From Minisyncoccota bacterium (GTDB lineage: Bacteria > Patescibacteriota > Minisyncoccia > Phycocordibacterales > UBA9973), in assembly GCA_041674285.1 (NCBI GenBank), contig JBAYVZ010000001.1, positions 85,732 to 149,731 of the forward strand: 64,000 nucleotides of DNA. Reading direction: 5' to 3'. The notes under the pieces are model-generated. The model saw only the letters and a program-made list of their open reading frames with translations. It was not told the DNA's origin and did no database searches. Numbering within the stretch: the first letter of the stretch is position 1; the number at the start of each line of letters is the position of its first letter. The position numbers were made by a program, and so were the translations under genes. Below are positions 1 through 64,000 of this stretch, in pieces.

Positions 1-2
1 AG

Positions 3-191
3 GAATTAAATGAAGCAAAAGACTTTATCGACATCGTAAATAAATCTGGTCGCTGGCCCAATCCAGTCGTCACCACACTCGAACCATTCACCATATTCTG
101 GCGCGCCGAGGAATATCATCAGGACTATCTACAAAAAAATCCGGGTGGCTACACCTGCCATGCGATATATTTTGATAGTTACCTAAAATAA
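3..191 (+). CDS. msrA: peptide methionine sulfoxide reductase MsrA, C-terminal fragment (5' truncated by window edge)
   Basis: Frame-3 translation reads ...[34 protein letters not shown] with the MsrA C-terminal AE(E/D)YHQ(D/Q)Y motif; stop TAA at 189-191; immediately upstream of msrB. Confidence 0.7.
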
Positions 192-198
192 TAATTAT

Positions 199-570
199 AT
201 GAACGATATACATTTAAACGAACTAACAGAAGAAGAAAAGAGGGTGATAGTAGGCAAAGGGACCGAGGCACCTTTTGTGGGTGAGTATACGAATACTAAA
301 TCCACTGGTGTGTATGTCTGCCTACAATGCAATGCACCGCTATATGCCTCTAAAGACAAATTCGAGAGTACTTGTGGCTGGCCTAGCTTTGATCAGGAGA
401 TAGAGGGTGCAGTGCGGAGGACTCTAGATGCCGATGGTAGTAGGATCGAGATCACCTGTGCCCATTGCGGTGGCCACCTGGGTCACGTATTCGAGGGTGA
501 GGGCCTGACTGATCGGAATATCCGTCACTGCGTGAATTCAATATCAATGAAATTTATAGAAGGGAAATAG
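199..570 (+). CDS. msrB: peptide methionine sulfoxide reductase MsrB (SelR domain)
   Basis: 123 aa with two CxxC pairs (CLQC...CAHCGGHLGHVF) and the CGWPSF motif typical of MsrB. Confidence 0.9.
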   Translation: MNDIHLNELTEEEKRVIVGKGTEAPFVGEYTNTKSTGVYVCLQCNAPLYASKDKFESTCGWPSFDQEIEGAVRRTLDADGSRIEITCAHCGGHLGHVFEGEGLTDRNIRHCVNSISMKFIEGK

Positions 571-571
571 T

Positions 572-1039
572 ATGCGCTACTGGCTCATAAAAAGTGAAGG
601 GGATTGCTACTCGATAGATGATCTCAAAAAAGACAAGAAGATTGCCTGGACTGGTATTCGCAATTATCAGTCCCGCAATTTTATGATGAATGATATGTCC
701 GTAGGTGATATAGCCCTCTTTTACCATTCCAATGGCACTACTGAGGCACCCACTGGCGTATACGGCATAGCCCGCGTAGCCTCGGCATCGCACCCGGACG
801 AGACCCAGTTTGCAAAGGATGATGAACACTACGATCCCAAGGCGACAAAGGAGAGGCCCATCTGGCACTGCGTAGGCATGGCCTTTGTCCGTAAATTCCG
901 GAATCCTGTGACTCTAGCCGAGATCAAGATTGACCCCGCTCTCGAGGGCATGCTGGTCCGCACCCGCGGCTCCCGCCTGTCCATCCAACCCGTCTCCCAA
1001 AAGCATTTTGAGTATATTGTGGGGTTGACTGACAATTAA
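572..1039 (+). CDS. EVE (PUA-like) domain protein
   Basis: MRYWLIKSEG...IAWTGIRNYQSRNFMMNDMSVGDIALFYHSN matches the EVE/DUF55 N-terminal signature; GC content higher than neighbouring radC. Confidence 0.8.
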   Translation: MRYWLIKSEGDCYSIDDLKKDKKIAWTGIRNYQSRNFMMNDMSVGDIALFYHSNGTTEAPTGVYGIARVASASHPDETQFAKDDEHYDPKATKERPIWHCVGMAFVRKFRNPVTLAEIKIDPALEGMLVRTRGSRLSIQPVSQKHFEYIVGLTDN

Positions 1040-1057
1040 TTATGATATAATTTATTT

Positions 1058-1717
1058 ATGAAATTAAAACAACTTCAAAAAGTTGATTTACCTCGTGAGA
1101 AATTGGCAAAGTATGGTGTTGATAAGTTAAAGGACTATGAGCTATTAGCTCTACTTTTAGGTTCAGGCATTAAGGGGTTGAATGTATTAGAACTTTCGAA
1201 AAGAATTTTAATCTTAGTAAAGAAGGATGGAATAGGAAATATTACCTTAAAAAATCTATTAGAAATAAAAGGTCTAGGTAAAGCAAAAGCATCCCAAGTT
1301 CTCTCTGCTCTGGAACTTAGCAAAAGGTTGAATACTGAAAATCAGATAGAAATACTTTCCTCTTTGGATGTTTGGAATTTCTGTTCTGATATAAGATCTA
1401 CAAAAAGAGAGCATTTTATTGCTTTTTATTTAGATACTCAAAATAGACTAATAGAACGTCAGATTATTTCTATTGGTACATTAAATGCATCACTGGTCCA
1501 TCCTAGAGAGGTTTTTGAGCCTGCTCTGACTTTGCATGCCTCTAGTATTCTTATTGCTCACAACCATCCATCAGGAGAGCTTAATCCATCTGCAGATGAT
1601 ATAGAAGTGACCAGGAGGCTTGTTCAGTCTGGTAAAATAATCGGTGTGGAGATTGTAGATCATATAATAGTCACAAAAAATAGTTATCTAAGCTTTCAGC
1701 AGAAAAATCTACTTTAG
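1058..1717 (+). CDS. radC: RadC-like JAB/MPN domain protein (UPF0758)
   Basis: N-terminal helix-hairpin-helix (LKNLLEIKGLGKAKASQV) plus C-terminal JAMM motif HNHPSG...SxxD; TATAAT lies 6 nt upstream of the ATG. Confidence 0.85.
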   Translation: MKLKQLQKVDLPREKLAKYGVDKLKDYELLALLLGSGIKGLNVLELSKRILILVKKDGIGNITLKNLLEIKGLGKAKASQVLSALELSKRLNTENQIEILSSLDVWNFCSDIRSTKREHFIAFYLDTQNRLIERQIISIGTLNASLVHPREVFEPALTLHASSILIAHNHPSGELNPSADDIEVTRRLVQSGKIIGVEIVDHIIVTKNSYLSFQQKNLL

Positions 1718-1794
1718 TTTCTGTATTTTTAGGGTTAGAAAGACTTATTTTAAGGCCTAGTAAAAGAAGAATTTATAGCATATAATTAGATTTA

Positions 1795-4146
1795 ATGGAC
1801 AAAAAATCACTAACAGAACAAGATATTTGCTCAAAATATATACTACCGGCCATTACAGATAGTGGTTGGGATTTAAAGCATCAAATCCGTGAACAGGTTA
1901 CTTTTACTGCCGGCAAGATTACCGTACGTGGCAAGACTGTTTCTCGTGGAGATCAAAAGCGTGCTGATATTATCTTGTATTACAAAAATGATTTACCGAT
2001 AGCTATCATTGAAGCTAAAGACAATAATCATGGAGTAGGTGCTGGTATGGAGCAGGGTCTTGGTTATGCTGAAGCTCTGGATATTCCTTTTGTTTTTAGT
2101 TCCAATGGGGATGCTTTTATTGAACATGATCGATTTGTGGCAGAGGGGGTTAAAGAAAGAGAAATATCTTTAGATAAATTCCCGTCACCTGAGGAGTTAT
2201 TTGAAAGATATAAAACAGCTAAAGGGATAGATAATAATATCGAAAATATAATTTCTGAAGAATATTTTCAGGAGCTTAAAGGTAAATCTCCTAGATATTT
2301 TCAAAGAGTAGCAATAAATAGAACAGTAGAAGCTGTAGCAAAAGCCCAAAAGCGTATTCTTTTGGTGATGGCTACGGGTACAGGTAAGACGTATACTGCA
2401 TTTCAGATTATTTGGCGTTTATGGAAGTCAAAATCTAAAAAAAGAATATTATTTCTTGTTGATAGAAATATATTAGCTGACCAGACTATGATCAATGATT
2501 TCAAGCATTTTGGAGACAAAATGACGAAAATAGAAAACCGAAATGTTGATAAATCTTACGAAGTTTATCTTGCTCTATATCAGGGGATTACTGGAAACGA
2601 AGAGGAGAAGAATATTTTTAAACAATTTTCTCCAGACTTTTTTGATTTGATCATTGTGGACGAGTGTCACCGTGGTAGTGCAAAAGACGACTCCGCTTGG
2701 CGTGAAGTTTTGGATTATTATTCAAATGCTACACAGATCGGCCTTACCGCTACACCAAAAGAAACAAAAGATATCTCTACTCAGTCATATTTTGGAGAGC
2801 CTATTTATACTTATTCATTAAAACAGGGTATAGATGATGGTTTTCTTGCTCCGTACAAGGTTATTCGAATTATTATCGATCGTGATGTGGAGGGGTATAG
2901 ACCAGAGGCCGGCAAGACAGATAAATACGGCAATGAGATTCCTGATCGTGTTTATAATACAAAAGATTTTGATCGTGATTTAGTTATAGACGAGCGCACA
3001 GAAATTGTAGCTAGAAAAATTACTGAATATATGAAAGAAACAGATCGTATGCAAAAAACGATTGTTTTCTGTGTGGATATAGATCATGCTGTTCGCATGC
3101 GTCAAGCATTAGCAAATGAAAATGCTGATATGGTTGCCGAAAATCGCAAATATGTTGTACGTATTACCGGAGACAATGAAGAGGGTAAGAGAGAATTGGA
3201 TAATTTTATTGACCCAGAAAATCCCTATCCGGTTATAGCAGTCACTTCAAAACTCATGACTACAGGAGTGGACGCTCAAACTTGTAGATTGATCGTTCTT
3301 GATCAAAATATTGGATCTATGACTGAATTCAAGCAAATAATCGGTCGTGGTACTCGTGTCCGAGAGGATTACAATAAAATGTATTTTACTATTATGGATT
3401 TCAGGAGTGTCACAGAGCTTTTTGCTGACCCAGATTTTGATGGTGACCCTGTTGTCGTGTATGAACCAAAAGGTGATGACCCTCTGAGTCCACCTGAAGA
3501 TATTATTGATCCAGTAGAACCAGAACCTGTTATATATCAAAAACCAAAGATAAACATCGGTGGTATTACTATTGGAGAGCCTCGTACAAAATTTTATGTA
3601 AATGGTATCGATGTAAAAGTTATAAATGAGCGTGTTCAATATATAGGCGAAGATGGTAAATTAATCACTGAATCCTTGAAAGATTATTCAAAGAAAAATA
3701 TTTTAAATGAGTATTCATCTCTGGATTCTTTTTTGAATGCCTGGAATCAGAGTGACAAAAAAGAAATAATAATAGAAGAATTAAAAAAGCAGGGTGTATT
3801 TTTTGAAGAATTAGAAAAAGAAGTTGGTAAAAATCTGGATCCATTTGATCTTGTTTGTCACATAGCTTATGGCAAGAAGCCTCTTACTCGCAAAGAGCGC
3901 GCAGAGAATGTCAGAAGGAATGATTACTTTGCAAAATACGAGGGCAAAGCCCGAGAGGTGATAGATGCTCTTTTGGAAAAATATGCAGATACAGGTATTA
4001 CCGCTATAGATGATATTGGTGATTTGCAGGTATCTCCTTTTACAAATTTTGGTACACCAGTGGAGATCGTAAACGAAATTTTCGGGGGGAGAGAAAAATA
4101 TTTAGAAGTTATTAGAAATATACAAAATAGCATTTATTTATGTTAG
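1795..4146 (+). CDS. hsdR: type I restriction enzyme R subunit (HsdR)
   Basis: HsdR_N-like N-terminus, SF2 helicase motifs MATGTGKT (Walker A), DECHR (motif II), TATP, QIIGRGTR; first gene of the R-M operon. Confidence 0.9.
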   Translation: MDKKSLTEQDICSKYILPAITDSGWDLKHQIREQVTFTAGKITVRGKTVSRGDQKRADIILYYKNDLPIAIIEAKDNNHGVGAGMEQGLGYAEALDIPFVFSSNGDAFIEHDRFVAEGVKEREISLDKFPSPEELFERYKTAKGIDNNIENIISEEYFQELKGKSPRYFQRVAINRTVEAVAKAQKRILLVMATGTGKTYTAFQIIWRLWKSKSKKRILFLVDRNILADQTMINDFKHFGDKMTKIENRNVDKSYEVYLALYQGITGNEEEKNIFKQFSPDFFDLIIVDECHRGSAKDDSAWREVLDYYSNATQIGLTATPKETKDISTQSYFGEPIYTYSLKQGIDDGFLAPYKVIRIIIDRDVEGYRPEAGKTDKYGNEIPDRVYNTKDFDRDLVIDERTEIVARKITEYMKETDRMQKTIVFCVDIDHAVRMRQALANENADMVAENRKYVVRITGDNEEGKRELDNFIDPENPYPVIAVTSKLMTTGVDAQTCRLIVLDQNIGSMTEFKQIIGRGTRVREDYNKMYFTIMDFRSVTELFADPDFDGDPVVVYEPKGDDPLSPPEDIIDPVEPEPVIYQKPKINIGGITIGEPRTKFYVNGIDVKVINERVQYIGEDGKLITESLKDYSKKNILNEYSSLDSFLNAWNQSDKKEIIIEELKKQGVFFEELEKEVGKNLDPFDLVCHIAYGKKPLTRKERAENVRRNDYFAKYEGKAREVIDALLEKYADTGITAIDDIGDLQVSPFTNFGTPVEIVNEIFGGREKYLEVIRNIQNSIYLC

Positions 4147-4158
4147 TTTGTATGTATA

Positions 4159-4187
4159 TTGACAATACAAACGAAAAGGTATAAAAT
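4159..4187 (+). promoter_or_regulatory. sigma70-like promoter for fic (TTGACA-17nt-TAAAAT) embedded in an 8-bp inverted repeat GTTTGTAT/ATACAAAC
   Basis: TTGACA at 4159-4164 and TAAAAT at 4182-4187 with 17-nt spacer; inverted repeat 4147-4154/4165-4172 brackets the -35. Confidence 0.45.
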
Positions 4188-4202
4188 GTTAGTATCTATC
4201 GT

Positions 4203-5375
4203 ATGAATACAAACAATAAAAAAACATATTCAATAGGAACTTATAGACCAGAAAAGGATGGGCTTAAAACATTCTTGCCAAATGCTTTTCCTGGTGATTT
4301 TGAGTTTTCTGGGAAGCTTTATAAGAAACAAAGTGAAGCATCTCATTATTTAGGTAAACTTGATGGTATTACAAAACTTTTACCCGATAAAGACTTTTTC
4401 TTGTTAATGTTTATTAAGAAAGACGCTACTTATTCTAGCCAGATCGAAGGTACTCAAGCGACATTTCAGGATGCTGTAGCCGTAGGTGCTTCTTCAGAGT
4501 ATGGAGCTGTTGATGGTAGTGATGTTCATGATATTGTTTATTACATCAAAGCTGTTAATTATGCTATGAAAAGAATTGTAGATTTTCCTCTTTCATTACG
4601 ACTAGTTAGAGAAATTCATGAAAAATTAATGAAAGGTGCTCGCTCAACACAACATGCTTATCCTGGAGAGTTTAGAAATTCTCAGAATTGGATCGGCGCA
4701 CGACTTCCCAAGGATGCAAGTTTTATCCCACCAAATGTTTCTGATATGAAAAATGCATTAGATGAGCTTGAAAAATTTATTCATGCGAAAGATGATTTTC
4801 CAGCACTCATAAAAGCAGGTCTTTTACATGCTCAATTTGAAACCATACATCCATTTACTGATGGTAATGGTCGTACTGGTAGAATGTTGATAACTCTTTA
4901 TTTGCATAAAGCAGGACTTTTGGAATTACCTGTTTTATATCTTTCAAGTTACTTTAAAAAATATCAAAAACTTTATTATTCAAAATTGGCAAGTTATCAT
5001 GATGAAGAGAGTGATATTGAGGGTTGGCTTAATTTCTTTTTAGATGGGGTTGTAGATACAGCACAGTCTTCAATAGAAACATGCGAAAAGATTATTGCAC
5101 TTAGAGAAAAGGATCATGCAAAAATTCAGACACTTGGAGTCAAAACAGCATCTAAAACATTTGAGGTTTTGCAACAGTTATACAAGCAACCAATAGTGGG
5201 TATCGCGGACATAGAAAAATGGACAAATTATACACAGCCAGGTGCCTACAAGATGATTCAGAGATTGATTGATTTAGATATTTTAGAACCATTGGGGGAT
5301 GTAAAGTATGGCCAAAAATATGTTTATACAAAGTATTACAAGATATTCGATTCTGATTTTATAAATAAAAAATAA
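4203..5375 (+). CDS. fic: Fic/DOC family protein (AMPylase-type; N-terminal Fic/DUF4172-like domain, C-terminal wHTH)
   Basis: Canonical Fic motif HPFTDGNGRTGR; upstream inhibitory-helix-like motif SSQIEGT ((S/T)xxxE(G/N)); located between hsdR and hsdM. Confidence 0.9.
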   Translation: MNTNNKKTYSIGTYRPEKDGLKTFLPNAFPGDFEFSGKLYKKQSEASHYLGKLDGITKLLPDKDFFLLMFIKKDATYSSQIEGTQATFQDAVAVGASSEYGAVDGSDVHDIVYYIKAVNYAMKRIVDFPLSLRLVREIHEKLMKGARSTQHAYPGEFRNSQNWIGARLPKDASFIPPNVSDMKNALDELEKFIHAKDDFPALIKAGLLHAQFETIHPFTDGNGRTGRMLITLYLHKAGLLELPVLYLSSYFKKYQKLYYSKLASYHDEESDIEGWLNFFLDGVVDTAQSSIETCEKIIALREKDHAKIQTLGVKTASKTFEVLQQLYKQPIVGIADIEKWTNYTQPGAYKMIQRLIDLDILEPLGDVKYGQKYVYTKYYKIFDSDFINKK

Positions 5376-5376
5376 C

Positions 5377-6807
5377 ATGGCCATACAATCTATAATAAAA
5401 AATATTCAAGACATCATGCGCAAAGACGCGGGCGTAGATGGTGATGCACAACGCCTTTCTCAGCTCGTATGGCTTTTGTTCTTAAAAATTTTCGACGACA
5501 AGGAAAAGGAATACGAGCTCGTTGATACAAAATACATTTCTCCTATTCCAGAGGATCTTCGCTGGCGTAATTGGGCGAGTAATGCCGAAGGCATCACTGG
5601 CGATGAGATGCTAGATTTCATAAACAATAAACTTTTCAAGCAACTCAAGGATCTAAAATTCAATAGCAGTGATGATCCTCGAGGTATGATAGTCAAAGAG
5701 GTTTTTGAGGATACTTACAACTATATGAAGTCTGGCACCTTGATTCGTCAGGTAGTAAATAAAATAAATGAGATAGATTTCAATAGCAAGGATGACCGCC
5801 ATCATTTCAATGAGATATACGAACATTTATTAAAGCAGCTTCAAAATGCGGGCAACGCTGGTGAATATTACACTCCTCGTCCGCTGACAAATTTTATTGT
5901 AAATACCCTTGATCCAAAATTAGGTGAAGATATTCTTGATCCCGCATGTGGTACTGGCGGATTTCTAATCAGTGCACTAGAATACATTCGTAATAGTGGA
6001 GAAATCAAAACTAAAAAAGACGAGACTAAACTTCAAAACCAAATTCATGGTGTAGAACTCAAACCACTCCCACACTTACTCGCTATTACAAATATGATTC
6101 TTCATGGAGTAGAGATTCCACAGCAGATAAAGCGTGGGGACATGCTCTCGCATCCACTTCGTGAATATGGTCCGAAAGATCGCGTGGATATTATAATCGC
6201 AAATCCTCCCTTCGGTGGTAGCGTAAAAGATGGCACTGAGGCAAACTTCCCAGCAGATTTTCGCACAAAGGAAACAGCTGATCTTTTTCTTGTATTATTT
6301 ATGGCATTATTGAAGCCTGGTGGCCGAGTCGGTATTGTCCTCCCAGACGGCTCACTCTTTGGTGAAGGGGTAAAATCTCGCATTAAAGAAAAGCTCCTTG
6401 AAGACTGCAACCTTCACACTATCATCCGCCTACCAGCAGGAGTATTCCAACCATATGCAGGGGTGAATACAAATCTAGTATTCTTTACAAAGGGTCAGCC
6501 TACAAAGGATGTCTGGTATTACCAGATGCCTCTACCAGCAGGAATGAAGCAGTATACAAAGAATCGTGGCATCACAGATGCAGAATTTGAAACTGTGGCA
6601 AAATGGTTCAAGAATAAAAAGGCAGGTGACAATGCATGGAAAGTATCTATCGCTGACATAAAAGCCCGCAATTTTAATCTTGATTTCAAGAACCCAAAGG
6701 GTGGGGAAGTTGAGGAAGAATTGAGTTCAAAGGAGTTGATTAAGAGAATTCAATCTGTCGAAGGTCAAATTACAAATACTTTTAGTGATATTTTGAAGAA
6801 TATATGA
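5377..6807 (+). CDS. hsdM: type I restriction-modification N6-adenine DNA methyltransferase (HsdM)
   Basis: HsdM_N-like N-terminus, SAM motif DPACGTGGFL, catalytic NPPFGG; stop overlaps the next ORF start (ATGA). Confidence 0.9.
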   Translation: MAIQSIIKNIQDIMRKDAGVDGDAQRLSQLVWLLFLKIFDDKEKEYELVDTKYISPIPEDLRWRNWASNAEGITGDEMLDFINNKLFKQLKDLKFNSSDDPRGMIVKEVFEDTYNYMKSGTLIRQVVNKINEIDFNSKDDRHHFNEIYEHLLKQLQNAGNAGEYYTPRPLTNFIVNTLDPKLGEDILDPACGTGGFLISALEYIRNSGEIKTKKDETKLQNQIHGVELKPLPHLLAITNMILHGVEIPQQIKRGDMLSHPLREYGPKDRVDIIIANPPFGGSVKDGTEANFPADFRTKETADLFLVLFMALLKPGGRVGIVLPDGSLFGEGVKSRIKEKLLEDCNLHTIIRLPAGVFQPYAGVNTNLVFFTKGQPTKDVWYYQMPLPAGMKQYTKNRGITDAEFETVAKWFKNKKAGDNAWKVSIADIKARNFNLDFKNPKGGEVEEELSSKELIKRIQSVEGQITNTFSDILKNI

Positions 6808-8189
6808 AACTGCATTCAATTCAAATAAAAAATTATAGAAGCATAGAAGATATTTCTTTTGAGATTATTCAATTAGATGATAAAAGTTTTACATATGGTC
6901 TGATTGGAGTTAATGAGGCTGGTAAATCGAGCATACTTAAAGCATTGTCATTAAAAGATGGATTAGTTCAGACTCAACAAAAAGATTTTCGTGATAAATC
7001 AAAGCCTGTTGAGGTCATTTATTCTTATGAACTTACTATTGAAGAGAGTAATGAATGTAAATCTATTTTGGAGCCAATACCTGATAATTTAATTTTTACT
7101 GATATTTCACTGAAAGCATATTTTTTAATCCAAAATCCAACACAAATAAATCTAGAATTTGATTTATTAAATATAACAAACGAGGAAAAAGCAAAAATCC
7201 AAGAAAAATTACAACAGTTGTTCTTATCTAAAATTCATAAGTCTGTTTTTTGGACAGCGGAAGATAAGTATTTAATTTCACAGCCAATAGATCTTAACGC
7301 TTTTGCTAATTCACCTGAAAATGTTTCGATTCCACTTAAAAATTGTTTTTATCTTGCTGGTATTTTAAATATCCAAGATAGAATAAGTTCTGTTGGTGTT
7401 GATTCTACTGAAATTGAGCAGCTTCAAACTGAACTCGGGGAAAAAGTAACAGATCATATTAAAACTGTTTGGCCAAATCATCCTATAGATATAACTTTTT
7501 TAATAAATAATGGCCAAATTAATTTTCATATAAAAGATGAGGGTGTTTCTGGTAAGGCAAAAACAGCAGATCAGAGAAGTGATGGTTTTAAGCAATTCGT
7601 ATCTTTTCTTCTTACTGTTTCTGCTCAAAATAAAAATGATGAACTTGCTAACTCAATTTTATTGCTTGATGAGCCTGAAACTCATCTACACCCACAAGCA
7701 CAAGAATATTTACTAGGAGAATTCATAAAGATTTCTTTAAATAATAGAAATAATATTGTATTTTTTGCTACCCATTCAAATTACATGATTGATAAGGGAG
7801 ATTTAAGTAGAAACTATAGGATTAAAAAAGAAAGTGGTAAGACAGAAAAAAATAAATTTGATAAAAAAAATTCCACATATGCGAGTGTAACTTATGAAGT
7901 TTTTGACATTCCAAGCACTGATTATCATAATGAGATTTATGGAAAATTGCATGATAGATATCAAGATGCAGATATTTCTGATGAAAAAAGATCTGGAGTG
8001 TTAAATTTTGATACTGGATTTTTGTATTCCGAAAAAGGGATTAAAAAAGATAAACCATGGAAGGGAAATATTAACCAAGCAACCCTACCTACATATATTA
8101 GGAATTGCATTCACCATCCTGATAATGGAGATAAATATAAAGATGTGGAATTAAGAAAATCTATAGAGTTGCTACGTTCTTATTTATGA
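6804..8189 (+). CDS. ABC/AAA_15-type ATPase with C-terminal HEPN-like RNxxxH motif (PrrC/RloC-like candidate anticodon nuclease, or RloA-like restriction-linked ATPase)
   Basis: Walker A GVNEAGKSS; ABC-like D/H-loop LLLDEPETHLHPQAQ; C-terminal ~150-aa extension containing RNCIHH (R-N-x3-H) about 30 aa from the C-terminus; translationally coupled between hsdM and hsdS. Confidence 0.7.
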   Translation: MKLHSIQIKNYRSIEDISFEIIQLDDKSFTYGLIGVNEAGKSSILKALSLKDGLVQTQQKDFRDKSKPVEVIYSYELTIEESNECKSILEPIPDNLIFTDISLKAYFLIQNPTQINLEFDLLNITNEEKAKIQEKLQQLFLSKIHKSVFWTAEDKYLISQPIDLNAFANSPENVSIPLKNCFYLAGILNIQDRISSVGVDSTEIEQLQTELGEKVTDHIKTVWPNHPIDITFLINNGQINFHIKDEGVSGKAKTADQRSDGFKQFVSFLLTVSAQNKNDELANSILLLDEPETHLHPQAQEYLLGEFIKISLNNRNNIVFFATHSNYMIDKGDLSRNYRIKKESGKTEKNKFDKKNSTYASVTYEVFDIPSTDYHNEIYGKLHDRYQDADISDEKRSGVLNFDTGFLYSEKGIKKDKPWKGNINQATLPTYIRNCIHHPDNGDKYKDVELRKSIELLRSYL

Positions 8190-8599
8190 AAAATAAACAC
8201 CAAACCTCAAAAATAAATTTAATCAAAGATTTTAAAATTGCTTTAAAGGATATGGAGCCATATGTAAAAAATCCAGACTATCTTATTAAAGGTAGAGAGT
8301 TTTCTAATTTTTCGTTAAGACCTAGAGAGGCTTGGGCGAATTGGTTGCTCTGTGTTGTTTTGAGAAAACTACATGGTGATAATATAACTTTTGCAGAGGA
8401 TCCCAATGGTGATGGTTTTATTGTTGATAAAAATACAGAAGAAATGATACAAACAGAGCATGTTTCAGCGCTGGAAAACCCTCTTAATCCTCAGCCAAAA
8501 GGAGAAAATAGAATTATAGATGCAATCAATTTAAAAATTATAAAAGGACCCGCATACGCTACTGGTAAATGGTTGGTGGTGTTTTTTGATGGGGCTTAA
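8186..8599 (+). CDS. hypothetical protein (restriction-linked ORF); the frame stays open for 69 further codons after an in-frame TAA (to 8806)
   Basis: 137-aa ORF overlapping the ATPase stop. After TAA at 8597-8599 the same frame has no stop until 8807-8809 despite AT-rich sequence. Confidence 0.4.
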   Translation: MKNKHQTSKINLIKDFKIALKDMEPYVKNPDYLIKGREFSNFSLRPREAWANWLLCVVLRKLHGDNITFAEDPNGDGFIVDKNTEEMIQTEHVSALENPLNPQPKGENRIIDAINLKIIKGPAYATGKWLVVFFDGA

Positions 8600-8810
8600 G
8601 AATTTTTCAGAAATAAAATAAGAGAAAACATAAAAGGTAGACATAATTTTGATGCTGTTTATTGCGTTGGTCTATTGACTGTGGATATAAATAGATACTC
8701 TTATATAGTTTCAGAATTTAAGGACTCTAGTGGAGAAAAATCTATATCTTTTAAAATAGATATTAATAATGATTTTACAGATTGGAACATTAATCAAATT
8801 CTTCAATAAT

Positions 8811-9938
8811 ATGAAAAATAATTGGCAAACAAAAAAAGTCGGGGATTGTTTAGAAAAAATACCTAGTTTGGGTAGTGTATTTAGTAGTCAAAATTTACAA
8901 ATTGGAAATTTTCCAATTATAGATCAGGGTCAAGATTTCATCACTGGGTATACAAATGATAAATCTTTAGTTTTTTCAGATTGTTTACCAGTGATTATTT
9001 TTGGAGACCACACACGAGCTTTGAAATTTATTGATTTTCCTTTTGCTGTTGGGGCAGATGGAACTAAAATACTAAAACCAAAAGCTGAATTTGATCCAAG
9101 ATTTTTCTATTACATGTTGTTATCTTTGGATTTAGGAAGTCGTGGATATGCTCGTCATTTTAAATTGCTAAAAGAATCAGAAATTCCACTCCCACCTCTA
9201 AAAACCCAAAAGGAAATTGTTGCGAAGTTGGGTGAGAAGATGGGGAAGATTAAAGAAGCGAAAAAATTACGGGAAGTGGCTATTGCTGACACTGAAAAAA
9301 TCCTCTCCCAAACCCTCCGCGAAATTTTTGAAGAAGGAAAAGAGAAAGGGTGGGAGGAAGTTTTCTTGAGAGATGTTTCTGAGGTTGTTGGTGGTGGAAC
9401 TCCAAGTACTTCAGTAAAGGGTTATTGGGACCAAACTTACGCATGGGCAACACCTAAAGACTTAGGAAGACTAAATTCGGTTTATATAAATAAGACAGAC
9501 AAAACAATATCAGAATTAGGTTTAAAAAATTCTTCAGCAAAACTTCTGCCTATTGGGTCAATTGTTTTTTCGTCACGTGCGCCAATCGGGTATTTGGCTA
9601 TTAATACTGTTCCTATGGCTACTAATCAAGGTTGTAGAAATTTTGTGTGTTCAGATAAAATAATTAATAAATTTCTCTATTACTCTTTAGTTTTTAATAG
9701 AGAATATATTAAGTCCCTAGGCTCAGGGTCAACATTTGCTGAAATATCAGGTTCAAAGCTAAAAGAAATTATAATATTTATTCCATCTCTTTCTGAACAA
9801 AAGAAAATTGTTACTAGGCTTGATGCACTTTCGGAAAAGATTCGCAAGGCGGTTGAGCTTCAAAAATCCCAGCTAGAGGATTTGAAAAAACTAGAAAAAG
9901 CCTATTTACGAGAAGCATTTAATGGGGAATTAATTTAA
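8811..9938 (+). CDS. hsdS: type I restriction-modification specificity subunit (HsdS), two target-recognition domains
   Basis: Central and C-terminal conserved HsdS helices (LPPLKTQKEIVAKLGEKMGKIKEAKKLRE... and IPSLSEQKKIVTRLDALSEKIRKAVELQKSQLEDLKK); an alternative upstream start at 8769 is possible. Confidence 0.85.
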   Translation: MKNNWQTKKVGDCLEKIPSLGSVFSSQNLQIGNFPIIDQGQDFITGYTNDKSLVFSDCLPVIIFGDHTRALKFIDFPFAVGADGTKILKPKAEFDPRFFYYMLLSLDLGSRGYARHFKLLKESEIPLPPLKTQKEIVAKLGEKMGKIKEAKKLREVAIADTEKILSQTLREIFEEGKEKGWEEVFLRDVSEVVGGGTPSTSVKGYWDQTYAWATPKDLGRLNSVYINKTDKTISELGLKNSSAKLLPIGSIVFSSRAPIGYLAINTVPMATNQGCRNFVCSDKIINKFLYYSLVFNREYIKSLGSGSTFAEISGSKLKEIIIFIPSLSEQKKIVTRLDALSEKIRKAVELQKSQLEDLKKLEKAYLREAFNGELI

Positions 9939-9946
9939 AATAATTT

Positions 9947-10378
9947 ATGTCAAAAAATAAAATTTCAGGAGATATGGGTGAGCAGGAGATTGTAGATTTG
10001 ATCGCTTGTCCTAATTGCAAGAAGAAGTTGATGTTATTACCTAAAAACTACCCATTATTCGATGTGCAGTGTGAGGGGTGTAGTTTTCGTGCTCAGGTGA
10101 AGACAAACAACACAAAGCCAAAGTCTATAATCTTTGGAGCTGGCTGGGATATTATGGAAAAAGTTTTAAAATCTGGATACATGGTTCCACCGCTGATAAC
10201 AAATTTTAAGTGGAGTGATAAGGGTGTGGATCATCAAGAGATTCGATTTTATCCTTTTGTACCGAAGATAAATTTAAAGATGCATCAGCTTTCTGGGGAG
10301 GCAAGACGCGCAAATTATAAAATGTTTAATTACATAGGAATAGACAAGCTTCCTTATTTTGAATTGTTTAAAAAATAA
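9947..10378 (+). CDS. hypothetical zinc-ribbon protein, possibly restriction-endonuclease-like
   Basis: CPNC...CEGC four-Cys cluster; N-terminal GDMGEQEIVDLIA resembles the start of Mrr/PD-(D/E)xK-like domains; directly follows hsdS. Confidence 0.45.
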   Translation: MSKNKISGDMGEQEIVDLIACPNCKKKLMLLPKNYPLFDVQCEGCSFRAQVKTNNTKPKSIIFGAGWDIMEKVLKSGYMVPPLITNFKWSDKGVDHQEIRFYPFVPKINLKMHQLSGEARRANYKMFNYIGIDKLPYFELFKK

Positions 10379-10383
10379 AAATT

Positions 10384-10959
10384 ATGAAAAAAGATATTTT
10401 TGAGCAAATAACAGAAGATTATTTTAGAAAATTGGGTTATTTTACTGTCGGAAATGAAAGATATAAGCCTGCTGGGGTAGGAGTTAATTCTGATATTGAT
10501 GTTTTAGCTATGCATCCACTCAGTAATGATCTTGTGGTTGTAAGTTGTAAAGGGTGGCAATCTGGGATTAATATAAGAGAAATATTAGAAACTCTTAAAA
10601 CAAATCCAGATAAAATTATTCGTGGTGGGACCTTCAGAAAAAGACTCAGAGAAATAGCAGACGAAGACTCAGCCAAGGAGTTAAAAAAGAAAGTTTATTC
10701 TTTAACAGGCAAAGACTCCTTTACTTTTTATTTGTCAGTTGTTGATTATAAAGGCAATAAAGATGATTTTGAAAATTTCTATTTGTTCAAGAAAAACTTA
10801 CCTAATTGTGATATAAAAATTATCACCTTTAGGAATATGATTGAATTTCTAGATTTAAATAAAACCACAACTCCATCACATAGCGATATAATACACATAT
10901 TGCAGTTATTAAAAGCAGCGAAAGGTGAAATTATTTTTAAAGAAATAATACAGCCATGA
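10384..10959 (+). CDS. Mrr-cat-like restriction endonuclease domain protein (PD-(D/E)xK fold)
   Basis: FEQITEDYFRKLGYFTV...GVNSDIDVLAMHP...DLVVVSCKGW follows the Mrr_cat pattern (FE..LV..LL..GY.V..GDGGID..A..(V/I)QCK), here with a (S)CK variant. Confidence 0.5.
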   Translation: MKKDIFEQITEDYFRKLGYFTVGNERYKPAGVGVNSDIDVLAMHPLSNDLVVVSCKGWQSGINIREILETLKTNPDKIIRGGTFRKRLREIADEDSAKELKKKVYSLTGKDSFTFYLSVVDYKGNKDDFENFYLFKKNLPNCDIKIITFRNMIEFLDLNKTTTPSHSDIIHILQLLKAAKGEIIFKEIIQP

Positions 10960-11028
10960 CCCAAAGCCCTGTCTGAGGGGTTTTTGAGCTATTTGCATCC
11001 TTTTTTAAAAGGGATATTATGAGAGTAT

Positions 11029-11703
11029 ATGAAGATTAAGGATATATTCCATAAAATCAAATCCCGTGTTTCTAGGACCCAATTGGGCTTATTTGTGTTT
11101 GCAATTTTGTTTGCTGGTATTGCATTTTTTCTTATATCTGAGAATAGGGATGGAGAATGTTCGCCAGAGTATAAAATACAGAGAAAGTATCTTAATAAAG
11201 ATATGTCGTCTTTGGAATTTAATTTTGATAAATACAAGACCAAAAATTCAAGACCCGAAACACTAAAATCTCTAGATTTAAATTATAGTAAGACAGCTAA
11301 AGAATTCAGAACTAGTATAATTTATCAGCTAAAAGATGAAATTGATTTTGACGGCAAATATACAGTGGTGGGTACTGGCATGACTGGATGGGATGGTCCA
11401 GTATGGATAGTCGACAGATCAAATGGTAAAGCTTATGAATTCCCATATCATCACTATCGTTTTTCTCTTGATTATAGTAAAGATAGTAACCTGATTGTAG
11501 TAAATTCAAAAGAAAGAATAAAAGAAATGCATGAAATTCACGGTTGTTCCTATTTAAACATTATGGAAGATATAGTGAGAGGAGCCTACGATTTAAGGCC
11601 TCATTATTTTGTCTGGGAGGACGGAGAATTTAAATATCTAGGACCCCAGAGCTATACTCCTAATAAAAATCCTTTTTGGGGAGATTATTTTAATAATAAT
11701 TAA
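11029..11703 (+). CDS. hypothetical membrane-anchored protein
   Basis: N-terminal TM helix LGLFVFAILFAGIAFFLI followed by a soluble domain; no recognisable motif. Confidence 0.45.
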   Translation: MKIKDIFHKIKSRVSRTQLGLFVFAILFAGIAFFLISENRDGECSPEYKIQRKYLNKDMSSLEFNFDKYKTKNSRPETLKSLDLNYSKTAKEFRTSIIYQLKDEIDFDGKYTVVGTGMTGWDGPVWIVDRSNGKAYEFPYHHYRFSLDYSKDSNLIVVNSKERIKEMHEIHGCSYLNIMEDIVRGAYDLRPHYFVWEDGEFKYLGPQSYTPNKNPFWGDYFNNN

Positions 11704-11712
11704 ATATTTCTG

Positions 11713-12273
11713 ATGATTCTTAAAAAAATACAAGAAAATTATTATAAAGATTTAAGGAAAGAATATGTTCCGAATAAAATTGACACGGTTTTTATTTTGG
11801 AATCTGTTCCAAGTGCAGATTCATATTTTTATAATATAGAAACTTCAAATAGGACTGTTATTAATACGTTTGCTAGACTATTGAATATAGAAAATCCAAA
11901 AGAATTTACACCCTCTTATATTTTAGATAAATTTGTTAATAAAAATTATATTATTCTTGATGCATTATATGAACCAATTGATAAATTATCTAGCAAAGAA
12001 AGAAGACAAAAAATAAAGGATAATAAACTTGAAATCAAAAAAGAACTTACTAATTTAGTTAAAGATAAAAATATAAAAATTATTCTTGTTAGTAAGTATG
12101 TTTATGAGGAGTTAGCAGGTGCACTCAGAGAAGATGGGTGGAATATTTTAAATAAAGAAAAAGGGGGAATGGTCCCTTTCCCTGGTAATGGATGGCAAAA
12201 AAAATTTATTAGAATAGTTTTAGCATTATTGCAGTCAGGCCCTAGGGTTCTGACTGGTAAGCAAGGACGGTGA
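11713..12273 (+). CDS. hypothetical protein
   Basis: 186-aa ORF, AT-rich, no recognised motif. Confidence 0.4.
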   Translation: MILKKIQENYYKDLRKEYVPNKIDTVFILESVPSADSYFYNIETSNRTVINTFARLLNIENPKEFTPSYILDKFVNKNYIILDALYEPIDKLSSKERRQKIKDNKLEIKKELTNLVKDKNIKIILVSKYVYEELAGALREDGWNILNKEKGGMVPFPGNGWQKKFIRIVLALLQSGPRVLTGKQGR

Positions 12274-12297
12274 TCACTTAAATCTGTAATTAATAAT

Positions 12298-12585
12298 ATG
12301 CTCACTTTTACTCAAAAGGTTTTAAATGTTGTACGGAAGATTCCGAGCGGAAAGACTATGACGTATGGCGAGGTGGCGAGGCGCGCTGGCAGCCCGCGCG
12401 GGGCGCGGGCGGTGGGGACGATTATGAAAAATAATTTCCTGCCGGATGTGCCGTGTCATCGTGTCGTTCCCACTACGCCTCTGGCTACGCGGGACAGAGC
12501 CCTGAGTGTAAAAACCGTCGGCGCGTACAATCGCGGCGGCCCGGAGGCGAAATACGCTTTACTTAAAAAGGAGGGTGCTATTTGA
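12298..12585 (+). CDS. methylated-DNA-protein-cysteine methyltransferase (MGMT/Ogt) DNA-binding/active-site domain protein
   Basis: TMTYGEVARRAGSPRGARAVGTIM...VPCHRVV matches the MGMT C-terminal domain with the PCHR active site retained; strikingly GC-rich (e.g. GCGCGCTGGCAGCCCGCGCGGGGCGCGGGCGGTGGGGACG). Confidence 0.75.
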   Translation: MLTFTQKVLNVVRKIPSGKTMTYGEVARRAGSPRGARAVGTIMKNNFLPDVPCHRVVPTTPLATRDRALSVKTVGAYNRGGPEAKYALLKKEGAI

Positions 12586-12599
12586 TATAATAAAAACAT

Positions 12600-13112
12600 A
12601 TGAAAAAATATTATATTACAGGAATGGCGGGCAGTGGAAAATCTACAATAGCTAGAATGCTGACTCAAAATAATATTAGAGCTATAGATATTGATGATCA
12701 TGATTTATCTCGATGGGTCAATAAAGAAACTGGAGAGGTTGTGCAGAGGCAGCCCGGTGCGGATAAATATTTTTTCAAGAATAATGCTTCTGCTCTAGAT
12801 ATCGAAAGACTATTTAAAATGATAGAGGAGATGGAGGGTCCTGTCTTTGTAGTAGGGTTAGCAGACAATCAAAAAGACTTTATAAATAAATTTGATAAAG
12901 TATTTTTGCTCAGATGTCATCCGAGTGCACTTATTCAGAGGATCAATAGTAGGAATGACAATAGTTTTGGCAAGGACGAAGAAGCTAGAAATATGATAAT
13001 ACGTGGAAATGAGAAATTTGAAAATAAGATGATGGATCTGGGTGCTATACCCATAGACACATCTATGCCCATAGATAAGGTATATGAGGAATTGATGTCT
13101 CAGACGAAATAA
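12600..13112 (+). CDS. P-loop NTPase / nucleotide-kinase-like protein
   Basis: Walker A GMAGSGKST near the N-terminus; small kinase-like size. Confidence 0.6.
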   Translation: MKKYYITGMAGSGKSTIARMLTQNNIRAIDIDDHDLSRWVNKETGEVVQRQPGADKYFFKNNASALDIERLFKMIEEMEGPVFVVGLADNQKDFINKFDKVFLLRCHPSALIQRINSRNDNSFGKDEEARNMIIRGNEKFENKMMDLGAIPIDTSMPIDKVYEELMSQTK

Positions 13113-13116
13113 TAAT

Positions 13117-13353
13117 ATGCCAGAAAAATTACACAAAATTCCAAAAGATTTGAAAGAGAAAATATTCAATACCAAGGGTGTTCTGGATCTGTGGGGCGAT
13201 CTCACGCCGTTGGCTCGTAATGAGTGGATCTGCTTTGTAGAATCTGCAAAGAAGGACGAGACTCGTCAAAAGAGAATCAATCGAGTGTGTGGCGATCTAT
13301 CCGCTGGCAAGCGCAGGCCCTGCTGTTGGGCCGGATGTCCACATAGAAAATAA
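13117..13353 (+). CDS. YdeI/OmpD-associated family protein
   Basis: LTPLARNEWICFVESAKKDETRQKRINRV...GKRRPCCWAGCPHR resembles the YdeI/OmdA family C-terminus. Confidence 0.5.
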   Translation: MPEKLHKIPKDLKEKIFNTKGVLDLWGDLTPLARNEWICFVESAKKDETRQKRINRVCGDLSAGKRRPCCWAGCPHRK

Positions 13354-13356
13354 AAT

Positions 13357-13388
13357 AGCCCGAGGCATACGCCTCGGGCTATTTTATT
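13357..13388. terminator. bidirectional rho-independent terminator (9-bp GC stem AGCCCGAGG/CCTCGGGCT flanked by A/T runs)
   Basis: Hairpin 13357-13380 with AAAATAAAAT upstream and ATTTTATTT downstream, between convergent genes. Confidence 0.75.
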
Positions 13389-13624
13389 TATGCTTTCTTT
13401 ATGAATTCTGTGCGCAGTACGATGCCCTTCATTCCATCAATATTGCACTCTACTAGCTCCTCGTCATCTGTCAGGCGGATATTCTTGGCCTTGGTGCCTT
13501 TCTTGATCACAGTAGAGCTGCCTTTTATTTTTAAGTCTTTTATCAGGGTGATACTGTCGCCATGGGCTAGTATCGTACCGTTCGCATCGCGAACTATTAC
13601 CTCGTCTTCATTTTCTGTATCCAT
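13388..13624 (-). CDS. PhnA-like protein (C-terminal domain only)
   Basis: ILAHGDSITLIKDLKIKGSSTVIKKGTKAKNIRL...IVLRTEFIKKA resembles the PhnA/YjdC C-terminal domain. Confidence 0.6.
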   Translation of the reverse strand: MDTENEDEVIVRDANGTILAHGDSITLIKDLKIKGSSTVIKKGTKAKNIRLTDDEELVECNIDGMKGIVLRTEFIKKA

Positions 13625-13666
13625 ATAGCCATAGTATACACGATTTTATAATTCCCGCATTATGTA

Positions 13667-13963
13667 TTGTATAATAATCTTGTTATGAAGAAATTCTCGG
13701 AAAAAGTAAAATTGTGGCGATGGCCTGGGGATGGGGCTTGGCATTTTGTGACTCTGGATAAAAAGCTATATGAAAAGATCCGCGCGAAATACGGCAAGGG
13801 CATGCTACGCATAAGTGCACAGGTAGGCAAGACAAAATTCGAGACATCACTACTGCCTCACAATATGTCCCAGAGCTATCTGATCGCTATTAAGAAGTCT
13901 GTCCGTCAGAGCGAGGGGCTACTCGACGGCGATTCATTCACAGTCAAATTTGAAATAAAATGA
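13667..13963 (+). CDS. DUF1905 family protein
   Basis: WRWPGDGAWHFVTL core typical of DUF1905. Confidence 0.5.
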   Translation: MYNNLVMKKFSEKVKLWRWPGDGAWHFVTLDKKLYEKIRAKYGKGMLRISAQVGKTKFETSLLPHNMSQSYLIAIKKSVRQSEGLLDGDSFTVKFEIK

Positions 13964-13975
13964 TATAATACCCAT

Positions 13976-14218
13976 ATGATATATATCGATGTTAGAACAA
14001 AGGGGGAATATGATAGTGGACATGTAGACGGGGCGATAAATTGCGACATCATGGATATGATGTATGGCAAGTTCCCCGATGTGCCAAAGGATGCAGAGAT
14101 CACGCTATACTGCGAGTCAGGCAATCGCTCTATGATGGCGAAAACTATGATGGAGCAAAATGGTTGGTCCAAAGTTGTCGATGGTGGTAGTATCGACAAC
14201 TTTATGAATAATGATTAA
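13976..14218 (+). CDS. rhodanese-domain sulfurtransferase (single domain)
   Basis: IDVRTKGEYDSGHVDGAIN...LYCESGNRS with the active-site Cys loop. Confidence 0.8.
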   Translation: MIYIDVRTKGEYDSGHVDGAINCDIMDMMYGKFPDVPKDAEITLYCESGNRSMMAKTMMEQNGWSKVVDGGSIDNFMNND

Positions 14219-14465
14219 AAGTAAAAAATATTTTGTATATATAGTAGAGTGTGCCGACGGCACACTCTACACTGGTATCACGACGGATCTAAAGAGGCGA
14301 GTGGAGGAGCATAATGCGGGTCCCGTGGGTGCCCGGTATACCAGCGCCCGTCGGCCTGTGTCCCTCGTGTATTCTCGGAAATTCAAAGACCGCTCATCTG
14401 CATCCATAGAGGAGGCTAGGATAAAGAAGCTTTCAAAAGCAGGTAAACTAGCACTAATTGGGTAA
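14211..14465 (+). CDS. GIY-YIG nuclease domain protein (UPF0213-like)
   Basis: YFVYIVECADGTLYTGITTDLKRRVEEHN is the GIY-YIG signature; GC-rich relative to surroundings. Confidence 0.8.
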   Translation: MIKSKKYFVYIVECADGTLYTGITTDLKRRVEEHNAGPVGARYTSARRPVSLVYSRKFKDRSSASIEEARIKKLSKAGKLALIG

Positions 14466-14533
14466 AAAAATACCCCATACAATATCATATATATTGACGA
14501 GGTGTTTTTGCTCACTTGCGTGAACGATTTGTT

Positions 14534-14857
14534 TTAAAATTTTCTGTGGTGTATAACCATGGACATTTGCCATTCCATATCAGCACAATCTTGTCCAAAC
14601 TCATTTTTTCTGTCTATTGAGTCTGAAATCTTTTGAATAATTTTTTCTAAATTTTCATTTTTATGAATTAATTTAGCTCTCGGATGTTGAAATGTTTTTT
14701 CAATTTTTTCTTTTGGTTCATAAATAAATGTTACCGGCGAAAAGATTGTATCCATTTCAATTTCTTCTGCATTTTTTGTTCTAATAAATGCATAATCTCC
14801 AAGATTTTGGGAAGGGGAAATTAAAAACCCTTTTGAAGTCTCAATGTACTTTTCCAT
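14534..14857 (-). CDS. hypothetical protein
   Basis: 107-aa ORF, no recognisable motif. Confidence 0.35.
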   Translation of the reverse strand: MEKYIETSKGFLISPSQNLGDYAFIRTKNAEEIEMDTIFSPVTFIYEPKEKIEKTFQHPRAKLIHKNENLEKIIQKISDSIDRKNEFGQDCADMEWQMSMVIHHRKF

Positions 14858-15006
14858 AATTAACCGATTTAGTGGTTCGATAATAGTATAGCATATTTAT
14901 GTATAAAAGTCAAGTATGTAGAATATGTTGATATTTAAATATAGTATAATGTCCTCAGCCCAAGGCCTTGCCTTGGGCTGAGGATTTGCATGATATACTA
15001 CTGTCT

Positions 15007-15561
15007 ATGCAAAAGATCGTGTCGATAGATGGCGTAGATATGCCATATACAATCAAATCCAATTCTAAATCCAGGAAGATCAGCCTCCGTATACAGCAGG
15101 GTGGTCATATCTTAGTGACAAAGCCTACGCGTGTATCTGTGCGATATATCGAGGGCGTAGTAGATAGTAAAAAGGACTGGATCGCGGAGCAGATAAACAA
15201 GCTGGGTAGCAAGCCGGCAAAATTACTCGCACACTATTCAGCCAAAGATTTAGAGGTGTATCGCGACGAGGCATACAATCTAGTAGATGCGAAAATCGCT
15301 CATTTCAATAAATTTTACAAGTTCGAGATAGAGCGTGTCACGATTCGCAATCAGTCTACCCGCTGGGGTAGCTGCTCACGGCAAAAGAATCTTAATTTTA
15401 ATTACAAGATAGTCTTGCTCCCATCAAAACTCCAGGACTATATCATCGTGCATGAATTATGCCACTTGAGTGAGATGAATCACGGCAAAAAATTTTGGGA
15501 TCTTGTTTCTCTGCAAATTCCGGATTATAAAGATTGTGTTAAATCTCTAAAGGATTATTAG
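15007..15561 (+). CDS. YgjP-like metal-dependent hydrolase (DUF45/WLM-like HExxH)
   Basis: IVHELCHLSEMNHGKKFWDLV (HExxH...H) and N-terminal MPYTIKSNSKSRKISLRI typical of the YgjP family; start chosen at ATG 15007 (track ORF begins at a TTG at 14968). Confidence 0.75.
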   Translation: MQKIVSIDGVDMPYTIKSNSKSRKISLRIQQGGHILVTKPTRVSVRYIEGVVDSKKDWIAEQINKLGSKPAKLLAHYSAKDLEVYRDEAYNLVDAKIAHFNKFYKFEIERVTIRNQSTRWGSCSRQKNLNFNYKIVLLPSKLQDYIIVHELCHLSEMNHGKKFWDLVSLQIPDYKDCVKSLKDY

Positions 15562-15695
15562 GATATATCTATCTATGGGCAAATCTTCGGTGCATTATTT
15601 TGCTATCTTTTAAATAAATTGTGTGGTATAGTACCTGTGTATATAGATACATAAGGCGCAGTCGAAGCTCTAAGAAAAATAACATAAAAAATCAT

Positions 15696-15893
15696 ATGAA
15701 AGGAATAATCAAAACTCTTACAGAAAAAGGATTCGGATTCATCTCTCGTGAAGGCGAGACAAAGGACCTATTCTTCCACTCTAAAGAATTATCTGGTGTC
15801 ACATACGAAGATCTACGCGAAGGTGACGAAGTTACTTTTGAAGTAGTAAACGGTGAAAAAGGCCCAGCTGCTGTAAACGTGCAACGCGCATAA
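15696..15893 (+). CDS. cspA: cold-shock protein (CspA family)
   Basis: MKGIIKTLTEKGFGFISREGETKDLFFHSKEL: cold-shock domain RNP motifs. Confidence 0.9.
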   Translation: MKGIIKTLTEKGFGFISREGETKDLFFHSKELSGVTYEDLREGDEVTFEVVNGEKGPAAVNVQRA

Positions 15894-15894
15894 T

Positions 15895-15940
15895 ACACAA
15901 AACAAAAATACACTCGAGAGAGTGTATTTTTGTTTTGTGT
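15895..15940. terminator. long bidirectional terminator hairpin (21-bp stem, GAGA loop)
   Basis: ACACAAAACAAAAATACACTC-GAGA-GAGTGTATTTTTGTTTTGTGT, a perfect inverted repeat after cspA. Confidence 0.8.
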
Positions 15941-15954
15941 GCTAGTATGTCTGT

Positions 15955-16524
15955 ATGGCAAAGATTACATCAGTAAAATTCATCACAGGCATAGTGGACG
16001 ACCATGCGATACTATCTGACGGCATACCTCAGATAGCTTTTATCGGGCGCTCCAATGTGGGTAAATCTACATTGATCAATACTCTCACAGCTAGTGGTGT
16101 ATCTCGTACTAGTTCATTCCCTGGGCGTACTCAGGAGATAAATATCTTCCTCGTGAACAAAGAGTTCTATTTTGTCGACCTACCTGGATATGGCTTTGCT
16201 CGTGCAGATGGCGCCGGCCGTGAGAAGATCAGCGAGCTCATCGACTCGTATCTATTCAGCTCTGTGAATGGCCAGAAGAAGGTGGTGATGATCGTCGATG
16301 TGAATGTCGGTATGACTGAAAAAGATCTCCTCATGCTCGAGCACCTAGAGAGTCATGACAAAGATTTCATCATCGTGGCGAACAAGACAGACCGCGCCAG
16401 CCAATCCGAGCTACATCACAATCTAAATGCAATCAGAAAAATAGCAGGGGATCACAAAGTGATACCTTTCTCATCAAAGAAAAGAACAGGCCTAGATGCA
16501 CTACTAGAAGAAATACTAAAATAG
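15955..16524 (+). CDS. engB: ribosome biogenesis GTPase EngB/YihA
   Basis: G1 GRSNVGKSTLINTL, G3 DLPGYG, G4 NKTD. Confidence 0.9.
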   Translation: MAKITSVKFITGIVDDHAILSDGIPQIAFIGRSNVGKSTLINTLTASGVSRTSSFPGRTQEINIFLVNKEFYFVDLPGYGFARADGAGREKISELIDSYLFSSVNGQKKVVMIVDVNVGMTEKDLLMLEHLESHDKDFIIVANKTDRASQSELHHNLNAIRKIAGDHKVIPFSSKKRTGLDALLEEILK

Positions 16525-16541
16525 TTCCTATTAAATAAAAA

Positions 16542-16571
16542 AATATCTTTCAAATGAAAGATATTTTTTTA
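16542..16571 (+). terminator. rho-independent terminator after engB
   Basis: AAATATCTTTCA-AA-TGAAAGATATTT hairpin followed by a T-run. Confidence 0.75.
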
Positions 16572-16598
16572 TTTAATAGTTATCCACAGTTTTTTAGT

Positions 16599-16627
16599 TG
16601 ACTGTGAACGCTCGTTCACATATAATA
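16599..16627 (+). promoter_or_regulatory. sigma70-type promoter (TTGACT-17-TATAAT) with a LexA/Cheo-type SOS box GAAC-N4-GTTC in the spacer
   Basis: TTGACT 16599-16604, spacer GTGAACGCTCGTTCACA (17 nt), TATAAT 16622-16627; palindrome TGTGAACG-CT-CGTTCACA; upstream of the small ORF and lexA. Confidence 0.6.
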
Positions 16628-16682
16628 TAAATATAAGTAATTAATAGTAACAGCCTAAACCAAATGGTCGGCAAAGAATAAT

Positions 16683-16877
16683 ATGAGTAAAGAACAATAC
16701 ATCAAATTAATAGAGAGAGAGTTGAACAACATAAACAAGCGCATCGATATGAAGATCCTCGCTGGGCAGGAGTATCACAAGGAGGCTCAGGACCACAAGC
16801 TCCTCCGTCGCAAAATTCTCCAGCACTCACGCCGTGCATACTTCAATAGATTCTTTCCGATGATTCTAAAATTCTAG
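16683..16877 (+). CDS. hypothetical small basic protein co-transcribed with lexA (putative SOS-regulated)
   Basis: 64-aa ORF immediately downstream of the LexA-box promoter, 12 nt before lexA. Confidence 0.4.
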   Translation: MSKEQYIKLIERELNNINKRIDMKILAGQEYHKEAQDHKLLRRKILQHSRRAYFNRFFPMILKF

Positions 16878-16889
16878 TATAATAGATAT

Positions 16890-17456
16890 ATGTACAACGA
16901 ATACAAAAACAAATTACTATCTTTCTACCAAAGAGAAAATCGTATGCCGACATACACAGAGATGATGTCTCTCTTTGGATTCAAATCCAAGAATGCCGTA
17001 GCCAGACTCGTAGATAAATTCATCGAGGCTGGTCTCGTGGCAAAAGACCATCTGGGTCGCTTGGTACCGGAATCATCTTTTTCTGATATTCCACTCCTCG
17101 GTTCTGTAAAAGCTGGACTACCTGCAGATGTAGCAGAGCAGTCCTACGACACGGTGAATCTAGACAATTATCTAGTGAACAAAAAAGGCAACACTTTTAT
17201 GCTCGAAGTAGACGGCGAAAGTATGATCGATGCGCATATTGCAGACGGTGATATGGTCCTAGTCGAGCGTACAGACAAGGCTCGCGATGGGGACATCGTA
17301 GTGGCAGATGTAGATGGTGAATTCACAATGAAATATTTTAAAAAGAAGGGGGACAAAGTCTGGCTCGAGCCAGCCAATCGGGATTTCAAGCCTATCTATC
17401 CCGAGCAGTATCTCCATATCAACGGCGTAGTAAAAGCCGTTATTCGCAAGTATTAG
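16890..17456 (+). CDS. lexA: LexA repressor (wHTH + S24 peptidase)
   Basis: N-terminal wHTH (TYTEMMSLFGFKSKNAVARLVDKFIEAGLV), cleavage-site region VKAG, S24 catalytic GESM...DGDMVLVER...K. Confidence 0.85.
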   Translation: MYNEYKNKLLSFYQRENRMPTYTEMMSLFGFKSKNAVARLVDKFIEAGLVAKDHLGRLVPESSFSDIPLLGSVKAGLPADVAEQSYDTVNLDNYLVNKKGNTFMLEVDGESMIDAHIADGDMVLVERTDKARDGDIVVADVDGEFTMKYFKKKGDKVWLEPANRDFKPIYPEQYLHINGVVKAVIRKY

Positions 17457-17554
17457 AATCAGCACTTGCTTTTTTAACTTAAAAATGCTATATTGTCAAT
17501 ATATTCGCAAAACCTATTCGAAATAGGTATTTAACTGTAATAATAAAAAAATTT

Positions 17555-18172
17555 ATGGGAGATTTTAATAGAGGTGGTTTCGGTGGTAATCGCGGCGGTG
17601 ACCGTGGTGGTTTCCAAAAGAAAAGTTTTGGTGGTGGTAATCGTGGTGGTGGATTTGGTGGTGGTCGCGGTGGCGACCGTGGTCCAGTATCTATGCACAA
17701 GGCAGTATGTGATGAATGTCAAAAGAACTGTGAAGTTCCTTTCCGTCCATCAGGCGACAAGCCAATATACTGTTCTGACTGTTTCGGAGGCAAGAAGGAG
17801 GGTGGTGATCGCGCCCCAAGAAAAGATTTCGGAAATCGTGACGCTCGTCCATCATTTGGTGACCGTGCTCCACGCGCTGAATTTTCAAAGCCAGCAGCTC
17901 CTGCAAACGACAATACAGCAAAGCAACTATCAGAGATCAGTGCAAAGCTTGACCGTCTAGTAAGTTCAATCGAAAAATTGACTGCTACTCCAAAAGTTGA
18001 ATCTAATTTTGTAAAAGTTGCCCCTGTGGTATCTGCTCCAAAAGTAGAAGCAAAGAAGGTAGAAGCTAAAAAGGCAGCTCCAACTGCCAAGGCACCTGCA
18101 AAGAAAGCCGCACCAGCAAAAGCAGCTCTCAAGGCCCCTGCAAAAAAGGTTGTCGCAAAGAAAAAGAAATAA
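17555..18172 (+). CDS. RGG/Gly-Arg-rich zinc-ribbon protein with Lys/Ala-rich histone-H1-like tail
   Basis: N-terminal GGFGGNRGGDRGG repeats, CDECQKNC...CSDCF zinc ribbon, C-terminal KAAPTAKAPAKKAAPAKAALKAPAKK tail; overlapping alternative-frame ORFs in the track are artefacts of the GC-rich repeats. Confidence 0.6.
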   Translation: MGDFNRGGFGGNRGGDRGGFQKKSFGGGNRGGGFGGGRGGDRGPVSMHKAVCDECQKNCEVPFRPSGDKPIYCSDCFGGKKEGGDRAPRKDFGNRDARPSFGDRAPRAEFSKPAAPANDNTAKQLSEISAKLDRLVSSIEKLTATPKVESNFVKVAPVVSAPKVEAKKVEAKKAAPTAKAPAKKAAPAKAALKAPAKKVVAKKKK

Positions 18173-18188
18173 TTTTTTCACCTAAAAA

Positions 18189-18211
18189 AGTCCCCATCTG
18201 GGGACTTTTTT
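18189..18211 (+). terminator. rho-independent terminator
   Basis: AGTCCCC-ATCT-GGGGACT followed by TTTTTT. Confidence 0.75.
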
Positions 18212-18251
18212 GTTTATTTTGAATTTTTAAAAAAATGATATAATATCACTC

Positions 18252-18379
18252 ATGAGTCCCGTTAGAAGTCATACATGTTATTTTTGACTACGGGGTTTAT
18301 TTTAAAAAAGTATACATATTCGATATTATTAGTTAAATTATGTACGATAATCTAAAGATTATCTACTTCTAACGGGATG
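18252..18379 (+). promoter_or_regulatory. structured leader element copy 1 (uORF MSPVRSHTCYF + 12-bp long-range stem CCCGTTAGAAGT/ACTTCTAACGGG ending at the ppi start codon)
   Basis: Extended -10 TGATATAAT ends 7 nt before uORF ATG 18252; 5' arm 18258-18269, 3' arm 18365-18376, main ATG 18377. Confidence 0.6.
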
Positions 18380-19045
18380 AGTAATAAAATAATTATAGGT
18401 ATAGTTATTGTATTAGTGGTTTTGGGTGTTGGTTTTTCTATGTTTAAAAAGAGTGCTTCGAATAATGATTTGAATTCTGGTTCAACATTTTCAAATACAC
18501 AAGTGACAGAGGAAAAGCAGGCCCCAGAAGAGGCTGATATAAAATTAGTAGATAATAAAGATAAAAAATTTATGAAAGCAGTAATGGAGACAAACAAGGG
18601 TACTATCGAGATCGAATTTAGTACGGCTACACCAAAGACCGTAGAGAATTTTATTAAATTAGCAAAAGAAGGTTTTTATGATGGAGTAAAGTTTCACCGC
18701 GTGATAAAGGGATTCATGGTTCAAGGTGGCGATCCGCTGACAAAGGATGACTCACAGGCAGCCATGTGGGGCACAGGAGGTCCAGGATACAAATTTGCTG
18801 ATGAGATCACATCTACAAACAAGAATGATGTAGGTACGATATCTATGGCAAACTCTGGTCCAAATACAAATGGTAGTCAATTCTTTATCAATGTAAATGC
18901 AAACAATTTCCTAGATACAAAGCACACAGTATTTGGAAAAGTTGTAAAAGGTATGGACGTAGTGACTGCTATCGAGAATACAAAGACAGGAGCAGGTGAT
19001 AGACCAGTGGAAGCAGTAGTGATAAAAGGTATCACACTAGAATAA
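18377..19045 (+). CDS. membrane-anchored cyclophilin-type peptidyl-prolyl cis-trans isomerase
   Basis: N-terminal TM IIIGIVIVLVVLGVGF; cyclophilin motifs HRVIKGFMVQGGDP, FFIN. Confidence 0.9.
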   Translation: MSNKIIIGIVIVLVVLGVGFSMFKKSASNNDLNSGSTFSNTQVTEEKQAPEEADIKLVDNKDKKFMKAVMETNKGTIEIEFSTATPKTVENFIKLAKEGFYDGVKFHRVIKGFMVQGGDPLTKDDSQAAMWGTGGPGYKFADEITSTNKNDVGTISMANSGPNTNGSQFFINVNANNFLDTKHTVFGKVVKGMDVVTAIENTKTGAGDRPVEAVVIKGITLE

Positions 19046-19057
19046 AATAGTTAATAT

Positions 19058-19093
19058 AAAATCTCCCCTAAGCCTTGCCTAGGGGAGATTTTA
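19058..19093. terminator. bidirectional terminator hairpin ATCTCCCCTA/TAGGGGAGAT
   Basis: 10-bp stem with 9-nt loop flanked by AAA/TTT between convergent genes. Confidence 0.7.
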
Positions 19094-19098
19094 TATTG

Positions 19099-19260
19099 TT
19101 ATCTTTTGTGTTCGCGCCAATTATAATTGTCGTCTTCCTCTTCTTTGTCTTTCTTGTCGAGTATCATAGGTGTACCGCAAGCCTGGCATTCATCACCTAG
19201 GACTCTTCGCCCGCATCTCATACAAGTCGGATCATTCTTTGCTTCTTCTTCGTCTTCCAT
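19099..19260 (-). CDS. small acidic zinc-ribbon protein (53 aa), not in ORF track
   Basis: Minus-strand translation MEDEEEAKNDPTCMRCGRRVLGDECQACGTPMILDKKDKEEEDDNYNWREHKR* with CxxC...CxxC. Confidence 0.35.
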   Translation of the reverse strand: MEDEEEAKNDPTCMRCGRRVLGDECQACGTPMILDKKDKEEEDDNYNWREHKR

Positions 19261-19316
19261 ATTTTTTATTTAAATTTTGTCGCGTATTTATTTTTACGTG
19301 ACACCTTAACTTTTAA

Positions 19317-19955
19317 TTATTCTTTCCACTTTGGAATAAAGAATCCAAATGTGTGGTATAAGATTTTTGTTGATCTGCTGGAAATATTAAAGAATACTCC
19401 GATTGTAAATATTGCTAGTGCTACGGTAGTATTCAATGGTGCTACTGCCATGGCCACGAGTGCAGATACGATAGGGAACATGATACGGGCCCGGGCATGT
19501 CGGTGCTCCTTTTTTGTAACGTGACTATTCTCTATATTATGTGAATTCTTTGCGTATGTCCTCATCCATAGTGTAGTTAAGGCCAATAGTACGATGTGTA
19601 TAGCGAATATGTCGATGACCAGTACAGAGTGGCTGTATAGGCCTAGTAGGTGAGATGTGAATGGTAGTAGGGCAACGATAAATAGGAATACGGCATTTAT
19701 ATTTATGAACCTCGTGTCTACATTCTGCGCAAATACAGATGTGATAAAGTGATGACTCCGCCAGTAAGAGAATAGTACTGTGAATGCTAGTAGGTATGAT
19801 AGTAGGGGATTTGTCAGTGTCAGTAGTGATCGAGCGATCTCTGGATCTGTAGACAATACATTTAAATCTGCTGGTAATTTAATCTCTAGGACTAATAAAG
19901 TCATGACGATAGCAAATATACCGTCGGCTAATTGCTCTAATCTTTGTTGTTTCAT
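19317..19955 (-). CDS. TMEM175/DUF1211 family membrane protein (putative K+ channel)
   Basis: RLEQLADGIFAIVMTLLVLEI matches the DUF1211 signature (RLEAFSDGVFAI..TLLVLE); multiple TM helices; start chosen at MKQQR with TATAAT 6 nt upstream on the minus strand. Confidence 0.7.
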   Translation of the reverse strand: MKQQRLEQLADGIFAIVMTLLVLEIKLPADLNVLSTDPEIARSLLTLTNPLLSYLLAFTVLFSYWRSHHFITSVFAQNVDTRFININAVFLFIVALLPFTSHLLGLYSHSVLVIDIFAIHIVLLALTTLWMRTYAKNSHNIENSHVTKKEHRHARARIMFPIVSALVAMAVAPLNTTVALAIFTIGVFFNISSRSTKILYHTFGFFIPKWKE

Positions 19956-20050
19956 TTTTTTATTATAACATATCTCGTATATTGGTATATTTGACAAATT
20001 CTATTTTTTATATATAATATTTAAAACTTTGTAATCAACAATATCTAACT

Positions 20051-21118
20051 ATGGGAGCAACTAATCCGCATGAGCAGCAAAAGATTTTGAGACATGAAGA
20101 AGAATTAAAGAAAAAAACTATTTCCAACCAACTAAAACAGGCTGGCAATTTTTTTACCAATCATTTTTCTGTATTATCCCCCAAATTTAGTTTGGCTGGG
20201 CAGTACGAAGAAAAACTGGATCTTTGTTTTCCAAATCATGTTCCACCAAATCTAACTCTTCTAATCAAAAGTGAAATCTTGCAACAAGGTAAATTTATCA
20301 TCAATCATTATGAAGAGAAAAATACCTTTCGCATTACGATTCCAGAAGATCATCTTTCTACATTTAAAGGTAAAAAATTTAATTTCAATCAGCCTAAATT
20401 CAAGCTAGACACAACTGTCACAATTGAAAAAGCTGAAGAAGTAAAAACTGAATTACCTTTAAATGAAGAGTTAAACAATCCTACGTCTCAAGCCGAGGCA
20501 ACAATTTCAAATCAAAACACAAATCAAAACACAAATCAAACAACAAACAACACAAACCAAGACAACGACATGGCAAAAAATGATTTAATTGAAGCTCGCA
20601 AGGGCATCCTAGTTTTATTTAAGGAAAAAGGAATTACCACAAAGAACTATTGGAAGATTGAGCCTGCATCAGATGGAATTTCATTAGTGATTAATTGTAA
20701 GTCAACTGAAGATGCCGAAAACATCAATAAGTTGCTTGTTGAAGCTAATTACTCTTCAAAGCGTAAAAAAGGCAAGATGACTGTATGGAGTGATGTTTAT
20801 GCTGGTAAGGTACCACCGAAGAAAAGAACATCAAAGAAAACTGCTGCCAAAAAAGTTACCAAGAAAGTTGCAGTAAAAAAAGCTAAAAAAACCGCAGGAA
20901 AAGTATCAGTTAAAAAATCTGGATACACGAGCGACAATGTTTCAGCTCAATTGAGGATGATTGCAGACCAGCTTGAAAAACAAAAATTCAGTAATCCTGA
21001 AGCCTTGTTTACAAGATTGGTGGGTGACGGCGAGCTTATTGTACGTACAAAAAACAAAAAGGGGAGTGAAGTGCTGACAAATATTAGCAAAGAAGCATTC
21101 CTCGCCTGTTTTAAATAG
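20051..21118 (+). CDS. hypothetical protein with N/Q/T-rich repeat and Lys-rich histone-H1-like segment
   Basis: NQNTNQNTNQTTNNTNQDND repeat (DNA microsatellite 20506-20560) and KKRTSKKTAAKKVTKKVAVKKAKKTAGKVSVKK. Confidence 0.5.
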   Translation: MGATNPHEQQKILRHEEELKKKTISNQLKQAGNFFTNHFSVLSPKFSLAGQYEEKLDLCFPNHVPPNLTLLIKSEILQQGKFIINHYEEKNTFRITIPEDHLSTFKGKKFNFNQPKFKLDTTVTIEKAEEVKTELPLNEELNNPTSQAEATISNQNTNQNTNQTTNNTNQDNDMAKNDLIEARKGILVLFKEKGITTKNYWKIEPASDGISLVINCKSTEDAENINKLLVEANYSSKRKKGKMTVWSDVYAGKVPPKKRTSKKTAAKKVTKKVAVKKAKKTAGKVSVKKSGYTSDNVSAQLRMIADQLEKQKFSNPEALFTRLVGDGELIVRTKNKKGSEVLTNISKEAFLACFK

Positions 21119-21140
21119 GCAAAAGAAAAAACAAAGAGAG

Positions 21141-21169
21141 CAGGCCGTACAAAATACGGCCTGTTTTTT
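21141..21169 (+). terminator. rho-independent terminator
   Basis: CAGGCCGTA-CAAAA-TACGGCCTG + TTTTTT. Confidence 0.8.
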
Positions 21170-21218
21170 ATTTGACAAAAGTTGTATTTATAGGTATTGT
21201 AAAGAAAAAATATAAAAC

Positions 21219-21977
21219 ATGAAAAATAAAAAAGTACTGATTACAGGAGCGACCTCTGGTTTGGGGAAGCTTTTAGCAAGAGAGCTCGCGACTAAAGAGT
21301 ATTCTTTGATTATTACAGGCAGAGATTCTAATGAATTAAAGTCTTTAGTGGAAGAATTAAATGAATATACTCAAGTTGTGGCATATCCTGCCGATTTATT
21401 ACAGGCTCACCATTTATATATGCTTGCCTCTATTTATTGTGAAGATGTTTCTGTTGTTATTAATTGCGCTGCGGATTTTGGCCCAGTAAAGAATTTATTG
21501 GATGTATCAGCCAAAGAGATTATGGATGCCTTTAAGGTGAATGTTATGGCTCCAATTTCATTAGTTCAACACGCACTGCCATATATGCTGAAGAGTGGAT
21601 ATGGCCGGATTATTAACATCGGATCAACTGGTGGTTTGACTGGGTATCCATTACGTACGCCTTATTGTTTAAGTAAAAGTGCTCTGGTGGCTTTTACAAA
21701 AACATTGAATGGGGAAATTCTTTCCGGTGAATACGGAGACAAGGATGTAAATGTAAAAGCTTTTTGTATTTGTCCTGGTCCTTTTGAGGGTAAAAGATTG
21801 GAAACTCAGATCCGTGAGAGAGCCAAGTACAAAAAAGTCTCACCAAAAAAAATTCGTGAAAAATACGAATCAATCCAAGGGGGGATTATTGACCCTAATA
21901 AAATCGTGAGTATGGTTATTGCTACAATTGATCCTAGTGTCACCTGGCACGACCACCACGATGTAATCACATTTTAA
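21219..21977 (+). CDS. short-chain dehydrogenase/reductase (SDR) family oxidoreductase
   Basis: Cofactor-binding TGATSGLGK; catalytic S...YxxxK (YCLSK). Confidence 0.85.
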   Translation: MKNKKVLITGATSGLGKLLARELATKEYSLIITGRDSNELKSLVEELNEYTQVVAYPADLLQAHHLYMLASIYCEDVSVVINCAADFGPVKNLLDVSAKEIMDAFKVNVMAPISLVQHALPYMLKSGYGRIINIGSTGGLTGYPLRTPYCLSKSALVAFTKTLNGEILSGEYGDKDVNVKAFCICPGPFEGKRLETQIRERAKYKKVSPKKIREKYESIQGGIIDPNKIVSMVIATIDPSVTWHDHHDVITF

Positions 21978-21987
21978 AAAAAAGACA

Positions 21988-22027
21988 ACTCACAGAAATG
22001 ACAAAAAGCTCATTCTGTGAGTTTTTT
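21988..22027 (+). terminator. rho-independent terminator
   Basis: ACTCACAGAA...TTCTGTGAGT 10-bp stem followed by TTTTTGTTTT. Confidence 0.75.
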
Positions 22028-22162
22028 GTTTTACATTTGACATTTTTATTAAAAAATGCTATTCTATAGAAGTTGAAATACTCCTTTGTGCGTTAGTGTT
22101 TCAATCCCAATTTGCAACATAGTTTTGCAAACATTAGTATTGAAGCACTGAAAATTATATAT

Positions 22163-23608
22163 ATGGCTTATAAACCAAATTCTGGAAGAACTCGGAGTTC
22201 TTCCTCTGATAGCGTAGGTGGCGATAGTCGCCCATCGCTCCGATCAAGTGGTAGTCGTGGTGGATCTTCTCATGGAGGCCCGTCTCGATCATCACATAGT
22301 AATAGTAGTAGTCCTGCACGTGCAGCCCGTCCTTCACATGGAGGTCCAGCTCGCTCATCAGCACCTTATTCAGGTGGTGGTGGATCCCGTGGTGGCCGTG
22401 GCAATTTTTCTGGAAACAGAAAGGGCCGTGGTGGCTCAGGTGGTGGAGGCGGATCACGTGGTGGTTCATCTCGTGCCGGTGGCCGTGGCAAGGGTAATTT
22501 CGAGAGGATAGATTTCTCACGATTTATCAACAAAGCTACAATCACAGAAAAAGAGGAGATTTACTTACCGACTCATACATTCTCTGATTTTAAAGTAGAT
22601 GAATCTTTAAAGAGAGCTATCGCAAATAAAAATTACATATATCCGAGTCCTATTCAGGACAAGGCTATTCCTCATGCTCTAGAGGGTCGCGATATCGTAG
22701 GTATTGCGAATACTGGTACAGGTAAAACTGCAGCATTCCTAATCCCACTTATCAACAAGATATTGAATAACAAAAATGAAAAGGTGATAATCCTTGCTCC
22801 TACACGAGAGCTCGCAATTCAGATTGAAAAAGAATTGTTTGAATTCGTAAAGGGTATGAGTATCTTCTCTGTAGTATGCGTAGGAGGCGCACCGATATAT
22901 CCGCAAATCAAGACATTACGAAGACGTTGCGACTTTATCATCGGTACACCCGGACGTATCATGGACCTAGTAGATCGAAAAGAAATAAACCTCTCGACTG
23001 TGAACAATATAGTTCTCGATGAGGCTGATCGTATGCTAGACATGGGATTCGTAGATGATATGACAAAGATATTGCGTGCTATGCCCGAGCAGAAGCAAGC
23101 CTTCCTCTTCTCAGCGACTCTTCCAAAAGAAGTAGAAAAGCTAGTAGAGAGATTCACAAAGGATCCAGTGCGTGTGATGGTAAAGACTCGCGATACATCA
23201 AAGAACGTAGAGCAAGATATCGTCCGCATATCACGTGGTACAGAAAAGATGGATGTCCTAGAAGATCTCCTTTCTACAGCAGAATTCGACAAAGTTATAA
23301 TCTTTGCAGAGATGAAGCACACAGTAGAAAAGATTTCAGTGGAGTTGATAAAGCGCGGTTTCCGTGCAGGATCAATCCACGGCGACAAACGTCACAACGA
23401 GAGACAGAGAACACTGACACAATTTAAAGATGGAACTCTTAGTATTCTCGTAGCGACAGACGTCGCAGCTCGAGGACTAGATATCCCAAATGTATCTCAC
23501 GTGATCAACTATGAAGTACCTCAGACTTATGATACCTATGTTCACCGTATCGGCCGTACAGGCCGTGCCAGTGCAAAGGGTACAGCTCTGACATTCGTAG
23601 CAGGTTAA
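22163..23608 (+). CDS. DEAD-box ATP-dependent RNA helicase with N-terminal Ser/Arg/Gly (RGG)-rich extension
   Basis: Q-motif, GTGKTAAF, DEAD, SAT, HRIGRTGR; ~120-aa N-terminal RS/RGG low-complexity region; start set at ATG 22163 (TATATAT immediately upstream). Confidence 0.9.
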   Translation: MAYKPNSGRTRSSSSDSVGGDSRPSLRSSGSRGGSSHGGPSRSSHSNSSSPARAARPSHGGPARSSAPYSGGGGSRGGRGNFSGNRKGRGGSGGGGGSRGGSSRAGGRGKGNFERIDFSRFINKATITEKEEIYLPTHTFSDFKVDESLKRAIANKNYIYPSPIQDKAIPHALEGRDIVGIANTGTGKTAAFLIPLINKILNNKNEKVIILAPTRELAIQIEKELFEFVKGMSIFSVVCVGGAPIYPQIKTLRRRCDFIIGTPGRIMDLVDRKEINLSTVNNIVLDEADRMLDMGFVDDMTKILRAMPEQKQAFLFSATLPKEVEKLVERFTKDPVRVMVKTRDTSKNVEQDIVRISRGTEKMDVLEDLLSTAEFDKVIIFAEMKHTVEKISVELIKRGFRAGSIHGDKRHNERQRTLTQFKDGTLSILVATDVAARGLDIPNVSHVINYEVPQTYDTYVHRIGRTGRASAKGTALTFVAG

Positions 23609-23651
23609 AATTAAATAACCCTAGCAAGACCCGTTCTTGCTTAAAAACAAA

Positions 23652-23694
23652 AAAACTTACAAGCTTACGCTATCGCGCAAAGTTGTAAGTTTTT
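23652..23694. repeat. palindromic intergenic hairpin repeat, copy 1 (AAACTTACAAGCTTACGCTATCGCGCAAAGTTGTAAGTTT)
   Basis: Near-identical to copies at 27587, 28198, 40300; flanked by A-run/T-run (bidirectional-terminator-like). Confidence 0.85.
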
Positions 23695-23737
23695 TTGTTT
23701 GCACTCATTAATTTTTTATTTTATAATTTATTCATAA

Positions 23738-26700
23738 TGAAAAACATATTGCATTTCGCAATAGTGTTTGTATTCATAACTATTTTTAATATAGGAATAT
23801 TTCCTAGTTTTGCTTTTGCAGATACTGTCGTAGTAGGAGATATAAATGAAGATACTGTGTGGAGTTACGGAGACGGACCTTATATCCTGCAAGGTAATGT
23901 GTATGTGGATAGTGGAGTAAATTTAATTATCGAGAGCGGTACGATTGTAAAATTTGAGTTAGGATCTAGCCTCATTATCCAAGGCAATGTAGATATGCGT
24001 GGGTCTGAGGGTGATGAGATTTATTTTACTTCTATTTTAGATGATAGTATCGGTGGAGATACAAATTTTGATGAGGACGCCACCTCTCCTAGTCTTGGTG
24101 ATTGGAGGTTTATATTATTTGATTCTGGGTCCGTTTCTGGCATTTTAAATAATGTAATTTCACGGTACTCAGAGCAGGGCCTCGTTGTTTTTGATGCTTA
24201 TCTGAGTGTAGATGGTTTTACGTCAGATCAGGATATATATTTTTTAAATTCCAACGGAAGTCATTTATCCAGGATAAATATACCCAGTATGTCATTTTTT
24301 GATCATAGTAGCGCCTCCATCTCCGACAGTACCATCTCTGGTCCAGACAATACACCTATCTTGGTCCTTTATGAGGGGAATACTGTAAATATATTAAATA
24401 CTACGATATCTTGTATTTCTTTTTGCGGGAATGTAGTTAGTGTTTATAATTCATCAGTTTTGAATATAGAATCATCTGGTATATCTAGCGATTCCGGTGG
24501 TGTTTATGTTTTTGATTCTACTTTAAATGTCACAGATTCAGTTATTGATAATAGGAATAATGGGATATCTATATATGATTCATCTTTGTCTATATCAGAT
24601 TCTACTATCAAGAATTCTCAAAATTTTGGTATCGGTGTATATAATTTTTCTTTACAAAATATAGAGATTACAAATAATGAGATAAAAAATAATGGCATAG
24701 GGATAGCTTCATATGGAGAAGCGTTTTCAGTTCATGAAAATAGTATCCATGGGAATATTGTTGGTGTATCCAATGAAGCTATTTATATGGGGGACCTAAT
24801 TATGGACTCAAATTGGTGGGGGAGCAAAACGGGCCCATATCATGACACTCTGAATATCTACGGATTGGGTGATAGTGCCACTGACGGAGTATCCTACTAT
24901 CCTTGGCTACCTTATGACCCACTCAGTAGCGAGATGTCCAACGTGCTATTTATTCCTGGTTTTCAAGGTAGCAGATTGTATAAACAAAAAACATTGCCAA
25001 TCATTGGTAATGTGGAAGATAAACTCTGGGAGCCGAATACCAATAGTGATATCACAGATATGATGATGGATAATTTTGGCATTAGCCTAGATGAAAATAT
25101 CTATACTAGAGATATTGTAGATAAAAAGAGTGCTCTATTTTTTACTAGCGATATCATCTATGAATCTTTTATGAATGATATGGAAGCTCTAGTTAGTTCA
25201 AATACTATGGCGGATTGGGCGGCGACTCCTTATGACTGGAGGTATGACCCTATGTATGTAGTAGAACATGGTAGCGTGGATATAAATGGAAATATTTTTT
25301 ATGAAAATGAATTATTTGGATCCGAAGATTCATATATAGTAAAACAGGTAGAGAGCCTGATTGGTACATCAAAAAGTGGGAGGATCACACTAGTAGCTCA
25401 TTCAAATGGAGGCCTGGTTTTAAAAGCTCTAATGGTAAAGCTGGAGCAAATGAAAGCTGATGGTCTGAATGATTATGTGGATTATATAGATAAAGTTATC
25501 ATGGTCGCTACGCCACAGGTCGGTACACCCAAAGCTGTAGCTTCTATCCTGCATGGCTATGACCAGGAATTGTATTCCGGTGTGATTATGAAGCAATCGG
25601 TAGCTCGCAATTTTGCGATTAGGTTACCTGGGGCTTATGGATTGCTCCCGACTTCAAAATATTTTTATAACGTAGTGGATTCGCCAGTTGTCTTTGATCA
25701 GAGTTTAAATAAGATAAATAATTTTTATAAGATTTTTGGAGAAAAAATATCTAATTATGAAGATTTTGTAGATTTCTTATTAGCAAAAAAGAAAGACCGT
25801 ACGACTCCAGCTGTCTCCATGCTCGAAACACCAGCGATATTATTCCCAGGGATTTTTAATGATTCGGTAGATATTCACGAACAGCTTGATAATTATACTT
25901 TCCCAAGTAAAACAAAAGTCTACCAGCTCGCAGGTTGGGGCTTGCCGACATTGAAGGCTGTGCGATATTTCTCTCGAGCTGACTGCATACCTATCTCTAT
26001 TTTTAGCAAAAAATGCAAGATAGAAAATAATCTAGACGTAGAGCCTGTATTTACTGATGATGGGGACGAGACCGTAGTAACGCCTAGTGCTAATTATATT
26101 TCAGGCAATAATTATTATTTAAATTTATATAAATATAATAAAGATATGGGTTATGAGAATGAAGAAGTTTTTGATCACGCTCGTATACTTGACATTCTTT
26201 ATACAAGATCATGGATTATAAATATTTTAAGAAATAATTCTGTATTACCAGATTATGTGACTAAGACAAAACCTCCAAGTAATCAAAATTTAGTTATGTA
26301 TATACATACAACACCAGGTATGGACAAGAACGTATCGATTACAGACAAGGATGGCAACAATATGGGTATCAGGCTAGGTGTACCGTCAGACCCAGAAACT
26401 ACAGATTTTATACCGTATATCCAAGAGATTCCCGGAGGGTTTTATTCTATGATGGGGAGGAATCATTATGTATATCTGAGCTATTCAGGATCCGATAGTT
26501 ATAGGGTGAATATCACCCCAGCCGAGAATTCGGGTGGGGATACGAGCTCTGGTAGTGTCACTATCCGCCAAGATGTAGTCATTGGTGATACGATAGAGAG
26601 CTCCGTGACTGTGCCTAGCATCCCTGTATCTCCTGATACTATTATTTCCACGGACATAGGTCCAGATGGGTCTATAGACGATGTGGAGGTGGACAATGAA

Positions 26701-27144
26701 GGTGATGGCAATGTGGACTATATAGTGCCATCTATCCCCACAGAGGATCCACAGTCCCCAGTACAAGATGATGACAATATGAACTCCGAGATTATTCCAG
26801 ATCTAGAGATTTCAAAATCTTATGGATCTAATGCTGTTGTCCCCGATGAGAGAGGTGTCGTCGTGATAAGGGAAGGTATTGAAGTTAGATTAAATAAGAC
26901 AGATACTCAGATAGAAGGCGATCCAGTTTTGATACCTAATACTAAAATAGAAATTATAGATTCCGATATAGGTAATAAAGAGGTTGCGTCTGTGTTTGAT
27001 GAATACATCTATTCTGGGTCCAATCTGTCTGCATCTGTCCTGGAGTCTGAGATAGAAATCCCTTGGTTAAAAATTTTAAATACAATTCTGATTGCTATTA
27101 TTATATCTCTTGTATTGTATAAATTTATGTATAAGGTAAAATAA
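23738..27144 (+). CDS. large cell-surface protein: signal peptide, right-handed beta-helix repeats, alpha/beta-hydrolase (lipase/esterase-like GxSxG) domain, C-terminal TM anchor
   Basis: Signal peptide MKNILHFAIVFVFITIFNIGIFPSFAFA; NosD/pectate-lyase-like repeats (NNGISIYDSSLSISDSTIKNSQNFGIGVYNF); LVAHSNGG nucleophile elbow; C-terminal TM ILNTILIAIIISLVLY; start set at ATG 23738. Confidence 0.75.
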
Positions 27145-27148
27145 AAAT

Positions 27149-27589
27149 ATGAATTGGCAAAAAATTACAATTTGGACTTTAATTCTATCTGTTATTATTT
27201 ATCTGCTTTTTTATTACATTGCTAGTCATACAGATAAATTTTGTTATGAAGATCACTGGGACTGTTATTTAAAATTAAGATTTGCGATATCTTTTTCCTT
27301 TATAAATCTTTTCGAGTATATAATTCCAATCTTACTAATTGTTGCGTCTTTGCCAAGTCGCTATCAAAGAAAAATGTATATAAGTTTTATTTTTGTTTCT
27401 GTATTGGTTTTTATTTTTGTGTTTATTTTGTTGCCATATGAGTGTACTGGTTATATGTGCTTTGATAAGGCTAGTGGAGCCAAGTTTGCCCGAAATCTAT
27501 ACCCCCTAGTCCTAATCCCAATACTTGTGATCAATTTCTTCCGCTTCCGCAAACAAGACAAAAAAGCTTCAATTATTTTAAGCAAATAA
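27149..27589 (+). CDS. hypothetical polytopic membrane protein
   Basis: Four predicted hydrophobic helices; no motif. Confidence 0.45.
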   Translation: MNWQKITIWTLILSVIIYLLFYYIASHTDKFCYEDHWDCYLKLRFAISFSFINLFEYIIPILLIVASLPSRYQRKMYISFIFVSVLVFIFVFILLPYECTGYMCFDKASGAKFARNLYPLVLIPILVINFFRFRKQDKKASIILSK

Positions 27590-27628
27590 AACTTACAAAC
27601 TTACGCTATCGCGCAAAGTTGTAAGTTT
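27587..27628. repeat. palindromic intergenic hairpin repeat, copy 2
   Basis: AAAACTTACAAACTTACGCTATCGCGCAAAGTTGTAAGTTT; identical to copy 4; overlaps the stop of the upstream ORF. Confidence 0.85.
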
Positions 27629-27658
27629 CAGTGGTGTATTATTAATAATAATTAACCT

Positions 27659-28156
27659 ATGAGCATTGAAACAGAAATATTGTCCTACTTGGCAAATCAA
27701 AAAAGAGAAAAGCCACTAAAATACAAAGGTCTTAGGGTTGGCCTGTTCGGCTTGCCAGATTTTGAACATTATAAATACCAGACAATGGCTGCAAGATTAT
27801 CCGGTCTCAAAACAAAGGGGTATATAGATGAGAAAAATGGAGCATACTTTATTACAAAAAAGGGTAGAGATTTTCTTTTAAAAAGTAAATCTATCCTTCA
27901 AAAATTTTCGACAAATAAAACGAGTACAGATCCGAAGGATCTTTTGATTGTATATGACATACCCGAGGGTAATAAGAAGCAGAGAGATTGGTTTCGTCGG
28001 CAGTTGGTATCTATGCATTTTGTGATGATACAGAGGAGTGTCTGGGTAGGTCCAGCTCCATTATCCGATGAATTTCTTGCATATTTAAAATCTTTAAAAC
28101 TTAATGATAATTTTAAAACATTCAGATTAGCAAAGGGGTATGATACTCGTAAGTAA
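27659..28156 (+). CDS. winged-helix + Cas2-like (VapD/Cas2-fold) domain protein, orphan
   Basis: C-terminal half LLIVYDIPEGNKKQRDWFRRQLVSMHFVMIQRSVWVG...FKTFRL parallels the Cas2 N-terminal core (LVLV.YDI..D..RRR....L...G.R.Q.SVF). N-terminal ~75 aa is wHTH-like; no CRISPR array nearby. Confidence 0.5.
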   Translation: MSIETEILSYLANQKREKPLKYKGLRVGLFGLPDFEHYKYQTMAARLSGLKTKGYIDEKNGAYFITKKGRDFLLKSKSILQKFSTNKTSTDPKDLLIVYDIPEGNKKQRDWFRRQLVSMHFVMIQRSVWVGPAPLSDEFLAYLKSLKLNDNFKTFRLAKGYDTRK

Positions 28157-28197
28157 GAGTATTATGAATAAATAATTTAAAATTTAGTATAAAATAT

Positions 28198-28242
28198 TAA
28201 ACTTACAACTTTGCGCTATCGCGCAAAGTTGTAAGTTTTTTG
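28198..28242. repeat. palindromic intergenic hairpin repeat, copy 3 (perfect palindrome AACTTACAACTTTGCGC-TAT-CGCGCAAAGTTGTAAGTT)
   Basis: Perfect 17-bp arms; followed by TTTTTTGTTTTTTT. Confidence 0.85.
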
Positions 28243-28320
28243 TTTTTTTGAGTATATTTGTGCTATTTACAAAAAACTTCATATATTGTAGTCTAAAAGA
28301 AAACCCTTAATTTTATATTC

Positions 28321-28800
28321 ATGAAAACTAAAAAAATTAGTATCTTCGCACAAATTACCATTATTGCGGTCATTCTCGTGTTGTTGTTTCTATTCAAAGA
28401 TTATTTGATAGATTCAGTTTTCCTTTCACTTTTTGCTGTATTTTCAGCTTTACTCCTAGTGTCTATCTTTAATTTTATTGATCATATTTATGTAAAAAAA
28501 GGTGAAATGACCAAGGAAAAAATATTGGAAGTTGTCAGTAAGTCTCGAGCTAAGTTTCAAAAATTTGGCTATCTTCCTTTGGAATTTGAAGAAAAATATC
28601 ATAGTACGTCGGTGCCCGATAAGGATCAGGATATAAGGCATTGTATCTGGATGCTCGATCAAATTGAAAAGCAAATCAATGATAATGATTTTGAGATTGG
28701 AAGGATAAACAGATGGCTCGGTTTTGTACAGCATTGTTTATGGGCATATGGATTCTATTCACTCGAAGAGATGAGAGATCAAAATCGACCAACAAAATAA
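28321..28800 (+). CDS. hypothetical membrane protein
   Basis: Two N-terminal TM helices; no motif. Confidence 0.45.
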   Translation: MKTKKISIFAQITIIAVILVLLFLFKDYLIDSVFLSLFAVFSALLLVSIFNFIDHIYVKKGEMTKEKILEVVSKSRAKFQKFGYLPLEFEEKYHSTSVPDKDQDIRHCIWMLDQIEKQINDNDFEIGRINRWLGFVQHCLWAYGFYSLEEMRDQNRPTK

Positions 28801-28869
28801 TTGACTAAACATCAAAAAATCCCTAGAACTTTCGTTCGAGGGATTTTTTAATGCGTCTATGTATATAGA

Positions 28870-29997
28870 TTATGCAGTTGCTTTTTTGTCGTCTAGGAAT
28901 ACTAGAGTCATTCTCTGGTCTTTTGGTTCAAATAGTGTCACTTGGAAATTGTATGTCTTACCCATCTCTAGTGTCTTCTTTAGTTTTTCCTCAGATCCAA
29001 ATCCTGAATTGTGTACTAGTCCTGCTACTCCTTGCTTGATAGATACCAATGCGCCGTGTTTGTTGAACTTGATTACTACTCCAGATACGATATCACCCTT
29101 CTTCAATGTAGTCTCGAATTCCTTCCATGGGTTTTCTTTTAGAGCTTTGATTGAAAGAGAGATTTTACCTTCTTTGATTTCGATTATCTTTGCCTTGATC
29201 TTGTCGCCGATCTTGAATAGGGCACGTGGATCTTCTACTAGACCCCAATCAAGCTCAGAGATGTGTACTAGACCTTCTAGACCCTCTTCTACCTTTAGGA
29301 ATACTCCGAAGTCTACGATACCAGCTACTGTACAATCGATAGCATCACCTACAGTGTATTTGCCTACTACTGCCTGGCGTTCTTCTGGATTGTTGTCTTT
29401 TTCAGAGAAGATTAATTTACCTTCTTTTGGAAGAGCTGAGATCATGATCACATTGATGCGCTTGCCTACGAGCTTCTTCAATTCCTTTAGAATCTTGTCC
29501 TTGTCAGAATCTTCAACCCTCGGATAGTGCTCACTTGAAAGCTGTGATGCTGGTAGGAATCCTGCGATACCCTGCCATTCAAGGATTAGTCCACCCTTGT
29601 TTGCCTCCTTTACTGTGATTTCAAGTAATGTCTTTGACTTGATTGCCTTGTCAGCTTCACTCCAGATTAGAGCTTGTTTTGCTTCCTTTAGAGAAAGTTC
29701 GATGTAACCATCGTCATTGCCTGCTGATACAACCTTTGCCTTTACTACGTCACCAATGTTTACTTTCTTGATGATGTCTTTTGCATTGATGAATTCACGT
29801 CCATATATGATACCTGTACCGTATGGTGCAAGGTCGATATATACAGATGATTTCATGATCATGATCACTGGACCCTCGACTAGAGTATCCACAACTGGTG
29901 GAAGTTCTGTCTTTTCAAGCATCTTGCCGACACTTGAGAGTTCAGCTTTAGCATGTTCTACAACACTGTCTAAAACTTCTTTTTCGTCTTTTTTCAT
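28870..29997 (-). CDS. rpsA: 30S ribosomal protein S1 (short, four S1 domains)
   Basis: Repeated S1/OB motifs (GDVVKAKVV, VGDAIDCTVAGIVDFGVFLKV, FKIGDKIKAKIIEI). Confidence 0.85.
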   Translation of the reverse strand: MKKDEKEVLDSVVEHAKAELSSVGKMLEKTELPPVVDTLVEGPVIMIMKSSVYIDLAPYGTGIIYGREFINAKDIIKKVNIGDVVKAKVVSAGNDDGYIELSLKEAKQALIWSEADKAIKSKTLLEITVKEANKGGLILEWQGIAGFLPASQLSSEHYPRVEDSDKDKILKELKKLVGKRINVIMISALPKEGKLIFSEKDNNPEERQAVVGKYTVGDAIDCTVAGIVDFGVFLKVEEGLEGLVHISELDWGLVEDPRALFKIGDKIKAKIIEIKEGKISLSIKALKENPWKEFETTLKKGDIVSGVVIKFNKHGALVSIKQGVAGLVHNSGFGSEEKLKKTLEMGKTYNFQVTLFEPKDQRMTLVFLDDKKATA

Positions 29998-30224
29998 AAT
30001 TTAAAAATTAAAAAACCGCCCGTTCCTGTGATTTACCAATGGTAAAAGGGAACAGCGGCACAATATATGGGTCTTTTTGATGCGGTTAAGTAAATTGCAC
30101 CATCAAGGGATATCCACATACTGGGCTAGTAATACGTAAAAGATACCATAAAATAAGGGCTTTTGCAAGCTTGACTAGTGTAGGCAATGGGTGGTATAAT
30201 ATACGAAAATTAAACCCGAAAAAA

Positions 30225-30716
30225 ATGAACAAAATTTTATTAGCTAAATCAAGGATGAATCATCCTCTTAGCTCTATTTGCACGTTGTCAAACGGAAAAC
30301 AGGTGGATGGTGAGAAATTTATTGTGGATTTGCCTGTGGAGTATCTCAGTATTGTGGATGAAAAACCTACAATGGTTATACCCATCAAGCAGCATTTTTT
30401 AAAGCTGAATGAGGCTGATCAGAAGAAAAAATTAGAATCATTTATCTTCCATTCAAATGAAAAATCTAAAAATTTTGATTTTGCGATCTTGGTATTGCCT
30501 ATGAGATCTCCGCGATCTCTTCATTTGATGGTTTCTAACTTTTGTTTAAAAAATGAATATGCATTTGCAGATTCATCAAATTCACAAGAGAAAAAAGAAT
30601 TATTAATTAGCTTACCTGTACCTAAAAACCCTGAGATCGATTTAGTGTCAATGTTCCATTTGGGAATTCACAATGAATCTGGTTATCAGAATCGTTTGGC
30701 TATTGCCAAAGTTTAA
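30225..30716 (+). CDS. hypothetical protein
   Basis: ORF from ATG 30225 (track ORF begins 30171); no motif. Confidence 0.4.
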   Translation: MNKILLAKSRMNHPLSSICTLSNGKQVDGEKFIVDLPVEYLSIVDEKPTMVIPIKQHFLKLNEADQKKKLESFIFHSNEKSKNFDFAILVLPMRSPRSLHLMVSNFCLKNEYAFADSSNSQEKKELLISLPVPKNPEIDLVSMFHLGIHNESGYQNRLAIAKV

Positions 30717-30794
30717 TCAAACTAAAGAAGTTCGACCTGTCAGATTTAATCTGGTGGGTCTTCTTTTTTTATATATATTTGATATAATACTCCT

Positions 30795-31421
30795 ATGATT
30801 ATCACATACCTCGGAAAGCAATTTTTTAAAATTCAGCAAGGCGATCTAGTCGTCGCATTTAACCCTATTAGTAAAGAATCAAAATGGGATGGTAAGATAT
30901 CTCGTTTTGGTTCAGATATAGCACTATCTACTACAAATCACCCAGATTACAATGGCTTTGACACTGTATCTCACGGAGACACTGTTCCTTTTTCTGTATC
31001 TGGTGCTGGTGACTATGAAATAAGGGGTATTTTTATAAAGGGTGTGGGTACCGAGGCTAGTATCGGTGGTAAAAAATATGTGAATACTATCTATTCTATG
31101 TCTATCGAAGGTATAACTCTTGGAATACTGGGTCCTGTGGCTAGTGGAGCTATGACATCTCCAGTAAAGGCAGAATTTGAATCTCCTGATATTCTTTTTG
31201 TTCCAATCGGAGGCGGAGATACGCTGGAGGTAGCCGAGGCATACAAAATGGCTCTCTCTATGGAGTCCAAGATTATAATTCCAATGGGCTATGACGAAAA
31301 ATCACTAAAGGCGTTCTTAAAAGAAGGAGGTCAGGAAAATACAAAGTCAATAGAAAAGCTAACCATCAAAGCAAAAGAGCTCGCTGGACGAGAGGGCGAG
31401 ATTGTCGTTCTGGATTATTAA
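30795..31421 (+). CDS. hypothetical protein, possibly degenerate metallo-beta-lactamase-fold (UPF0173-like)
   Basis: MIITYLGKQFFKIQQGDLVVAFNP resembles N-termini of MBL-fold hydrolases, but the HxHxDH motif is not intact (TTNHPDYNG). Confidence 0.35.
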   Translation: MIITYLGKQFFKIQQGDLVVAFNPISKESKWDGKISRFGSDIALSTTNHPDYNGFDTVSHGDTVPFSVSGAGDYEIRGIFIKGVGTEASIGGKKYVNTIYSMSIEGITLGILGPVASGAMTSPVKAEFESPDILFVPIGGGDTLEVAEAYKMALSMESKIIIPMGYDEKSLKAFLKEGGQENTKSIEKLTIKAKELAGREGEIVVLDY

Positions 31422-31435
31422 TATACAATAAGGAT

Positions 31436-31561
31436 ATGAATCCCGTTAGAGATGTGTTTGTTTTATTTTTAAAGTGGGATGAATATTAAATTAAGTCGTA
31501 TTTTTTTACTAAACATTAATAAGATACGGTAATGTAAACATTACCTATCTCTAACGGGATG
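31436..31561 (+). promoter_or_regulatory. structured leader element copy 2 (uORF MNPVRDVFVLFLKWDEY + stem CCCGTTAGAGAT/ATCTCTAACGGG ending at the start codon of the downstream membrane protein)
   Basis: uORF ATG 31436; 5' arm 31442-31453; 3' arm 31547-31558; main ATG 31559. Confidence 0.6.
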
Positions 31562-31891
31562 AAAGATTATATCTATAAATTGCGCTCAAAGCCAGAAGAA
31601 ATAAGGAAACAGTATATGTTTTTCTTTATTGCTATCTTTATGACTGTCGTAGGTGGAGTGTGGGTTTATAGTCTGACCAATACATTTTTTAAATCTTCTG
31701 CGAGTCCCGAGGTTGGTCTAAGTGAAGATGTTAAGCCATTTGCACTGTTCGCAAATACAATAAAGGATACTTATACAAATGTAAAAGCAAGCGCAGTTGA
31801 CCCATTCACAAAAGATAAAGAAGAGATAAAAGACGTGATTCCGGTTGAGAATCAGAAGATGATACCACTTACAGTAATAGATAACCAATAA
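31559..31891 (+). CDS. small N-terminally membrane-anchored protein
   Basis: [22 protein letters not shown]; precedes gyrA by 4 nt. Confidence 0.5.
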
Positions 31892-31895
31892 TACA

Positions 31896-34352
31896 ATGGC
31901 AAAAAAAGAAGAAAACAATGAAATAGTAAAAGAGCATGTAAACGTAGTCTCTGTAAATATTAGTCGTGAGATGAAAGACTCATTTATCGACTATGCCATG
32001 TCTGTGATCACAGATCGCGCTCTACCTGATGTGCGTGATGGATTAAAGCCAGTTCACCGTCGTATCCTATACGCTATGAATGAGATGGGATTGACCCATT
32101 CTTCTCGTTTTCGTAAGTCTGCTGCAGTAGTCGGAGACGTGCTCGGAAAGTACCACCCACACGGAGATGTGGCTGTTTATGATTCTATGGTGGGTATGGC
32201 TCAGGATTTCTCTTATCGTTATCCTCTGATATTCGGGCAGGGTAACTTTGGTTCTATCGACGGGGACAATGCAGCTGCTATGCGTTATACAGAGGCAAAA
32301 ATGGCAAAGATCTCATCAGTCCTTCTCCTTGATCTAGAAAAAGAAACAGTAGATTTTCGACCAAACTACGACCAGACTCGCAAGGAGCCTATCGTGCTAC
32401 CTACTGCTGTCCCATCACTATTGCTAAACGGTACTCTAGGTATCGCTGTGGGTATGGCTACAAATATCCCACCACACAATCTAGGTGAGGTAGTAGACGC
32501 TACAATCGAGCTAATTGATAATAAGGACGCAACTACGGAGGATCTGATGAAGCATATCAAGGGTCCAGACTTTCCAATCGGTGGTATCGTATACGGTCAG
32601 GCAGATATGCTACATGCATATTCTACTGGACGTGGTGGAGTAGTGACTCGTGGCGAGGCAGAGATAGTAGAGCAAAAGAGTGGCACATTTCAGATCATCA
32701 TCACATCTATCCCGTACCGTGTGAATAAATCAGCTCTTATTGAGGCTATAGCGGCCCTAGTGCAAGAGAAAAAGCTAGAAGGTATCAAAGGCCTACGTGA
32801 TGAATCAGCAAAAGATATCCGTATCGCTATTGATCTAAAATCAGGTGTTCACCCACAAAAAGTACTGAACTATATCTACAAGCATACACAGCTCGAGCAG
32901 TCTTTCAATTTTAACATCGTGGCCCTAGTAGATGGTGTACCTCAGACATTGTCACTCAAGAGTCTGCTCTCTGAATTCATAACTCACAGGCAGGTTGTGG
33001 TAAAGCGTCGCACAGAATACGACCTACGTAAGGCAAAAGAACGCGAGCATATATTGCTCGGCTTGAAAAAAGCTCTCGACCATATCGACAAAGTAATCTC
33101 TGTGATCCGTGCTTCAAAGGATACAGCTACAGCAAAGGTAAATTTGATGAAGGAATTCAAATTCTCTGATCTGCAGGCTACAGCTATTCTTGAGATGCGT
33201 CTGCAAAAGCTAGCAGGACTCGAGAGAAAGAATGTAGAATTGGAACTTGCAGAAAAGCAGGCACTTATCAAAGAGCTCGAGGCACTGCTCTCATCTCCAA
33301 AGAAAATGCTAAAAGTAATCGCTGATGAATTGATTGCTATCAAGGAAAAGTATGCAGACGAGCGCCGTACTCGTATCATCAAGGGTGGAGTAAAGGCTAT
33401 CAACGAAGAAGATCTTATCCCAGAAAAAGAATCTGTACTAGTATTCACAAAAGGTGGATATGTAAAGCGTACTGATCCAGGTGAATACCGTGCTCAAAAG
33501 CGTGGAGGTGTGGGGGTAGTCGATATCGAGACAAAGGATGAAGACTTTGTGACAATGCTCGTATCAGCAAATACACACAGTGACCTACTATTCTTTACAA
33601 ACCGTGGAAAGGCATACCAGATCAAGATGTATGACATACCAGAGGGCAAGCGTGCTACAAAGGGTAAGTCTGTCATGAACTTTATCTCACTCGATGATGG
33701 AGAGAAGGTGACTTCAATTTTACCGATAGACAAAGAGACAAAGAAGACAGTAGAGAGTCTGATGCTCGTAACAGCCCAAGGTGTAGCCAAGAAAGTGTCT
33801 GCAGAGGGATTCAAAGATGTGCGCCGTTCAGGGCTCATCGCTATCACTCTTGATAAAGGTGACGAGCTCGTATCTGTACTACCAATCACAAAGGGTGATA
33901 GTGTGATGCTCGCGACAGCCCAAGGTCAATCTATCCGATTCGAAGAAGATGATGTCCGCGAGATGGGACGTGCAGCAGCAGGTGTACGCGGTATCAAGCT
34001 AGGCAAGAATGACAGCGTCATCGGTGTGGACCGTGTAGCAAAGGGGGATAAAGAGAGCTCTCTTTTGATTCTCAGTGAGCACGGCCTCGGAAAGAAGACT
34101 GGTATCAAGGAATACAAAGTCCAAAAGCGTGGAGGATCTGGTATCAAGACTGCAAAAGTGACTACAAAGACTGGAAAGCTAATTGTGGCAAAGATAGTAG
34201 GTGATGAGAATGAAATCATCGCTGTCTCACAAAAAGGCCAAGTGATCCGCGTAGATTTGAAATCTATCCCTTCATCTGGACGCCAGACTCAAGGTGTGAC
34301 AATCATGAAGCTCCGCGCAGGCGATTCAATAGCATCTATTACTTGTTTGTAA
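31896..34352 (+). CDS. gyrA: DNA gyrase subunit A
   Basis: Catalytic-Tyr region [17 protein letters not shown]-terminal beta-pinwheel repeats. Confidence 0.95.
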
Positions 34353-34369
34353 AATTTAAATATAAAAAA

Positions 34370-34396
34370 GTCCGGAATTTACTTTCGGACTTTTTT
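34370..34396 (+). terminator. rho-independent terminator after gyrA
   Basis: GTCCGGAA...TTTCGGAC + TTTTTT. Confidence 0.65.
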
Positions 34397-34416
34397 ATAT
34401 GTGATATAATTAAAAC

Positions 34417-34950
34417 ATGTTTGCAAATCCACAAAGTAATGTAGCTCAATTTAATCTACGCGAGGGTATGCGTGTCGCTGATTTTGGTGCAGGGAGTGGT
34501 GGGTATGTACGTGCTATCTCTGATCGTGTCGGTCATACTGGCAAGGTCTATGCCATCGATGTACAGAACTCTCTATTCCTAAAACTAACAGAAGACGTAA
34601 AAAAATATCCACTCCAAAATGTAGAGTGTATTCTCGGTGATGTAGAGAAAAAGGGTGGGTCAAAACTCGCAGATAAATCCATGGATGCAATCATAGCTTC
34701 CAATGTATTATTCCAGATAGAGGATAAATTAGGCCTGATAGATGAGATTAAAAGAGTTTTAAAGCCAAAAGGGCGAGTACTGGTCATAGATTGGTCAGAT
34801 TCTTTTGGTGGTATGGGTCCAGCACCTATGTACGTAGTGCCCAAGATAAAAGCAGAACATCTATTTATCGATAGAGGTTTTAGAGTTATCGAAAATATAG
34901 GAGCGGGGAGTCATCATTATGGTATAATATTTATATATGAGTCCCGTTAG
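34417..34950 (+). CDS. class I SAM-dependent methyltransferase
   Basis: Motif I VADFGAGSGGY, motif post-I/II AIDV..., LKPKGRVLVIDW. Confidence 0.8.
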   Translation: MFANPQSNVAQFNLREGMRVADFGAGSGGYVRAISDRVGHTGKVYAIDVQNSLFLKLTEDVKKYPLQNVECILGDVEKKGGSKLADKSMDAIIASNVLFQIEDKLGLIDEIKRVLKPKGRVLVIDWSDSFGGMGPAPMYVVPKIKAEHLFIDRGFRVIENIGAGSHHYGIIFIYESR

Positions 34951-35066
34951 AAACCGCGATCGCAATTTAAATAAAAATATTATTATAAAAATTATGCAAT
35001 ATATAAAAATTAACAATCTAATTAATCAGAATCACGACTTGATCGCGATCTGTTTCTAACGGGATG
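34937..35066 (+). promoter_or_regulatory. structured leader element copy 3 (40-codon uORF MSPVRNRDRN... + 21-bp interrupted stem CCCGTTAGAAAC-CGCGATCGC / GCGATCGCG-AGAT-GTTTCTAACGGG)
   Basis: TATAAT 34923-34928 is 8 nt upstream of uORF ATG 34937; uORF stop TAA 35057-35059 lies inside the 3' arm; main ATG 35064. Confidence 0.6.
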
Positions 35067-36368
35067 AGTAATTTTCAAACAATTTTTACTGCTATTTTTT
35101 TAGCCTTCTTTGTTTTTGGTGTTTTGGTTTTTGCTGGGCTAATACCTCTAGGAAAATCTTCAAATTCAAATTCTCCTGTGGGTAATGTGGTGATATGGGG
35201 GACATTTCCTTCTTTGTCTATGTCAAAGATTATTGAAGAAATAAATTCTTCAAATCAAGACCTCATTATTAAGTACGCACAAAAGCCAAAGGGCACATAC
35301 CAACAGGATATATTAGAAGCTATGGCTTCTAGTTCTGGGCCAGACTTGTTTTTTGTAACTCCAGATATGGTGATAAAAAACAAAAAATTTATTTATCCTA
35401 TGCCTTATTCAAATTATCCAGAAAAGTCATTTAACTCAACCTTTATTGAAGGTTCTAACGTTTTTTTGGCAAAAGAAGGAGTGCTGGCCTTTCCTGTAGT
35501 TGCTGATCCTCTGGTTCTTTATTACAACAAAGAATTGCTTACAAATGCAGGCATTGCAAAACCTCCGGTTTATTGGGATGAATTATTTGAGATGAATTCG
35601 TTACTGACAAGAAAGAATAATGACGGTGTGGTATCTCAATCCATGATTGCATTGGGTGGTTTTGATAATATTAATAATGCAAAAGATATAATGACTCTAC
35701 TCTTGATTGGTAGTGGCGATTCTATTATCCAAAACGATCGCTCTGATGGGACTATGTCTGTGGTAGTGAATGACAAGACTCCGTTCACATTGTCGCCAGT
35801 AGAGACAGCCATAGGATTCTTTAATGAATTTTCAAATGTGAATAACCAGGCTTATTCATGGAATAGATCTCTCCCGAATTCAAAAGATATGTTTACAAAC
35901 GGTAAATTGGCTTTTTATATTGGTCGCGCGAGTGAACTTTTTGAGATTGAGTCCATAAATCCAAATCTTAGTTTTGATGTAACAAATGTTCTCCAGACCC
36001 GCAGTACAAATCTAAAGAGGACAAATGGTCCAATCTACGCATTGGCTACTAGTAGTCGTTCTACAAATGTGGCTGGTTCATTGGGTGTAGCTGGCCTGAT
36101 GTCTAGTCCTGATATTGCAAGGGAGATATCTTCGGCATTGTCTATCCCACCAGCACAGAAGGATTTATTGAATGAAAATCCGACAGATCCATATATATAT
36201 ACTTTCTATAAATCAGCAATCTATCTGTACCCATGGTTGGATCCAGATACAAAGATCACAGATACAATATTTAGGGATCTATATCAGAATCTAATATCAA
36301 ATAAACTAAGTTCTGCCGATGCTGTGAATAAACTTCAGAGTCAGTTGGACTTATTAATTAAAAAATAA
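35064..36368 (+). CDS. membrane-anchored extracellular solute-binding protein (ABC-type SBP family-1-like)
   Basis: N-terminal TM anchor; SBP-like features (VVIWGTFPS..., GPDLFFVTPD, GKLAFYIG); no permease genes adjacent. Confidence 0.55.
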   Translation: MSNFQTIFTAIFLAFFVFGVLVFAGLIPLGKSSNSNSPVGNVVIWGTFPSLSMSKIIEEINSSNQDLIIKYAQKPKGTYQQDILEAMASSSGPDLFFVTPDMVIKNKKFIYPMPYSNYPEKSFNSTFIEGSNVFLAKEGVLAFPVVADPLVLYYNKELLTNAGIAKPPVYWDELFEMNSLLTRKNNDGVVSQSMIALGGFDNINNAKDIMTLLLIGSGDSIIQNDRSDGTMSVVVNDKTPFTLSPVETAIGFFNEFSNVNNQAYSWNRSLPNSKDMFTNGKLAFYIGRASELFEIESINPNLSFDVTNVLQTRSTNLKRTNGPIYALATSSRSTNVAGSLGVAGLMSSPDIAREISSALSIPPAQKDLLNENPTDPYIYTFYKSAIYLYPWLDPDTKITDTIFRDLYQNLISNKLSSADAVNKLQSQLDLLIKK

Positions 36369-36371
36369 TAT

Positions 36372-37346
36372 ATGAAAAAAATACTTGCAATATTTATATT
36401 GGTAGCAACGCTAGCACCTACGATGTCGTTTGCTGGCGGTTTTGATGAGCCACCTTTTGCAGATATATACAACCCTGATTCAAAATGCTGGAGAGGTGTG
36501 ATGCATCTAAAGGGGCCTAGCGAGCAATTGCTACGTCAAAATATGCCTGTTAAGATGCGAGAGTCCTATGCGACTGCAGTGGGTGTGGATATTTCTGCTG
36601 TACCTTCATTTGCTCCTTTTATAATTGAAACATCTAATACTTCTCTCTATGATTCTGAAAAGAAAGAATATCACTTCTATGCAGCTGCAGTGTATCCACT
36701 ACCAGGTGTAGATGATGACTGTATAAAAGCGGTCCCACCATCAAATCCAAATACTACTGTGACTACTGAGGGTAAGGACATAATAGGAAAATCTACAGTT
36801 GGCCTGGCTGCTGCTAGAGCTGCTGTGGGTGGTGCTGGGTCTATCGGTCTCGGTGGTATCGCAGGTGTTGTGGCAGGGTCAAATCCTAATCCTGATACTC
36901 CAGGGGATATAAAGGGTACTCCTTTATACTCAGGTTCAACATCTGGTAATAGTGAGATTAATTATAATCCTGGTCCGAGTGGTCTAGCTGTGGACTGTAA
37001 CCGAGGAGAACCTGTAGTTCAGTATAGTACAGGCAAAAATGGTCAGAGAATAACCGAAGTGGTATTTCAGAATAATTGTGGTTTTGATGATTTGATGACT
37101 CTAATCAACAAGATTATTAATTTTCTTTTGTTTGTCATTGCTACACCCCTAGTCGCTATCGGTGTGTGTTATGCGGGATTCCTGTATCTTACATCTGGTG
37201 GTAGCTCTGAGAAGACTGGTCAGGCAAAAAGTATACTCATGAATCTAGTTATCGGTTATATAGTCGCATTGCTAGCTTGGGTAGTAGTGAAAACGATAAT
37301 GGTATCGTTAGGGTTCAATGCTACTGGTATATTCCTAGAGATTTAA
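36372..37346 (+). CDS. secreted VirB2/TrbC-pilin-like protein with long Gly-rich N-terminal domain (paralog 1 of 5)
   Basis: Signal peptide; C-terminal two-TM core PLVAIGVCYAGFLYLTSGGSSEKTGQAKSILMNLVIGYIVALLAWVVVK. Confidence 0.5.
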   Translation: MKKILAIFILVATLAPTMSFAGGFDEPPFADIYNPDSKCWRGVMHLKGPSEQLLRQNMPVKMRESYATAVGVDISAVPSFAPFIIETSNTSLYDSEKKEYHFYAAAVYPLPGVDDDCIKAVPPSNPNTTVTTEGKDIIGKSTVGLAAARAAVGGAGSIGLGGIAGVVAGSNPNPDTPGDIKGTPLYSGSTSGNSEINYNPGPSGLAVDCNRGEPVVQYSTGKNGQRITEVVFQNNCGFDDLMTLINKIINFLLFVIATPLVAIGVCYAGFLYLTSGGSSEKTGQAKSILMNLVIGYIVALLAWVVVKTIMVSLGFNATGIFLEI

Positions 37347-37383
37347 TGTTGTGTTTAATTATAATTAATTTTAAAATAATAAG

Positions 37384-37788
37384 ATGAATAAAATTACGTT
37401 TTTCATGTTACGAAATAAAAAGATTTTGACTGTCGCGTATCTCCTTGTTTTAATGATTTTGCCTTTTGCTTTCTCTCATGCAGTTGATCCTGCTGGTGTG
37501 AATCTGGATGTGAGGATAAAGAACCCTCTGGATAGTAGTATAAATACACTCCCAAAGTTCATAGAAGAGGCTTTGAAAATTGTACTGCAGATCGGTGTGC
37601 CGGTGGTGACATTGGCTATCATATACAGTGGTTTTCTTTTTGTAATGGCAAGAGGGAATAGTGAAAAGCTAGGCGAGGCCAAGAATACACTGATGTACAC
37701 ACTCATAGGAGCGGCATTGCTACTAGGATCATGGGTCATAGCGCAGGCTATACAAGGTACAATATCAGACATTAAAAGCACAACATAA
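37384..37788 (+). CDS. VirB2/TrbC-pilin-like small two-TM protein (paralog 2)
   Basis: Signal peptide; core VPVVTLAIIYSGFLFVMARGNSEKLGEAKNTLMYTLIGAALLLGSWVIAQAI. Confidence 0.5.
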   Translation: MNKITFFMLRNKKILTVAYLLVLMILPFAFSHAVDPAGVNLDVRIKNPLDSSINTLPKFIEEALKIVLQIGVPVVTLAIIYSGFLFVMARGNSEKLGEAKNTLMYTLIGAALLLGSWVIAQAIQGTISDIKSTT

Positions 37789-37803
37789 TTAAAATAAAAA
37801 TAT

Positions 37804-38103
37804 ATGCAATGTTCAAATTCAATTAAAAGTATTACAGATTTTATAAATCTAGGGAGCTGTATATTGATAAAGTCTGTGGTTCCTCTACTATTCTCTATCG
37901 CTACTGTTGGTTTTATATGGGGTATCATCCAGTATTTTATAAATCCTGATAATGAAGAGAAGCGTAGTGCAGGTAAATCTTATATGATATGGGGATTGAT
38001 TGGGTTATTCGTGATGGTATCTATCTGGGGGCTAGTAGGGGTATTCTCTTCTACTTTAGGGATCAATAATAAGCTGATCGTTCCTCAGGTATATACAAAA
38101 TAA
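37804..38103 (+). CDS. VirB2/TrbC-pilin-like small two-TM protein (paralog 3)
   Basis: Core VPLLFSIATVGFIWGIIQYFINPDNEEKRSAGKSYMIWGLIGLFVMVSIWGLVGVF. Confidence 0.5.
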   Translation: MQCSNSIKSITDFINLGSCILIKSVVPLLFSIATVGFIWGIIQYFINPDNEEKRSAGKSYMIWGLIGLFVMVSIWGLVGVFSSTLGINNKLIVPQVYTK

Positions 38104-38189
38104 AAACTTGCGTATTGTATATCATTTTGTGATATAATATAAGTATCATTATTAGGGTTTAGTCGTTAATTATTATTTAAAAATAAAAC

Positions 38190-38555
38190 ATGAAAAAAAT
38201 TATTTCATCAAGTTTGGTTTTGTCACTGCTCCCTGTTTTTGTTTCTGCTGCGTCTGTTGATGCTTATTCAATAATCGCAACAATTGGAAGACTTTTGAAT
38301 TTGGTTATCCCTGTTCTTATTGCGTTTGCTGTAGTTTACTTTATCTGGGGAGTTATCCAGTACACAATCTCAGGTAATGACGAGGCAAAAGAAAAGGCTC
38401 GTACAAGTATCATCCAAGGTCTTATCGGTCTATTCGTGATCGTAGCTTTCTGGGGTATCATCGGTATCATCACAAATACATTTGGAGTCGGATCAACTAG
38501 CTTCTCAGCTAACAACCAGCTTCCTTGTATCCCAACATCTGGAAATCCTTGCTAA
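38190..38555 (+). CDS. VirB2/TrbC-pilin-like small two-TM protein (paralog 4)
   Basis: Signal peptide; core IPVLIAFAVVYFIWGVIQYTISGNDEAKEKARTSIIQGLIGLFVIVAFWGIIGII. Confidence 0.5.
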   Translation: MKKIISSSLVLSLLPVFVSAASVDAYSIIATIGRLLNLVIPVLIAFAVVYFIWGVIQYTISGNDEAKEKARTSIIQGLIGLFVIVAFWGIIGIITNTFGVGSTSFSANNQLPCIPTSGNPC

Positions 38556-38567
38556 TAAAATAAATAT

Positions 38568-39413
38568 ATGTTTTTTGAACTTATACCAGTAGCAGAGGCG
38601 AGTGTGGCGACATTGATGCAGAGCATTAATAGGGTTATTATTAACCCTATTATAATACTGATGTTCTCTGCTGCCATAGTTTACTTTCTGTATGGCGTAG
38701 TTCAGTATCTCATTTCTCCGGATGACGAGGAGTTGAGGACTACCAGTAAATCCCATATGCTCTATGGGATTATTGGTATTTTTATCATGATGTCGGTTTT
38801 TGGTATTATGCGTGTGATTCTAAACTCACTGGGAGAGAATCATATAAAGATTACAGACACAGGAGAAGTAAATATCGCACCGAGGGACGGCTCTGGTTTT
38901 AACAATATTGGTGACTCGATAATAGATAAATCAATATTTACTCCGGTAAATAATAAATTTGAAAAACCAGTAGATACCTCTTGGGTAGATACAAACATAA
39001 CAACAAAGAAAGACCTAAATAAGACCATATATATAGATCCAAACTCTGTTTCAACAAAATCTACTTCAGGTACCTCAAGCGGTGTCGGAACAGGTGGTTC
39101 TACTGGTGGTCTGCCTGAGATCAAGAACGAGAGTAATCTGCCATCTTTAGATGCAGGTGTCGCAAAGATTGTTCAAGATATGAAAGATGCCTACAAGACA
39201 GATAGCAAGAATTACAAGGTCGTAGCTTCTGGGTTATCTAACTCTGAACAATCTGCAAAAGAACAAACTATCATGAATGCTCGTATTATGGTTGCCAAAG
39301 AAAAAAATGTGACCAATCTGGACAGTGTTTATAATGGAGGTATCCTGTATGAGAAAAATTGGAAAGTCGGTGAGACCTACCACTACTGGGTAGCTATGAG
39401 CTCTCCTAAATAA
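38568..39413 (+). CDS. VirB2/TrbC-pilin-like two-TM protein with ~190-aa C-terminal extracellular extension (paralog 5)
   Basis: Core NPIIILMFSAAIVYFLYGVVQYLISPDDEELRTTSKSHMLYGIIGIFIMMSVFGIM; Gly/Ser/Thr linker SGTSSGVGTGGSTGG. Confidence 0.5.
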   Translation: MFFELIPVAEASVATLMQSINRVIINPIIILMFSAAIVYFLYGVVQYLISPDDEELRTTSKSHMLYGIIGIFIMMSVFGIMRVILNSLGENHIKITDTGEVNIAPRDGSGFNNIGDSIIDKSIFTPVNNKFEKPVDTSWVDTNITTKKDLNKTIYIDPNSVSTKSTSGTSSGVGTGGSTGGLPEIKNESNLPSLDAGVAKIVQDMKDAYKTDSKNYKVVASGLSNSEQSAKEQTIMNARIMVAKEKNVTNLDSVYNGGILYEKNWKVGETYHYWVAMSSPK

Positions 39414-39423
39414 CCTAACTTAA

Positions 39424-39450
39424 AAACCACCGAAAGGTGGTTTTTATTTT
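39424..39450 (+). terminator. rho-independent terminator
   Basis: AAAAACCACC-GAAA-GGTGGTTTTT. Confidence 0.8.
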
Positions 39451-39489
39451 GTTTGGTCATTATACCCTTAAAACATGAGCTAGATGTGC

Positions 39490-39518
39490 TTGACAAAAAA
39501 GTTGAAAAAGAGTATAAT
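39490..39518 (+). promoter_or_regulatory. consensus sigma70 promoter TTGACA-17-TATAAT
   Basis: TTGACA 39490-39495, TATAAT 39513-39518, exactly 17-nt spacer; upstream of the 39628 gene. Confidence 0.6.
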
Positions 39519-39627
39519 ATGTAAATAAGGTTAGTTCTTTGAAATGGCAGGGATTTTGGTTTGTTTACTAGAGCGGATATATAATTATCACTTCTGGCAA
39601 ACAAACCAATATAAAACATACAACAAC

Positions 39628-40152
39628 ATGAAAAAGCCAATGCTTTTAGTAGTTGCAATCATCATCATGATGTTAGCGACAACGGTTAACTCTACCGCAC
39701 AACAAAAAATGAGTAAAAATAGTAGTATCGCAGGTGGGAGTGTTGATTCTTTGGTTCTCGTTCAAAAAATCATTGATGATGCCATTACTGCTCGAGAAGA
39801 GGTTTCTGGGATGGTAATGATCGTGGAGCAATTTATTAGCTTAGAACAACATGAGTTTGACAGTCTATATCTTGAATTCCGGAAATTGAATCCGGATTCC
39901 GCGGTGAGTATTTATGAGGGTGCCTCGGTTTCGAAAGAACAAGAATTGGAATTCGAGAATTACATGGCGATGTCGGAAGAGAGATCACATCTTATTATAA
40001 GTCAAATGGAAAAGGTCTCATCAGAAAAAGAGATTTTACTTGACCGGTTCATGAATCTACAGACTAAATATCTTGAACTAACAGATTTGCTCCTCAAAAA
40101 CTACGACATTTTGGTCCGCCTTCTTAGATGTAAAGAAGAAAACAAAAATTAA
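39628..40152 (+). CDS. secreted coiled-coil protein, hypothetical
   Basis: Signal peptide MKKPMLLVVAIIIMMLATTVNSTAQ (start chosen at internal ATG 39628). Confidence 0.45.
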   Translation: MKKPMLLVVAIIIMMLATTVNSTAQQKMSKNSSIAGGSVDSLVLVQKIIDDAITAREEVSGMVMIVEQFISLEQHEFDSLYLEFRKLNPDSAVSIYEGASVSKEQELEFENYMAMSEERSHLIISQMEKVSSEKEILLDRFMNLQTKYLELTDLLLKNYDILVRLLRCKEENKN

Positions 40153-40299
40153 CGCCTTCCTCCTGCCGAAAACAAAAATCCTTTTCTTTCGAAAGGGATT
40201 TTTAATTTTATAGACGTTTATTTGCTTATTAATAATATTTGTTGTTCCAGTTTTTTGTATAATTTTTGGGCCATAGATTTACATATGCTATTTAACTAT

Positions 40300-40344
40300 A
40301 AAACTTACAAACTTACGCTATCGCGCAAAGTTGTAAGTTTTTTT
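40300..40344. repeat. palindromic intergenic hairpin repeat, copy 4
   Basis: AAAACTTACAAACTTACGCTATCGCGCAAAGTTGTAAGTTTTTTTG; between convergent genes. Confidence 0.85.
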
Positions 40345-40403
40345 GTTTAATTAAAATGCGTTTAATTTGGTTTAATTAAGTAATATTTAATCTCTTTGTA
40401 GTA

Positions 40404-40880
40404 TTAATTATTTAGAGTTTTTTTGAGAATTTCCAAAGTAAAACGAGACCTGTCATCTCTATTGCTATCTTCTGGATCTGCAAGATCTTCTATTTTCTTT
40501 ATCAATTCATCTGCTGTTTTCCAAACTAGTTCAGACCCCTGCTCATAATCCTCTGTTGGTGCTGGAGCCACCGGTTCACCTTGTAATTTGGCTGTACAAA
40601 TAATACTTTTAAAACATCTCATTGTTGGGTTGTCGTATGAGCCAAAGCTGCCTACGGGCTTGATATCTGTGATGTTGCATCCTACTTCTTCCTTTGCTTC
40701 ACGGATAAGTCCATCTATCCATTCCTCTCCATCTTCTACACCACCACCTGGCAATGGATACATACGTCCAATTTCATCTCTGTACTTTATGGATGCTATA
40801 TTATTTTTGTCATCAATTAATATAAAACCGAAATCTTCTGCTTCAAAATGATTTGCTGGGTATGGGTAAGATATTTCCAT
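40404..40880 (-). CDS. NUDIX hydrolase
   Basis: Nudix box GGGVEDGEEWIDGLIREAKEEVG (Gx5Ex7REuxEExGu); start at MEISYPY (longer track ORF would run toward the tRNA). Confidence 0.8.
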   Translation of the reverse strand: MEISYPYPANHFEAEDFGFILIDDKNNIASIKYRDEIGRMYPLPGGGVEDGEEWIDGLIREAKEEVGCNITDIKPVGSFGSYDNPTMRCFKSIICTAKLQGEPVAPAPTEDYEQGSELVWKTADELIKKIEDLADPEDSNRDDRSRFTLEILKKTLNN

Positions 40881-41006
40881 GGGTATATTATAGCATTGAT
40901 AAAAGGTTGGATGCACCAGGACCTGCAGTATCCTTTCCCGGACGCATGTGACGCAGGTCGCATGCTTAGGGTTACACAAGAAAAAAGCTCTCTTTTGCGA
41001 GACATT

Positions 41007-41078
41007 TTTCTAAATGTGACCCTACCGGGAATCGAACCCGGATTAACGGCTTGAAAAGCCGGCGTCCTAACCGTTAGA
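41007..41078 (-). tRNA. tRNA-Glu (anticodon UUC)
   Basis: Minus-strand sequence GGCCCTATCGTCTAACGGTTAGGACGCCGGCTTTTCAAGCCGTTAATCCGGGTTCGATTCCCGGTAGGGTCA folds as a cloverleaf; anticodon loop TTTTCAA (U33, UUC, A37); T-loop GGTTCGATTCC; no encoded CCA. Confidence 0.8.
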
Positions 41079-41217
41079 CGATAGGGCCAAAAAACATAGA
41101 ATGAGTATAGCAATTTTTAGAAAAAAAGACAAATTTATATAGATGTTTTGTAATATGCTTTGACTAAATACCTCAAATATAGTATTTTAAAGAAAAATCT
41201 ACAAAATCTGTTTGCCA

Positions 41218-41648
41218 TGAAAAATTCAAAAACTTCGATCCTCGTAGGGCTTGCGATATTGTTCTGCCACGAGATTTACAAATTCCACATTAAATTCAAT
41301 AGTGGATTCACCATGGAATTCCTGAATGCCTCTGCTTACATCTTTCTCCCGGCCTTGTTATTTTTCTTGATGAGCAAGGTTGTTCTTCCGAGTAAAAAGA
41401 AAGAAGCTTTCTCAGAATTTTTTGACTTTATTTGGTTTATTTCGGCTATCTTATCACTCGGAGTGCTCTTTAAAAGCTTGTTGCTCTCATTTAATATCCA
41501 CCCTGGAATCCTGATTAACTCAGTCATTTGGGTTACTTCATTTTTTACTGTAACCATTCTTTATTTAAAAAGCCATAAGGATGATGACCAGGAAAAGAAA
41601 AGGAAGGAAATTGAAGCCAAGCGGATAGAGCATGGAATTTTCTCTTGA
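41218..41648 (+). CDS. hypothetical polytopic membrane protein
   Basis: Hydrophobic helices throughout; start likely MKNSKTSILVGL (track ORF begins 41160). Confidence 0.4.
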
Positions 41649-41782
41649 TTAGAAATTGAAAAAGCGCATGACGAGATACTCGGCATGTGCTTTTTTGTAG
41701 GTAGAATTTATAATGTCTATATGCTATAATCCCCAAATAGGTTTTTAACGTTTGCTTGATATTGTTTAGAGTTTAAAGTCGT

Positions 41783-41861
41783 TTGCGCGGTTAGCTGTCT
41801 TGGTAGATAACAAGTAAATACATGCGCGGTTATGCTGTCTTGGTAGATAACAAGTAAATAC
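41783..41861 (+). repeat. two tandem 39/40-nt direct repeats, each recapitulating the first ~23 nt of the adjacent tRNA-Val
   Basis: GCGCGGTTAGCTGTCTTGGTAGATAACAAGTAAATACAT (41783-41821) and GCGCGGTTATGCTGTCTTGGTAGATAACAAGTAAATACAT (41822-41861), followed directly by the tRNA beginning GCGCGGTTAGCTCAGTTGGTAGAG. Confidence 0.8.
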
Positions 41862-41934
41862 ATGCGCGGTTAGCTCAGTTGGTAGAGCGCGTCATTGACG
41901 TTGACGATGTCACAGGTTCGACTCCTGTATCGCG
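41862..41934 (+). tRNA. tRNA-Val (anticodon GAC)
   Basis: GCGCGGTTAGCTCAGTTGGTAGAGCGCGTCATTGACGTTGACGATGTCACAGGTTCGACTCCTGTATCGCGCA; anticodon stem CGTCA/TGACG, loop TTGACGT; T-loop GGTTCGACTCC. Confidence 0.85.
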
Positions 41935-42084
41935 CACAAAGTAAGCGATAGCAAGTAAACTACTTTACTTGCGTACGGGAGGCGAAAAGCTTTTCCTTAT
42001 GAGTTTACGAATGGAAAAGGTGTACTGATTCTGTAAGAATCGACATTCCTGTATTGTTCACATTTATTTTTTTAAATTTATTTT

Positions 42085-42822
42085 ATGAAAACACAAGTTA
42101 TTATTTTAGCGGCAGGCCATGGTAAGAGAATGCAATCTGATATACCAAAGGCTCTGACATCGCTACACGGTAAGCCATTTATCAAATATGTTTTAGATTC
42201 TGTCGCATCCTCTGGTGTATGCCCATCACCAATACTAGTAATAGGACAGAAGGGTGACCAGGTCAGAGATACTCTGGGTGATAGTTATGCATATGTAGTT
42301 CAGACCGAGCAGCTAGGCACAGGGCATGCTGTCATGTGTGCAAAAGAGGCTTCTGGCGATGCAGAGAATGTGCTCATACTATATGCAGATCAGCCACTAG
42401 TGAGTGCGGAGACGATAAAAAAACTAGCAGATGAGCATATAAAAGACGATACTATACTATCTATGGCTACAGTAAAAGTGGATGATTTCGATGATTGGCG
42501 TGCTGGATTTTCAAATTTTAGTCGCGTGATACGCGATGAGGATGGCAAGCTACTACGTACTGTAGAGATGAAAGATGCTACAGAAGAAGAAAAGAAAATC
42601 ACAGAGATCAATCCATGCTATCTAGTATTCAAAGCCCCATGGATGTGGGAGAAACTGCAAGGGTTGAAGAATAACAATGCCCAAGGTGAATACTATCTGA
42701 CGGATTTGATCGCTCTGGCTTGTGAATTAGATAAAGATATCACCACTATACAGATAGATCCCAAAGAGGCTCTGGGTGTAAATACAAAAGAGCAGTTAGA
42801 ACAACTAGAGAAAATATTCTAA
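42085..42822 (+). CDS. sugar-phosphate nucleotidyltransferase (GlmU N-terminal-domain-like, no acetyltransferase domain)
   Basis: ILAAGHGKRMQSDIPKAL matches the (L/I)AAGxGTRMxSxxPK pyrophosphorylase signature; 245 aa. Confidence 0.8.
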   Translation: MKTQVIILAAGHGKRMQSDIPKALTSLHGKPFIKYVLDSVASSGVCPSPILVIGQKGDQVRDTLGDSYAYVVQTEQLGTGHAVMCAKEASGDAENVLILYADQPLVSAETIKKLADEHIKDDTILSMATVKVDDFDDWRAGFSNFSRVIRDEDGKLLRTVEMKDATEEEKKITEINPCYLVFKAPWMWEKLQGLKNNNAQGEYYLTDLIALACELDKDITTIQIDPKEALGVNTKEQLEQLEKIF

Positions 42823-42831
42823 ATAAAAAAC

Positions 42832-42859
42832 CAGCTAGGCAAGACCTAGCTGTTTTTTT
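42832..42859. terminator. bidirectional terminator hairpin CAGCTAGG/CCTAGCTG
   Basis: 8-bp stem flanked by AAAAAA and TTTTTTT between convergent genes. Confidence 0.75.
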
Positions 42860-42865
42860 ATTTTA

Positions 42866-43792
42866 TTATTTATTTCTCTGAATCCACATATATATGTCTT
42901 CTAGGGCTTTGACTGCATCTCCTGTTGCTATATTGTTCTGGTGGTATTTACCATTTGTACAATCTCCGGCTGCCCATACTCCCGGGACTTGGGATGCTTG
43001 GGTCATAGGATCTACTATGATCTTGTTTATCTCGTCTAGCGGTACTACTCCTTTTACAAAATCTGTGTTTGGTATCTGGCCTATCTCTACAAATATTCCA
43101 GAAGCGGGGATAGAATGCTCTTCATTTGTACTCGTATCTCTGTATGTCAGTGTCGATACGAATTGCTCACCATCTACTCTAGTAGTTACAGCATTTTTGA
43201 TAACCTTCATATTTGGATTTGCTAGTACTTTTTCTACTGTTATCTCGTCTGCACGAAATGTCTCACTACGATTGATGAGGGTGACACTCTTGCAGTATGC
43301 CAGTAGCTGAGCCGCACTCTCGAATCCGGCATTGCCTCCACCTATCACTACTACATCCATGCCAGAGAATAGTGGGCCGTCACAAGATGCGCAATATGTG
43401 ATGCCTTTGTTTTCATATACATCTGCATTCATTGCTTCGAGCTTTCTCCTGCCTGATCCCGTAGTTATGAGTACTGTGAGTGCATTGTATTCTTTGCCGT
43501 CGTCACTCTTGATAGTAAAACCTTTTTCATTCTTGACTATTCCTACTGCTTTCTCTCCCTCTACGATATCTAGGAATGGACCCTTGTAATACATAATATG
43601 CTTTTTAAGGTTTGCCCCTAGTTCAGCTCCACCTATCTCTGGTGTGCCTATCCAGTTGTAGATAGTCTCGGATACTGTAGACTGACCTCCAAATTCTGGT
43701 GTGATAAGTATGCTTTTAAGTTGTTTTCTTGCGGCGTATACGGCACCTGCTGCTGCAGCTGGCCCTCCACCGATAATGATTAAATCGTACAT
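42866..43792 (-). CDS. trxB: thioredoxin-disulfide reductase
   Basis: FAD motif IIIGGGPAAAAGAVYAARK, redox CASCDG, NADPH motif VVVIGGGNAGFESA. Confidence 0.9.
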   Translation of the reverse strand: MYDLIIIGGGPAAAAGAVYAARKQLKSILITPEFGGQSTVSETIYNWIGTPEIGGAELGANLKKHIMYYKGPFLDIVEGEKAVGIVKNEKGFTIKSDDGKEYNALTVLITTGSGRRKLEAMNADVYENKGITYCASCDGPLFSGMDVVVIGGGNAGFESAAQLLAYCKSVTLINRSETFRADEITVEKVLANPNMKVIKNAVTTRVDGEQFVSTLTYRDTSTNEEHSIPASGIFVEIGQIPNTDFVKGVVPLDEINKIIVDPMTQASQVPGVWAAGDCTNGKYHQNNIATGDAVKALEDIYMWIQRNK

Positions 43793-43956
43793 AGGATTAG
43801 GTTCTAGGAGCTAGGTTCTAGCGACTAGTTGAATTAAAAATAACTACAAAATTAACATTTTGTAGTTAGATTATAATATATTTATACATAAAACAAAAAT
43901 CACCCATAATGGGTGATTTTTACTAGAATCTAGTCACTAGAAACTAGTACCTAATT

Positions 43957-45173
43957 CTACTTCTTTCTACGTAGAAATGCTGGAACTGTACTCCAATCAT
44001 CATTTGCTGTGTCATCGATAAACATGTCGTCATCTTCGATTTTTACAGGTTCTGGTTTTTTGAAGTATGCAGTCTCTGGCTCCTTTGCTGCTTCTTTGAT
44101 TACAGGTTCTGGCTTCTTAATTATAGAGAATATATCTTCTTTTTGTGCTGACTGTATTGCTGGTTGCTCAGTCGTATTGTGATCTCTTGAAGAAGAGAAT
44201 AGTGAGCGCTTTGGCATATCAGTAGGGAAGCCAGTAGCAATAACTGTGACTTTCATTTCTCCTTTCTTTAGCTTCTCGTCCTTGATTGTTCCAAAGATAA
44301 CTTTTGCGTCCTTGTCGATAGATTCTGTGATGATCTTGGCTGCTTCTTGGATCTCATGGATAGTTAGATCGTCTCCACCAGAGATTGCAAATAGTACACC
44401 ATGAGCACCAGAAATAGATAGATCAAGTAGTGGGAATTGATAGCTTGGAGAGCTGCCTTTTCAGAACGTCCTTCACCTGCCGCTATACCTACACCCATGA
44501 GGGCTGATCCAGCATCTGACATGACTGCCTTGATATCAGCAAAGTCCACATTGATAGTACCAGGGGTCGTAATGAGCTCTGAGATGCCCTCTACAGCTTG
44601 TTTTAGTACTTCATCACACATTGCAAAGGCTTGTCTAAATCCTACGTCCTTGCCTGATATTACGAGCAGTCTGTCATTTGGAATCACTAGAATTGCATCC
44701 ACTTCTTTTTCAAGCTCAGCTAGACCCATCTCTGCTAATTTCATTCTCTGGTTTCCTTCGAATGAGAATGGCTTTGTGACTACGGCTACAGTTAGTATCC
44801 CTTGCTCTTTTGCAGCTTGGGCTACTATAGGAGCAGCACCTGTTCCAGTACCTCCACCCATACCACCAGCGATGAATACCATATCTGCACCTTTGATTAC
44901 ATCTTGGATTTCAGCTTTTGTTTCTTCTGCTGCACGACGACCCACTTCTGGATTCATACCAGCACCTAGACCTTTTGTAAGGTTTTTCCCAAGGTGAACT
45001 TTTTTCTCTGCAAGAGAATTATGGAGATCTTGAGTATCAGTGTTCATCACGATGAATTCAACACCTTTAACTTTTGAGTTGATCATGTGGTTAAGTGCAT
45101 TTTTACCTGAACCACCGACTCCGATGACCTTGATACGAGCAAATGATTCTACTTCTGGATTTATTTTAGCCAT
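43957..45173 (-). CDS. ftsZ: cell division protein FtsZ, interrupted by a single-nucleotide frameshift near 44432-44434 (track shows two ORFs, 44364..45173 and 43957..44256)
   Basis: N-terminal part has GGGTGTG tubulin signature. Shifting frame by one base after ...QAINS restores the conserved FtsZ sequence PLLDLSISGAHGVLFAISGGDDLTIHE...KVTVIATGF...IPAFLRRKK. The lesion is a C3 (forward G3) homopolymer where C4 is needed. Confidence 0.85.
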
Positions 45174-45300
45174 TTAAATATAAAATAATGTTTATAATGT
45201 ATGAATTTCTGTATGTGCTCCTGGACACCGGAAGACACTACTAGTACCTACTATAGTATCAGGGATAACATAAAAAGCAAACTTTTGACAGTTTGCTTTT

Positions 45301-46470
45301 TTATGGTAAAAGTTGAGATAAAATTGATTTAAAAAATCCTTTTACTTGTTTTATATTTCCTTGAAGAGGGTTCAATTCTTCGTTGAAATTATTGTTTTTT
45401 GAGTAGAGTGCTAGCCCTAGAGATGTATACCATGATGCATCTTTTACTTTGTATTTTGAATTGATAGATATATCTGTTGGTCCTATACGAGATGGCAATC
45501 TTAGGTCTCTTTTTGCTATCTCATCGATTCTCTGTATGTACGATCCACCTCCGACTATTATCACACCAGCTGGGAGTAGGCCATTCTTCTTTATCCTTCT
45601 TAGGTGATTCTCTACGAGCTCAAATATATCTCCGAGTCGAGCCTCGACGATCTCGTCTATTTTCTTTTTAGGAAAATTCCCCAGTAGACTACCGATCTTT
45701 ACATTCTCTGCTTCTTCTAAGTCTATACGGAAACCAAGGGCTACATCTTTTGTTATATCCATTCCTCCGATGGGGAATGTGATCATTGATGTCGGCATAT
45801 TATTTTCAAATACTGCCATAGATACTGTCTCTGCTCCAATGTCTAACAATGCACTGCCTGCCATCTTTTGCTTCTCGGACAATGTAGCCATACCGGTAGC
45901 TATCTGAGATGGTATGATATCTATGATTTCAATATTTGATTCAGCAAAAGCTGTGACCAGGTCCTCTATATTTTGCTTTAGACAAGTTATATACAGAGCT
46001 TTTACTTCGAGCTTGATACCACGCATACCTTCGGGGTGACCGTGTATCTCCTTGCCGTCTAGCTTGTACGCTAGTGGGTAGCTCTGTATTATTTTGCGAT
46101 TTGGGATGTCTAGATTTTCTTCACTATTTGCGAGAGCTTTTGTTACATCTAGATTTGTAATCTCTCCATCAGCTTTACTAATGATGGCACTACCGATAGA
46201 TGCGACAGAGAGTAGGCTGATGCCACCGATAGATACATAAGCTTTTTTGATTTTTATATCTCCGCAGTTTTTCTCTGCATTTCGAACTGCACGGCGAATA
46301 CTATCAGATACTTGTTTTATGTTTATGATATAACCCATCTTTACCCCAGAAGTAGAAGAAGAACCAATACCCAAAAATGATGGGTATTCTTCGCCATTTA
46401 CATGTTCTAGTACTGTGACACGAGTAGTGTGTGTACCGATATCTATACCGACTGAGATTTTTTTTGCCAT
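45301..46470 (-). CDS. ftsA: cell division protein FtsA (actin-like ATPase)
   Basis: ISVGIDIGTHTTRV phosphate-1 motif, actin-fold motifs; immediately upstream of ftsZ on the same strand. Confidence 0.9.
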   Translation of the reverse strand: MAKKISVGIDIGTHTTRVTVLEHVNGEEYPSFLGIGSSSTSGVKMGYIINIKQVSDSIRRAVRNAEKNCGDIKIKKAYVSIGGISLLSVASIGSAIISKADGEITNLDVTKALANSEENLDIPNRKIIQSYPLAYKLDGKEIHGHPEGMRGIKLEVKALYITCLKQNIEDLVTAFAESNIEIIDIIPSQIATGMATLSEKQKMAGSALLDIGAETVSMAVFENNMPTSMITFPIGGMDITKDVALGFRIDLEEAENVKIGSLLGNFPKKKIDEIVEARLGDIFELVENHLRRIKKNGLLPAGVIIVGGGSYIQRIDEIAKRDLRLPSRIGPTDISINSKYKVKDASWYTSLGLALYSKNNNFNEELNPLQGNIKQVKGFFKSILSQLLP

Positions 46471-46485
46471 TTAGAAAAAGAAGAT

Positions 46486-46869
46486 TTATTTAAATATTTT
46501 TAGATATTTTTTTTCTTCTCTCTCCATTGTACTACCATGTTCGAAACCTTTCAAATGTAGGAATCCGTGGATAACTAAAAACTTCAAAAAATTTGGGTAA
46601 TCCATGTCAAAAAGAGGGGCATCTTCTTTGATTTTCTCAAGCTCTAGCACGATCTCTCCAGATGTATCAGACAGAGGGAATGAGAGAATATTTGTCGGGT
46701 AGTCTTTGCCTCGCCACTTTTTATTTAACTTGCGAGACTCACTTGGAGACACGCATACTACAGAGAGTTCAAAATCCTCTCCGCAGATACGGTCCTTCAT
46801 CGCCACAAAAGGCAAGCTTGGTAGCTTGCCTTTTGTTTTGTTTTTAAATTCAAACTTATTGTCTTGCAT
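46486..46869 (-). CDS. ybeY: rRNA maturation endoribonuclease YbeY
   Basis: HGFLHLKGFEH (H-x-x-x-H-x-x-x-x-x-H zinc motif). Confidence 0.85.
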   Translation of the reverse strand: MQDNKFEFKNKTKGKLPSLPFVAMKDRICGEDFELSVVCVSPSESRKLNKKWRGKDYPTNILSFPLSDTSGEIVLELEKIKEDAPLFDMDYPNFLKFLVIHGFLHLKGFEHGSTMEREEKKYLKIFK

Positions 46870-46871
46870 AA

Positions 46872-47120
46872 TTAGCGACGACGTCCACGAACGATCTTTA
46901 CTACCTTGCCGAGCTTTACGAGCTTTTCATGCTCTTTGCGGCGGGCTAGGCGCTTTAGTGTTCCTTCTTTTGTTGCAAGTTTTGAGATTTTGCGCTCGTT
47001 GTAACGATTGCCTTTAACCTTTTGTATTATTCCAGTCTCTTGCACTTTGCGAGTGAAGCGACGGATGAGGTTTGTACTACTCTCATTTGCATTTTTCTTT
47101 ACTTCTACAACTGTAATCAT
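46872..47120 (-). CDS. rpsU: 30S ribosomal protein S21
   Basis: MITVVEVKKNANESSTNLIRRFTRKVQETGI... parallels S21 ([28 protein letters not shown]...); Lys/Arg-rich C-terminus; start chosen at MITVV. Confidence 0.6.
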   Translation of the reverse strand: MITVVEVKKNANESSTNLIRRFTRKVQETGIIQKVKGNRYNERKISKLATKEGTLKRLARRKEHEKLVKLGKVVKIVRGRRR

Positions 47121-47148
47121 ATTTGGAGAATATATCACATATTAACTT

Positions 47149-49128
47149 TTACAGCAAGTCCTCGGGCTCTATATTGAGGGTAAAAGTACTAGAAACAGCC
47201 CGGAGTCTCTTGTATAGGTCACTATCTGCCTGGGTATCTTTGTTCAGTGGTACTGGCCAAAGCTTTGGGTCTATCTTTATCACAGTATTGGTCACGTATT
47301 CACCTCGGACCTTGCCGACAAAAGCTGAAAAGATCTGTGGGTCATAGGCTCCGAGGGTTTTATTTATATATTCACGAGCTTTTTCACCCTGAGCTGCGGT
47401 CCCTGTGAATGTTATCTTTATTAGTTTTTTAAATGGTGGATATCCGAACATTTTTCTCTCCTCGAGGTCTTCTCTATACAGAGGGAGTACATTCCCAGAC
47501 AATATATTTCGTAATACTTTATTTTCCGCCATTCTAGTTTGGATTAGGATGCCGTTGATTGTGATGGCCTGGAGTTTTTCGATGATATGCAGTATCTTTT
47601 GATTCATGTTGAAACTCGGTATGGAGAATAGTCCGTCCACGGATATGATAGCACTCGCATATACGTCGTCTTTGAGATATGAAAATGCCATCTCTGTGCC
47701 GATTAGGATACTTCCTTTTTCTTTATAGAAAGATGCGATAGCTGCGCGAGCTTCGGTGTCGGTGCTAGTAGTCTCCTTGTCTATCTGTACTACATTTATG
47801 TCTGGGAAATATTTTTTTACTTCTGCATAGACCCGGTCCGTACCTATTCCTAGTGGATTTAGATTCCAGCTAGTACATATTGGGCATCTAGTCTCGGTCT
47901 TTTCTTTATAACCGCATTTATTGCACATGAATACACGACCACCCTCGTCTTTGGTGGCTGATCTCTGCTTGTTCCCATATAGGACTACAGGTGAAGTACA
48001 ATTTGGGCAGAGTAGTGTGTGTCCGCAATCATTACACACTGTGACTCCGGCAAGACCCTTGCGCACAGAAAAAAGAAATACAGATTCACCGTACTCGTGA
48101 CAGTACTCGATCATCTTTTTTACATCGCTAGACAATACAGAAAAACTCTTTTTGCCGAGCTCGTCCGTCTCATTTTTCATATCGATGATTACTTGTTTTT
48201 CTGCATTGGTAAATCTGAATAGTGGGGGAGCCACCTCTGCGAATTCTGCTTGTTGATGTCTGTATAGTGTCTCGGGGCGAAGTATCGTATCACCCAGGAT
48301 TAATTTTGATTTGTTTATCGAGGCATATATCTCTACAAATGTACGAGTGTCGATAAATGGTCTGACGAATTGTTTGTATGAGTCGGAACTCTCGTGTTCG
48401 AGGATGATAGTCTTGATATCTGTTCGTGGAATAGAGAGGAACATCCCTGTACCTATTATAAGAATAGGATGCTTTTCCTCTTTGCACTTATTGTAATTTG
48501 TCACCATTGTCTTCTTGTTCATGTCATGGGAGAAGGTATATACATAGTGTTCGATGCCCTTGGATAACATGTTTTTGAATTTCTCTGTGTCATATCTGGT
48601 CGGTACACATATAAATACTGATTCCTTTTTAGAAAAAGATTCACGTATCAGTGTCCTGTACCATCCGATACGATCCACCCAAGTAGCCTGGAATATAAGT
48701 TTTTCCTGTTTTATGTCTGCTGTGTTTTCTGTTGATGCTGATTTTGCGCTCTCTGCATCTTCAATCTCTTCTTTATTTTTTTCTAAAATAATATTTTTAT
48801 CTAGGAATGCACTAGGGAGCATCGTATCTATGATCGCGCCCGTACTACCTAGTGTGTATTCTCGCAACCGTAGGCAACTTTCAAAAAAAGCATCGCCAAA
48901 TGGTGCAGCCCCACGAACTTTTATTATTTTCTTTAATTGGAATTTTGCGTCTTTGAGTTCTTGTTTTAGATTTTCTGCGGGCTCAATACCGATGACTAAT
49001 GCATCGATCTCGCGAGATCGTACAGGGACGACGACAAGAGTACCCAGCTTGATTTCTTGGGCGGAAAAATAAGTAAGGTATTCTTTTTTGATACCTTTGT
49101 CGATCGGAATAACTGTCAGTATGTACAT
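47149..49128 (-). CDS. priA: primosomal protein N' (PriA helicase)
   Basis: N-terminal 3'-DNA-binding domain, SF2 helicase motifs, Cys-rich zinc-binding insert CPNC...C..C...CNKC...CPIC; track ORF starts at a GTG one codon upstream. Confidence 0.85.
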   Translation of the reverse strand: MYILTVIPIDKGIKKEYLTYFSAQEIKLGTLVVVPVRSREIDALVIGIEPAENLKQELKDAKFQLKKIIKVRGAAPFGDAFFESCLRLREYTLGSTGAIIDTMLPSAFLDKNIILEKNKEEIEDAESAKSASTENTADIKQEKLIFQATWVDRIGWYRTLIRESFSKKESVFICVPTRYDTEKFKNMLSKGIEHYVYTFSHDMNKKTMVTNYNKCKEEKHPILIIGTGMFLSIPRTDIKTIILEHESSDSYKQFVRPFIDTRTFVEIYASINKSKLILGDTILRPETLYRHQQAEFAEVAPPLFRFTNAEKQVIIDMKNETDELGKKSFSVLSSDVKKMIEYCHEYGESVFLFSVRKGLAGVTVCNDCGHTLLCPNCTSPVVLYGNKQRSATKDEGGRVFMCNKCGYKEKTETRCPICTSWNLNPLGIGTDRVYAEVKKYFPDINVVQIDKETTSTDTEARAAIASFYKEKGSILIGTEMAFSYLKDDVYASAIISVDGLFSIPSFNMNQKILHIIEKLQAITINGILIQTRMAENKVLRNILSGNVLPLYREDLEERKMFGYPPFKKLIKITFTGTAAQGEKAREYINKTLGAYDPQIFSAFVGKVRGEYVTNTVIKIDPKLWPVPLNKDTQADSDLYKRLRAVSSTFTLNIEPEDLL

Positions 49129-49368
49129 CACGTACGAAATAGGAAATCTTTAGATTTCCGTATTTTAATAACCTTGTAATAGCTTCGACTCAGTATTTGC
49201 ATAATCAATTTATCGTTTAAAATTAAACAGCACATTTCGTACGTGATACATACCTACATCCTAGCATATTTTAGAGTCTTGTAATTTCCCCAAGGAGACT
49301 CCTTGGGAATATTGACACAGTTATATTTTAGTTATATTCTGGGTAAAAATGTCTAACTTTTAATTTTA

Positions 49369-49689
49369 ATGATTATGGAAATTATTTATTGCTTAATCTG
49401 TGTAGCTGCTGGTGCAGCATCTTTTGCTATCTTGTATTTTTCTTTTAGAAAATCCGCCTATCAGGAATTTGATTATTTGCCAAAAGGTAGATATAAAATT
49501 TTGGCTTCCGTTCCAAAGAATGCGAGCAGCGAGTATGTAACTATTATTCCTGTTGATGGGGCTAATAAAATTAAAAGGGGTGAAAGGCCATTTTTTGTTA
49601 TTATGACAAAGAACGACATTAAATCTTACGGAAATACTGTAGGTTGTGTTTTAAATACTGTCGAGGGTCTCTTCAGTAAGGTTGATTGA
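49369..49689 (+). CDS. hypothetical small membrane protein
   Basis: N-terminal TM; no motif. Confidence 0.35.
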   Translation: MIMEIIYCLICVAAGAASFAILYFSFRKSAYQEFDYLPKGRYKILASVPKNASSEYVTIIPVDGANKIKRGERPFFVIMTKNDIKSYGNTVGCVLNTVEGLFSKVD

Positions 49690-49837
49690 TTGCTAAAATA
49701 TTACCAGTTAGTCAGATATATTCTGCCTAGCTGGTTTTTGTTCTGTATGCTATTGCATACTTTAGGTTAGTTTGTTATAATACACTTATCACTACGAAAG
49801 AGACCCTTATGCAGATCCGTCTGCATCGGGGGCTTTT

Positions 49838-50320
49838 TTATTTTAAGCTAGAAAACTTATGATAATGTTGATTTAAAAATGTTACTTCAGTATTTTTATT
49901 TTTCAATAATATTGAGCATTTTTTCTCATCGGGAGCAATAATGCAATTAATAACATTATTCTTTTGCAAGAATTCAACTAGACACCCAAAGTCTCCATCA
50001 CCAGTTATTAAAATAAAAGAATTTGTTGCATTTGTATAAAAATCAGAAACAGCTTTAAGTACTAATTCTGCATCACAATTTCCTTTAACAACTCCGCCTA
50101 CAGATACTGTTTGTTTGAAAATTAGAATGAATCCACATTCTTGCAGGTGTTCGTAGAATTTTACACGACTAGGGACGAGTCCAATAAACAAGTATATGTT
50201 TTTAGATTTATATTTTTGATTCAGCCATCCTCTAAATTTCTTGTAATCTATTTCAAAATTAAGTTCTTTAGCTGATCTGTATAAATTATTTCCATCAATA
50301 TAGATGTTTATTTTATCCAT
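49838..50320 (-). CDS. NYN/LabA-like (PIN-like) domain protein
   Basis: MDKINIYIDGNNLY... and ...ILITGDGDFGCLVEFL match the NYN/DUF88 pattern. Confidence 0.75.
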   Translation of the reverse strand: MDKINIYIDGNNLYRSAKELNFEIDYKKFRGWLNQKYKSKNIYLFIGLVPSRVKFYEHLQECGFILIFKQTVSVGGVVKGNCDAELVLKAVSDFYTNATNSFILITGDGDFGCLVEFLQKNNVINCIIAPDEKKCSILLKNKNTEVTFLNQHYHKFSSLK

Positions 50321-50379
50321 ATTTATATTTTAACATACAGGTTTTATTTATCTATTTTTATGCTATAATCGGCACACAA

Positions 50380-51393
50380 ATGGCAATATTCAACAAGAAA
50401 TTAGGAATAGATCTCGGCACAGCGAATACTCTCGTGTATTTGCCTGGTAAAGGTATCGTCCTAAATGAGCCATCCGTCGTCGCTGTATCTGAACAGGACA
50501 ACACTATTCTGGCTATCGGCCTTGAAGCAAAGGAGATGATCGGTAAAACTCCTGAAAATATTATCGTATATCGCCCTATGAAGGACGGTGTCATCGCTGA
50601 CTATCGTGTGACCGAGGCAATGCTACGATACTTCATCACAAAAGCTCTCGGTAAATACAACCTAATAAAGCCCGATGTGATGGTATCTGTACCTGCAGGT
50701 ATCACATCTACAGAGCGCCGTGCCGTAGTAGAGGCAGCAGTCCGTGCAGGAGCTCGCAATGCGTATGTAGTAAAGGAGCCTATTCTCGCTGCTATCGGTG
50801 CTGGTGTACCTATACATGAATCAAAAGGGCATATGATCATGGATATCGGTGGTGGTACTACCGATGTGGCTGTGATTGCACTCGGAGGAATCGTGGCTTC
50901 TACTTCTGTAAAATGTGCAGGGGACAAGATCGACCTAGCGATAGCTGATTACATCAAAAAAACTTTTAACCTAGCGATAGGAGACAGAACTGCCGAGCAG
51001 ATCAAGATAAAGATTGGTGCAGCTGTACCACTGGAAGAAGAACTCACTATCACTATCAAAGGGCGCGACTTTATCCAAGGGTTGCCTCGTACTGCACAGA
51101 TTTCTACAAATGAGATAGTGCATGCCATAGACAAAGAGCTCAAGACTATGATCGGAGCTATCAAGAGCGTATTATCCGAGACTCCACCGGAGCTCGCAGC
51201 AGATATCATAGACGAGGGTATCATCATGACTGGAGGTACTTCTTCATTACGCAATCTAGGTGAATTGGTATATAGAAAAACTGGAGTAAAAGCTCGTCTT
51301 GCAGATGAGCCACTATTTTGTGTTGCCAATGGTACAGGAGAAGCACTGAACCATCTCGAGACTTACAAAAAAACTATAATTAGCAAAAAATAA
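50380..51393 (+). CDS. mreB: rod shape-determining protein MreB
   Basis: GIDLGTANTLVY..., actin-fold phosphate and adenosine motifs; TATAAT 9 nt upstream of the ATG. Confidence 0.95.
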   Translation: MAIFNKKLGIDLGTANTLVYLPGKGIVLNEPSVVAVSEQDNTILAIGLEAKEMIGKTPENIIVYRPMKDGVIADYRVTEAMLRYFITKALGKYNLIKPDVMVSVPAGITSTERRAVVEAAVRAGARNAYVVKEPILAAIGAGVPIHESKGHMIMDIGGGTTDVAVIALGGIVASTSVKCAGDKIDLAIADYIKKTFNLAIGDRTAEQIKIKIGAAVPLEEELTITIKGRDFIQGLPRTAQISTNEIVHAIDKELKTMIGAIKSVLSETPPELAADIIDEGIIMTGGTSSLRNLGELVYRKTGVKARLADEPLFCVANGTGEALNHLETYKKTIISKK

Positions 51394-51394
51394 T

Positions 51395-52255
51395 ATGGAT
51401 AAAAGTAAGAAAGTACTAAACATTATTTATACTGTTTTTTTGTATATATTTGCCTTTATAGGCTTCATTTTTGTGTGCGTATTGATCGCAATGCAATTTG
51501 GATGGCTCAATGTTAAAGGTGCATCTTCATCTCGCAACAAATATTTCCAAATGCCGGCTAGTGCTATCCTATCTGTTACTAATAGTGATTCTGTAAAATC
51601 AGAGTGGATGAGTACCGATCAGTGGAATCTAATGAAATATGTTTTCACTCGTGATCAGGAAATTATAAAGAGGGCTGCAAATGATGCGGGTGTATCTCCG
51701 CGCTTACTACTAGGTGGCGTGATGGGTGAGCAATTCCGCTTTTTCAATAATAGAAGAGAGTCATTCAAGAATTATTTTGAACCGATGAAGATACTGGCAT
51801 CACTGTCGAATACTTCTTTTGGTATCGCAGGTATAAAACCAAAAACAGTAGGGCAGATCGAAGATGGCCTAAAAAATCCATCATCTCCTTTTTATCTGGG
51901 CCCTGAAATGGAAAATATTATAACCTATGATCCATCTATGACTGACATAGAATCTGTGCGCATGGACCGCATCACAAATACAAAGGATCCCTACTACTCA
52001 TATCTATATGTGGGACTATATATGAGGCAGATTGAAGCTCAATGGTCAAAAGCTGGCTATGACATACACAATCAAGCTGGAATAATGGCTACTCTATACA
52101 ACCTCGGCTTTTATTATTCAAAACCAAATGCAAATCCTGCCATTGGTGGATCACTGATAAATATAGAAGGCGTAGATTATACTTTTGGTGATATTGCTCA
52201 TGAATTTTATAATTCAGATGAGCTATTGGATATATATCCACGTGATGTACAATAG
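51395..52255 (+). CDS. hypothetical membrane-anchored protein downstream of mreB
   Basis: N-terminal TM IIYTVFLYIFAFIGFIFVCVLIAM; start 1 nt after the mreB stop; no resemblance to MreC recognised. Confidence 0.45.
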   Translation: MDKSKKVLNIIYTVFLYIFAFIGFIFVCVLIAMQFGWLNVKGASSSRNKYFQMPASAILSVTNSDSVKSEWMSTDQWNLMKYVFTRDQEIIKRAANDAGVSPRLLLGGVMGEQFRFFNNRRESFKNYFEPMKILASLSNTSFGIAGIKPKTVGQIEDGLKNPSSPFYLGPEMENIITYDPSMTDIESVRMDRITNTKDPYYSYLYVGLYMRQIEAQWSKAGYDIHNQAGIMATLYNLGFYYSKPNANPAIGGSLINIEGVDYTFGDIAHEFYNSDELLDIYPRDVQ

Positions 52256-52259
52256 AGAT

Positions 52260-52949
52260 ATGTTTGAAGATTTATTTCCTACAAAACTTTATCATAGCTA
52301 TATCGTAGAGGGAGATCCTACTACTACACCTATCGAACTGAGAGATTATTTAATCTCTTCTGGTCGCATTACTTCAGATAGTCCGGATGTATTCTTTGAA
52401 TTATATGAAGCTCTAGATATGGAACAGAGTCATGGTATCAGAGAGTGGCATACACTAGCATCATCTTCTGGTGGCTCTCGTATGTGTATCATCGGTGCAA
52501 AAAATATTAATCGTGAAGCAGAGCAGTCACTATTGAAAATGCTCGAGGAGCCGGGTGAGAATACTCATTTTTTCCTCGTGATCCCAGATAAGTCAAATGT
52601 GTTGCCGACTATTCTATCCCGATGTCATGTGGTTCAGGCTGAGAAAAAAGATAAATACGGGCCATGGGTTGATAAATTTATCTCTGCTAGTATAAAAGAC
52701 CGATTGGACATGGTAGCTCTAGTAGTAAAATCCGCAGAAGATGCCGATACTAGCGCTACACTAAGACATGAAGCATTAAATATCCTCAATTCATTAGAAG
52801 GAAAGATATTTAAAAAATACAAACAAGATACTGTTAAAAATAAAAGTTTAGAATGGGTCGTGGGCGAAATTATCAAGTCAAAAAAATATTTGCGCAATCC
52901 GGGTTCCTCGGTCAAGATGCTCTTGGAGCATATAGCGCTTGTGATATAA
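52260..52949 (+). CDS. holB: DNA polymerase III delta' subunit-like (HolB)
   Basis: ...AEQSLLKMLEEPGENTHFFLV... matches the clamp-loader delta'/tau box (..ANALLKTLEEPP..T.FIL); start chosen at ATG 52260. Confidence 0.65.
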   Translation: MFEDLFPTKLYHSYIVEGDPTTTPIELRDYLISSGRITSDSPDVFFELYEALDMEQSHGIREWHTLASSSGGSRMCIIGAKNINREAEQSLLKMLEEPGENTHFFLVIPDKSNVLPTILSRCHVVQAEKKDKYGPWVDKFISASIKDRLDMVALVVKSAEDADTSATLRHEALNILNSLEGKIFKKYKQDTVKNKSLEWVVGEIIKSKKYLRNPGSSVKMLLEHIALVI

Positions 52950-52958
52950 TTAATAAAT

Positions 52959-53492
52959 ATGAGTTACAATACAACACAATTCAAGACAGAATTAAAAAAG
53001 ATAGAAACATGGCTATCAGGAGAATACGGATCTGTACACACAGGCCGTGCTACTCCTATGGTCCTCGATAATATTATGGTGGAGAGTTATGGGCAGTATA
53101 TGCCGATAAAGAATATCGCATCTGTGTCTGTAGAGGATCCAAAGACGCTACGCATCGCCCCATGGGATAAAGTCATGATAAAAGAAATCGAGAAAGCTAT
53201 TCAGACTGCAGATATAGGACTCTCAGTTCTTTCGGATAGTGATGGAGTGCGTGCGATATTTCCGATGCTCACTACCGAGACTCGTACAAAATTGGTAAAA
53301 GTTCTCAAAGAAAAACTAGAAGACGCTCGTATCTCTGTACGCAAGGCCCGCGGAGATGAGATATCACTACTAGATGACCTAACTGAAGATGAACAAAAGA
53401 GAGGTAAAGAAGATATTCAAAAGGCAGTAGACGAATCGAATAAAAATCTCGAAGCAATTTTCGACAAAAAAGAAGTAGAAGTAATGAGTTAG
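52959..53492 (+). CDS. frr: ribosome recycling factor
   Basis: Full-length RRF pattern including ISVRKARGD. Confidence 0.9.
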   Translation: MSYNTTQFKTELKKIETWLSGEYGSVHTGRATPMVLDNIMVESYGQYMPIKNIASVSVEDPKTLRIAPWDKVMIKEIEKAIQTADIGLSVLSDSDGVRAIFPMLTTETRTKLVKVLKEKLEDARISVRKARGDEISLLDDLTEDEQKRGKEDIQKAVDESNKNLEAIFDKKEVEVMS

Positions 53493-53840
53493 TAACATAA
53501 AACACCTATTGTCTAAATAGGTGTTTTATGTTATTGTATGTAAAAATAATTCCATAAAACCCTTAATTACAGACAGTTATGAACACAGAAAGCACAGAGC
53601 CAAACTCAAAAAAAGATCAAGAAGAAAATTCATTGCCACAAGACAAACAAGGCGCAGGAACACAAAATGTAAATGGATCCAAGGATGCAAAGGTTGAAAA
53701 ACCATTTGTAGAAAAGAAATCAATGCCAGGGGATGAGTTCCTCAGTAAGCATGAGTAAAATTAAACAGGTTAAAAACCTGAAAAACATCCGCGATATTTA
53801 TTGCGGATTTTTTTATACCCAATTGTGCTATAATCTCTAC

Positions 53841-54938
53841 ATGAATATTTTGATTTTTATAGTAATACTTTTAGTTTTAGTTGTTTCTCATGAATTTGGG
53901 CATTTTATTGTTGCAAAAAAGAGTGGTATCCGAGTAGATGAATTCGCTTTTGGTTTTCCACCTAGAATTTTTGGTAAAAAAATAGGGGAGACTACTTATA
54001 GTCTCAATGCCTTGCCACTCGGTGGCTATGTAAAGATTTTTGGAGAAAATCCAGATGAGGATTCAATGAATGGTCCCGACCGCGATCGTAGCTTTGTAAA
54101 TAAACCAAGATATATCCAAGCCGCAGTTCTTTCTGCAGGTGTAGTCATGAATTTCTTAGTTGCTTGGTTACTCATATCTATTGGTTTTATGAGTGGTATG
54201 CCTACTTCTGTGGCATCACTATCTCATGGTCAAACTCTGACAAATCAAGCTATCACTATCACTTCTGTATTGCCTGGATCTCCTGCAGAAATTTCTGGAT
54301 TACGAGCTGGGGATGTCCTAGTATCTATGAAGACAAAAACAGACGTGACCGATACACCTTCTACTGATAGCGTATCTTATTTTATAAAAAAGCACGGTTC
54401 TGAATCTATAGATATCACATACAAGCGTGGACCGGATGTACTGAATACTTCTTTGACACCTAGTATTAAAAAAGAAGGAGGAGCTCCTACTGTCGGTATA
54501 TCTATGGATATGATCGGCATGTTAAAGCTCGCACCACTCCCTGCTATATGGGAAGGACTAAAACTATCGGCTGACCTTTTTGTAGCTACAGCTGTTGGAT
54601 TCTTTACTCTCATACATGATGCTGTTCTAGGTCAAGCTGATATGTCTACTCTGACTGGTCCAGTGGGTATCGTCGGTGTAGTGGGTGATGCTGCAAAATT
54701 CGGATTTATATACCTACTATCATTCACAGCACTCATCTCTATAAACTTGGCAGTGATAAACTTGATACCATTCCCAGCGCTCGATGGCGGTAGACTAATA
54801 TTTCTATTGATTGAAAAGATAAAAGGTAGCAAGATCAGTCCAAATATAGCCAATTGGACAAATACTATCGGTTTCGGACTCCTGATGCTACTGATGGTAA
54901 TCATCACATATCACGATATAGTAAAGTTGATAAAATAA
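53841..54938 (+). CDS. rseP: RIP site-2 metalloprotease RseP (PDZ-containing)
   Basis: HEFGHF zinc motif in the first TM, PDZ domain (ITSVLPGSPAEISGLRAGDVLVSM), C-terminal LDGGR motif; TATAAT 6 nt upstream of the ATG. Confidence 0.85.
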   Translation: MNILIFIVILLVLVVSHEFGHFIVAKKSGIRVDEFAFGFPPRIFGKKIGETTYSLNALPLGGYVKIFGENPDEDSMNGPDRDRSFVNKPRYIQAAVLSAGVVMNFLVAWLLISIGFMSGMPTSVASLSHGQTLTNQAITITSVLPGSPAEISGLRAGDVLVSMKTKTDVTDTPSTDSVSYFIKKHGSESIDITYKRGPDVLNTSLTPSIKKEGGAPTVGISMDMIGMLKLAPLPAIWEGLKLSADLFVATAVGFFTLIHDAVLGQADMSTLTGPVGIVGVVGDAAKFGFIYLLSFTALISINLAVINLIPFPALDGGRLIFLLIEKIKGSKISPNIANWTNTIGFGLLMLLMVIITYHDIVKLIK

Positions 54939-54945
54939 TATAAGA

Positions 54946-54982
54946 AAAATCCGCACAGGTACGACCTGTGCGGATTTTTATT
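54946..54982 (+). terminator. rho-independent terminator
   Basis: ATCCGCACAGGT-ACGA-CCTGTGCGGAT + TTTTTATTTT. Confidence 0.85.
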
Positions 54983-55038
54983 TTGTTTGACATATATCGC
55001 TTATATAGTAGTATTTAGAAAAACATTTCAAAAAAAAT

Positions 55039-56523
55039 ATGAATAAAAAAGAAAGAGTTCCCTTTTTAGGGAAGTTGTTCCGTCTGCCGGGTCAGATAGG
55101 ACCAGTTGTTATGGGTAAAGTACGAGATATTTATGATCTTGAAAATATCTTGGTGTTTGTCGTTAGCGACAGAATTTCTGCTTTTGATAAAAATTTACCC
55201 TTTGATGTAAAAAACAAGGGTACAATTTTAAATCAAATTGCGTGTTTAAATATGGAGCAAACAAAGGATATTATTCCCAATTCTTTGCTTTATTTTAATT
55301 CACGAATTGCTGTAATGGAAAAATGCGAGCCGTTCAAAGTTGAGTTTGTTTGGAGGCGTTACATGGAAGGTTCATACCACAGAGATATCTATTCAAAAGG
55401 TCAAAAAGATCCTTGGGGGTACGAATTATCTAAAGGAATTAGGTACCAGGAAAAATTGCCTGAATTAATGTTCACTCCAACGACAAAATCTCCTGATGGA
55501 ACTCACGATTTACCAATTTCTCTTGCTGAAATCCTTGAGCAAAAACTGATGAAAGAAGAGGAATACATTTATCTAAAAGAAAAATCAAGAAAATTATTCA
55601 TTAGAGGTGAGGAATTGGCTGACAAACAAGGTTTGATTCTTGTAGATACCAAGTATGAATTCGGCAAGAATCCAAAGGGTCATTTAAAGTTAATTGATGA
55701 GATCCACACACCAGATTCCAGTCGGTATTTTTACAAAGAAGGGTATGAGGCAAGATTCGCCGCCAGGGAAGATCAGAAACAATTATCAAAAGAATTTGTA
55801 AGGCAACATCTTATTTCATTGGGTTATCAGGGTGAAGAAGATCAAATTATGCCAGAATTTGATGGCGCCTTTATCCAGTCAGTAGAAGACAGATATCTAT
55901 TGCTCTACAGAGAGTACACAGGCAATGATTTATTTGATAATAATGCCATGGATAAGGAATCCGTTGCTAGGCAAATTTATAGATCTCTTGCTGATTACTA
56001 TGCTACTACCAGAGAGGTTGAAATCGGTATCATTATGGGAAGTGAGAGTGACTTACCTATTATGGAAAAAGCCGCAATGATTCTACTTGAAGCAGGGATA
56101 CCATTTAAAGTTGACATTGTTTCTGCGCATAGAACACCGCTCGACCTGAAACCTTATACAAAATATGCTGAAAAGAATGAATTTAAGGTAATTATAGCTG
56201 GTGCTGGTGGAGCTTCACATTTAGCTGGTATGGCCAAAGCTAATACGATTATTCCCGTTATCGGTGTACCAATTCAATCACCTAGCAATCAGCTTCAAGG
56301 TGACTCTCTTTCTTCTACTGTACAAATGCCTGAAGGCGTACCTGTTGCCACCGTTGCAATTAATGGAGCGGGGAATGCTGGAATATTGGCTCTTGAAATT
56401 TTAGCTACCAGCGATGATGGTGTGAAAAGTTACATGAAGAAATACAAGAAATCATTAATCAAAAAAGTTACCGGGATGCGTTCTCGGGTAAGAGAATTCT
56501 GGCCTTCTGTTTTTTCTAAATAA
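55039..56523 (+). CDS. bifunctional SAICAR synthetase (PurC) / N5-CAIR mutase-AIR carboxylase (PurE) fusion
   Basis: N-terminal PurC motifs (GKVRDIY, SDRISAFD, EFVWRRYMEGS); C-terminal PurE (EIGIIMGSESDLPIMEKAA...VSAHRTP...IIAGAGGASHLAGM). Confidence 0.85.
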   Translation: MNKKERVPFLGKLFRLPGQIGPVVMGKVRDIYDLENILVFVVSDRISAFDKNLPFDVKNKGTILNQIACLNMEQTKDIIPNSLLYFNSRIAVMEKCEPFKVEFVWRRYMEGSYHRDIYSKGQKDPWGYELSKGIRYQEKLPELMFTPTTKSPDGTHDLPISLAEILEQKLMKEEEYIYLKEKSRKLFIRGEELADKQGLILVDTKYEFGKNPKGHLKLIDEIHTPDSSRYFYKEGYEARFAAREDQKQLSKEFVRQHLISLGYQGEEDQIMPEFDGAFIQSVEDRYLLLYREYTGNDLFDNNAMDKESVARQIYRSLADYYATTREVEIGIIMGSESDLPIMEKAAMILLEAGIPFKVDIVSAHRTPLDLKPYTKYAEKNEFKVIIAGAGGASHLAGMAKANTIIPVIGVPIQSPSNQLQGDSLSSTVQMPEGVPVATVAINGAGNAGILALEILATSDDGVKSYMKKYKKSLIKKVTGMRSRVREFWPSVFSK

Positions 56524-56546
56524 AAAAGAATTTTAATAATTCAAAA

Positions 56547-56586
56547 GGCGTGCCTCGTTTAATTACGAGCTGCACGCCTTTTTTCT
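56547..56586 (+). terminator. rho-independent terminator
   Basis: GGCGTGC-CTCGT-TTAATT-ACGAG-CT-GCACGCC + TTTTTTC. Confidence 0.85.
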
Positions 56587-56639
56587 TTGTCATAAATAAT
56601 TTTTATGTTATCTTGTGTTTAAAATTCCAAAAAAAATAA

Positions 56640-57131
56640 ATGAATAAATTCAAAAAAACAGGCGTACTGCTATCGGGAGTGTTAGCGGTATTATTATTTT
56701 CATCATTAGGTTTGTCTGCTCAAAATACAAAAAGCAAGCAAAGTATCTCAGTTGATTATTCTGTTAAAGATTCCGTTGAAGCTTTAGAGAAAATCAGGGT
56801 TTCTATAAAAGAACACGAAAAGACAATAAATCTTTTAGAGTCAGAGTCTCAATCTCAAAATCTAAGACTACGGGATTACAATCTAAGGCGAGATTCAATA
56901 GGGATTCTTATCTCTGTATTGTCTACTCTGGACTCATCTTCTATGGATTTCAAAGTATTAGAAGCTGAAACTACTTATTTAATGTTGATGCTAGATTCTG
57001 AGCTTCTGCAGTTTGCCGAAGAAAAGATGGTGTTGAATAAAAAGATCGTTGTTGCAAATAATAGAACAATGTATCTATCTGGTAGAGAAAAGGCGCTTGT
57101 TGAGCATATTGATAAGTTCAAAAAGAAATAA
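56640..57131 (+). CDS. secreted coiled-coil protein, hypothetical
   Basis: Signal peptide TGVLLSGVLAVLLFSSLGLSAQ. Confidence 0.45.
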   Translation: MNKFKKTGVLLSGVLAVLLFSSLGLSAQNTKSKQSISVDYSVKDSVEALEKIRVSIKEHEKTINLLESESQSQNLRLRDYNLRRDSIGILISVLSTLDSSSMDFKVLEAETTYLMLMLDSELLQFAEEKMVLNKKIVVANNRTMYLSGREKALVEHIDKFKKK

Positions 57132-57302
57132 TTGTTCCTTCTAATCGTCTAAACGCACCTCGTACTCCGAGCTCTGCGTTTTTTCTTTTGCCTTATATCC
57201 AATATTTTGCCAAAATTAAAAATTTATGATATAGTACATGTATTAGTTCGCCATGAGGCGATTTTATTTTTAATTAATTACTTAAATAGTACGAAACAAT
57301 AT

Positions 57303-59111
57303 ATGGAGATCAGAAATATAGCGATTATAGCCCATGTGGACCATGGAAAAACAACCCTTACTGACGAGCTGATGAAGCAATGCGGTATGAATAACGAGGG
57401 TACTTCTATGGACTCAAATGCTCTCGAGCAAGAACGTGGAATCACTATCTACTCTAAAAATACCTCTGTAAACTACAAGGGTACAAAGATAAACATCGTG
57501 GACACACCAGGCCACGCGGACTTCGGATCTGAAGTTGAGCGTGTTCTTCGTGCTATCGACTCTGTTCTCCTTCTAGTTGATGCCCAAGAGGGTCCTATGC
57601 CACAGACTCGTTTCGTGTTGAAAAAGTCTCTAGAGCTAGGGTTAAAGCCTATCGTAGTGATCAACAAGATCGACAAACCAGCAGCCAATCCAGATCGTGT
57701 GCATGAAGAAGTACTAGAGCTTTTCCTAGAATTGGGTGCAAATGAAGAACAAATTGATTTCCATACTATATACGCTATCGGTCGCCAAGGAATAGCCAAG
57801 AAAAATCTGACAGATGATTCAAAGGATCTTACTCCACTATTGGATTTGATATTAGAGACTGTACCAGAAGCTTCAAAGAACGCTGAACTACCTTTTCAGG
57901 CTCAGGTATTTAATCTTGGCTATGATAACTTCCTAGGACGTCTAGCTATCGTACGTGCATACTCTGGTTCTATTAAAACTGGATCAAATATCTATGTAAA
58001 AAAAGAAGATGGACATGTTCGAACAACAAGAATAACAAAAATGTTCACATTTGAAGGAATCGTTCGAAAAGAAGCTGCAGAATTCTCAACTGGAGACATC
58101 GCTATTATCGCTGGTATCCCTGATGTATTCATCGGTGAGACTATTACTTTCGAGCCAGGTACAGAAGCCCTACCATCTATCCAGATCGATGAACCTACAA
58201 TCTCTCTGAACTTCCTCGTGAACGATTCACCATTTGCAGGTAAAGAAGGTAAATTTGTGACAAGTCGTCAAATTCGCGAACGCCTTGAAAAAGAATTGGA
58301 AATAAACGTCGGTCTAAAAGTAGACTGGGAGCGATCAGCAGAGCTAGATCGTGAAGGATTTACTGTGTACGGACGCGGAGAGTTACACATCGCTGTGCTC
58401 CTAGAAAATATGCGCCGTGAAGGATTTGAACTACAGGTCTCACAGCCACACGTAATCATCAAAGAAGAGAATGGTATGAAAGTAGAACCTTATGAAGAGG
58501 TGACTATCGATGTGCGTAATGAATTCTCTGGATCAGTTATCGAAAAGCTTACAGCTCGTCGTGGTCTGATTACTCATATGCATGAAAAAGAAGGTATAAC
58601 TCGTATATTGTTAGAAATACCTACTCGTGGAATTCTCGGTTACCGTGGACAGTTCGTTGTCGACACAAAAGGTGAGGGAATCCTCGCATCACGATTTATC
58701 GGATTCAAGGAATACGCAGGCGAGATAAAGAAGCGTGACGTAGGATCAATGACATCTATGGTAGCAGGTAAAGTAGTAGCATTCTCACTATGGACTCTAC
58801 AGGAACGAGGAATACTATATGTTGAGCACGGAGATGAAGTGTATGAAGGTATGGTTGTCGGTAACGTCACAAAGGGTGATGAGATGGCAGTCAATCCTAC
58901 AAAGGGTAAACAGCTTTCAAACATGCGTGCATCTGGTACTGACGAAGCAGTGAATGTAAAACCACCATTTAAGCTATCTATCGAGAGAGGTTTGGAGACT
59001 ATGTCAGACGATGAATACCTTGAAATTACACCTAAAAATGTTCGTTTGCGCAAGAAGTTTTTGACAGAACAAGACAGAATGAGAGCTAAAACAGCAGCTA
59101 CAAAGAAATAA
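57303..59111 (+). CDS. typA: translational GTPase TypA/BipA
   Basis: MEIRNIAIIAHVDHGKTTL (G1), DTPGH, NKID; EF-G-like domains, ~600 aa; start chosen at ATG 57303. Confidence 0.9.
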   Translation: MEIRNIAIIAHVDHGKTTLTDELMKQCGMNNEGTSMDSNALEQERGITIYSKNTSVNYKGTKINIVDTPGHADFGSEVERVLRAIDSVLLLVDAQEGPMPQTRFVLKKSLELGLKPIVVINKIDKPAANPDRVHEEVLELFLELGANEEQIDFHTIYAIGRQGIAKKNLTDDSKDLTPLLDLILETVPEASKNAELPFQAQVFNLGYDNFLGRLAIVRAYSGSIKTGSNIYVKKEDGHVRTTRITKMFTFEGIVRKEAAEFSTGDIAIIAGIPDVFIGETITFEPGTEALPSIQIDEPTISLNFLVNDSPFAGKEGKFVTSRQIRERLEKELEINVGLKVDWERSAELDREGFTVYGRGELHIAVLLENMRREGFELQVSQPHVIIKEENGMKVEPYEEVTIDVRNEFSGSVIEKLTARRGLITHMHEKEGITRILLEIPTRGILGYRGQFVVDTKGEGILASRFIGFKEYAGEIKKRDVGSMTSMVAGKVVAFSLWTLQERGILYVEHGDEVYEGMVVGNVTKGDEMAVNPTKGKQLSNMRASGTDEAVNVKPPFKLSIERGLETMSDDEYLEITPKNVRLRKKFLTEQDRMRAKTAATKK

Positions 59112-59257
59112 AAGACTTATAATACAAGGCTTTTGACAAATATTTGACTTTGTTTACTAATGATGATACTATAAATTTATAAATAAATTAAAATTAATTT
59201 TTAGATAGCGTCCCGTCTTTAAAGGACAATTACGTGACGTGATTCTGAGGAATCAAC

Positions 59258-60289
59258 ATGGCACAACCTATTACATTTAAACCAAAACAAGTTACAAAGC
59301 GTATGCTTTCTAATCTTCCTGATCGTGCATACGAAGTAGTCGTAAACCGTTTTGGTCTTACTGATGAAGCAGAAAGAAAGACACTAGAAGCAATCGGCAA
59401 GAAATACGGTATCACTCGTGAGCGAGTAAGACAGATTGAAAATTCTGCTCTTTCTATGATCCGAAAAGGTGATGCTTTCAAAAATGAAAATGCTGTCTTT
59501 GATGAGCTGAAAGTTTTGGTTCATGCGCTGGGTGCTATAGTGTCTGAAGATGAATTACTGGGTCATGTATCAAAAGATAAATTGACTCAAAACCACATAC
59601 ACCTTTACCTTACGCTAGGAGATGCTTTTACAAAGCACAAAGAAGACGATCATTTCAAGGCCCGCTGGAGTGTAGATGACGCTGTTGCTAACAAGGTTCA
59701 CCAGGCTATCCGAGATATCTATTCAAATCTTTCAGATAAAGATTTAGTTACAGAAGGTGATCTAGTATCAAAATTCCTAGACAACCTAAAGGACCTCTCA
59801 GAACAATACAAGAATGAAGAGATAGCTCGTCGCTGGATAAACATTTCAAAGCATATAGGCAAGAATCCTCTAGGTGAATGGGGTAAATCAAATTCTTCAG
59901 GCATCAAGACTCGTGGAATCAAAGATTATGCATTCCTAATGATGAGAAAGCATGGTTCACCTATGCACTTCCGCGAAGTAGCAAAATCAATAGCTGATAC
60001 TTTTAGTAAAAAATGTCATACAGCTACTTGTCACAATGAATTGATTAAAGATGACCGTTTTGTTCTTGTTGGACGTGGAATCTACGCTCTAAAAGAGTGG
60101 GGTTACAAGACTGGAGTTGTCCGTGATGTAATCCGTGAGCTCCTAAAAAAGAACGGCCCGATGACAAAAGAAGATATTGTAGACCAAGTTATGAAGGAGA
60201 GGTATCTAAAGAAAAATACAATCCTAGTAAATCTTCAAAATTCAAAATATTTTAAGAAAAACAAACAAGGTTTATATACCGTAGCATAA
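59258..60289 (+). CDS. sigma-70 region-4-like HTH protein fused to two HARE-HTH (RNAP-delta/Mrr_N-like) winged-helix domains
   Basis: N-terminus LSNLPDRAYEVVVNRFGL...TLEAIGKKYGITRERVRQIENSAL is sigma region-4.2-like; FVLVGRGIYALKEWGY and YFKKNKQGLYTVA are HARE-HTH signatures. Confidence 0.55.
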   Translation: MAQPITFKPKQVTKRMLSNLPDRAYEVVVNRFGLTDEAERKTLEAIGKKYGITRERVRQIENSALSMIRKGDAFKNENAVFDELKVLVHALGAIVSEDELLGHVSKDKLTQNHIHLYLTLGDAFTKHKEDDHFKARWSVDDAVANKVHQAIRDIYSNLSDKDLVTEGDLVSKFLDNLKDLSEQYKNEEIARRWINISKHIGKNPLGEWGKSNSSGIKTRGIKDYAFLMMRKHGSPMHFREVAKSIADTFSKKCHTATCHNELIKDDRFVLVGRGIYALKEWGYKTGVVRDVIRELLKKNGPMTKEDIVDQVMKERYLKKNTILVNLQNSKYFKKNKQGLYTVA

Positions 60290-60482
60290 TAAATACCCTC
60301 ACCATTTTGGTGGGGGTGTTTTGTTGTAGGAATATGTTATAATAATTTTATGTATCAAAAAGGTTTTACTACAATTATTATAATTATTGTTGGGATAGTT
60401 TTGGCTCTTGTTTTGATTGGTTATTATACTACACCAAAACTAGATACAGATTCATCTTACTTAGAATCAGTATCATAATGTC

Positions 60483-61793
60483 ATGCTTGAAACATTTTTA
60501 GCTACTCACAATTTTAGTGTAATTCAATTCTTGCTCGTCGGTATCGGGTATCTGATGCCTTTTCCTCTAGCTTTTGCTGCCTTTCATCTTTGGCATCACT
60601 ATAGACAAGAAAAATTTATCTCAGGTATCAAATGGATATTGCTCGAAGTCCAGGTTCCTCGCGAGATAAACAAAACCCCAGCTGCTATGGAGCTTATATT
60701 TTCAAATGCAATGTATCACCAGAGTATGAAAGGTTTCTGGGAAGAGTTCATCATAGGTGCGCCATGGCTATGGTTTTCACTCGAGATCGCATCTATCGAT
60801 GGTCAGGTGCATTTCTTTGTTCGTACTCCTTCTCGTATTCGCAATCTAGTAGAGACTCAGATATACGGTCAATATCCTCAAGCTAAAGTCATCGAAGTCG
60901 ATGATTATGTATTCCACGTGGATCAGTATAAAAAAGATGGTGATTGGTATATGTGGGGTTGTGAATTCATGAAAAAGCGTGAAGATTTTTTGCCCATCAA
61001 GACATGGAAGGATTTTGGGGATGATATGAAGACTGGTCAAAAAGAAGAATTCAAAATAGATCCCATCACTCCTACTATCGAATACCTTGGGTCACTTAAA
61101 AAAGGTCAGCAGTTATGGATGCAGATAATTATCCGTCAGAATATCAAGAAGTATCACAGTCATGTTACGGGGAAGCATGTGGGTTTCCAGGAGGCTTCTA
61201 TCGAATTTATTCACGAAATGCTAAAACCTTATACTAGAGCCCAGCAAAATGAAAAAGCTGATGGTAGCAAGGGTGACCTAGGTGCCGATGTGCGTACTCC
61301 AGACTTTTTAAAGCCTACAGTCAAGTCAATATCTGATGCTATGGTTCAGTTGCATTTCGATACGGGTATCCGTGTAGTCTGCTTGTCTCGTAAAGATTTG
61401 ATCTCTGAGGATGAATTCAATAATCTTCGTCGTAATGTTCGTCTTATATTCCGTCAGTTTTCCCAACCTGGTATAAATGAGCTGTGGCGTGTGAATTCTA
61501 CTCAATTTGACGCACCATGGTCCGACCCTACAGGTTTGGCTTTGACCAAGATGAAGAAAAGAATGCTTGATTACTATCGTTTGCGTATTATGTTCCACCC
61601 ACCGATACAATATGCTTTTGAGTATCCAAAATTGTTGAGCATATTCTTTCCCTCATATAGCCCCAAGGTCTTTGTTATGTCAGTACAAGAGCTATCTACT
61701 ATATTCCACTTCCCAGGCATGGTATCGGAGACTCCTTCATTCAAGCGCATCGAATCAAAGATCGCAAAGCCGCCGGCAAATCTTCCTTTATAA
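60483..61793 (+). CDS. hypothetical membrane-anchored protein
   Basis: N-terminal TM FSVIQFLLVGIGYLMPFPLAFAAF; 436 aa; no motif. Confidence 0.45.
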   Translation: MLETFLATHNFSVIQFLLVGIGYLMPFPLAFAAFHLWHHYRQEKFISGIKWILLEVQVPREINKTPAAMELIFSNAMYHQSMKGFWEEFIIGAPWLWFSLEIASIDGQVHFFVRTPSRIRNLVETQIYGQYPQAKVIEVDDYVFHVDQYKKDGDWYMWGCEFMKKREDFLPIKTWKDFGDDMKTGQKEEFKIDPITPTIEYLGSLKKGQQLWMQIIIRQNIKKYHSHVTGKHVGFQEASIEFIHEMLKPYTRAQQNEKADGSKGDLGADVRTPDFLKPTVKSISDAMVQLHFDTGIRVVCLSRKDLISEDEFNNLRRNVRLIFRQFSQPGINELWRVNSTQFDAPWSDPTGLALTKMKKRMLDYYRLRIMFHPPIQYAFEYPKLLSIFFPSYSPKVFVMSVQELSTIFHFPGMVSETPSFKRIESKIAKPPANLPL

Positions 61794-61799
61794 TTCTTT

Positions 61800-62711
61800 A
61801 TGGATATTACACCACCAGTACATCCAAATATAAAAATAAAATCAAAAATAAGAGCATATATAATTATATGCCTTATTTTTGTTTTTACTTTTACACTTTT
61901 TAGCCTAATATCTGCACCGTTTGGGTATATTCCGACAATAGTGCACATTAATCGCGGGGCGAATCTGAAATCAATCACAGAAGAATTTAAGGATAAAAAG
62001 ATTGTCAGATCTGCCTCAATGCTCCAGACTTTTGTATTGTTATTTCAGTCTGGTAAAGCGATACCTGTCGGGGACTACTATTTCAATGGTGAGCCAGTCT
62101 GGAGAGTCGGATACATGCTAGCACGTGGCGATCATCATATCGTACCTATACGAGTAACTTTCCCTGAGGGTTTGACCAACGAAGAGATGGCAAATGTATT
62201 GTCAAAAAAGATACCGTCTTTTGACACAGAAGAGTTTATTAGAATAACAAACGGGCAACAAGGTTACCTTTTCCCCGATACTTATTTCTTTTATCCAAAG
62301 ACTACACCAGATGAAGTAGTGGAGTCATTGCAGTCTAATTTTTCTAAAAAAATCAAGACAGTAGAATCAGAAATTGAAAAATCTGGGTACACAAAAAAAC
62401 AAATACTCACTATGGCGTCCATACTAGAGGGTGAGGCTCGTGGGGAAAATGATATAGATATGATATCTGGTATTTTGTGGAAAAGACTAAAAAGTGGTAT
62501 GTTACTCCAAGTTGATGTAGATAGGGGTACATACAGCAAAAAGGGATTACCTGCGTCACCGATTTCGAACCCTGGGATGTCTGCTATAAAATCAGCACTG
62601 AATCCAGTCAGTAGTTCCTACTTGTATTATTTACATGACAAAGAGGGTCAGGTGCACTATGCGGTGACATACACAGAGCATAAAAATAATATAAAGAAAT
62701 ATTTAAAATGA
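61800..62711 (+). CDS. mltG: endolytic murein transglycosylase MltG (YceG-like)
   Basis: N-terminal TM; YceG signature GLPASPISNPGMSAIKSALNPVSSSYLYYL. Confidence 0.8.
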   Translation: MDITPPVHPNIKIKSKIRAYIIICLIFVFTFTLFSLISAPFGYIPTIVHINRGANLKSITEEFKDKKIVRSASMLQTFVLLFQSGKAIPVGDYYFNGEPVWRVGYMLARGDHHIVPIRVTFPEGLTNEEMANVLSKKIPSFDTEEFIRITNGQQGYLFPDTYFFYPKTTPDEVVESLQSNFSKKIKTVESEIEKSGYTKKQILTMASILEGEARGENDIDMISGILWKRLKSGMLLQVDVDRGTYSKKGLPASPISNPGMSAIKSALNPVSSSYLYYLHDKEGQVHYAVTYTEHKNNIKKYLK

Positions 62712-63598
62712 TAATAATAAATCAAAAACAAAAAGATTATGAATTGGTGGATAGTGGCGGAGGTGAAAAACTCGAGCGATTTGGTGGTATCGTGATATCT
62801 CGCCCTGATCCCGAGGCTATCTGGAACAAGACTGATGAGCGCATTTGGGATGATGCACATCTTTACTATACTCGCCGTGGCAATAGCGGTCAGTGGCAGG
62901 TTGGCCGTGGCAAGACTGTGCCTAATTCTTGGAATATCGAATACGGAGATTTTACTTTTATAATCAAGCCTACATCATTCAAGCATATCGGTATTTTCCC
63001 TGAACAAAAAGCCCAATGGGAATGGATAAAAGATAAGTTGAAAGTAGAAAGTGAAAAGCTGAAAGATGATAAAAAGAAAGTCTTGAATCTTTTTGCATAT
63101 ACTGGTGGGGCTACACTTGCAGCTGCACGTGCAGGGGCCGAAGTTGTCCATGTGGATGCATCAAAGTCTGCCGTATCATGGGCTCGTGAGAATGCAGAGG
63201 TGTCAGGCCTCGCGGATGCACCTGTACGATGGATCGTGGACGATTGTATTGCATTCCTACGAAGAGAGATAAAGAGAGGAAATAGATATGATTGTATAAT
63301 CATGGACCCCCCAGCTTTTGGTCATGGTCCAAAGGATGAACTCTGGAAGATCGAGGAGCACTTTGCGGAGCTAATAGATCTGTGTCAGCAAGTACTATCT
63401 GAAAATCCAATAGCGATAATACTCAATGGTTATACAGCAGGGTACTCTGCTATCGCATATGCGAATATCTTGAAGGATATGATGGCAAATTATGATGGAA
63501 AGATAGAGAGTGGAGAACTAGCTATAGCCGAATCTGGCAGTGATAAGTTATTGCCTTGTGGTATTTTTGCAAGATGGGAGAGATCGAATTCGAAATAG
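62708..63598 (+). CDS. class I SAM-dependent RNA methyltransferase (RlmI/RlmK-like catalytic domain, no PUA)
   Basis: LNLFAYTGGATLAAARAGA..VVHVDASKSAV (motif I), IIMDPPAFG (motif IV). Confidence 0.75.
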   Translation: MIIINQKQKDYELVDSGGGEKLERFGGIVISRPDPEAIWNKTDERIWDDAHLYYTRRGNSGQWQVGRGKTVPNSWNIEYGDFTFIIKPTSFKHIGIFPEQKAQWEWIKDKLKVESEKLKDDKKKVLNLFAYTGGATLAAARAGAEVVHVDASKSAVSWARENAEVSGLADAPVRWIVDDCIAFLRREIKRGNRYDCIIMDPPAFGHGPKDELWKIEEHFAELIDLCQQVLSENPIAIILNGYTAGYSAIAYANILKDMMANYDGKIESGELAIAESGSDKLLPCGIFARWERSNSK

Positions 63599-63741
63599 CT
63601 CCTTTCAAAAAGCACGAATATTTTTTTGGTAAAAAATTTCTCTGCTCGTCGATCAAGAAAATAATATTCATAAACTCATTTATTTTCTAATCTCCTGTGC
63701 AAGACTTTTTTCAAGGACTATTTTAAATTCGATTTATTATT

Positions 63742-64000
63742 ATGAACAAACAAAAAACAGTATTTGTCGGTGTGAGTGGTGGGGTAGATAGCTCTGTATC
63801 TGCAGCATTACTAAAAGACCAAGGCTACAACGTAGTCGGGGTATTTATTCGTACATGGCAACCTGATTTTATAGAGTGTACTTGGCGAGATGAGCGCCGG
63901 GATGCTATGCGTGTATGTGCACATCTAGATATTCCGTTCCTGGAATGCGACGGTGAGGAGGCCTATAAAAAGGGTGTAGCAGATTATATGATCTCTGAAT
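63742..64000 (+). CDS. mnmA: tRNA-specific 2-thiouridylase MnmA, N-terminal fragment (3' truncated by window edge)
   Basis: PP-loop [18 protein letters not shown]; ...[21 protein letters not shown]. Confidence 0.85.

Follow-up and report, generated by a model that had tools for sequence, protein, structure and literature searches.

Genomic context of the embedded genes

The locus described here, from the genome-reduced host Candidatus Paceibacterota, is a type I restriction–modification (R-M) operon, full length and with intact motifs as read from its sequence, and comparison with sibling genomes and related loci shows that it acts as a scaffold for exchangeable embedded defence genes, predicted as such, which sit at recurrent positions. 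The scaffold carries four modules: a self-contained SoFic-type cassette (putative operator, promoter and fic) adjoining hsdR; an ABC ATPase whose C-terminal domain contains RNxxxH, starting on the ATGA that ends hsdM; a variable slot from the ATPase to hsdS, filled here by a 207-aa gene with a nonsense codon in this assembly; and a four-gene variable block after hsdS, which includes DpnI-like and Mrr-like putative nucleases. Embedded defence genes are already a known class (PrrC, the rlo genes, TgvAB, ‘guilt by embedding’), and two of the inserted gene families seen here are undescribed.

Within the window, i.e. the whole 64-kb stretch of DNA that was analysed, the open reading frames are found on the + strand where the original prediction had placed them, and HMM searches (Pfam, PADLOC and NCBIfam) give the order hsdR, SoFic-type fic, hsdM, ABC ATPase, small ORF, hsdS, DpnI-like gene and Mrr-like gene. 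The genes starting at 6804 and 8186 do overlap their predecessors by 4 nt. Gaps of 1–12 nt had been described for the operon as a whole, which is true of those junctions with 1–8-nt spacings or overlaps but not of hsdR–fic (56 nt) or of the small ORF and hsdS (169–211 nt), the latter distance arising because an in-frame TAA at 8597–8599 interrupts the 207-aa gene. The shared strand is likewise seen, but is a weak indicator, since almost every long ORF between 199 and 42822 reads on the + strand; the overlaps and 1–8-nt spacings are the informative part, and from this gene spacing it may be inferred that restriction is co-regulated with the cargo. None of the embedded genes was placed in a housekeeping family by the profile searches, and the hsd genes do not have the appearance of inactivated remnants. 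Scans for tRNAs and Rfam families gave no match near the locus, and a PHROGs search with the cargo genes returned nothing informative.

The hsd core

The sequence features of HsdR, HsdM and HsdS that define the EcoAI/type IB family are all present, and their products would form a putative R-M enzyme that cuts unmethylated DNA. HsdR (1795..4146, + strand, 783 aa) matches NF046051, the EcoAI family model, with 1185 bits against a cut-off of 550 over residues 6–781, and PADLOC REase_I with 1164 bits; ResIII and EcoEI_R_C domains were matched, and PD-(D/E)XK, Walker A (ATGTGKT) and DEAH-like (VDECHR) motifs can be recognised. HsdM (5377..6807, + strand, 476 aa) matches N6_Mtase (1.6e-71), HsdM_N and PADLOC MTase_I (660 bits), and contains the motifs DPACGTGGF and ANPPFGG (NPPF). 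The reading frame of hsdS is open from 8769, and its start is likely the ATG at 8811, which matches the N-terminus of HsdS in the sibling genome L121; the resulting 375-aa protein (8811..9938, + strand) has two TRDs, matches Methylase_S in two stretches (8.6e-41) and covers positions 13–388 of the 389 in PADLOC Specificity_I (228 bits).

Exchange of cargo between sibling genomes

In the siblings L121 and L122, which are 95.2% identical to the window over positions 578–6807, homology stops exactly at the hsdM stop codon. The slot between hsdM and hsdS there holds a 485-aa DUF8370/8371 protein, and in L126 it holds a third, unrelated gene, such that slot content differs between siblings at exact boundaries. 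The cargo ATG overlaps the hsdM TGA in all three genomes (...AATATATGA), and this sharing of one ATGA start by three unrelated genes in near-identical backbones is natural evidence for a cargo slot. Beyond the slot, hsdS is alignable with the sibling genome only in its centre (9180–9348) and C-terminal conserved region (9781–9942). No cargo-free hsdRMS sibling, for which the original prediction had allowed, was found. Its view of the locus as a composite island with embedded cargo is borne out by unrelated type I loci in which these cargo types recur in matching positions, e.g. L061, which has the order of the window (hsdR-Fic-hsdM-ATPase-x-hsdS), and L009, with the order hsdM-ATPase-HEPN-x-hsdS-Fic-hsdR.

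The ABC ATPase between hsdM and hsdS

The ATPase gene (6804..8189, + strand), whose ATG overlaps the TGA of hsdM, encodes a 461-aa protein with an SMC/Rad50/OLD/PtuA-like head of the AAA_15/AAA_21 type; its only Pfam matches at E<=0.01 are AAA_15, AAA_21, DUF2813, AAA_27 and SMC_N. The family is large (719 clusters at 50% identity). It had been called an ATPase-HEPN, of which the ATPase stands; the C-terminal domain has a conserved RNxxxH, but no profile match confirmed the HEPN assignment. This domain (~352–461) is family-specific, with conserved DYHNE and RNCIHH motifs, the latter forming an Rx4H arrangement from R433 to H438 in which R433, H437 and H438 occur in at least 90% of sequences and N434 is invariant. 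Its alignment gave no HEPN or solved-structure match against Pfam and PDB profiles, and in an hhalign comparison with a bona fide PF05168 HEPN protein the motifs fell in register at a non-significant probability of only 5.9%. In a library-wide profile search the domain occurred only at the protein C-terminus among the 150 matches listed, and all ten of the proteins scanned carry this ATPase.

Additional conserved His, Cys, Asp and Glu residues in the C-terminal domain could instead mean a metal site.

Besides the window, about 25 related loci were informative, and in 16 of them the ATPase, at 42–64% identity, comes straight after hsdM, straight before hsdS or both; these 16 loci cover at least two hsd families only 35–38% identical to one another. 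Remoter relatives are located behind EcoRI-like methylase gene pairs in L054 and L073 (by gene size also in L074–75), and elsewhere adjoin GmrSD/HNH genes. Coupling to R-M is not obligatory, because homologues occur with no R-M neighbour in L008 (Methylotenera), L011 and L044. A tblastn search of the ATPase against plasmids gave no match.

These distributions bear on whether the cargo is linked to restriction at all. The operon could be a recombination-prone landing pad for hitch-hikers, in which case fic and the genes for the ATPase, the 207-aa protein and the nuclease-like proteins would each be an autonomous single-gene defence or toxin module, functionally unlinked to restriction, as might be argued from the swapped cargo of 95%-identical backbones, from the ATPase found alone elsewhere, from a fic cassette outside R-M loci (L124) and from the many different genes behind which the 207-aa family occurs. 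Against this, the ATPase is position-specific, directly following hsdM in those 16 loci across hsd families, and the cargo order exceeds the expectation for random insertion because ATGA docking on the hsdM stop codon is preserved for three unrelated cargos; we regard pure hitch-hiking as possible but rather doubtful. Alternatively, the ATPase might be no cargo but belong, as an additional and integral subunit, to a modified methylation system of several genes, MADS- or Hma-like, given that hsdM, the ATPase and hsdS match mad2, mad3 and mad5 in PADLOC and NCBIfam. This appears very improbable, as those scores are far under the curated cut-offs (111 versus 720, 23.6 versus 420 and 26 versus 400), siblings with the same hsdR and hsdM have unrelated genes in place of the ATPase, and the hsd genes fit canonical type I models over their whole length.

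The 207-aa gene

What had been predicted as a small ORF is indeed present, but is a nonsense allele of a 207-aa gene (8186..8809, + strand) of an unannotated family that is almost entirely restricted to Patescibacteria. The in-frame TAA is codon 138 and leaves an annotated 137-aa ORF (8186–8599), with which profile searches found no family match. The sibling assembly L040, with one other base difference in 13.4 kb, has GAA (Glu) at this site and an intact 207-aa ORF. The TAA could be taken as a sign of a decaying locus in which R-M and cargo are becoming remnants, and other copies of the family are damaged too (L038 is frameshifted, L037 and L039 are truncated); however, only this gene is affected while all others are full length, the sequence past the TAA retains every invariant residue of the family, and the intact allele is found in two other sources, ENA and Logan, which leaves decay as a most unlikely explanation.

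An AF2 model of the 207-aa protein (pLDDT 87.7) has nuclease-like but weak structural neighbours; a Foldseek search of the model against the PDB gave nothing significant and a PDB sequence search gave spurious matches only. The upstream neighbours of the family are varied, viz. AbiU2, SIR2-HerA, RNase H-like, MvaI/BcnI and RecQ. An obligate partnership with the ATPase was rejected, as the gene is absent beside most embedded ATPases. Co-transfer of the cargo with TRD1 of hsdS was also considered and is unsupported: TRD1 of the related locus L015 resembles TRD2 of the window, and past the 207-aa gene the alignment between the two covers no more of hsdS than its first ~35 nt.

The fic cassette

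The predicted promoter of fic, TTGACA-17-TAAAAT bracketed by an 8-bp inverted repeat, is present in the sequence with both parts. Within the promoter and putative operator region (4146..4214, + strand) the left arm GTTTGTAT occupies 4146–4153 and the right arm ATACAAAC 4165–4172, with the −35 hexamer at 4159–4164 and, after the 17-nt spacer, the −10 hexamer at 4182–4187; a third copy of ATACAAAC is found at 4207–4214, just past the fic ATG. The 8-mer is present in eight copies in the 64 kb, three of them inside these 69 nt. With 11/12 the site scores as the best promoter-like site within 1000–13000, a second 11/12 site lying inside the ATPase gene, and the class of promoter-like matches shows no enrichment (45 found versus 49 expected). 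Promoter and repeat are retained wherever this Fic subfamily occurs: the arms and the two hexamers do not vary between five loci (the window, L121, L126, L124 and L009), and in L124, a locus devoid of R-M genes, homology to the window extends from 4144 to the fic stop codon only. The Fic genes of L061 and L015 belong to other subfamilies, and the repeats that flank their promoters are different. The SoFic dimer binds its own promoter, and SoFic AMPylates EF-Tu (bioRxiv 10.64898/2026.07.09.737422); together with the conservation across five loci, this own-promoter binding supports the repeat as a candidate operator.

The gene itself (4203..5375, + strand) encodes a SoFic-type class II Fic protein of 390 aa with Fic_N and Fic domains, matching PADLOC SoFic at 2e-107 over residues 20–383. 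By phmmer it aligns over residues 50–383 with the SoFic structures 3EQX, 3ZCN and 9TCH, its C-terminal region falling on the SoFic wHTH domain, and it contains both an inhibitory SSQIEG, of the N-terminal (S/T)xxxE(G/N) type, and the active site HPFTDGNGRTGR, of the HxFx(D/E)GNGRxxR type. Against the NCBIfam SoFic equivalog, a model of strict orthology, it scores 150.6 bits, below the cut-off of 550. It shares with SoFic/CccR the order of its domains, the active-site motif and the inhibitory helix; SoFic structures align with it end to end, and a palindromic site is found no more than 60 nt from the start codon, in agreement with the published SoFic promoter binding. Unlike SoFic/CccR, the cassette here also leads the hsdM...hsdS genes, and there is no AS1-like small antitoxin gene downstream of fic, because hsdM begins 1 nt after the fic stop codon.

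The variable block downstream of hsdS

Two nuclease-like genes had been predicted in the operon; they are present after hsdS, but as part of a separate four-gene variable block (9943..12306, + strand) rather than of the hsd core. In a blastn comparison with L121, positions 9943–12306 have no homology and synteny returns at 12307. The first gene (9947..10378, + strand) encodes a 143-aa DpnI-like protein with a CxxC...CxxC zinc ribbon, consisting of the catalytic domain only; it matches PF06044 at 4.2e-10 (40 bits versus a gathering threshold of 26.7, profile positions 21–152 of 183) and PADLOC mREase_II at 3.9e-5. Unlike DpnI, it ends before any C-terminal winged-helix domain, and phmmer found no match to DpnI structures. 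The Mrr_cat/NERD-like gene (10384..10959, + strand, 191 aa) matches PF04471 marginally (6.5e-5, 23.5 bits versus a cut-off of 21) and NERD at 0.067, and has D37/D39 ... S54-C-K56 in its N-terminal 70 aa. PDB sequence searches with both proteins gave spurious matches only, and no homologue of either was found in any of the related loci examined. The block is completed by orf224 (11029..11703, + strand), whose product has a hydrophobic segment at the N-terminus and matched no family, and orf186 (11713..12273, + strand), with no significant family match.

Comparison with known systems and a proposed mechanism

Established guardians of R-M include PrrC, of the type IC system EcoprrI, and PARIS (PMC12707154). 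Like PrrC and RloC, the ATPase is of ABC type, has a C-terminal domain with an Rx4-6H-type motif and is located within a type I R-M operon, as is its family in most informative cases. Membership of the PrrC family was rejected for want of a Pfam AAA_13 match at E<=0.01; in contrast to PrrC, none of the known HEPN profiles matches its C-terminal domain, and the gene order is hsdM-X-hsdS rather than hsdS-prrC-hsdR. Campylobacter rloA-H resemble the locus in placing restriction-linked ORFs, including ATPases, between hsd genes, and the ATPase matches the PADLOC AbiLi model at 9e-20, but unlike in AbiL (AbiLi/AbiLii) and rlo there is no RloB/AbiLii (Toprim-like) partner, the putative effector being fused to the ATPase. 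Assignment to MADS, Hma, PARIS, OLD, Gabija or AbiL was likewise rejected, the matches being partial or sub-threshold and partner genes missing: sequence matches to PARIS (AriA/AriB), OLD, Gabija GajA and Septu PtuA cover parts of the ATPase head only, and unlike in those systems there is no Toprim, HNH or DUF4435 domain or partner.

It is well recognised that defence genes can be reached through their embedding in type I R-M operons (bioRxiv 10.1101/2024.01.29.577857; PMC11411939). TgvAB of Vibrio cholerae VPI-2 and the HEC/PDC candidates (Payne et al. 2024) also lie inside such operons, with layers presumed to be complementary; they differ in cargo families, the ATPase, 207-aa and Mrr-like proteins having no specific PADLOC model, and in that a base-exact cargo-replacement junction is documented here in siblings.

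In the mechanism we propose, the fic promoter would drive fic–hsdM–ATPase–207–hsdS as one translationally coupled unit and would probably be autoregulated by a Fic wHTH dimer on the GTTTGTAT/ATACAAAC inverted repeat. Fic may be a toxin for abortive infection, in line with the published action of SoFic through EF-Tu AMPylation. The ATPase, a candidate PrrC-like guardian by analogy, would most likely be held inactive alongside the HsdM/HsdS core and, on inhibition of the R-M enzyme by a phage, release its C-terminal nuclease activity, while the nuclease-like genes may add restriction of modified or other DNA. Taken as a whole, a scaffold with exchangeable modules, a fic-led unit, a toxin Fic and a PrrC-like ATPase is the account we consider reasonably probable. 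A more far-reaching version is tentative: that the ATPase represents an undescribed, widespread guardian family docking on type I (and some type II) methyltransferase genes and firing upon R-M inhibition, with the hsdM–hsdS junction as a dedicated exchange slot and the wHTH-Fic as a C-protein-like controller of the hsd genes.

That new immune systems can be found among genes embedded in type I R-M operons is well demonstrated (PrrC, TgvAB and the HEC/PDC candidates), and the ATPase adds an uncharacterised, very common family with a strong position-specific preference for the hsdM–hsdS junction. In several lineages hsd genes are preceded by a portable fic cassette with a putative operator, which points to a possible control of R-M expression by a toxin-regulator. 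With several defence layers packed into ~10 kb, the locus is an example of how genome-reduced Patescibacteria concentrate defence.

Gene content of the hsd operon

The reading frames named in the original prediction were all located at the coordinates given, on the + strand, and each gene label was backed by profile searches. A full-length HsdR of the EcoAI family (type IB; 1795–4146; NF046051, 1185 bits against a cut-off of 550; ResIII and EcoEI_R_C domains), with the motifs ATGTGKT and VDECHR in its translation, is followed by Fic (4203–5375; Fic_N and Fic domains, and an end-to-end match to the PADLOC SoFic model at 2e-107), which carries the catalytic motif HPFTDGNGRTGR and the inhibitory SSQIEG, and by HsdM (5377–6807; N6_Mtase, 1.6e-71), with DPACGTGGF and NPPF. 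Next come an AAA_15/AAA_21 ATPase (6804–8189; Walker A GVNEAGKS, Walker B LLLDEPE), a small ORF (8186–8599) for which profile searches returned no family, HsdS with two target-recognition domains (TRDs; 8769 or 8811 to 9938), and products matching the DpnI family (9947–10378; 4.2e-10) and, marginally, Mrr_cat (10384–10959; 6.5e-5). The 1–12-nt gaps or overlaps claimed for these genes do not extend to hsdR and fic, which are 56 nt apart. Since nearly all long ORFs of 199–42822 lie on the + strand, it is the tight spacing, not the shared strand, that provides the evidence for an operon. The source of the window is a Candidatus Paceibacterota MAG, which fits the suggestion of a minimal genome.

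Two genes lie directly 5′ of hsdR (572–1717), one for a RadC/JAB protein and one for an EVE-domain protein, a PUA-like type that recognises modified bases; both are kept at the same place in the sibling genomes L121 and L122, and RadC also in the further relative L126, and they may be part of the same island.

A cargo slot between hsdM and hsdS

That genes are embedded in this operon is confirmed, and their interpretation as cargo is supported, with corrections, by related genomes. The siblings L121 and L122 (GCA_018061145.1, GCA_020047435.1) are 95.2% identical to the window over 578–6807, and this homology ends exactly at the hsdM stop codon, after which a 485-aa DUF8370/DUF8371 protein replaces the ATPase and the gene that follows it. 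The more distant L126, which has the same RadC–hsdR–Fic–hsdM backbone, fills the slot with a third gene, unrelated to the others, and each of the three unrelated cargos starts with an ATG that overlaps the hsdM TGA (...AATATATGA). The G+C content of the cargo genes is 0.27–0.30, compared to 0.40 for hsdM and 0.38 for the rest of the window. As to the proposed comparison with sibling strains, siblings carry different cargo at this site, and no cargo-free version of the locus was found among those examined. The slot gene of L121 (12602–14059) matches phrog_30194 at 1.3e-72 and is a further candidate embedded defence gene.

Downstream of the slot, sibling hsdS genes align with that of the window in two conserved regions only, indicating that the TRDs differ. 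The siblings also lack 9943–12306, containing the DpnI-like and Mrr-like genes, orf224 (11029–11703) and orf186 (11713–12273), and synteny picks up at 12307. TRD2 of the window hsdS (9518–9769) shares 70% nucleotide identity with TRD1 (10803–11054) of the hsdS in L015, another type I operon, a likeness that exemplifies TRD shuffling between positions.

An ATPase family that favours the slot

The genomic context of the ATPase was sampled in 80 metagenomic loci plus three individual look-ups, of which ~25 were informative, at 42–64% identity. The gene lies directly after hsdM and/or before hsdS in 16 of these. Locus L061 reproduces the order of the window, hsdR (59% identical)–Fic–hsdM (63%)–ATPase (53%)–135-aa gene–hsdS, and L009 has the order hsdM–ATPase (64%)–HEPN–195 aa–hsdS–Fic (56%)–hsdR, with hsd genes only 35–38% identical to those of the window. 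The interval between ATPase and hsdS is empty in most loci, and five contain variable extras: a 207-aa gene in the window, and elsewhere a PF05168 HEPN protein, a C39-like peptidase with a membrane protein, a beta-flower protein, or a 135-aa ORF. Relatives at greater distance lie either 3′ of EcoRI-like methylase gene pairs (L054 and L073; L074–75 by gene size) or amid GmrSD, HNH and further R-M genes, and solitary copies occur, e.g. in Methylotenera. In L054 (3692–7590) and L073 (2803–6407), the relatives (39–45% identity) directly follow an EcoRI-like methylase and a 368–390-aa gene, linking the family to type II R-M pairs too.

The original prediction described this protein as an ATPase–HEPN fusion. 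The ATPase part stands; the C-terminal ~110 residues make up a mostly helical domain in which the motifs DYHNE and RNCIHH are conserved: N434 does not vary, and R433, H437 and H438 each occur in ≥90% of sequences. R433...H438 matches the HEPN Rx4-6H signature, including the usual polar residue after Arg, and hhalign places the motif and following helix in register with a PF05168 HEPN protein, at a probability of only 5.9%; no Pfam or PDB profile matched the domain. Further conserved residues, namely His, Cys and acidic ones, make a metal-binding bundle a possible alternative to the HEPN reading. A profile of the domain retrieved 719 proteins from 1.84 billion representatives; it was C-terminal in all of the 150 matches listed, and the same ATPase was present in 10/10 proteins scanned. 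Profile searches also tested membership of MADS, PARIS, OLD, Gabija, AbiL and PrrC, and the protein was assigned to none of them.

The 207-aa gene and its nonsense codon

The small ORF, 137 aa as it stands, is part of a longer gene: its frame passes a single in-frame TAA (8597–8599) and stops at 8807–8809, separated by 1 nt from the hsdS ATG (8811). Homologues of the read-through product are 200–210 aa long (60–79% identity, 95–100% coverage) and carry Gly, Glu or Asp where the window has the stop, and every invariant residue of the family 3′ of the TAA is retained in the window. L040, another assembly of this population (ENA), differs from the window at two of 13,386 bases: a synonymous change in fic at 4481, and G for T at 8597, which yields a Glu codon (GAA) and an uninterrupted 207-aa frame. 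The intact allele is found in the ENA and Logan records and the truncated one in the JGI/NCBI MAG. Decayed copies in other genomes, one frameshifted and two truncated (L038 2210–2799, L037 9998–10489, L039 2049–2351), indicate that loss is recurrent. Just ahead of the nonsense codon, the ORF contains a terminator-like hairpin with a T-run (8556–8582).

The family is confined almost exclusively to Patescibacteria. In ~14/24 loci its gene sits a few bases 3′ of a co-oriented gene, which varies (HEPN_AbiU2, SIR2-HerA, RNase H-like, MvaI/BcnI, RecQ, methylases), identifying it as a defence-island resident and ruling it out as an obligate partner of the ATPase. L015 has the order hsdM–281aa–207–hsdS–Fic–hsdR, with an RNase H-like 281-aa product. 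In several candidate phyla (L004, L018, L019, L024) a HEPN_AbiU2 gene is followed 2 nt on by a 207-aa family gene, and this pair may itself constitute a two-gene module.

A portable Fic cassette

The promoter proposed for fic, TTGACA-17-TAAAAT (4159–4187), is the best promoter-like site of the region. Such sites are not enriched as a class and another 11/12 site lies within the ATPase gene, so the statistics alone are weak and comparative evidence carries the claim. The −35 box is flanked by GTTTGTAT (4146–4153) and ATACAAAC (4165–4172), with a third copy, ATACAAAC, after the fic ATG; three of the eight copies in 64 kb fall within 69 nt. Neither the repeat arms nor the hexamers vary among five loci (the window, L121, L126, L124 and L009), in contrast to the spacers, which upholds the predicted promoter and inverted repeat. 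In L124 the gene before fic is helicase-like and not of R-M type, and the stretch homologous to the window is limited to 4144 (left arm) through the fic stop, so that operator, promoter and fic move as one cassette. Around the near-perfect promoters of other Fic subfamilies (L061, L015), the repeats are different ones. The second 11/12 site (TTGACA-17-CATAAT, 7903–7931) is ~255 nt 5′ of the 207-aa gene; it may serve as an internal promoter or have arisen by chance.

Residues 50–383 of the window Fic align with SoFic structures, wHTH region included; dimeric SoFic AMPylates EF-Tu and binds specifically to DNA ≤100 bp 5′ of its own start codon (bioRxiv 10.64898/2026.07.09.737422, 2026 preprint). 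As hsdM begins 1 nt after fic, transcription of hsdM through hsdS would probably depend on the fic promoter. L009 and L015 have a cassette of this kind too, but in front of hsdR. Between hsdS and the fic promoter of L009 lies a ~350-nt G+C-rich, repeat-laden spacer (11802–12150) in an otherwise A+T-rich locus.

Relation to known embedded systems

Embedding of genes in type I R-M loci is well documented: PrrC in EcoprrI is an R-M guardian, activated when the enzyme is inhibited by Stp (PMC12707154), and the rlo genes of Campylobacter and TgvAB in V. cholerae VPI-2 (PMC11411939) are likewise embedded. A systematic ‘guilt-by-embedding’ survey left more than half of embedded genes unexplained (bioRxiv 10.1101/2024.01.29.577857). 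SoFic has been reported to be enriched in small-genome lineages, Patescibacteria among them. The new elements of this locus are the ATPase family, with its preference for one position; a cargo slot that sibling genomes show to be base-exact; a portable Fic cassette, under operator control, at the head of hsd genes; and the unannotated 207-aa family. A guardian role for the ATPase and control of the hsd genes by Fic are plausible, if unproven, and both can be tested.

Follow-up and report, generated by a model that had tools for sequence, protein, structure and literature searches.

A Probable ABC ATPase-HEPN Fusion Gene of PrrC-Like Design, Distinct from PrrC, in a Type I Restriction-Modification Operon of a Minisyncoccota Bacterium

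Introduction

PrrC is the textbook, and almost unique, case of a suicide RNase standing guard over a restriction enzyme, and its gene is located between hsdS and hsdR. EcoPrrC, the tRNA-Lys anticodon nuclease of the EcoprrI type Ic hsd locus, combines an N-terminal ABC NTPase and a C-terminal HEPN nuclease of ~100-120 aa in one polypeptide. Its cutting of the tRNA-Lys anticodon loop is activated by phage T4 Stp, GTP, or dTTP. The anticodon nuclease (ACNase) domain of PrrC contains R320-N321-x-x-E324, R349-x6-H356 (an Rx6H motif in which R349 and H356 are essential), and a LARP motif, and the PrrC box, 82-YYNAFYEDLFYWDND-96, is located between Walker A and the Q-loop region (PMC3025547). The prrC gene is always linked to restriction-modification (R-M) genes, and RloC, a wobble-nucleotide-excising tRNase of ~740+ aa, carries a coiled-coil/zinc-hook (CxxC) insert in its ATPase (PMC3458546). 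PrrC/RloC-like ABC-HEPN genes have been described in type I hsd and Fic contexts (Anantharaman et al. 2013, PMC3710099). The same paper reported the ERFG_01251 group (prototype gi 422781011), which joins an ABC ATPase to a HEPN domain of the classical MNT type and occurs sporadically near CRISPR-Cas genes and together with HEPN/Toprim-NTD1 fusions. In HEPN domains, the Rx4-6H motif is located at the end of helix 3; non-catalytic HEPN domains exist and typically do not have this motif (PMC3710099).

Here, we describe an ABC ATPase-HEPN fusion gene within a type I hsd operon of a Minisyncoccota bacterium (GenBank assembly GCA_041674285.1). The stretch analysed, hereafter the window, is 64,000 nt of contig JBAYVZ010000001.1 (positions 85,732 to 149,731). 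The gene belongs to an uncharacterised, widespread family that is other than PrrC despite its PrrC-like design. Our main reading, to which we give a probability of about 62%, is that the gene would encode a self-contained, single-polypeptide, ATP-gated HEPN RNase for defence, analogous and not orthologous to PrrC.

The Locus

The genes of the operon, with positions in the window, are as follows.

1795..4146, + strand, hsdR (ResIII helicase and EcoEI_R_C; Pfam)
4203..5375, + strand, Fic/SoFic-like gene inside the operon, in the gap between hsdR and hsdM (Pfam Fic and Fic_N; PADLOC SoFic, 2e-107)
5377..6807, + strand, hsdM, type I methyltransferase (Pfam N6_Mtase, 1.6e-71, and HsdM_N)
6804..8189, + strand, ABC ATPase-HEPN fusion gene, complete, 461 aa (ORF list; stop codon at 8187-8189)
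8186..8809, + strand, ORF207, interrupted gene of ~207 aa and unknown function (homologue comparison)
8811..9938, + strand, hsdS, specificity subunit, probable true start at 8811 (Pfam Methylase_S, 8.6e-41)

Pfam and PADLOC matches to SoFic, DpnI-like, and Mrr-like genes mark the region as a defence island. The ATPase-HEPN protein is 100% identical to a 'Candidatus Paceibacterota' MAG protein in NCBI (P0001) and has 834 homologues; the AlphaFold2 (AF2) model of the whole protein has a pLDDT of 86.5. The ATG of the gene overlaps the hsdM stop codon (ATGA, 6804-6807). An initial annotation of the window, made from the sequence alone, had described the gene as translationally coupled between hsdM and hsdS, and this stands for the overlap with hsdM and fails for direct adjacency to hsdS, where the interrupted ORF207 intervenes. 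The ATG of ORF207 (8186) overlaps the ATPase-HEPN stop codon, and the hsdS ATG is located 1 nt past the ORF207 stop. An in-frame TAA is present in ORF207 at 8597-8599, past which the match to its homologues (~200-210 aa) resumes in frame. No match to ORF207 was found in Pfam or PADLOC, and a PDB match to interleukin-2 (E = 0.005, over a short NFxLRPR stretch) was judged to be due to chance. ORF207 was rejected as a partner of ATPase-HEPN, being interrupted here and missing from all of the 40 other ATPase-HEPN loci.

ATPase Head

The N-terminal three-quarters of the protein are an ABC-type ATPase, in which the following features were located.

6804..7859, + strand, ABC-type ATPase head of the OLD/AriA/GajA/PtuA class, residues 1 to ~352 (Pfam, PADLOC, Foldseek)
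6906..6932, + strand, Walker A/P-loop GVNEAGKSS, residues 35-43 (regex on the translation)
7572..7595, + strand, ABC signature (C-loop)-like motif QRSDGFKQ, residues 257-264 (regex on the translation)
7659..7703, + strand, Walker B and D-loop LLLDEPETHLHPQAQ, residues 286-300 (regex on the translation)
7761..7778, + strand, H-loop/switch histidine FFATHS, residues 320-325 (regex on the translation)

Each of the motifs quoted in the initial annotation was recovered by regex where it had been placed in the 461-aa translation. A large insert is present between Walker A and the signature motif. In a 24-sequence alignment of relatives (A1), G35, N37, E38, G40, and K41 of Walker A, Q257, R258, S259, G261, and F262 of the C-loop-like motif, D289 through P297 of the Walker B/D-loop, and F321, A322, T323, H324, and S325 of the H-loop are invariant. 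These four motifs are generic to many ABC ATPases and do not discriminate for PrrC. The ATPase was assigned using Pfam to AAA_15 (2.9e-22; 80.3 bits, gathering score 32.1) and AAA_21 (8.6e-16; 59.3 bits, gathering score 27), and the top PADLOC models were Old (1.2e-25), AriA, AbiLi (9e-20), and GajA. Foldseek comparison of the full model with the PDB returned Rad50/SMC heads, PtuA, and GajA at E ~1e-14, and the Walker B/D-loop stretch is the region that matches the OLD-family nuclease structure 6p74. The ATPase is of the AAA_15/AAA_21 (OLD/AriA-like) type and not AAA_13.

The protein shares its AAA_15/AAA_21 head and DEPExHLHP Walker B/D-loop, as well as a defence-island context and a sensor-plus-nuclease logic, with OLD, Gabija GajA, PARIS AriA, Septu PtuA, and AbiLi/RloA. 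In those systems the effector is Toprim, HNH, or other, either fused or encoded by a separate gene, whereas here a HEPN-like domain is fused and there is no partner gene; the C-terminal Toprim nuclease domain of the OLD family is missing. AAA_21 ATPases of the RloA/AbiLi type are paired with an adjacent partner gene of the RloB/AbiLii type. No RloB-like partner was found at the locus, where neither Pfam nor PADLOC gave a match for the downstream ORF, which is not kept beside relatives. An RloA-like AAA_21 ATPase had been offered as the alternative identity of the gene; this was right about the ATPase clade, but it missed the nuclease-like domain, and the gene has no RloB-like partner.

C-Terminal Domain

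Three features were assigned in the remainder of the protein.

7875..8186, + strand, C-terminal HEPN-like helical domain, residues ~358-461 (AF2 model)
7920..7946, + strand, upstream polar cluster D373-Y-H375-N-E377-L-Y379..K381, candidate second (acidic) HEPN active-site element (conservation)
8100..8117, + strand, Rx4H motif R433-N434-C-I-H437-H438, predicted RNase catalytic site (conservation, AF2)

In the AF2 model, the domain is a four-helix module with helices at residues 372-389, 394-410, 430-437, and 447-460 (the last being terminal) and a beta-hairpin insert at ~417-426, after helix 2; the Rx4H motif is located at the end of helix 3 (430-437), as in HEPN domains. When the domain was modelled in isolation (pLDDT 83.9), helices were obtained at positions 20-38, 43-59, 77-86, and 96-109, and the second and third are separated by a beta-hairpin (66-75). 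RNCIHH (433-438) is located 28 residues from the C terminus. In most of 692 clusters, the HEPN-like domain is the extreme C terminus of Walker-A proteins of ~450 aa.

A single occurrence of R[NHDQ]xxxH in one sequence is weak evidence, and the pattern arose in 6.7% of composition-preserving shuffles of the protein (1.8% within the last 130 residues). The motif is more than a chance match because it is conserved across the family. Among 140 diverse cluster representatives (mutual identity ≤50%), R433 is kept in all 140. Position 434 holds Asn in 121 of them and His in 17 (138 together), and a histidine occupies position 438 in 135 (96%). H437 varies (91 H, 36 D, and 9 N; 65% H). An earlier count on the 24 sequences of A1, in which H438 seemed less conserved than H437, contrary to RNxxxH, was reversed by these numbers. 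R-N-x-x-x-H is the best-conserved feature of the C-terminal module, and the expectation that its R and H residues would be conserved among relatives was borne out. HEPN motifs have a polar residue (N, D, or H) next to the Arg on its C-terminal side, and a second conserved acidic residue upstream of them is typically part of Ex3[KR]. In the polar cluster, H375 is found in 133 representatives, and E377 is E in 101 (72%) and Q in 20; an Ex3K is present in the ATPase-HEPN protein itself, while the +4 position (K381) is not conserved across the family.

Searches with the domain sequence gave little. No match was obtained for the C-terminal domain of the window protein using Pfam at E ≤ 10, and among 51 diverse members no significant Pfam match to any curated HEPN family was found, with a weak hint of DUF3644, a HEPN family, in 2 of the 51 (E = 0.017). 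A weak sequence hint toward Cas13d was seen using PADLOC on 24 members. PDB sequence-profile searches with alignments A2 and A3 gave no significant HEPN match, and Foldseek comparison of the C-terminal domain model with the PDB gave nothing under E = 2.8. No significant sequence similarity to HEPN-MNT toxins or Cas13 HEPN domains was detected (Pfam on the 51 members, PDB profiles); those proteins are regulated through AMPylation by an MNT antitoxin or through binding of crRNA and target, and not through a fused ABC ATPase. Toprim, OLD-like_TOPRIM, or other DNase signatures were not found in the domain by Pfam, and the domain is helical in the AF2 model.

The conservation of R433, N434, and H438 and the modelled four-helix module support the proposal of the initial annotation that a HEPN-like module follows the ABC-type ATPase head. 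The last ~100 residues are therefore described as a four-helix HEPN-type domain, with R433, N434, and H438 as the predicted metal-independent RNase site.

The module might instead be non-catalytic, and the ABC ATPase a sensor or scaffold of the kind seen in AriA, PtuA, or RloA/AbiLi, with a helical tail that binds a partner or nucleic acid and an effector acting in trans (HsdR, ORF207, or another nuclease). The nearest ATPase relatives (AriA, PtuA, AbiLi, HEC-01A) do act with separate effector proteins, a small gene is translationally coupled downstream in the window, and Pfam gave no significant match to a catalytic HEPN family. HEPN domains without catalysis are also known (PMC3710099), but they typically lose Rx4-6H, whereas here the R is invariant and the H is 96% conserved in very diverse members. 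No partner gene is conserved: ORF207 is stop-interrupted here and absent from all other loci, and the only recurrent neighbours of the family are hsd genes, in a third of loci. On this evidence, we consider a non-catalytic module unlikely.

Family Distribution and Genomic Context

The family comprises about 700 clusters at 50% identity in many phyla, and some members are plasmid-borne in Klebsiella and Weissella; a phage collection contained no relatives. The gene had been described as a rare instance in a Patescibacteria-like genome, and the 100% match to a Paceibacterota MAG agrees with the second part of that description, while the family is not rare but common across CPR lineages.

Genomic neighbourhoods were counted for 41 loci from an 80-locus genome scan. 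Of these, 13 (about a third) are hsd-linked, usually in the order hsdM, ATPase-HEPN, hsdS, and the others are solitary. The sole recurrent neighbours are HsdS (13), HsdR (11), and HsdM (11), all on the same strand, and the junctions with hsdM are tight or overlapping in the embedded loci. At one locus (L014), a Fic protein 60% identical to that of the window is encoded upstream of the ATPase-HEPN relative. The initially noted association with type I hsd operons thus recurs in relatives, and an interim view that hsd embedding was peculiar to the window, based on the first five neighbourhoods, all solitary, was overturned. The further suggestion that the protein is held latent by the R-M complex was weakened: with about two thirds of the relatives encoded by solitary genes, the R-M complex cannot be what silences the family in general.

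The same counts bear on a possible role of the protein as an accessory to the type I R-M enzyme, in which its ATPase might tune restriction or modification (restriction alleviation, complex assembly) or the protein might be a nuclease that acts on DNA. Such a role would suit the conserved hsdM-hsdS position with overlapping codons in many lineages, an ATPase class that includes the DNA-acting OLD and Gabija nucleases, and a weak NCBIfam match, far under cutoff, to TIGR04435, 'restriction system-associated AAA family ATPase'. About two thirds of the family, however, have no hsd gene nearby, and the C-terminal domain resembles HEPN domains of the RNase type and shows neither a Toprim nor any other DNase signature. 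In 9 of 10 embedded loci, ATPase-HEPN is also better conserved (47-63% identity) than the flanking HsdM (27-39%), a pattern that fits an autonomous cassette better than a subunit co-evolving with the enzyme. An accessory role is accordingly given a low probability.

Comparison with PrrC and RloC

The window protein is like PrrC in having an N-terminal ABC ATPase and a C-terminal HEPN-type domain in one polypeptide, in being encoded on the same strand inside a type I R-M operon, here near a Fic gene, and in a 'second line behind restriction' logic that may apply to both. A local likeness is seen between TLPTYIRN of the window protein and LPNxMRN of RloC-type domains. RloC is similar as an ABC ATPase-HEPN fusion that is mostly solitary, self-regulated, and mobile-element-borne, with occasional R-M/Fic neighbourhoods.

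The initial annotation had assigned the protein to the PrrC/RloC family, and this was contradicted by the comparisons that follow. No match to Pfam AAA_13 (PF13166), a model that covers both the ATPase and the nuclease region, was found for the ATPase-HEPN protein at E ≤ 0.1, whereas the positive control, an E. coli APEC O1 RloC-type protein, matched at 2e-111 over model positions 11-713 of 713. The control, WP_000423308.1, is an APEC O1 prophage AAA_13/RloC-type protein and probably APECO1_4465. PrrC itself belongs to AAA_13. PrrC differs in having AAA_13 and the PrrC box where the window protein has AAA_15/AAA_21 with DEPETHLHP; the PrrC box is absent, with no W[DE]N[DE]-type motif found by a simple pattern test (no profile). 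BLASTP against the RloC-type control gave E = 0.17, over ATPase motifs only. The C-terminal region had been expected to match HEPN, PrrC, or RloC profiles, and no significant match was obtained with Pfam, PADLOC, PDB profiles, or hhalign. The PADLOC PrrC and RloC models did not match the C-terminal domain, and in hhalign the C-terminal profile (A3) aligned with the nuclease-domain profile of RloC-type sequences, not PrrC itself (A4), with a probability of 0.2% and E = 0.31, so that homology of the nuclease domains is undetectable by this profile-profile comparison.

The motifs differ as well. PrrC has RNxxE, Rx6H, and LARP, and Rx6H appears as RYINRESH in the RloC-type alignment, whereas the window protein has a single classical RNxxxH with Rx4H spacing, no separate RNxxE motif, and no LARP motif. 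Unlike RloC, it is 461 aa long, with no CxxC hook, no AAA_13 match, and an unrelated nuclease-domain sequence. The gene lies between hsdM and hsdS and does not adjoin hsdR, which here is EcoEI-like, and in contrast to the constant R-M linkage of prrC, only about one third of ATPase-HEPN relatives are R-M-linked. Orthology to the PrrC/RloC anticodon nucleases, with a protein latent on Hsd and cutting the tRNA-Lys anticodon loop upon restriction inhibition, was largely refuted by the profile tests and is very improbable, despite the equal overall architecture and the hsd/Fic setting.

The family may correspond to the ERFG_01251 ABC-HEPN group, which was compared by description only; the description fits, although the reported context of that group is CRISPR-Cas and HEPN/Toprim-NTD1 fusions and not hsdM-hsdS.

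Proposed Mechanism

A mechanism for the proposed ATP-gated RNase was drawn by analogy with other ABC-ATPase defence sensors and dimeric HEPN nucleases. The analysis itself shows the composition in domains, the conserved motifs, a resemblance of fold, repeated embedding in hsd operons, and no further conserved partner; cleavage of RNA, gating by ATP, a part in defence, and the trigger and substrate are inferred. In the uninfected cell, the ATPase head would hold the HEPN domains apart or occluded. An infection cue would alter the nucleotide or dimerisation state of the head, the candidates being an anti-restriction protein made by the phage, the loss of the Hsd complex, and a signal in the form of DNA or a nucleotide; two HEPN domains could then build a composite active site. 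Cutting of RNA (tRNA, rRNA, or mRNA) would stop translation, and phage propagation would fail (abortive infection). In the window and about a third of relatives, the gene is co-transcribed within a type I R-M operon, typically between hsdM and hsdS, and there it would back up restriction as a second layer of defence, in the manner of PrrC.

Significance

The concept is already known: a 2013 study (PMC3710099) predicted ABC-HEPN fusions near R-M and Fic genes, and 'guilt by embedding' was formalised in 2024. Pfam-A, PADLOC-DB 2.0.0, and NCBIfam contain no model of the nuclease domain or of the ATPase-HEPN family as such. A more specific proposal, which we put forward tentatively and hold to be possible rather than probable, is that the family is an independent PrrC analogue: a one-gene cassette of an OLD-class ABC ATPase and a classical Rx4H HEPN RNase that has been inserted repeatedly between hsdM and hsdS in type I R-M operons unrelated to one another (CPR, Bacteroidota, Proteobacteria). 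In that position it would keep watch on the methyltransferase/specificity core and be triggered once anti-restriction proteins of a phage put that core out of action. This would be a convergent 'restriction guard' from other ATPase and HEPN lineages. The family would be a second solution to PrrC's problem, built from different parts. ATPase-HEPN is a candidate for inclusion in defence-system annotation tools and may serve as a compact single-gene system for the study of how an ABC ATPase gates a HEPN nuclease.

The ATPase-HEPN gene and its locus

The product of the ATPase-HEPN gene joins an ABC ATPase of the OLD class to a HEPN-like domain whose Rx4H motif is invariant. The locus has the order hsdR, Fic gene, hsdM, ATPase-HEPN gene, ORF207 (an interrupted gene of a ~207-aa family), hsdS, and DpnI-like and Mrr-like genes.

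Features of the locus (window coordinates) and of the window protein (residues)
1795-4146: hsdR, ResIII + EcoEI_R_C
4203-5375: SoFic-like Fic gene between hsdR and hsdM, PADLOC SoFic 2e-107
5377-6807: hsdM, directly 5' of the ATPase-HEPN gene
6804..8189, +: ATPase-HEPN gene, 461 aa
Residues 35-43: Walker A, GVNEAGKSS
Residues 257-264: ABC signature-like, QRSDGFKQ
Residues 286-300: Walker B/D-loop, LLLDEPETHLHPQAQ
Residues 320-325: H-loop, FFATHS
Residues 433-438: RNCIHH, 28 residues before the C-terminus
8186-8809, +: ORF207
Within 9947-10959, after hsdS: DpnI-like gene, PF06044 4e-10, 143 aa against a 183-position model
Within 9947-10959, after hsdS: Mrr_cat-like gene, 6.5e-05

The ATPase and RNCIHH motifs listed in the initial annotation were all present in the translation at the positions reported there, and its assignment to a Patescibacteria-like organism was right, since the window protein and one from a 'Candidatus Paceibacterota' MAG are 100% identical. 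The gene had also been placed between hsdM and hsdS; the coupling to hsdM holds, the hsdM stop overlapping the ATG of the ATPase-HEPN gene (ATGA), but a small ORF that had been missed (start 8186) precedes hsdS. The Fic gene is a second embedded defence gene of the same hsd operon, and the DpnI-like and Mrr_cat-like small genes may be components, or remnants, of methyl-directed restriction. GC is 0.31-0.36 over the hsd/defence segment (window ~2000-12000) versus 0.40-0.41 in flanking 2-kb bins, consistent with a horizontally acquired island.

ORF207 carries an in-frame TAA at 8597-8599 after the first 137 codons, where homologues have Gly or Glu; past it, the frame is intact, and its match to homologues continues as far as the TAA at 8807-8809. 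The family has 291 homologues, mostly CPR/Paceibacterota, with no match in Pfam, PADLOC or PDB, and was never beside the ATPase-HEPN gene in the 40 other loci analysed for neighbours. Members in other genomes lie 2-8 nt downstream of HEPN_AbiU2 genes (comparison loci L009 and L010) or, in L008, of the pair SIR2_2 + DUF87, which suggests a role as a defence-associated accessory gene. The mechanical hsdS ORF starts at 8769 (window 8769-8813); the true start is most likely the ATG at 8811, 1 nt past the ORF207 stop, from which the protein would begin MKNNWQTKK.

ATPase head

AAA_15 (2.9e-22) and AAA_21 (8.6e-16) both exceeded Pfam gathering scores on the window protein, and AAA_13 gave no match. 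The top PADLOC models were Old, AriA, AbiLi, GajA, HEC-01A and PtuA, with matches restricted to residues 1 to about 370. The full-length AF2 model was confident (pLDDT 86.5, pTM 0.83) and matched Rad50/SMC heads, PtuA and GajA at E ~1e-14 using Foldseek. The ATPase catalytic motifs were invariant in an alignment of 24 full-length homologues (50-68% identity).

C-terminal domain

Residues ~352-461 had no Pfam match even at E <= 10, yet few parts of the protein are better conserved in the 24-sequence alignment. An HMM of this region, run against 1.84 billion cluster representatives, retrieved 692 proteins at E <= 1e-3. The domain almost always sits at the very C-terminal end of a protein of 400-530 aa; Walker A lies near the N-terminus in 77 of 89 long representatives (149 retrieved). 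Residue conservation was counted over 140 diverse sequences from this search.

Residue conservation in the C-terminal domain (140 sequences)
H375: H 133/140
E377: E 101/140, Q 20/140
R433: R 140/140
N434: N 121/140, H 17/140
H437: H 91/140, D 36/140, N 9/140; variable
H438: H 135/140, Y 5/140
S453: S 136/140

Both the R and the H of the RNxxxH motif first proposed are thus conserved in relatives. Since H437 varies while R433 and H438 scarcely do, the conserved pair by these counts is R433/H438, a canonical Rx4H in which a polar residue follows the Arg, matching the definition used in the HEPN census of 2013 (PMC3710099). Shuffles of the window protein sequence contain the pattern R[NHDQ]xxxH by chance in ~7% of cases; the evidence for a putative HEPN motif is its conservation, not its presence in a single sequence.

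A domain-only AF2 model (pLDDT 83.9) consists of helix, helix, beta-hairpin, helix with TLPTYIRNCIH, loop and helix. The Rx4H motif ends the third helix, downstream of an insert after helix 2, and the census likewise puts it at the end of helix 3, past an insert following helix 2 (PMC3710099). Listed for this model were Cas13h1, Cas13bt3, Cas13b, PspCas13b, HI0074, TTHA0636, AF0298 and the HEPN toxins 8xdj, 5yep and 7ae2, with YutE, Csm6 and Csx1-Crn2 slightly lower. As counter-evidence, Foldseek on this model gave no match below E = 2.8. PDB sequence-profile searches with the domain gave no match. A Pfam scan of 51 diverse family members gave nothing beyond a hint-level match to DUF3644, a HEPN family (two members, E = 0.017), and one family member weakly matched Cas13d models in PADLOC.

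Comparison with PrrC and RloC

The initial annotation had proposed a PrrC/RloC-like anticodon nuclease, and the likeness is one of architecture and genomic context. PrrC is marked by the PrrC box (YYNAFYEDLFYWDND), the LARP motif, constant hsd linkage and the essential residues R320/N321/E324 and R349/H356, and RloC by an extra coiled-coil/zinc-hook insert (PMC3025547, PMC3458546). The RloC-type protein used for comparison was WP_000423308.1 (738 aa, AAA_13; L092:45933-48149 = NC_008563.1 925932-928148) from a P2-like prophage of E. coli APEC O1, probably APECO1_4465 of the 2013 census. Its gene lies in the moron slot, flanked by the genes for the replication endonuclease and the portal, and the C-terminal part of the protein carries the motifs IPNIMRNILE and RYINRGSH. 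The protein covers the whole AAA_13 model at 2e-111, and its C-terminal relatives bear the JGI name 'wobble nucleotide-excising tRNase'.

BLASTP of the window protein against WP_000423308.1 gave E = 0.17 over the ATPase motifs only. Aligned RloC-type C-terminal regions (n=27) carry LPNxMRNILE and RYINRESH, the latter an Rx6H, and hhalign of their profile with that of the window family gave a probability of 0.2% (E = 0.31). Pattern searches found no CxxC and no PrrC-box-like motif in the window protein. By these comparisons, PrrC/RloC membership is not supported.

Genomic context across the family

Relatives in the first five neighbourhoods examined were solitary genes. A scan of species-representative genomes gave 80 loci, and neighbours were analysed in 41 (the window and 40 others). 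HsdS (13/41), HsdR (11/41) and HsdM (11/41) were the sole recurrent neighbours within 3 kb, all on the same strand as the ATPase-HEPN gene, usually in the order hsdM, ATPase-HEPN gene, hsdS, hsdR and separated by 0-150 nt. No partner gene is conserved, and co-oriented placement in a type I R-M operon, in the setting of a defence island, recurs. Embedding is concentrated among closer relatives of the window gene: 9 of 13 loci at >= 47% identity to it are hsd-embedded, and relatives at 39-44% are solitary.

In 9 of 10 embedded loci (L012-L050), the ATPase-HEPN protein is 47-63% identical to that of the window versus 27-39% for the flanking HsdM; the exception is L019 (HsdM 55%, HsdR 59%). This higher conservation suggests that the gene spreads like a cassette among unrelated hsd operons, and hints that it lands at the same hsdM-hsdS junction when it moves between unrelated type I operons. 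At L014, a Fic gene 60% identical to the window Fic lies upstream of the relative, echoing the 2013 census, which describes neighbourhoods of R-M + Fic/Doc + ABC-HEPN (PMC3710099). Solitary distant relatives with the motif intact occur on Klebsiella and Weissella plasmids, and none was found in the phage collection. Homologues from cultivable hosts include K. quasipneumoniae WP_064155835.1 and Weissella hellenica QEA58179.1. In one CPR genome, a gene for a 303-aa protein with a weak classical HEPN (PF05168) match (L002:9513-10424 and L003:1574-2485, both on the minus strand) is convergent with a solitary relative, and adjoins an HTH gene in L002; this second HEPN gene may be a coincidence.

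Novelty and proposed mechanism

An ABC ATPase joined to HEPN, often R-M-embedded, is an already known kind (PrrC, RloC and the 2013 census). The window family may be the census's ERFG_01251 group, described there as 'ABC + classical MNT-like HEPN' (PMC3710099); the prototype of that group is gi 422781011. It differs from characterised examples in ATPase clade, HEPN lineage and motif, insertion site and facultative R-M linkage. Pfam does not contain the C-terminal domain, PADLOC 2.0.0 has no model specific to the family, and a full-text literature search found no description of the fusion beyond the census.

PrrC/RloC, PARIS, Gabija and dimeric HEPN RNases suggest by analogy a mechanism in which the ATPase head would act as sensor and switch, two HEPN domains would come together on activation, and RNA would be cut and infection aborted. 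With most relatives solitary, control has to be intrinsic, as it is for RloC; the embedded clade could possibly guard the Hsd complex, as PrrC does.

Follow-up and report, generated by a model that had tools for sequence, protein, structure and literature searches.

A miniature transposon family at start codons of Patescibacteria whose reading frame probably hands ribosomes on to the downstream gene

We report that three intergenic elements, described in a first-pass annotation as a repeated structured leader, together with a fourth copy, are by their sequence copies of a miniature transposon (MITE) and not a host riboregulator. The family is widespread and apparently undescribed so far. The explanation that best covers our observations as a whole, and which we hold with good confidence, is a non-autonomous MITE of ~105-135 bp that lies at start codons and carries an upstream open reading frame (uORF) coupled to the gene. 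The reading frame crossing the element probably hands ribosomes on to that gene; sequence statistics, together with studies in E. coli and Haloferax, are the grounds on which we infer re-initiation.

The four copies lie in the window, the whole stretch of 64,000 nucleotides that was analyzed (Table 1). The anatomy previously given for the elements at 18252-18379, 31436-31561 and 34937-35066 was borne out, including uORFs of 11, 17 and 40 codons, a copy 3 uORF stop inside the 3′ arm (TAA, 4 nt before the ATG of the SBP gene at 35064), and, for copies 1 and 3, a TATAAT box that precedes the uORF ATG by 7-8 nt. The three are real, but a fourth at 49128-49246 on the minus strand had been overlooked.

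Table 1. Coordinates of the four element copies in the window and of adjoining features
Feature	Position	Strand	Details
MITE copy 1	18257-18377	+	121 bp including terminal T..A pair; ends with the A of the PPIase start codon
Copy 1, 5′ repeat	18257-18269	+	TCCCGTTAGAAGT
Copy 1, 3′ repeat	18365-18377	+	ACTTCTAACGGGA
Copy 1, TGAG duplication	18253-18256 (upstream) and 18378-18381 (downstream)	+	
Copy 1, uORF	18252-18287	+	11 codons plus stop
Copy 1, subterminal hairpin	18346-18363	+	GATAATC-TAAA-GATTATC; adjoins gene-proximal repeat
Native leaderless PPIase promoter	18222-18251	+	TATAAT ends 7 nt before original ATG
MITE copy 2	31441-31559	+	119 bp; repeats TCCCGTTAGAGAT and ATCTCTAACGGGA
Copy 2, hairpin	31528-31545	+	GGTAATG-TAAA-CATTACC
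Copy 2, TGAA duplication	31437-31440 and 31560-31563	+	
Copy 2, uORF	31436-31489	+	17 codons
MITE copy 3	34942-35064	+	123 bp; repeats TCCCGTTAGAAAC and GTTTCTAACGGGA
Copy 3, TGAG duplication	34938-34941 and 35065-35068	+	
Copy 3, uORF	34937-35059	+	40 codons, open across the whole element
TAG in copy 3 5′ repeat	34948-34950	+	now ends the upstream methyltransferase ORF
MITE copy 4	49128-49246	-	in front of priA (47149-49128)
Copy 4, repeats		-	TCACGTACGAAAT and ATTTCGTACGTGA; core differs at 3 positions, matched on both arms
Copy 4, hairpin		-	GGAAATC-TAAA-GATTTCC
Copy 4, TGTA duplication		-	
Copy 4, upstream ATG	49251-49249	-	
Copy 4, uORF	49251-49210	-	13 codons
priA ATG	49128-49126	-	start of the gene

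The 9-mer CCCGTTAGA occurs six times in the window against 0.15 expected, and six or more occurrences were seen in 0/100 shuffles. A sequence-free scan for a 12-nt inverted repeat (at most one mismatch, 60-160 nt between the arms) with a 4-bp direct repeat on either side returned exactly four elements in the window and none in five shuffled windows. We further analyzed 262 copies from the matches listed in database scans, 135 in a first set and 127 in an independent second set. The terminal inverted repeat is 13 bp long ([T/C]CCCGTTAGA followed by R-R-Y) and reaches one base further outwards (T..A or C..G) than an arm built on the 9-mer; the two bases immediately flanking the 9-mer arms are complementary to each other in 130/135 listed copies of the first set and 122/127 of the second (252/262 together). 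The target duplication is 4 bp, usually T-R-R-R (TGAA, TGAG, TGGA and TAAA in the family; TGAG, TGAA and TGTA in the window). An exact 4-bp direct repeat in the single correct register flanks 94/135 listed copies of the first set and 68/127 of the second, and shifted registers yield only 0-1 copies in the first set. A MITE had been mentioned earlier as an alternative, with a 5-bp ATGAR duplication; the reading was essentially right and the length one base too great, as the A of the downstream start codon is contributed by the element and lies outside the duplication. The target is A|TGRR, and the terminal A or G of the element joins the duplicated TG to give ATG or GTG before an intact gene; a C..G terminal pair leaves ATG as the upstream codon and turns the gene's own codon into GTG.

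The arms do covary, at positions 11-13, as the earlier description of a 12-bp helix had it, but this is the covariation of terminal inverted repeats, which transposon families show as well. Arm complementarity is equally high in copies away from genes, and mismatches (G:U 7 vs A:C 5) reveal no strand asymmetry. In copy 4, the arm core has diverged yet changed compatibly on both arms (CACGTACGA), while the copy 3 repeats are extended by CGCGATCGC / GATCGCG with a 4-nt bulge. Several variants of positions 11-13 coexist in one genome, each kept complementary. The interior, previously called non-conserved, is not so in general: within sub-families across genomes it shows 71-78% identity to the best non-orthologous copy, against a background of 53%. 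A subterminal hairpin, occurring with 21 different stems, is present at the gene-proximal end of 29/79 copies; the distal end has one in 8 copies, and shuffles give 4.4.

Precise empty sites are known at two of the window's insertion sites. The PPIase locus is empty in six orthologous loci (four different orthologues, 67-81% identical), which read TATAAT-N7-ATG without the element. Here, A18252 and the upstream TGAG of copy 1 represent the original PPIase start codon, now the uORF start, and the last 16 nt of the promoter are identical to those of the closest empty-site relative (L125), with a few substitutions further upstream. The SBP locus carries a single ATGAGT in 94% and 82% relatives and is filled in a 76% relative, where the element is 113/121 identical (93%) and the flanking coding DNA 73-80% identical. 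The methyltransferase ORF upstream of it encodes 177 aa here and 175 aa at the empty sites, where it ends 8 nt inside the SBP gene. One genome (L117) harbors two copies that are 100% identical, and tandem insertions are found in L028 and L032. Database scans returned at least 120 genome loci and at least 120 metagenome loci, i.e., at least 240, with hosts among the matches listed being mostly Patescibacteria but also Omnitrophota, Planctomycetota and others. A transposase would act in trans; neither a transposase nor a full-length element with these ends was found in ~0.8 Mb comprising the window and the first 133 loci.

Many copies sit on gene starts. Among those listed, 79/135 and 60/127 (139/262 together) adjoin an ORF start, counting ORFs of 60 codons or more. 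In only 4/139 does the frame stay open for 60 or more codons upstream, which identifies these as genuine gene starts. The orientation relative to the gene is fixed (47 vs 5 and 34 vs 1, together 81 vs 6). ATGRR sites in the window number 39 at gene starts, 63 in intergenic DNA and 542 within genes, so that chance combined with purging of in-gene insertions would place ~38% of copies at starts. In the first set, 79 copies are at starts and ~8 of the 56 others have an ATG- or GTG-type flank (read by eye from the list), which puts ~90% of ATG-/GTG-flanked copies at starts. Besides active targeting, purifying selection where nearly every intergenic base is functional could account for part of this excess. 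Outside Patescibacteria, only 8/35 copies among the matches listed lie at start codons. The earlier expectation that a MITE would sit at random positions was thus a false dichotomy.

The tabulated downstream genes are functionally unrelated and many are essential cytoplasmic genes, presumably including L11, L17, L35, IF-3, ClpP, TopA, AtpD and aminoacyl-tRNA synthetases, as read from their N-terminal sequences. Copy 2 sits before a 110-aa membrane protein followed by gyrA. The link to membrane-anchored proteins drawn in the first-pass annotation did not hold up (24/79 downstream proteins vs 203/762 controls, p = 0.51), and copy 4 precedes PriA.

The original ATG opens a uORF that always begins M-x-P-V-R, since its codons 3-5 are the 5′ repeat; beyond this repeat-encoded part the peptides are unrelated. 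In 47/105 gene-associated copies, against ~11 expected, no stop interrupts the uORF frame within the interior, i.e., this frame is open about four times more often than other frames or shuffles. This holds in the first set (24/63; 7 and 7 in the other frames; 6.5 ± 2.4 in shuffles), in the independent set (23/42; 4 and 3; 4.9 ± 2.0), and with one representative per cluster (19.9/33 vs 3.7 and 3.7 in the other frames). In the first set, each of the 24 open uORFs terminates at position -7 or +1 with respect to the gene AUG. It does so at one of two junction stops, either a TAA that lies within the 3′ repeat and 4 nt ahead of the AUG or a TGA that overlaps the start codon as AUGA. ATG-to-ATG distances fall into classes 0/1/2 modulo 3 in 22/51/32 copies (p = 0.002), in-frame lengths being depleted, and only 2/22 in-frame copies are open, indicating that in-frame read-through is avoided. 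These statistics argue that the uORF is selected to stay open up to the gene start, and hence that its translation matters for the downstream gene. Early stops nonetheless occur in 58/105 gene-associated copies, including three of the four in the window, so coupling cannot be the gene's sole expression route. The idea that uORF translation unmasks the main start survives insofar as the frame is selected open; the effect belongs to the mobile element as such and is no gene-specific regulation.

In the mechanism we propose, ribosomes would enter at the original start and, by translating across the element, melt the 13-bp stem that would otherwise bury the gene AUG; they would then re-initiate at the gene via termination-reinitiation. 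The original ATGs in the window keep their native initiation context, a leaderless promoter with TATAAT 6-8 nt upstream (TACAAT 6 nt upstream in copy 2). All four window copies fold with their arms paired and the gene AUG buried (z = -4.3 to -6.4). Translational coupling needs an overlap or a very short distance (PMC10666635), and the junction geometry suits termination-reinitiation as reported for mycobacterial MIRUs; copy 3, to judge from its frame, is of the coupling-competent type. Such a hand-over of ribosomes would let insertions be tolerated even in essential genes, making them near-neutral in compact genomes without Shine-Dalgarno (SD) sequences. In copies 1, 2 and 4, where the uORF stops after 11, 17 and 13 codons, the uORF ribosome may open the stem partially and SD-independent internal initiation may follow; alternatively, these could be mildly deleterious insertions. 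An SD-like motif precedes only 4 of 65 crudely called window genes, suggesting that internal SD-less initiation is routine in this genome. The lack of an SD sequence at the main ORFs, correctly noted before, is therefore a genome-wide trait.

It is unlikely, in our judgment, that the MITE lacks a translational device altogether and is found at start codons simply through its preference for ATGRR targets and the lethality of insertions elsewhere in dense genomes, the gene being translated by SD-independent internal initiation. Such an account would accommodate the ATG within the target motif, the 86% coding density of the window and its ratio of start to intergenic ATGRR sites, the scarcity of SD-like motifs and the early uORF stops, but it is at odds with a uORF frame whose openness is replicated and survives clustering, with the confinement of first-set open uORFs to two junction stops, with the depletion of in-frame lengths, and with the excess at starts over site availability. 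In another variant, which we consider improbable, RNase III would cut the transcript within the paired repeats of the MITE and so restore a near-leaderless mRNA starting a few nt before the gene AUG. The 13-bp stem indeed runs into a second helix, by coaxial stacking of the hairpin or by direct extension in copy 3, giving a helix of ~20 bp with a 3′ strand continuous up to the AUG, and insertion in the window struck genes that had been leaderless until then. However, leaderless promoters are not enriched at insertion sites generally (15/63 vs 82/441), and a uORF frame under selection implies translation of the full-length leader rather than its mere removal.

We give very little credence to a host-evolved cis-regulatory RNA leader, a switch in which the stem would hide the start codon of membrane-anchored protein genes until translation of the uORF exposes it. 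The buried AUG, the covarying arms and the selected uORF frame would all be expected of it, but as an origin it is already largely refuted by two loci at which close relatives have precisely empty sites, the target-site duplications, the unrelated downstream genes, the complementarity of arms in copies not adjoining genes and the lack of a G:U excess; moreover, no Rfam family matches the element. An invertible segment flipped by a recombinase, or an element with its own outward promoter, recalls the inverted repeats around an AT-rich segment just upstream of genes but is hardly credible, as interior polarity is fixed, promoter-like hexamers (26 sense vs 28 antisense) have no fixed position, the repeat itself fills the final 13 nt ahead of the AUG and leaves no room for a -10 box, and target duplications with empty sites denote insertion, not inversion.

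The MITE reading invites comparison with known mobile repeats. Mycobacterial interspersed repetitive units (MIRUs), which we compare by description, often form tandem arrays used as VNTRs. Like the present element, they are short, apparently mobile repeats with tetranucleotide direct repeats, located at start codons (Supply et al. 1997, as summarized in PMC12548453 and PMC3184786). According to the published description, a MIRU inserted at a start codon brings an internal ORF that is coupled to the gene at -4 nt; the stop of this ORF overlaps the gene start, so that expression is little affected (PMC12548453). The same principle may operate here. MIRUs differ in their Actinomycetota hosts, as opposed to Patescibacteria and other groups, and in being 40-100 bp long with G+C-rich internal inverted repeats and only imperfect terminal repeats (PMC3184786), whereas the present element has a sharp 13-bp terminal inverted repeat, a second junction type (TAA, 4 nt, AUG) and a coupling that the replicated excess of open frames supports.

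Correia elements (CREE/NEMIS) of Neisseria are likewise MITEs, of ~100-160 bp, with terminal inverted repeats. They have a TA duplication, 26-bp repeats and an IHF site, and are co-transcribed with the neighboring gene into transcripts that fold into long hairpins and undergo RNase III processing. They often lie just 5′ of genes, can influence expression and carry functional promoters (PMC3184786). In contrast, the present element has a 4-bp T-R-R-R duplication, no oriented promoter signal, and a location that coincides with the start codon. Rickettsia palindromic elements (RPE), among the repeats fused to ORFs, are similar in being palindromic mobile repeats of ~100-150 bp that persist in gene-dense reduced genomes owing to their compatibility with translation (PMC3184786). 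RPEs, however, lie in frame inside coding sequences and become protein, while the present element is translated as a separate uORF.

As a lead to the superfamily, a relation to piggyBac / IS1380-type DDE transposons is conceivable. The piggyBac end reads TTAA|CCCTAGAAAGATAG, with a 13-bp terminal repeat plus an asymmetric subterminal repeat, and piggyBac excises precisely. Here, TGAA|(T)CCCGTTAGAGATAG resembles it in this repeat arrangement, in the 4-bp duplication beginning with T and in termini beginning CCC, but the target is asymmetric (TGAA, TGAG, TGGA, TAAA) where that of piggyBac is the palindromic TTAA. Precise excision as in piggyBac would fit the SBP site, empty in the 94% relative and filled in the 76% relative.

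The repeated segments in front of the cyclophilin-type PPIase gene, the gene for a 110-aa membrane protein preceding gyrA and the solute-binding protein (SBP) gene have the anatomy described in the first-pass annotation: ATGA(G/A)T is followed by CCCGTTAGA with three bases that vary, AT-rich DNA of about 100 nt, the complement of those bases with TCTAACGGG, and lastly the ATG at which a long ORF starts. The window contains the arm core, the 9-mer CCCGTTAGA, six times, compared with 0.15 occurrences expected. When the window was scanned without reference to sequence, for 12-nt inverted repeats 60-160 nt apart and flanked by a 4-bp direct repeat, exactly four elements were returned, a density of 4 per 64 kb, and none was returned from five shuffled windows. 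The fourth, absent from that annotation, lies on the opposite strand before priA, and its arm core has diverged (CACGTACGA), both arms having changed in matching fashion. The short frame M-x-P-V-R... opened by the ATG upstream of each element (uORF) has the lengths previously given for the first three copies, 11, 17 and 40 codons, the third stopping inside the 3' arm; that of copy 4 ends after 13 codons, leaving copy 3 as the only one of the open type in the window.

Sites that lack the element in relatives establish that it is an insertion, a MITE. At the PPIase locus, six syntenic loci of relatives are empty (four orthologues, 67-81% identical) and read TTGAAT-N17-TATAAT-N7-ATG immediately before the gene, while in the window the last 16 nt are those of the closest relative and are followed by ATGAGT, the element and ATGAGT again. 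Five loci are empty at the SBP gene (two orthologues, 94% and 82% identical) and two are filled, with a single ATGAGT at the empty sites of the 94% and 82% relatives. The 76% SBP relative is filled at the same place by an element identical at 113/121 positions, compared with 73-80% in the flanking coding DNA, indicating re-use of the site or precise excision rather than simple vertical descent. The only other assembly found by exact-protein look-up, two Logan contigs of the same strain (L122 and L124), is uninformative on presence/absence polymorphism: both contigs start inside the element, at a point exactly 25 nt ahead of the ATG of the gene, which fits the break expected at k = 31 if other copies in the sample share the last 26 nt and ATGA(G/A).

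Arm-pair scans of one genome per species and of metagenomes yielded at least 120 loci each, at least 240 together, whose hosts, among the matches listed, are mostly Patescibacteria but also include Omnitrophota, Planctomycetota, Deltaproteobacteria and others. We compared 262 copies, 135 from the genomes (first set) and 127 from the metagenomes. In 252/262 of them the bases just beyond the two arms can pair as well (T..A or C..G), so that the terminal inverted repeat measures 13 bp; pairing at repeat positions 11-13 is kept in 73-76 of 79 copies, and a single genome can hold several variants. Beyond the repeats, an exact 4-bp direct repeat is present in 162/262 copies, with shifted registers giving 0-1 in the first set, and these duplications vary, comprising more than 20 tetranucleotides (TGAA, TGAG, TGGA, TAAA and CATG among them). 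A terminal inverted repeat together with a target-site duplication is the signature of transposition. The elements measure 103-133 bp, within the size range searched, and contain no ORFs other than the unconserved uORFs and no transposase gene; their interiors group into sub-families, whose members occupy unrelated loci in different genomes and are 71-78% identical (background, 53%). The element has every sequence trait that defines a MITE, save that no autonomous partner came to light: in the window and 133 database loci, no matching ends 300-5000 bp apart enclosed a transposase, and arm pairs at that spacing, solo arms and relaxed arms returned only combinations of separate MITEs and miniature forms. 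These miniature forms, and others of intermediate size, may be products of excision or deletion, or seeds of new repeat variants. A pair of identical copies in Staskawiczbacteria could reflect a recent duplication or a composite transposon, and tandem insertions show that the regenerated target is used repeatedly. Phages were rejected as a vector, only three viral contigs carrying the pattern.

Coordinates of the elements, related forms and neighboring features (L-numbers are database loci)
Feature	Position	Strand	Description
Copy 1	18257-18377	+	PPIase gene
Copy 2	31441-31559	+	110-aa membrane protein gene and gyrA
Copy 3	34942-35064	+	SBP gene
Copy 4	49128-49246 (with original ATG, 49128-49251)	-	precedes priA; duplication TGTA; TAGGAT box 6 nt upstream of original ATG
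Methyltransferase ORF	34417-34950	+	177 aa, ends at TAG in 5' repeat of copy 3; at empty sites 175 aa, overlapping SBP start by 8 nt
Gene after SBP	36372-37346	+	type IV secretion pilin domain PF18895
Second repeat family	23645-23700, 28191-28246, 40290-40351		hairpins, about 26-29 nt per arm (AAACTTACAA..TT.CGC / GCGCAAAGTTGTAAGTTTTTT), 4-nt loop
Palindrome	16528-16579		perfect, 25 nt, 2-nt loop (CTATTAAATAAAAAAATATCTTTCA / TGAAAGATATTTTTTTATTTAATAG); longest perfect inverted repeat of the window
Miniature forms	L071 3406-3434; L087 6015-6041; L056 3322-3350; L017 5795-5823		two repeats only, 3-11 nt loop, 29-31 bp
Intermediate forms	L076 4316-4391; L084 2170-2243		about 75 bp
Identical pair	L117 544-1375		Staskawiczbacteria; two copies, 100% identical, each with GTAAAC flanks, bracketing 576 bp
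Tandem insertion	L028 5899-6278		three elements in a row, each with ATGAAT flanks; middle element with variant repeat CCCGTAGTAGA
Tandem insertion	L032 about 7674-7800		

Copies are concentrated at start codons. Of the 262 copies, 139 adjoin an ATG or GTG from which an ORF of at least 60 codons runs away from the element, and because the frame stays open for at least 60 codons upstream of the duplicated ATG in only 4 of the 139, these are real gene starts rather than internal methionine codons. The sequence logos of the two flanks both read A-T-G-R-R. Copies with a C..G terminal pair combine an upstream ATG with GTG as the codon of the gene, so the element supplies the initial base of the start codon that is rebuilt. 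The window contains 39 ATGRR sites at starts, 63 in intergenic DNA and 542 within genes, and allowing for site availability and the loss of in-gene insertions, about 38% of copies would be expected at starts; the first set has 79 copies there and only about eight non-start copies that, read by eye, have an ATG- or GTG-type flank, placing about 90% at starts. The share of copies at start codons is 61/87 in Patescibacteria versus 8/35 in other phyla, where targeting of stop codons (5/56) does not explain the G-TAAA-C class. The polarity of the element, set by a subterminal motif, agrees with the gene in 81 cases versus 6. For about one copy in three, the motif contains a hairpin adjoining the gene-proximal repeat (29/79, versus 8 at the distal repeat and 4.4 in shuffles), which has 21 different stems with compensating changes and no evident link to whether the uORF is open. 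Specific targeting of leaderless promoters was rejected, as insertion sites taken together show no enrichment for them (15/63 versus 82/441).

The geometry of insertion fixes the uORF frame as ATG-RRY-CCC-GTT-AGA. Among the 63 gene-associated copies of the first set with an upstream ATG, the interior is free of stops in this frame in 24, compared with 7 and 7 in the other two frames and 6.5 ± 2.4 (maximum 15) in 2000 shuffles of the interiors. Because this signal was noticed after the fact, we put the independent set of metagenome copies through the same test unchanged; there the uORF frame is open in 23/42 copies, versus 4 and 3 for the other frames and 4.9 ± 2.0 in shuffles. Overall, 47/105 uORFs reach the junction, and the excess holds when related copies are collapsed into 33 clusters (19.9 open versus 3.7 and 3.7) or when only singletons are counted (16/26 versus 3 and 3). 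As the uORF peptides are unrelated, it is openness that is conserved, not the product. In the first set the 24 open uORFs use just two stops, one at -7 (the TAA of TCTAACGGG, which leaves 4 nt to the AUG) and one at +1 (TGA of AUGA). The distance between the two ATGs, modulo 3, is 0, 1 or 2 in 22, 51 and 32 copies (p = 0.002), the in-frame class being depleted, and only 2 of its 22 copies are open.

Termination-reinitiation works at a 4-nt overlap or a spacing of a few nucleotides and in experiments is nearly abolished at about 20 nt (PMC10666635; PMC6728339). From the open frames and a junction geometry that suits this process, we infer translational coupling. Ribosomes would initiate at the original ATG, whose native context is intact, and translate across the element, opening the 13-bp stem that would otherwise bury the AUG of the gene, and after terminating the uORF they would restart at the gene, leaving the insertion nearly neutral. 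In copies 1, 2 and 4, partial unmasking and the Shine-Dalgarno-independent initiation usual in this genome would presumably take over this role. RNase III processing alongside such coupling is possible. Were the copies neutral junk at ATGRR sites, the open uORF frames would be left unaccounted for. The repeat sequence puts TGA or TAG at once in the other two frames, a side effect of which is that the methyltransferase ORF upstream of copy 3 now ends at the repeat TAG. The SBP promoter is located within the methyltransferase coding region.

A promoter reading outward from the element is not supported, promoter-like hexamers numbering 26 in sense and 28 in antisense orientation. The first-pass annotation had preferred a host riboregulator. 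Empty sites in orthologues, target duplications and the unrelated functions of downstream genes contradict it and speak against a structured or riboswitch-like RNA leader acting in cis; judged by their N-terminal sequences, these genes appear to include L11, L17, L35, IF-3, ClpP, TopA, AtpD and tRNA synthetases. The proposed link to membrane-anchored products dissolves in the larger sample (24/79 versus 203/762 controls, p = 0.51). Arm complementarity is equal in copies that do not adjoin genes, and mismatches at positions 11-13, in gene-sense orientation, comprise 7 G:T versus 5 A:C, which gives no sign of the strand-specific G:U tolerance expected of an RNA helix, in a comparison of low statistical power. 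Rfam searches of the window and 18 loci at gathering thresholds, and of copy 1 at E up to 10, returned only tRNAs, RNase P and noise. The main ORFs do lack a Shine-Dalgarno sequence, as had been noted, but this is a genome-wide trait rather than one specific to the element (4/65 crudely called genes have one); as about a third of window genes have a TANWAT box at a distance of 5-9 nt from the ATG on its upstream side, leaderless mRNAs appear to be common in this genome. An invertible promoter switch, the other regulatory alternative raised, is contradicted by the fixed polarity relative to the gene and by the lack of an oriented promoter signal inside the element.

The riboregulator reading gives way to that of a start-codon-specific MITE with a putative built-in device for translational coupling. 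It is possible, if on balance somewhat doubtful, that the transposon is specialized for start codons twice over, through active recognition of translation starts, in genomes without Shine-Dalgarno sequences and often with leaderless mRNAs, and through terminal repeats shaped as a portable coupling device. The 5' repeat would be open in the ATG frame and provide stops for the other two, terminating overlapping upstream genes, while the 3' repeat would give either a TAA that leaves 4 nt to the AUG or an AUGA at the AUG itself. If true, such an element could colonize even essential genes of streamlined Patescibacteria and cross phyla. Stem and uORF together may, in some copies, have been recruited as a switch that depends on translation.

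The closest parallel is with the mycobacterial MIRUs, described in a 2025 review as mobile elements that insert at start codons and whose internal ORF is coupled to the gene at -4 nt (PMC12548453; also PMC3184786). The element resembles them in its position at gene starts and in its uORFs that reach the junction, but differs in its hosts, its sharp terminal repeats and its second junction type; it would work like a MIRU without being classed as one, the likeness being one of description rather than of sequence alignment. Correia elements, in contrast, have TA duplications, 26-bp repeats and internal promoters, whereas the element has a 4-bp duplication, a 13-bp repeat and no promoter bias. Unlike the Rickettsia RPE, it avoids in-frame fusion. 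REP/REPIN sequences mobilized by RAYT and IS200/IS605-type elements have hairpin ends and no target duplication, in contrast to the clear 4-bp duplication and terminal inverted repeat found here, although the subterminal hairpin with its compensating stem changes is such that a single-stranded intermediate may exist. The ends and 4-bp duplication of piggyBac/IS1380 transposons presumably resemble those of the element, which we take as a lead only. Integron attC sites were rejected, as the GTTAGA/TCTAAC order of the element is the reverse of the attC order.

We describe a MITE that is abundant in Patescibacteria/CPR and spans several phyla, with no prior description in the literature searched: queries with the arm sequences returned unrelated primers only, and those on MITEs of Patescibacteria/CPR nothing relevant. 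With statistics that replicate, it exemplifies in nature how a mobile element apparently keeps a host gene expressed via ribosomes delivered through its own uORF, a principle hitherto cited mainly for mycobacterial MIRUs. Annotators should beware of such elements, which pass falsely for "conserved structured leaders" and, in CPR genomes, displace start codons or double them. Whether a site is filled or empty serves as a strain-level marker in organisms difficult to culture, the cognate transposase, if found, could serve as a CPR genetic tool, and the element itself amounts to a natural "bicistronic design" part, ready for use in Shine-Dalgarno-independent expression.

Elsewhere in the window, the hairpins of a second repeat family look terminator-like, and the pairing of the SBP gene with the PF18895 gene that follows it is kept in all relatives examined.
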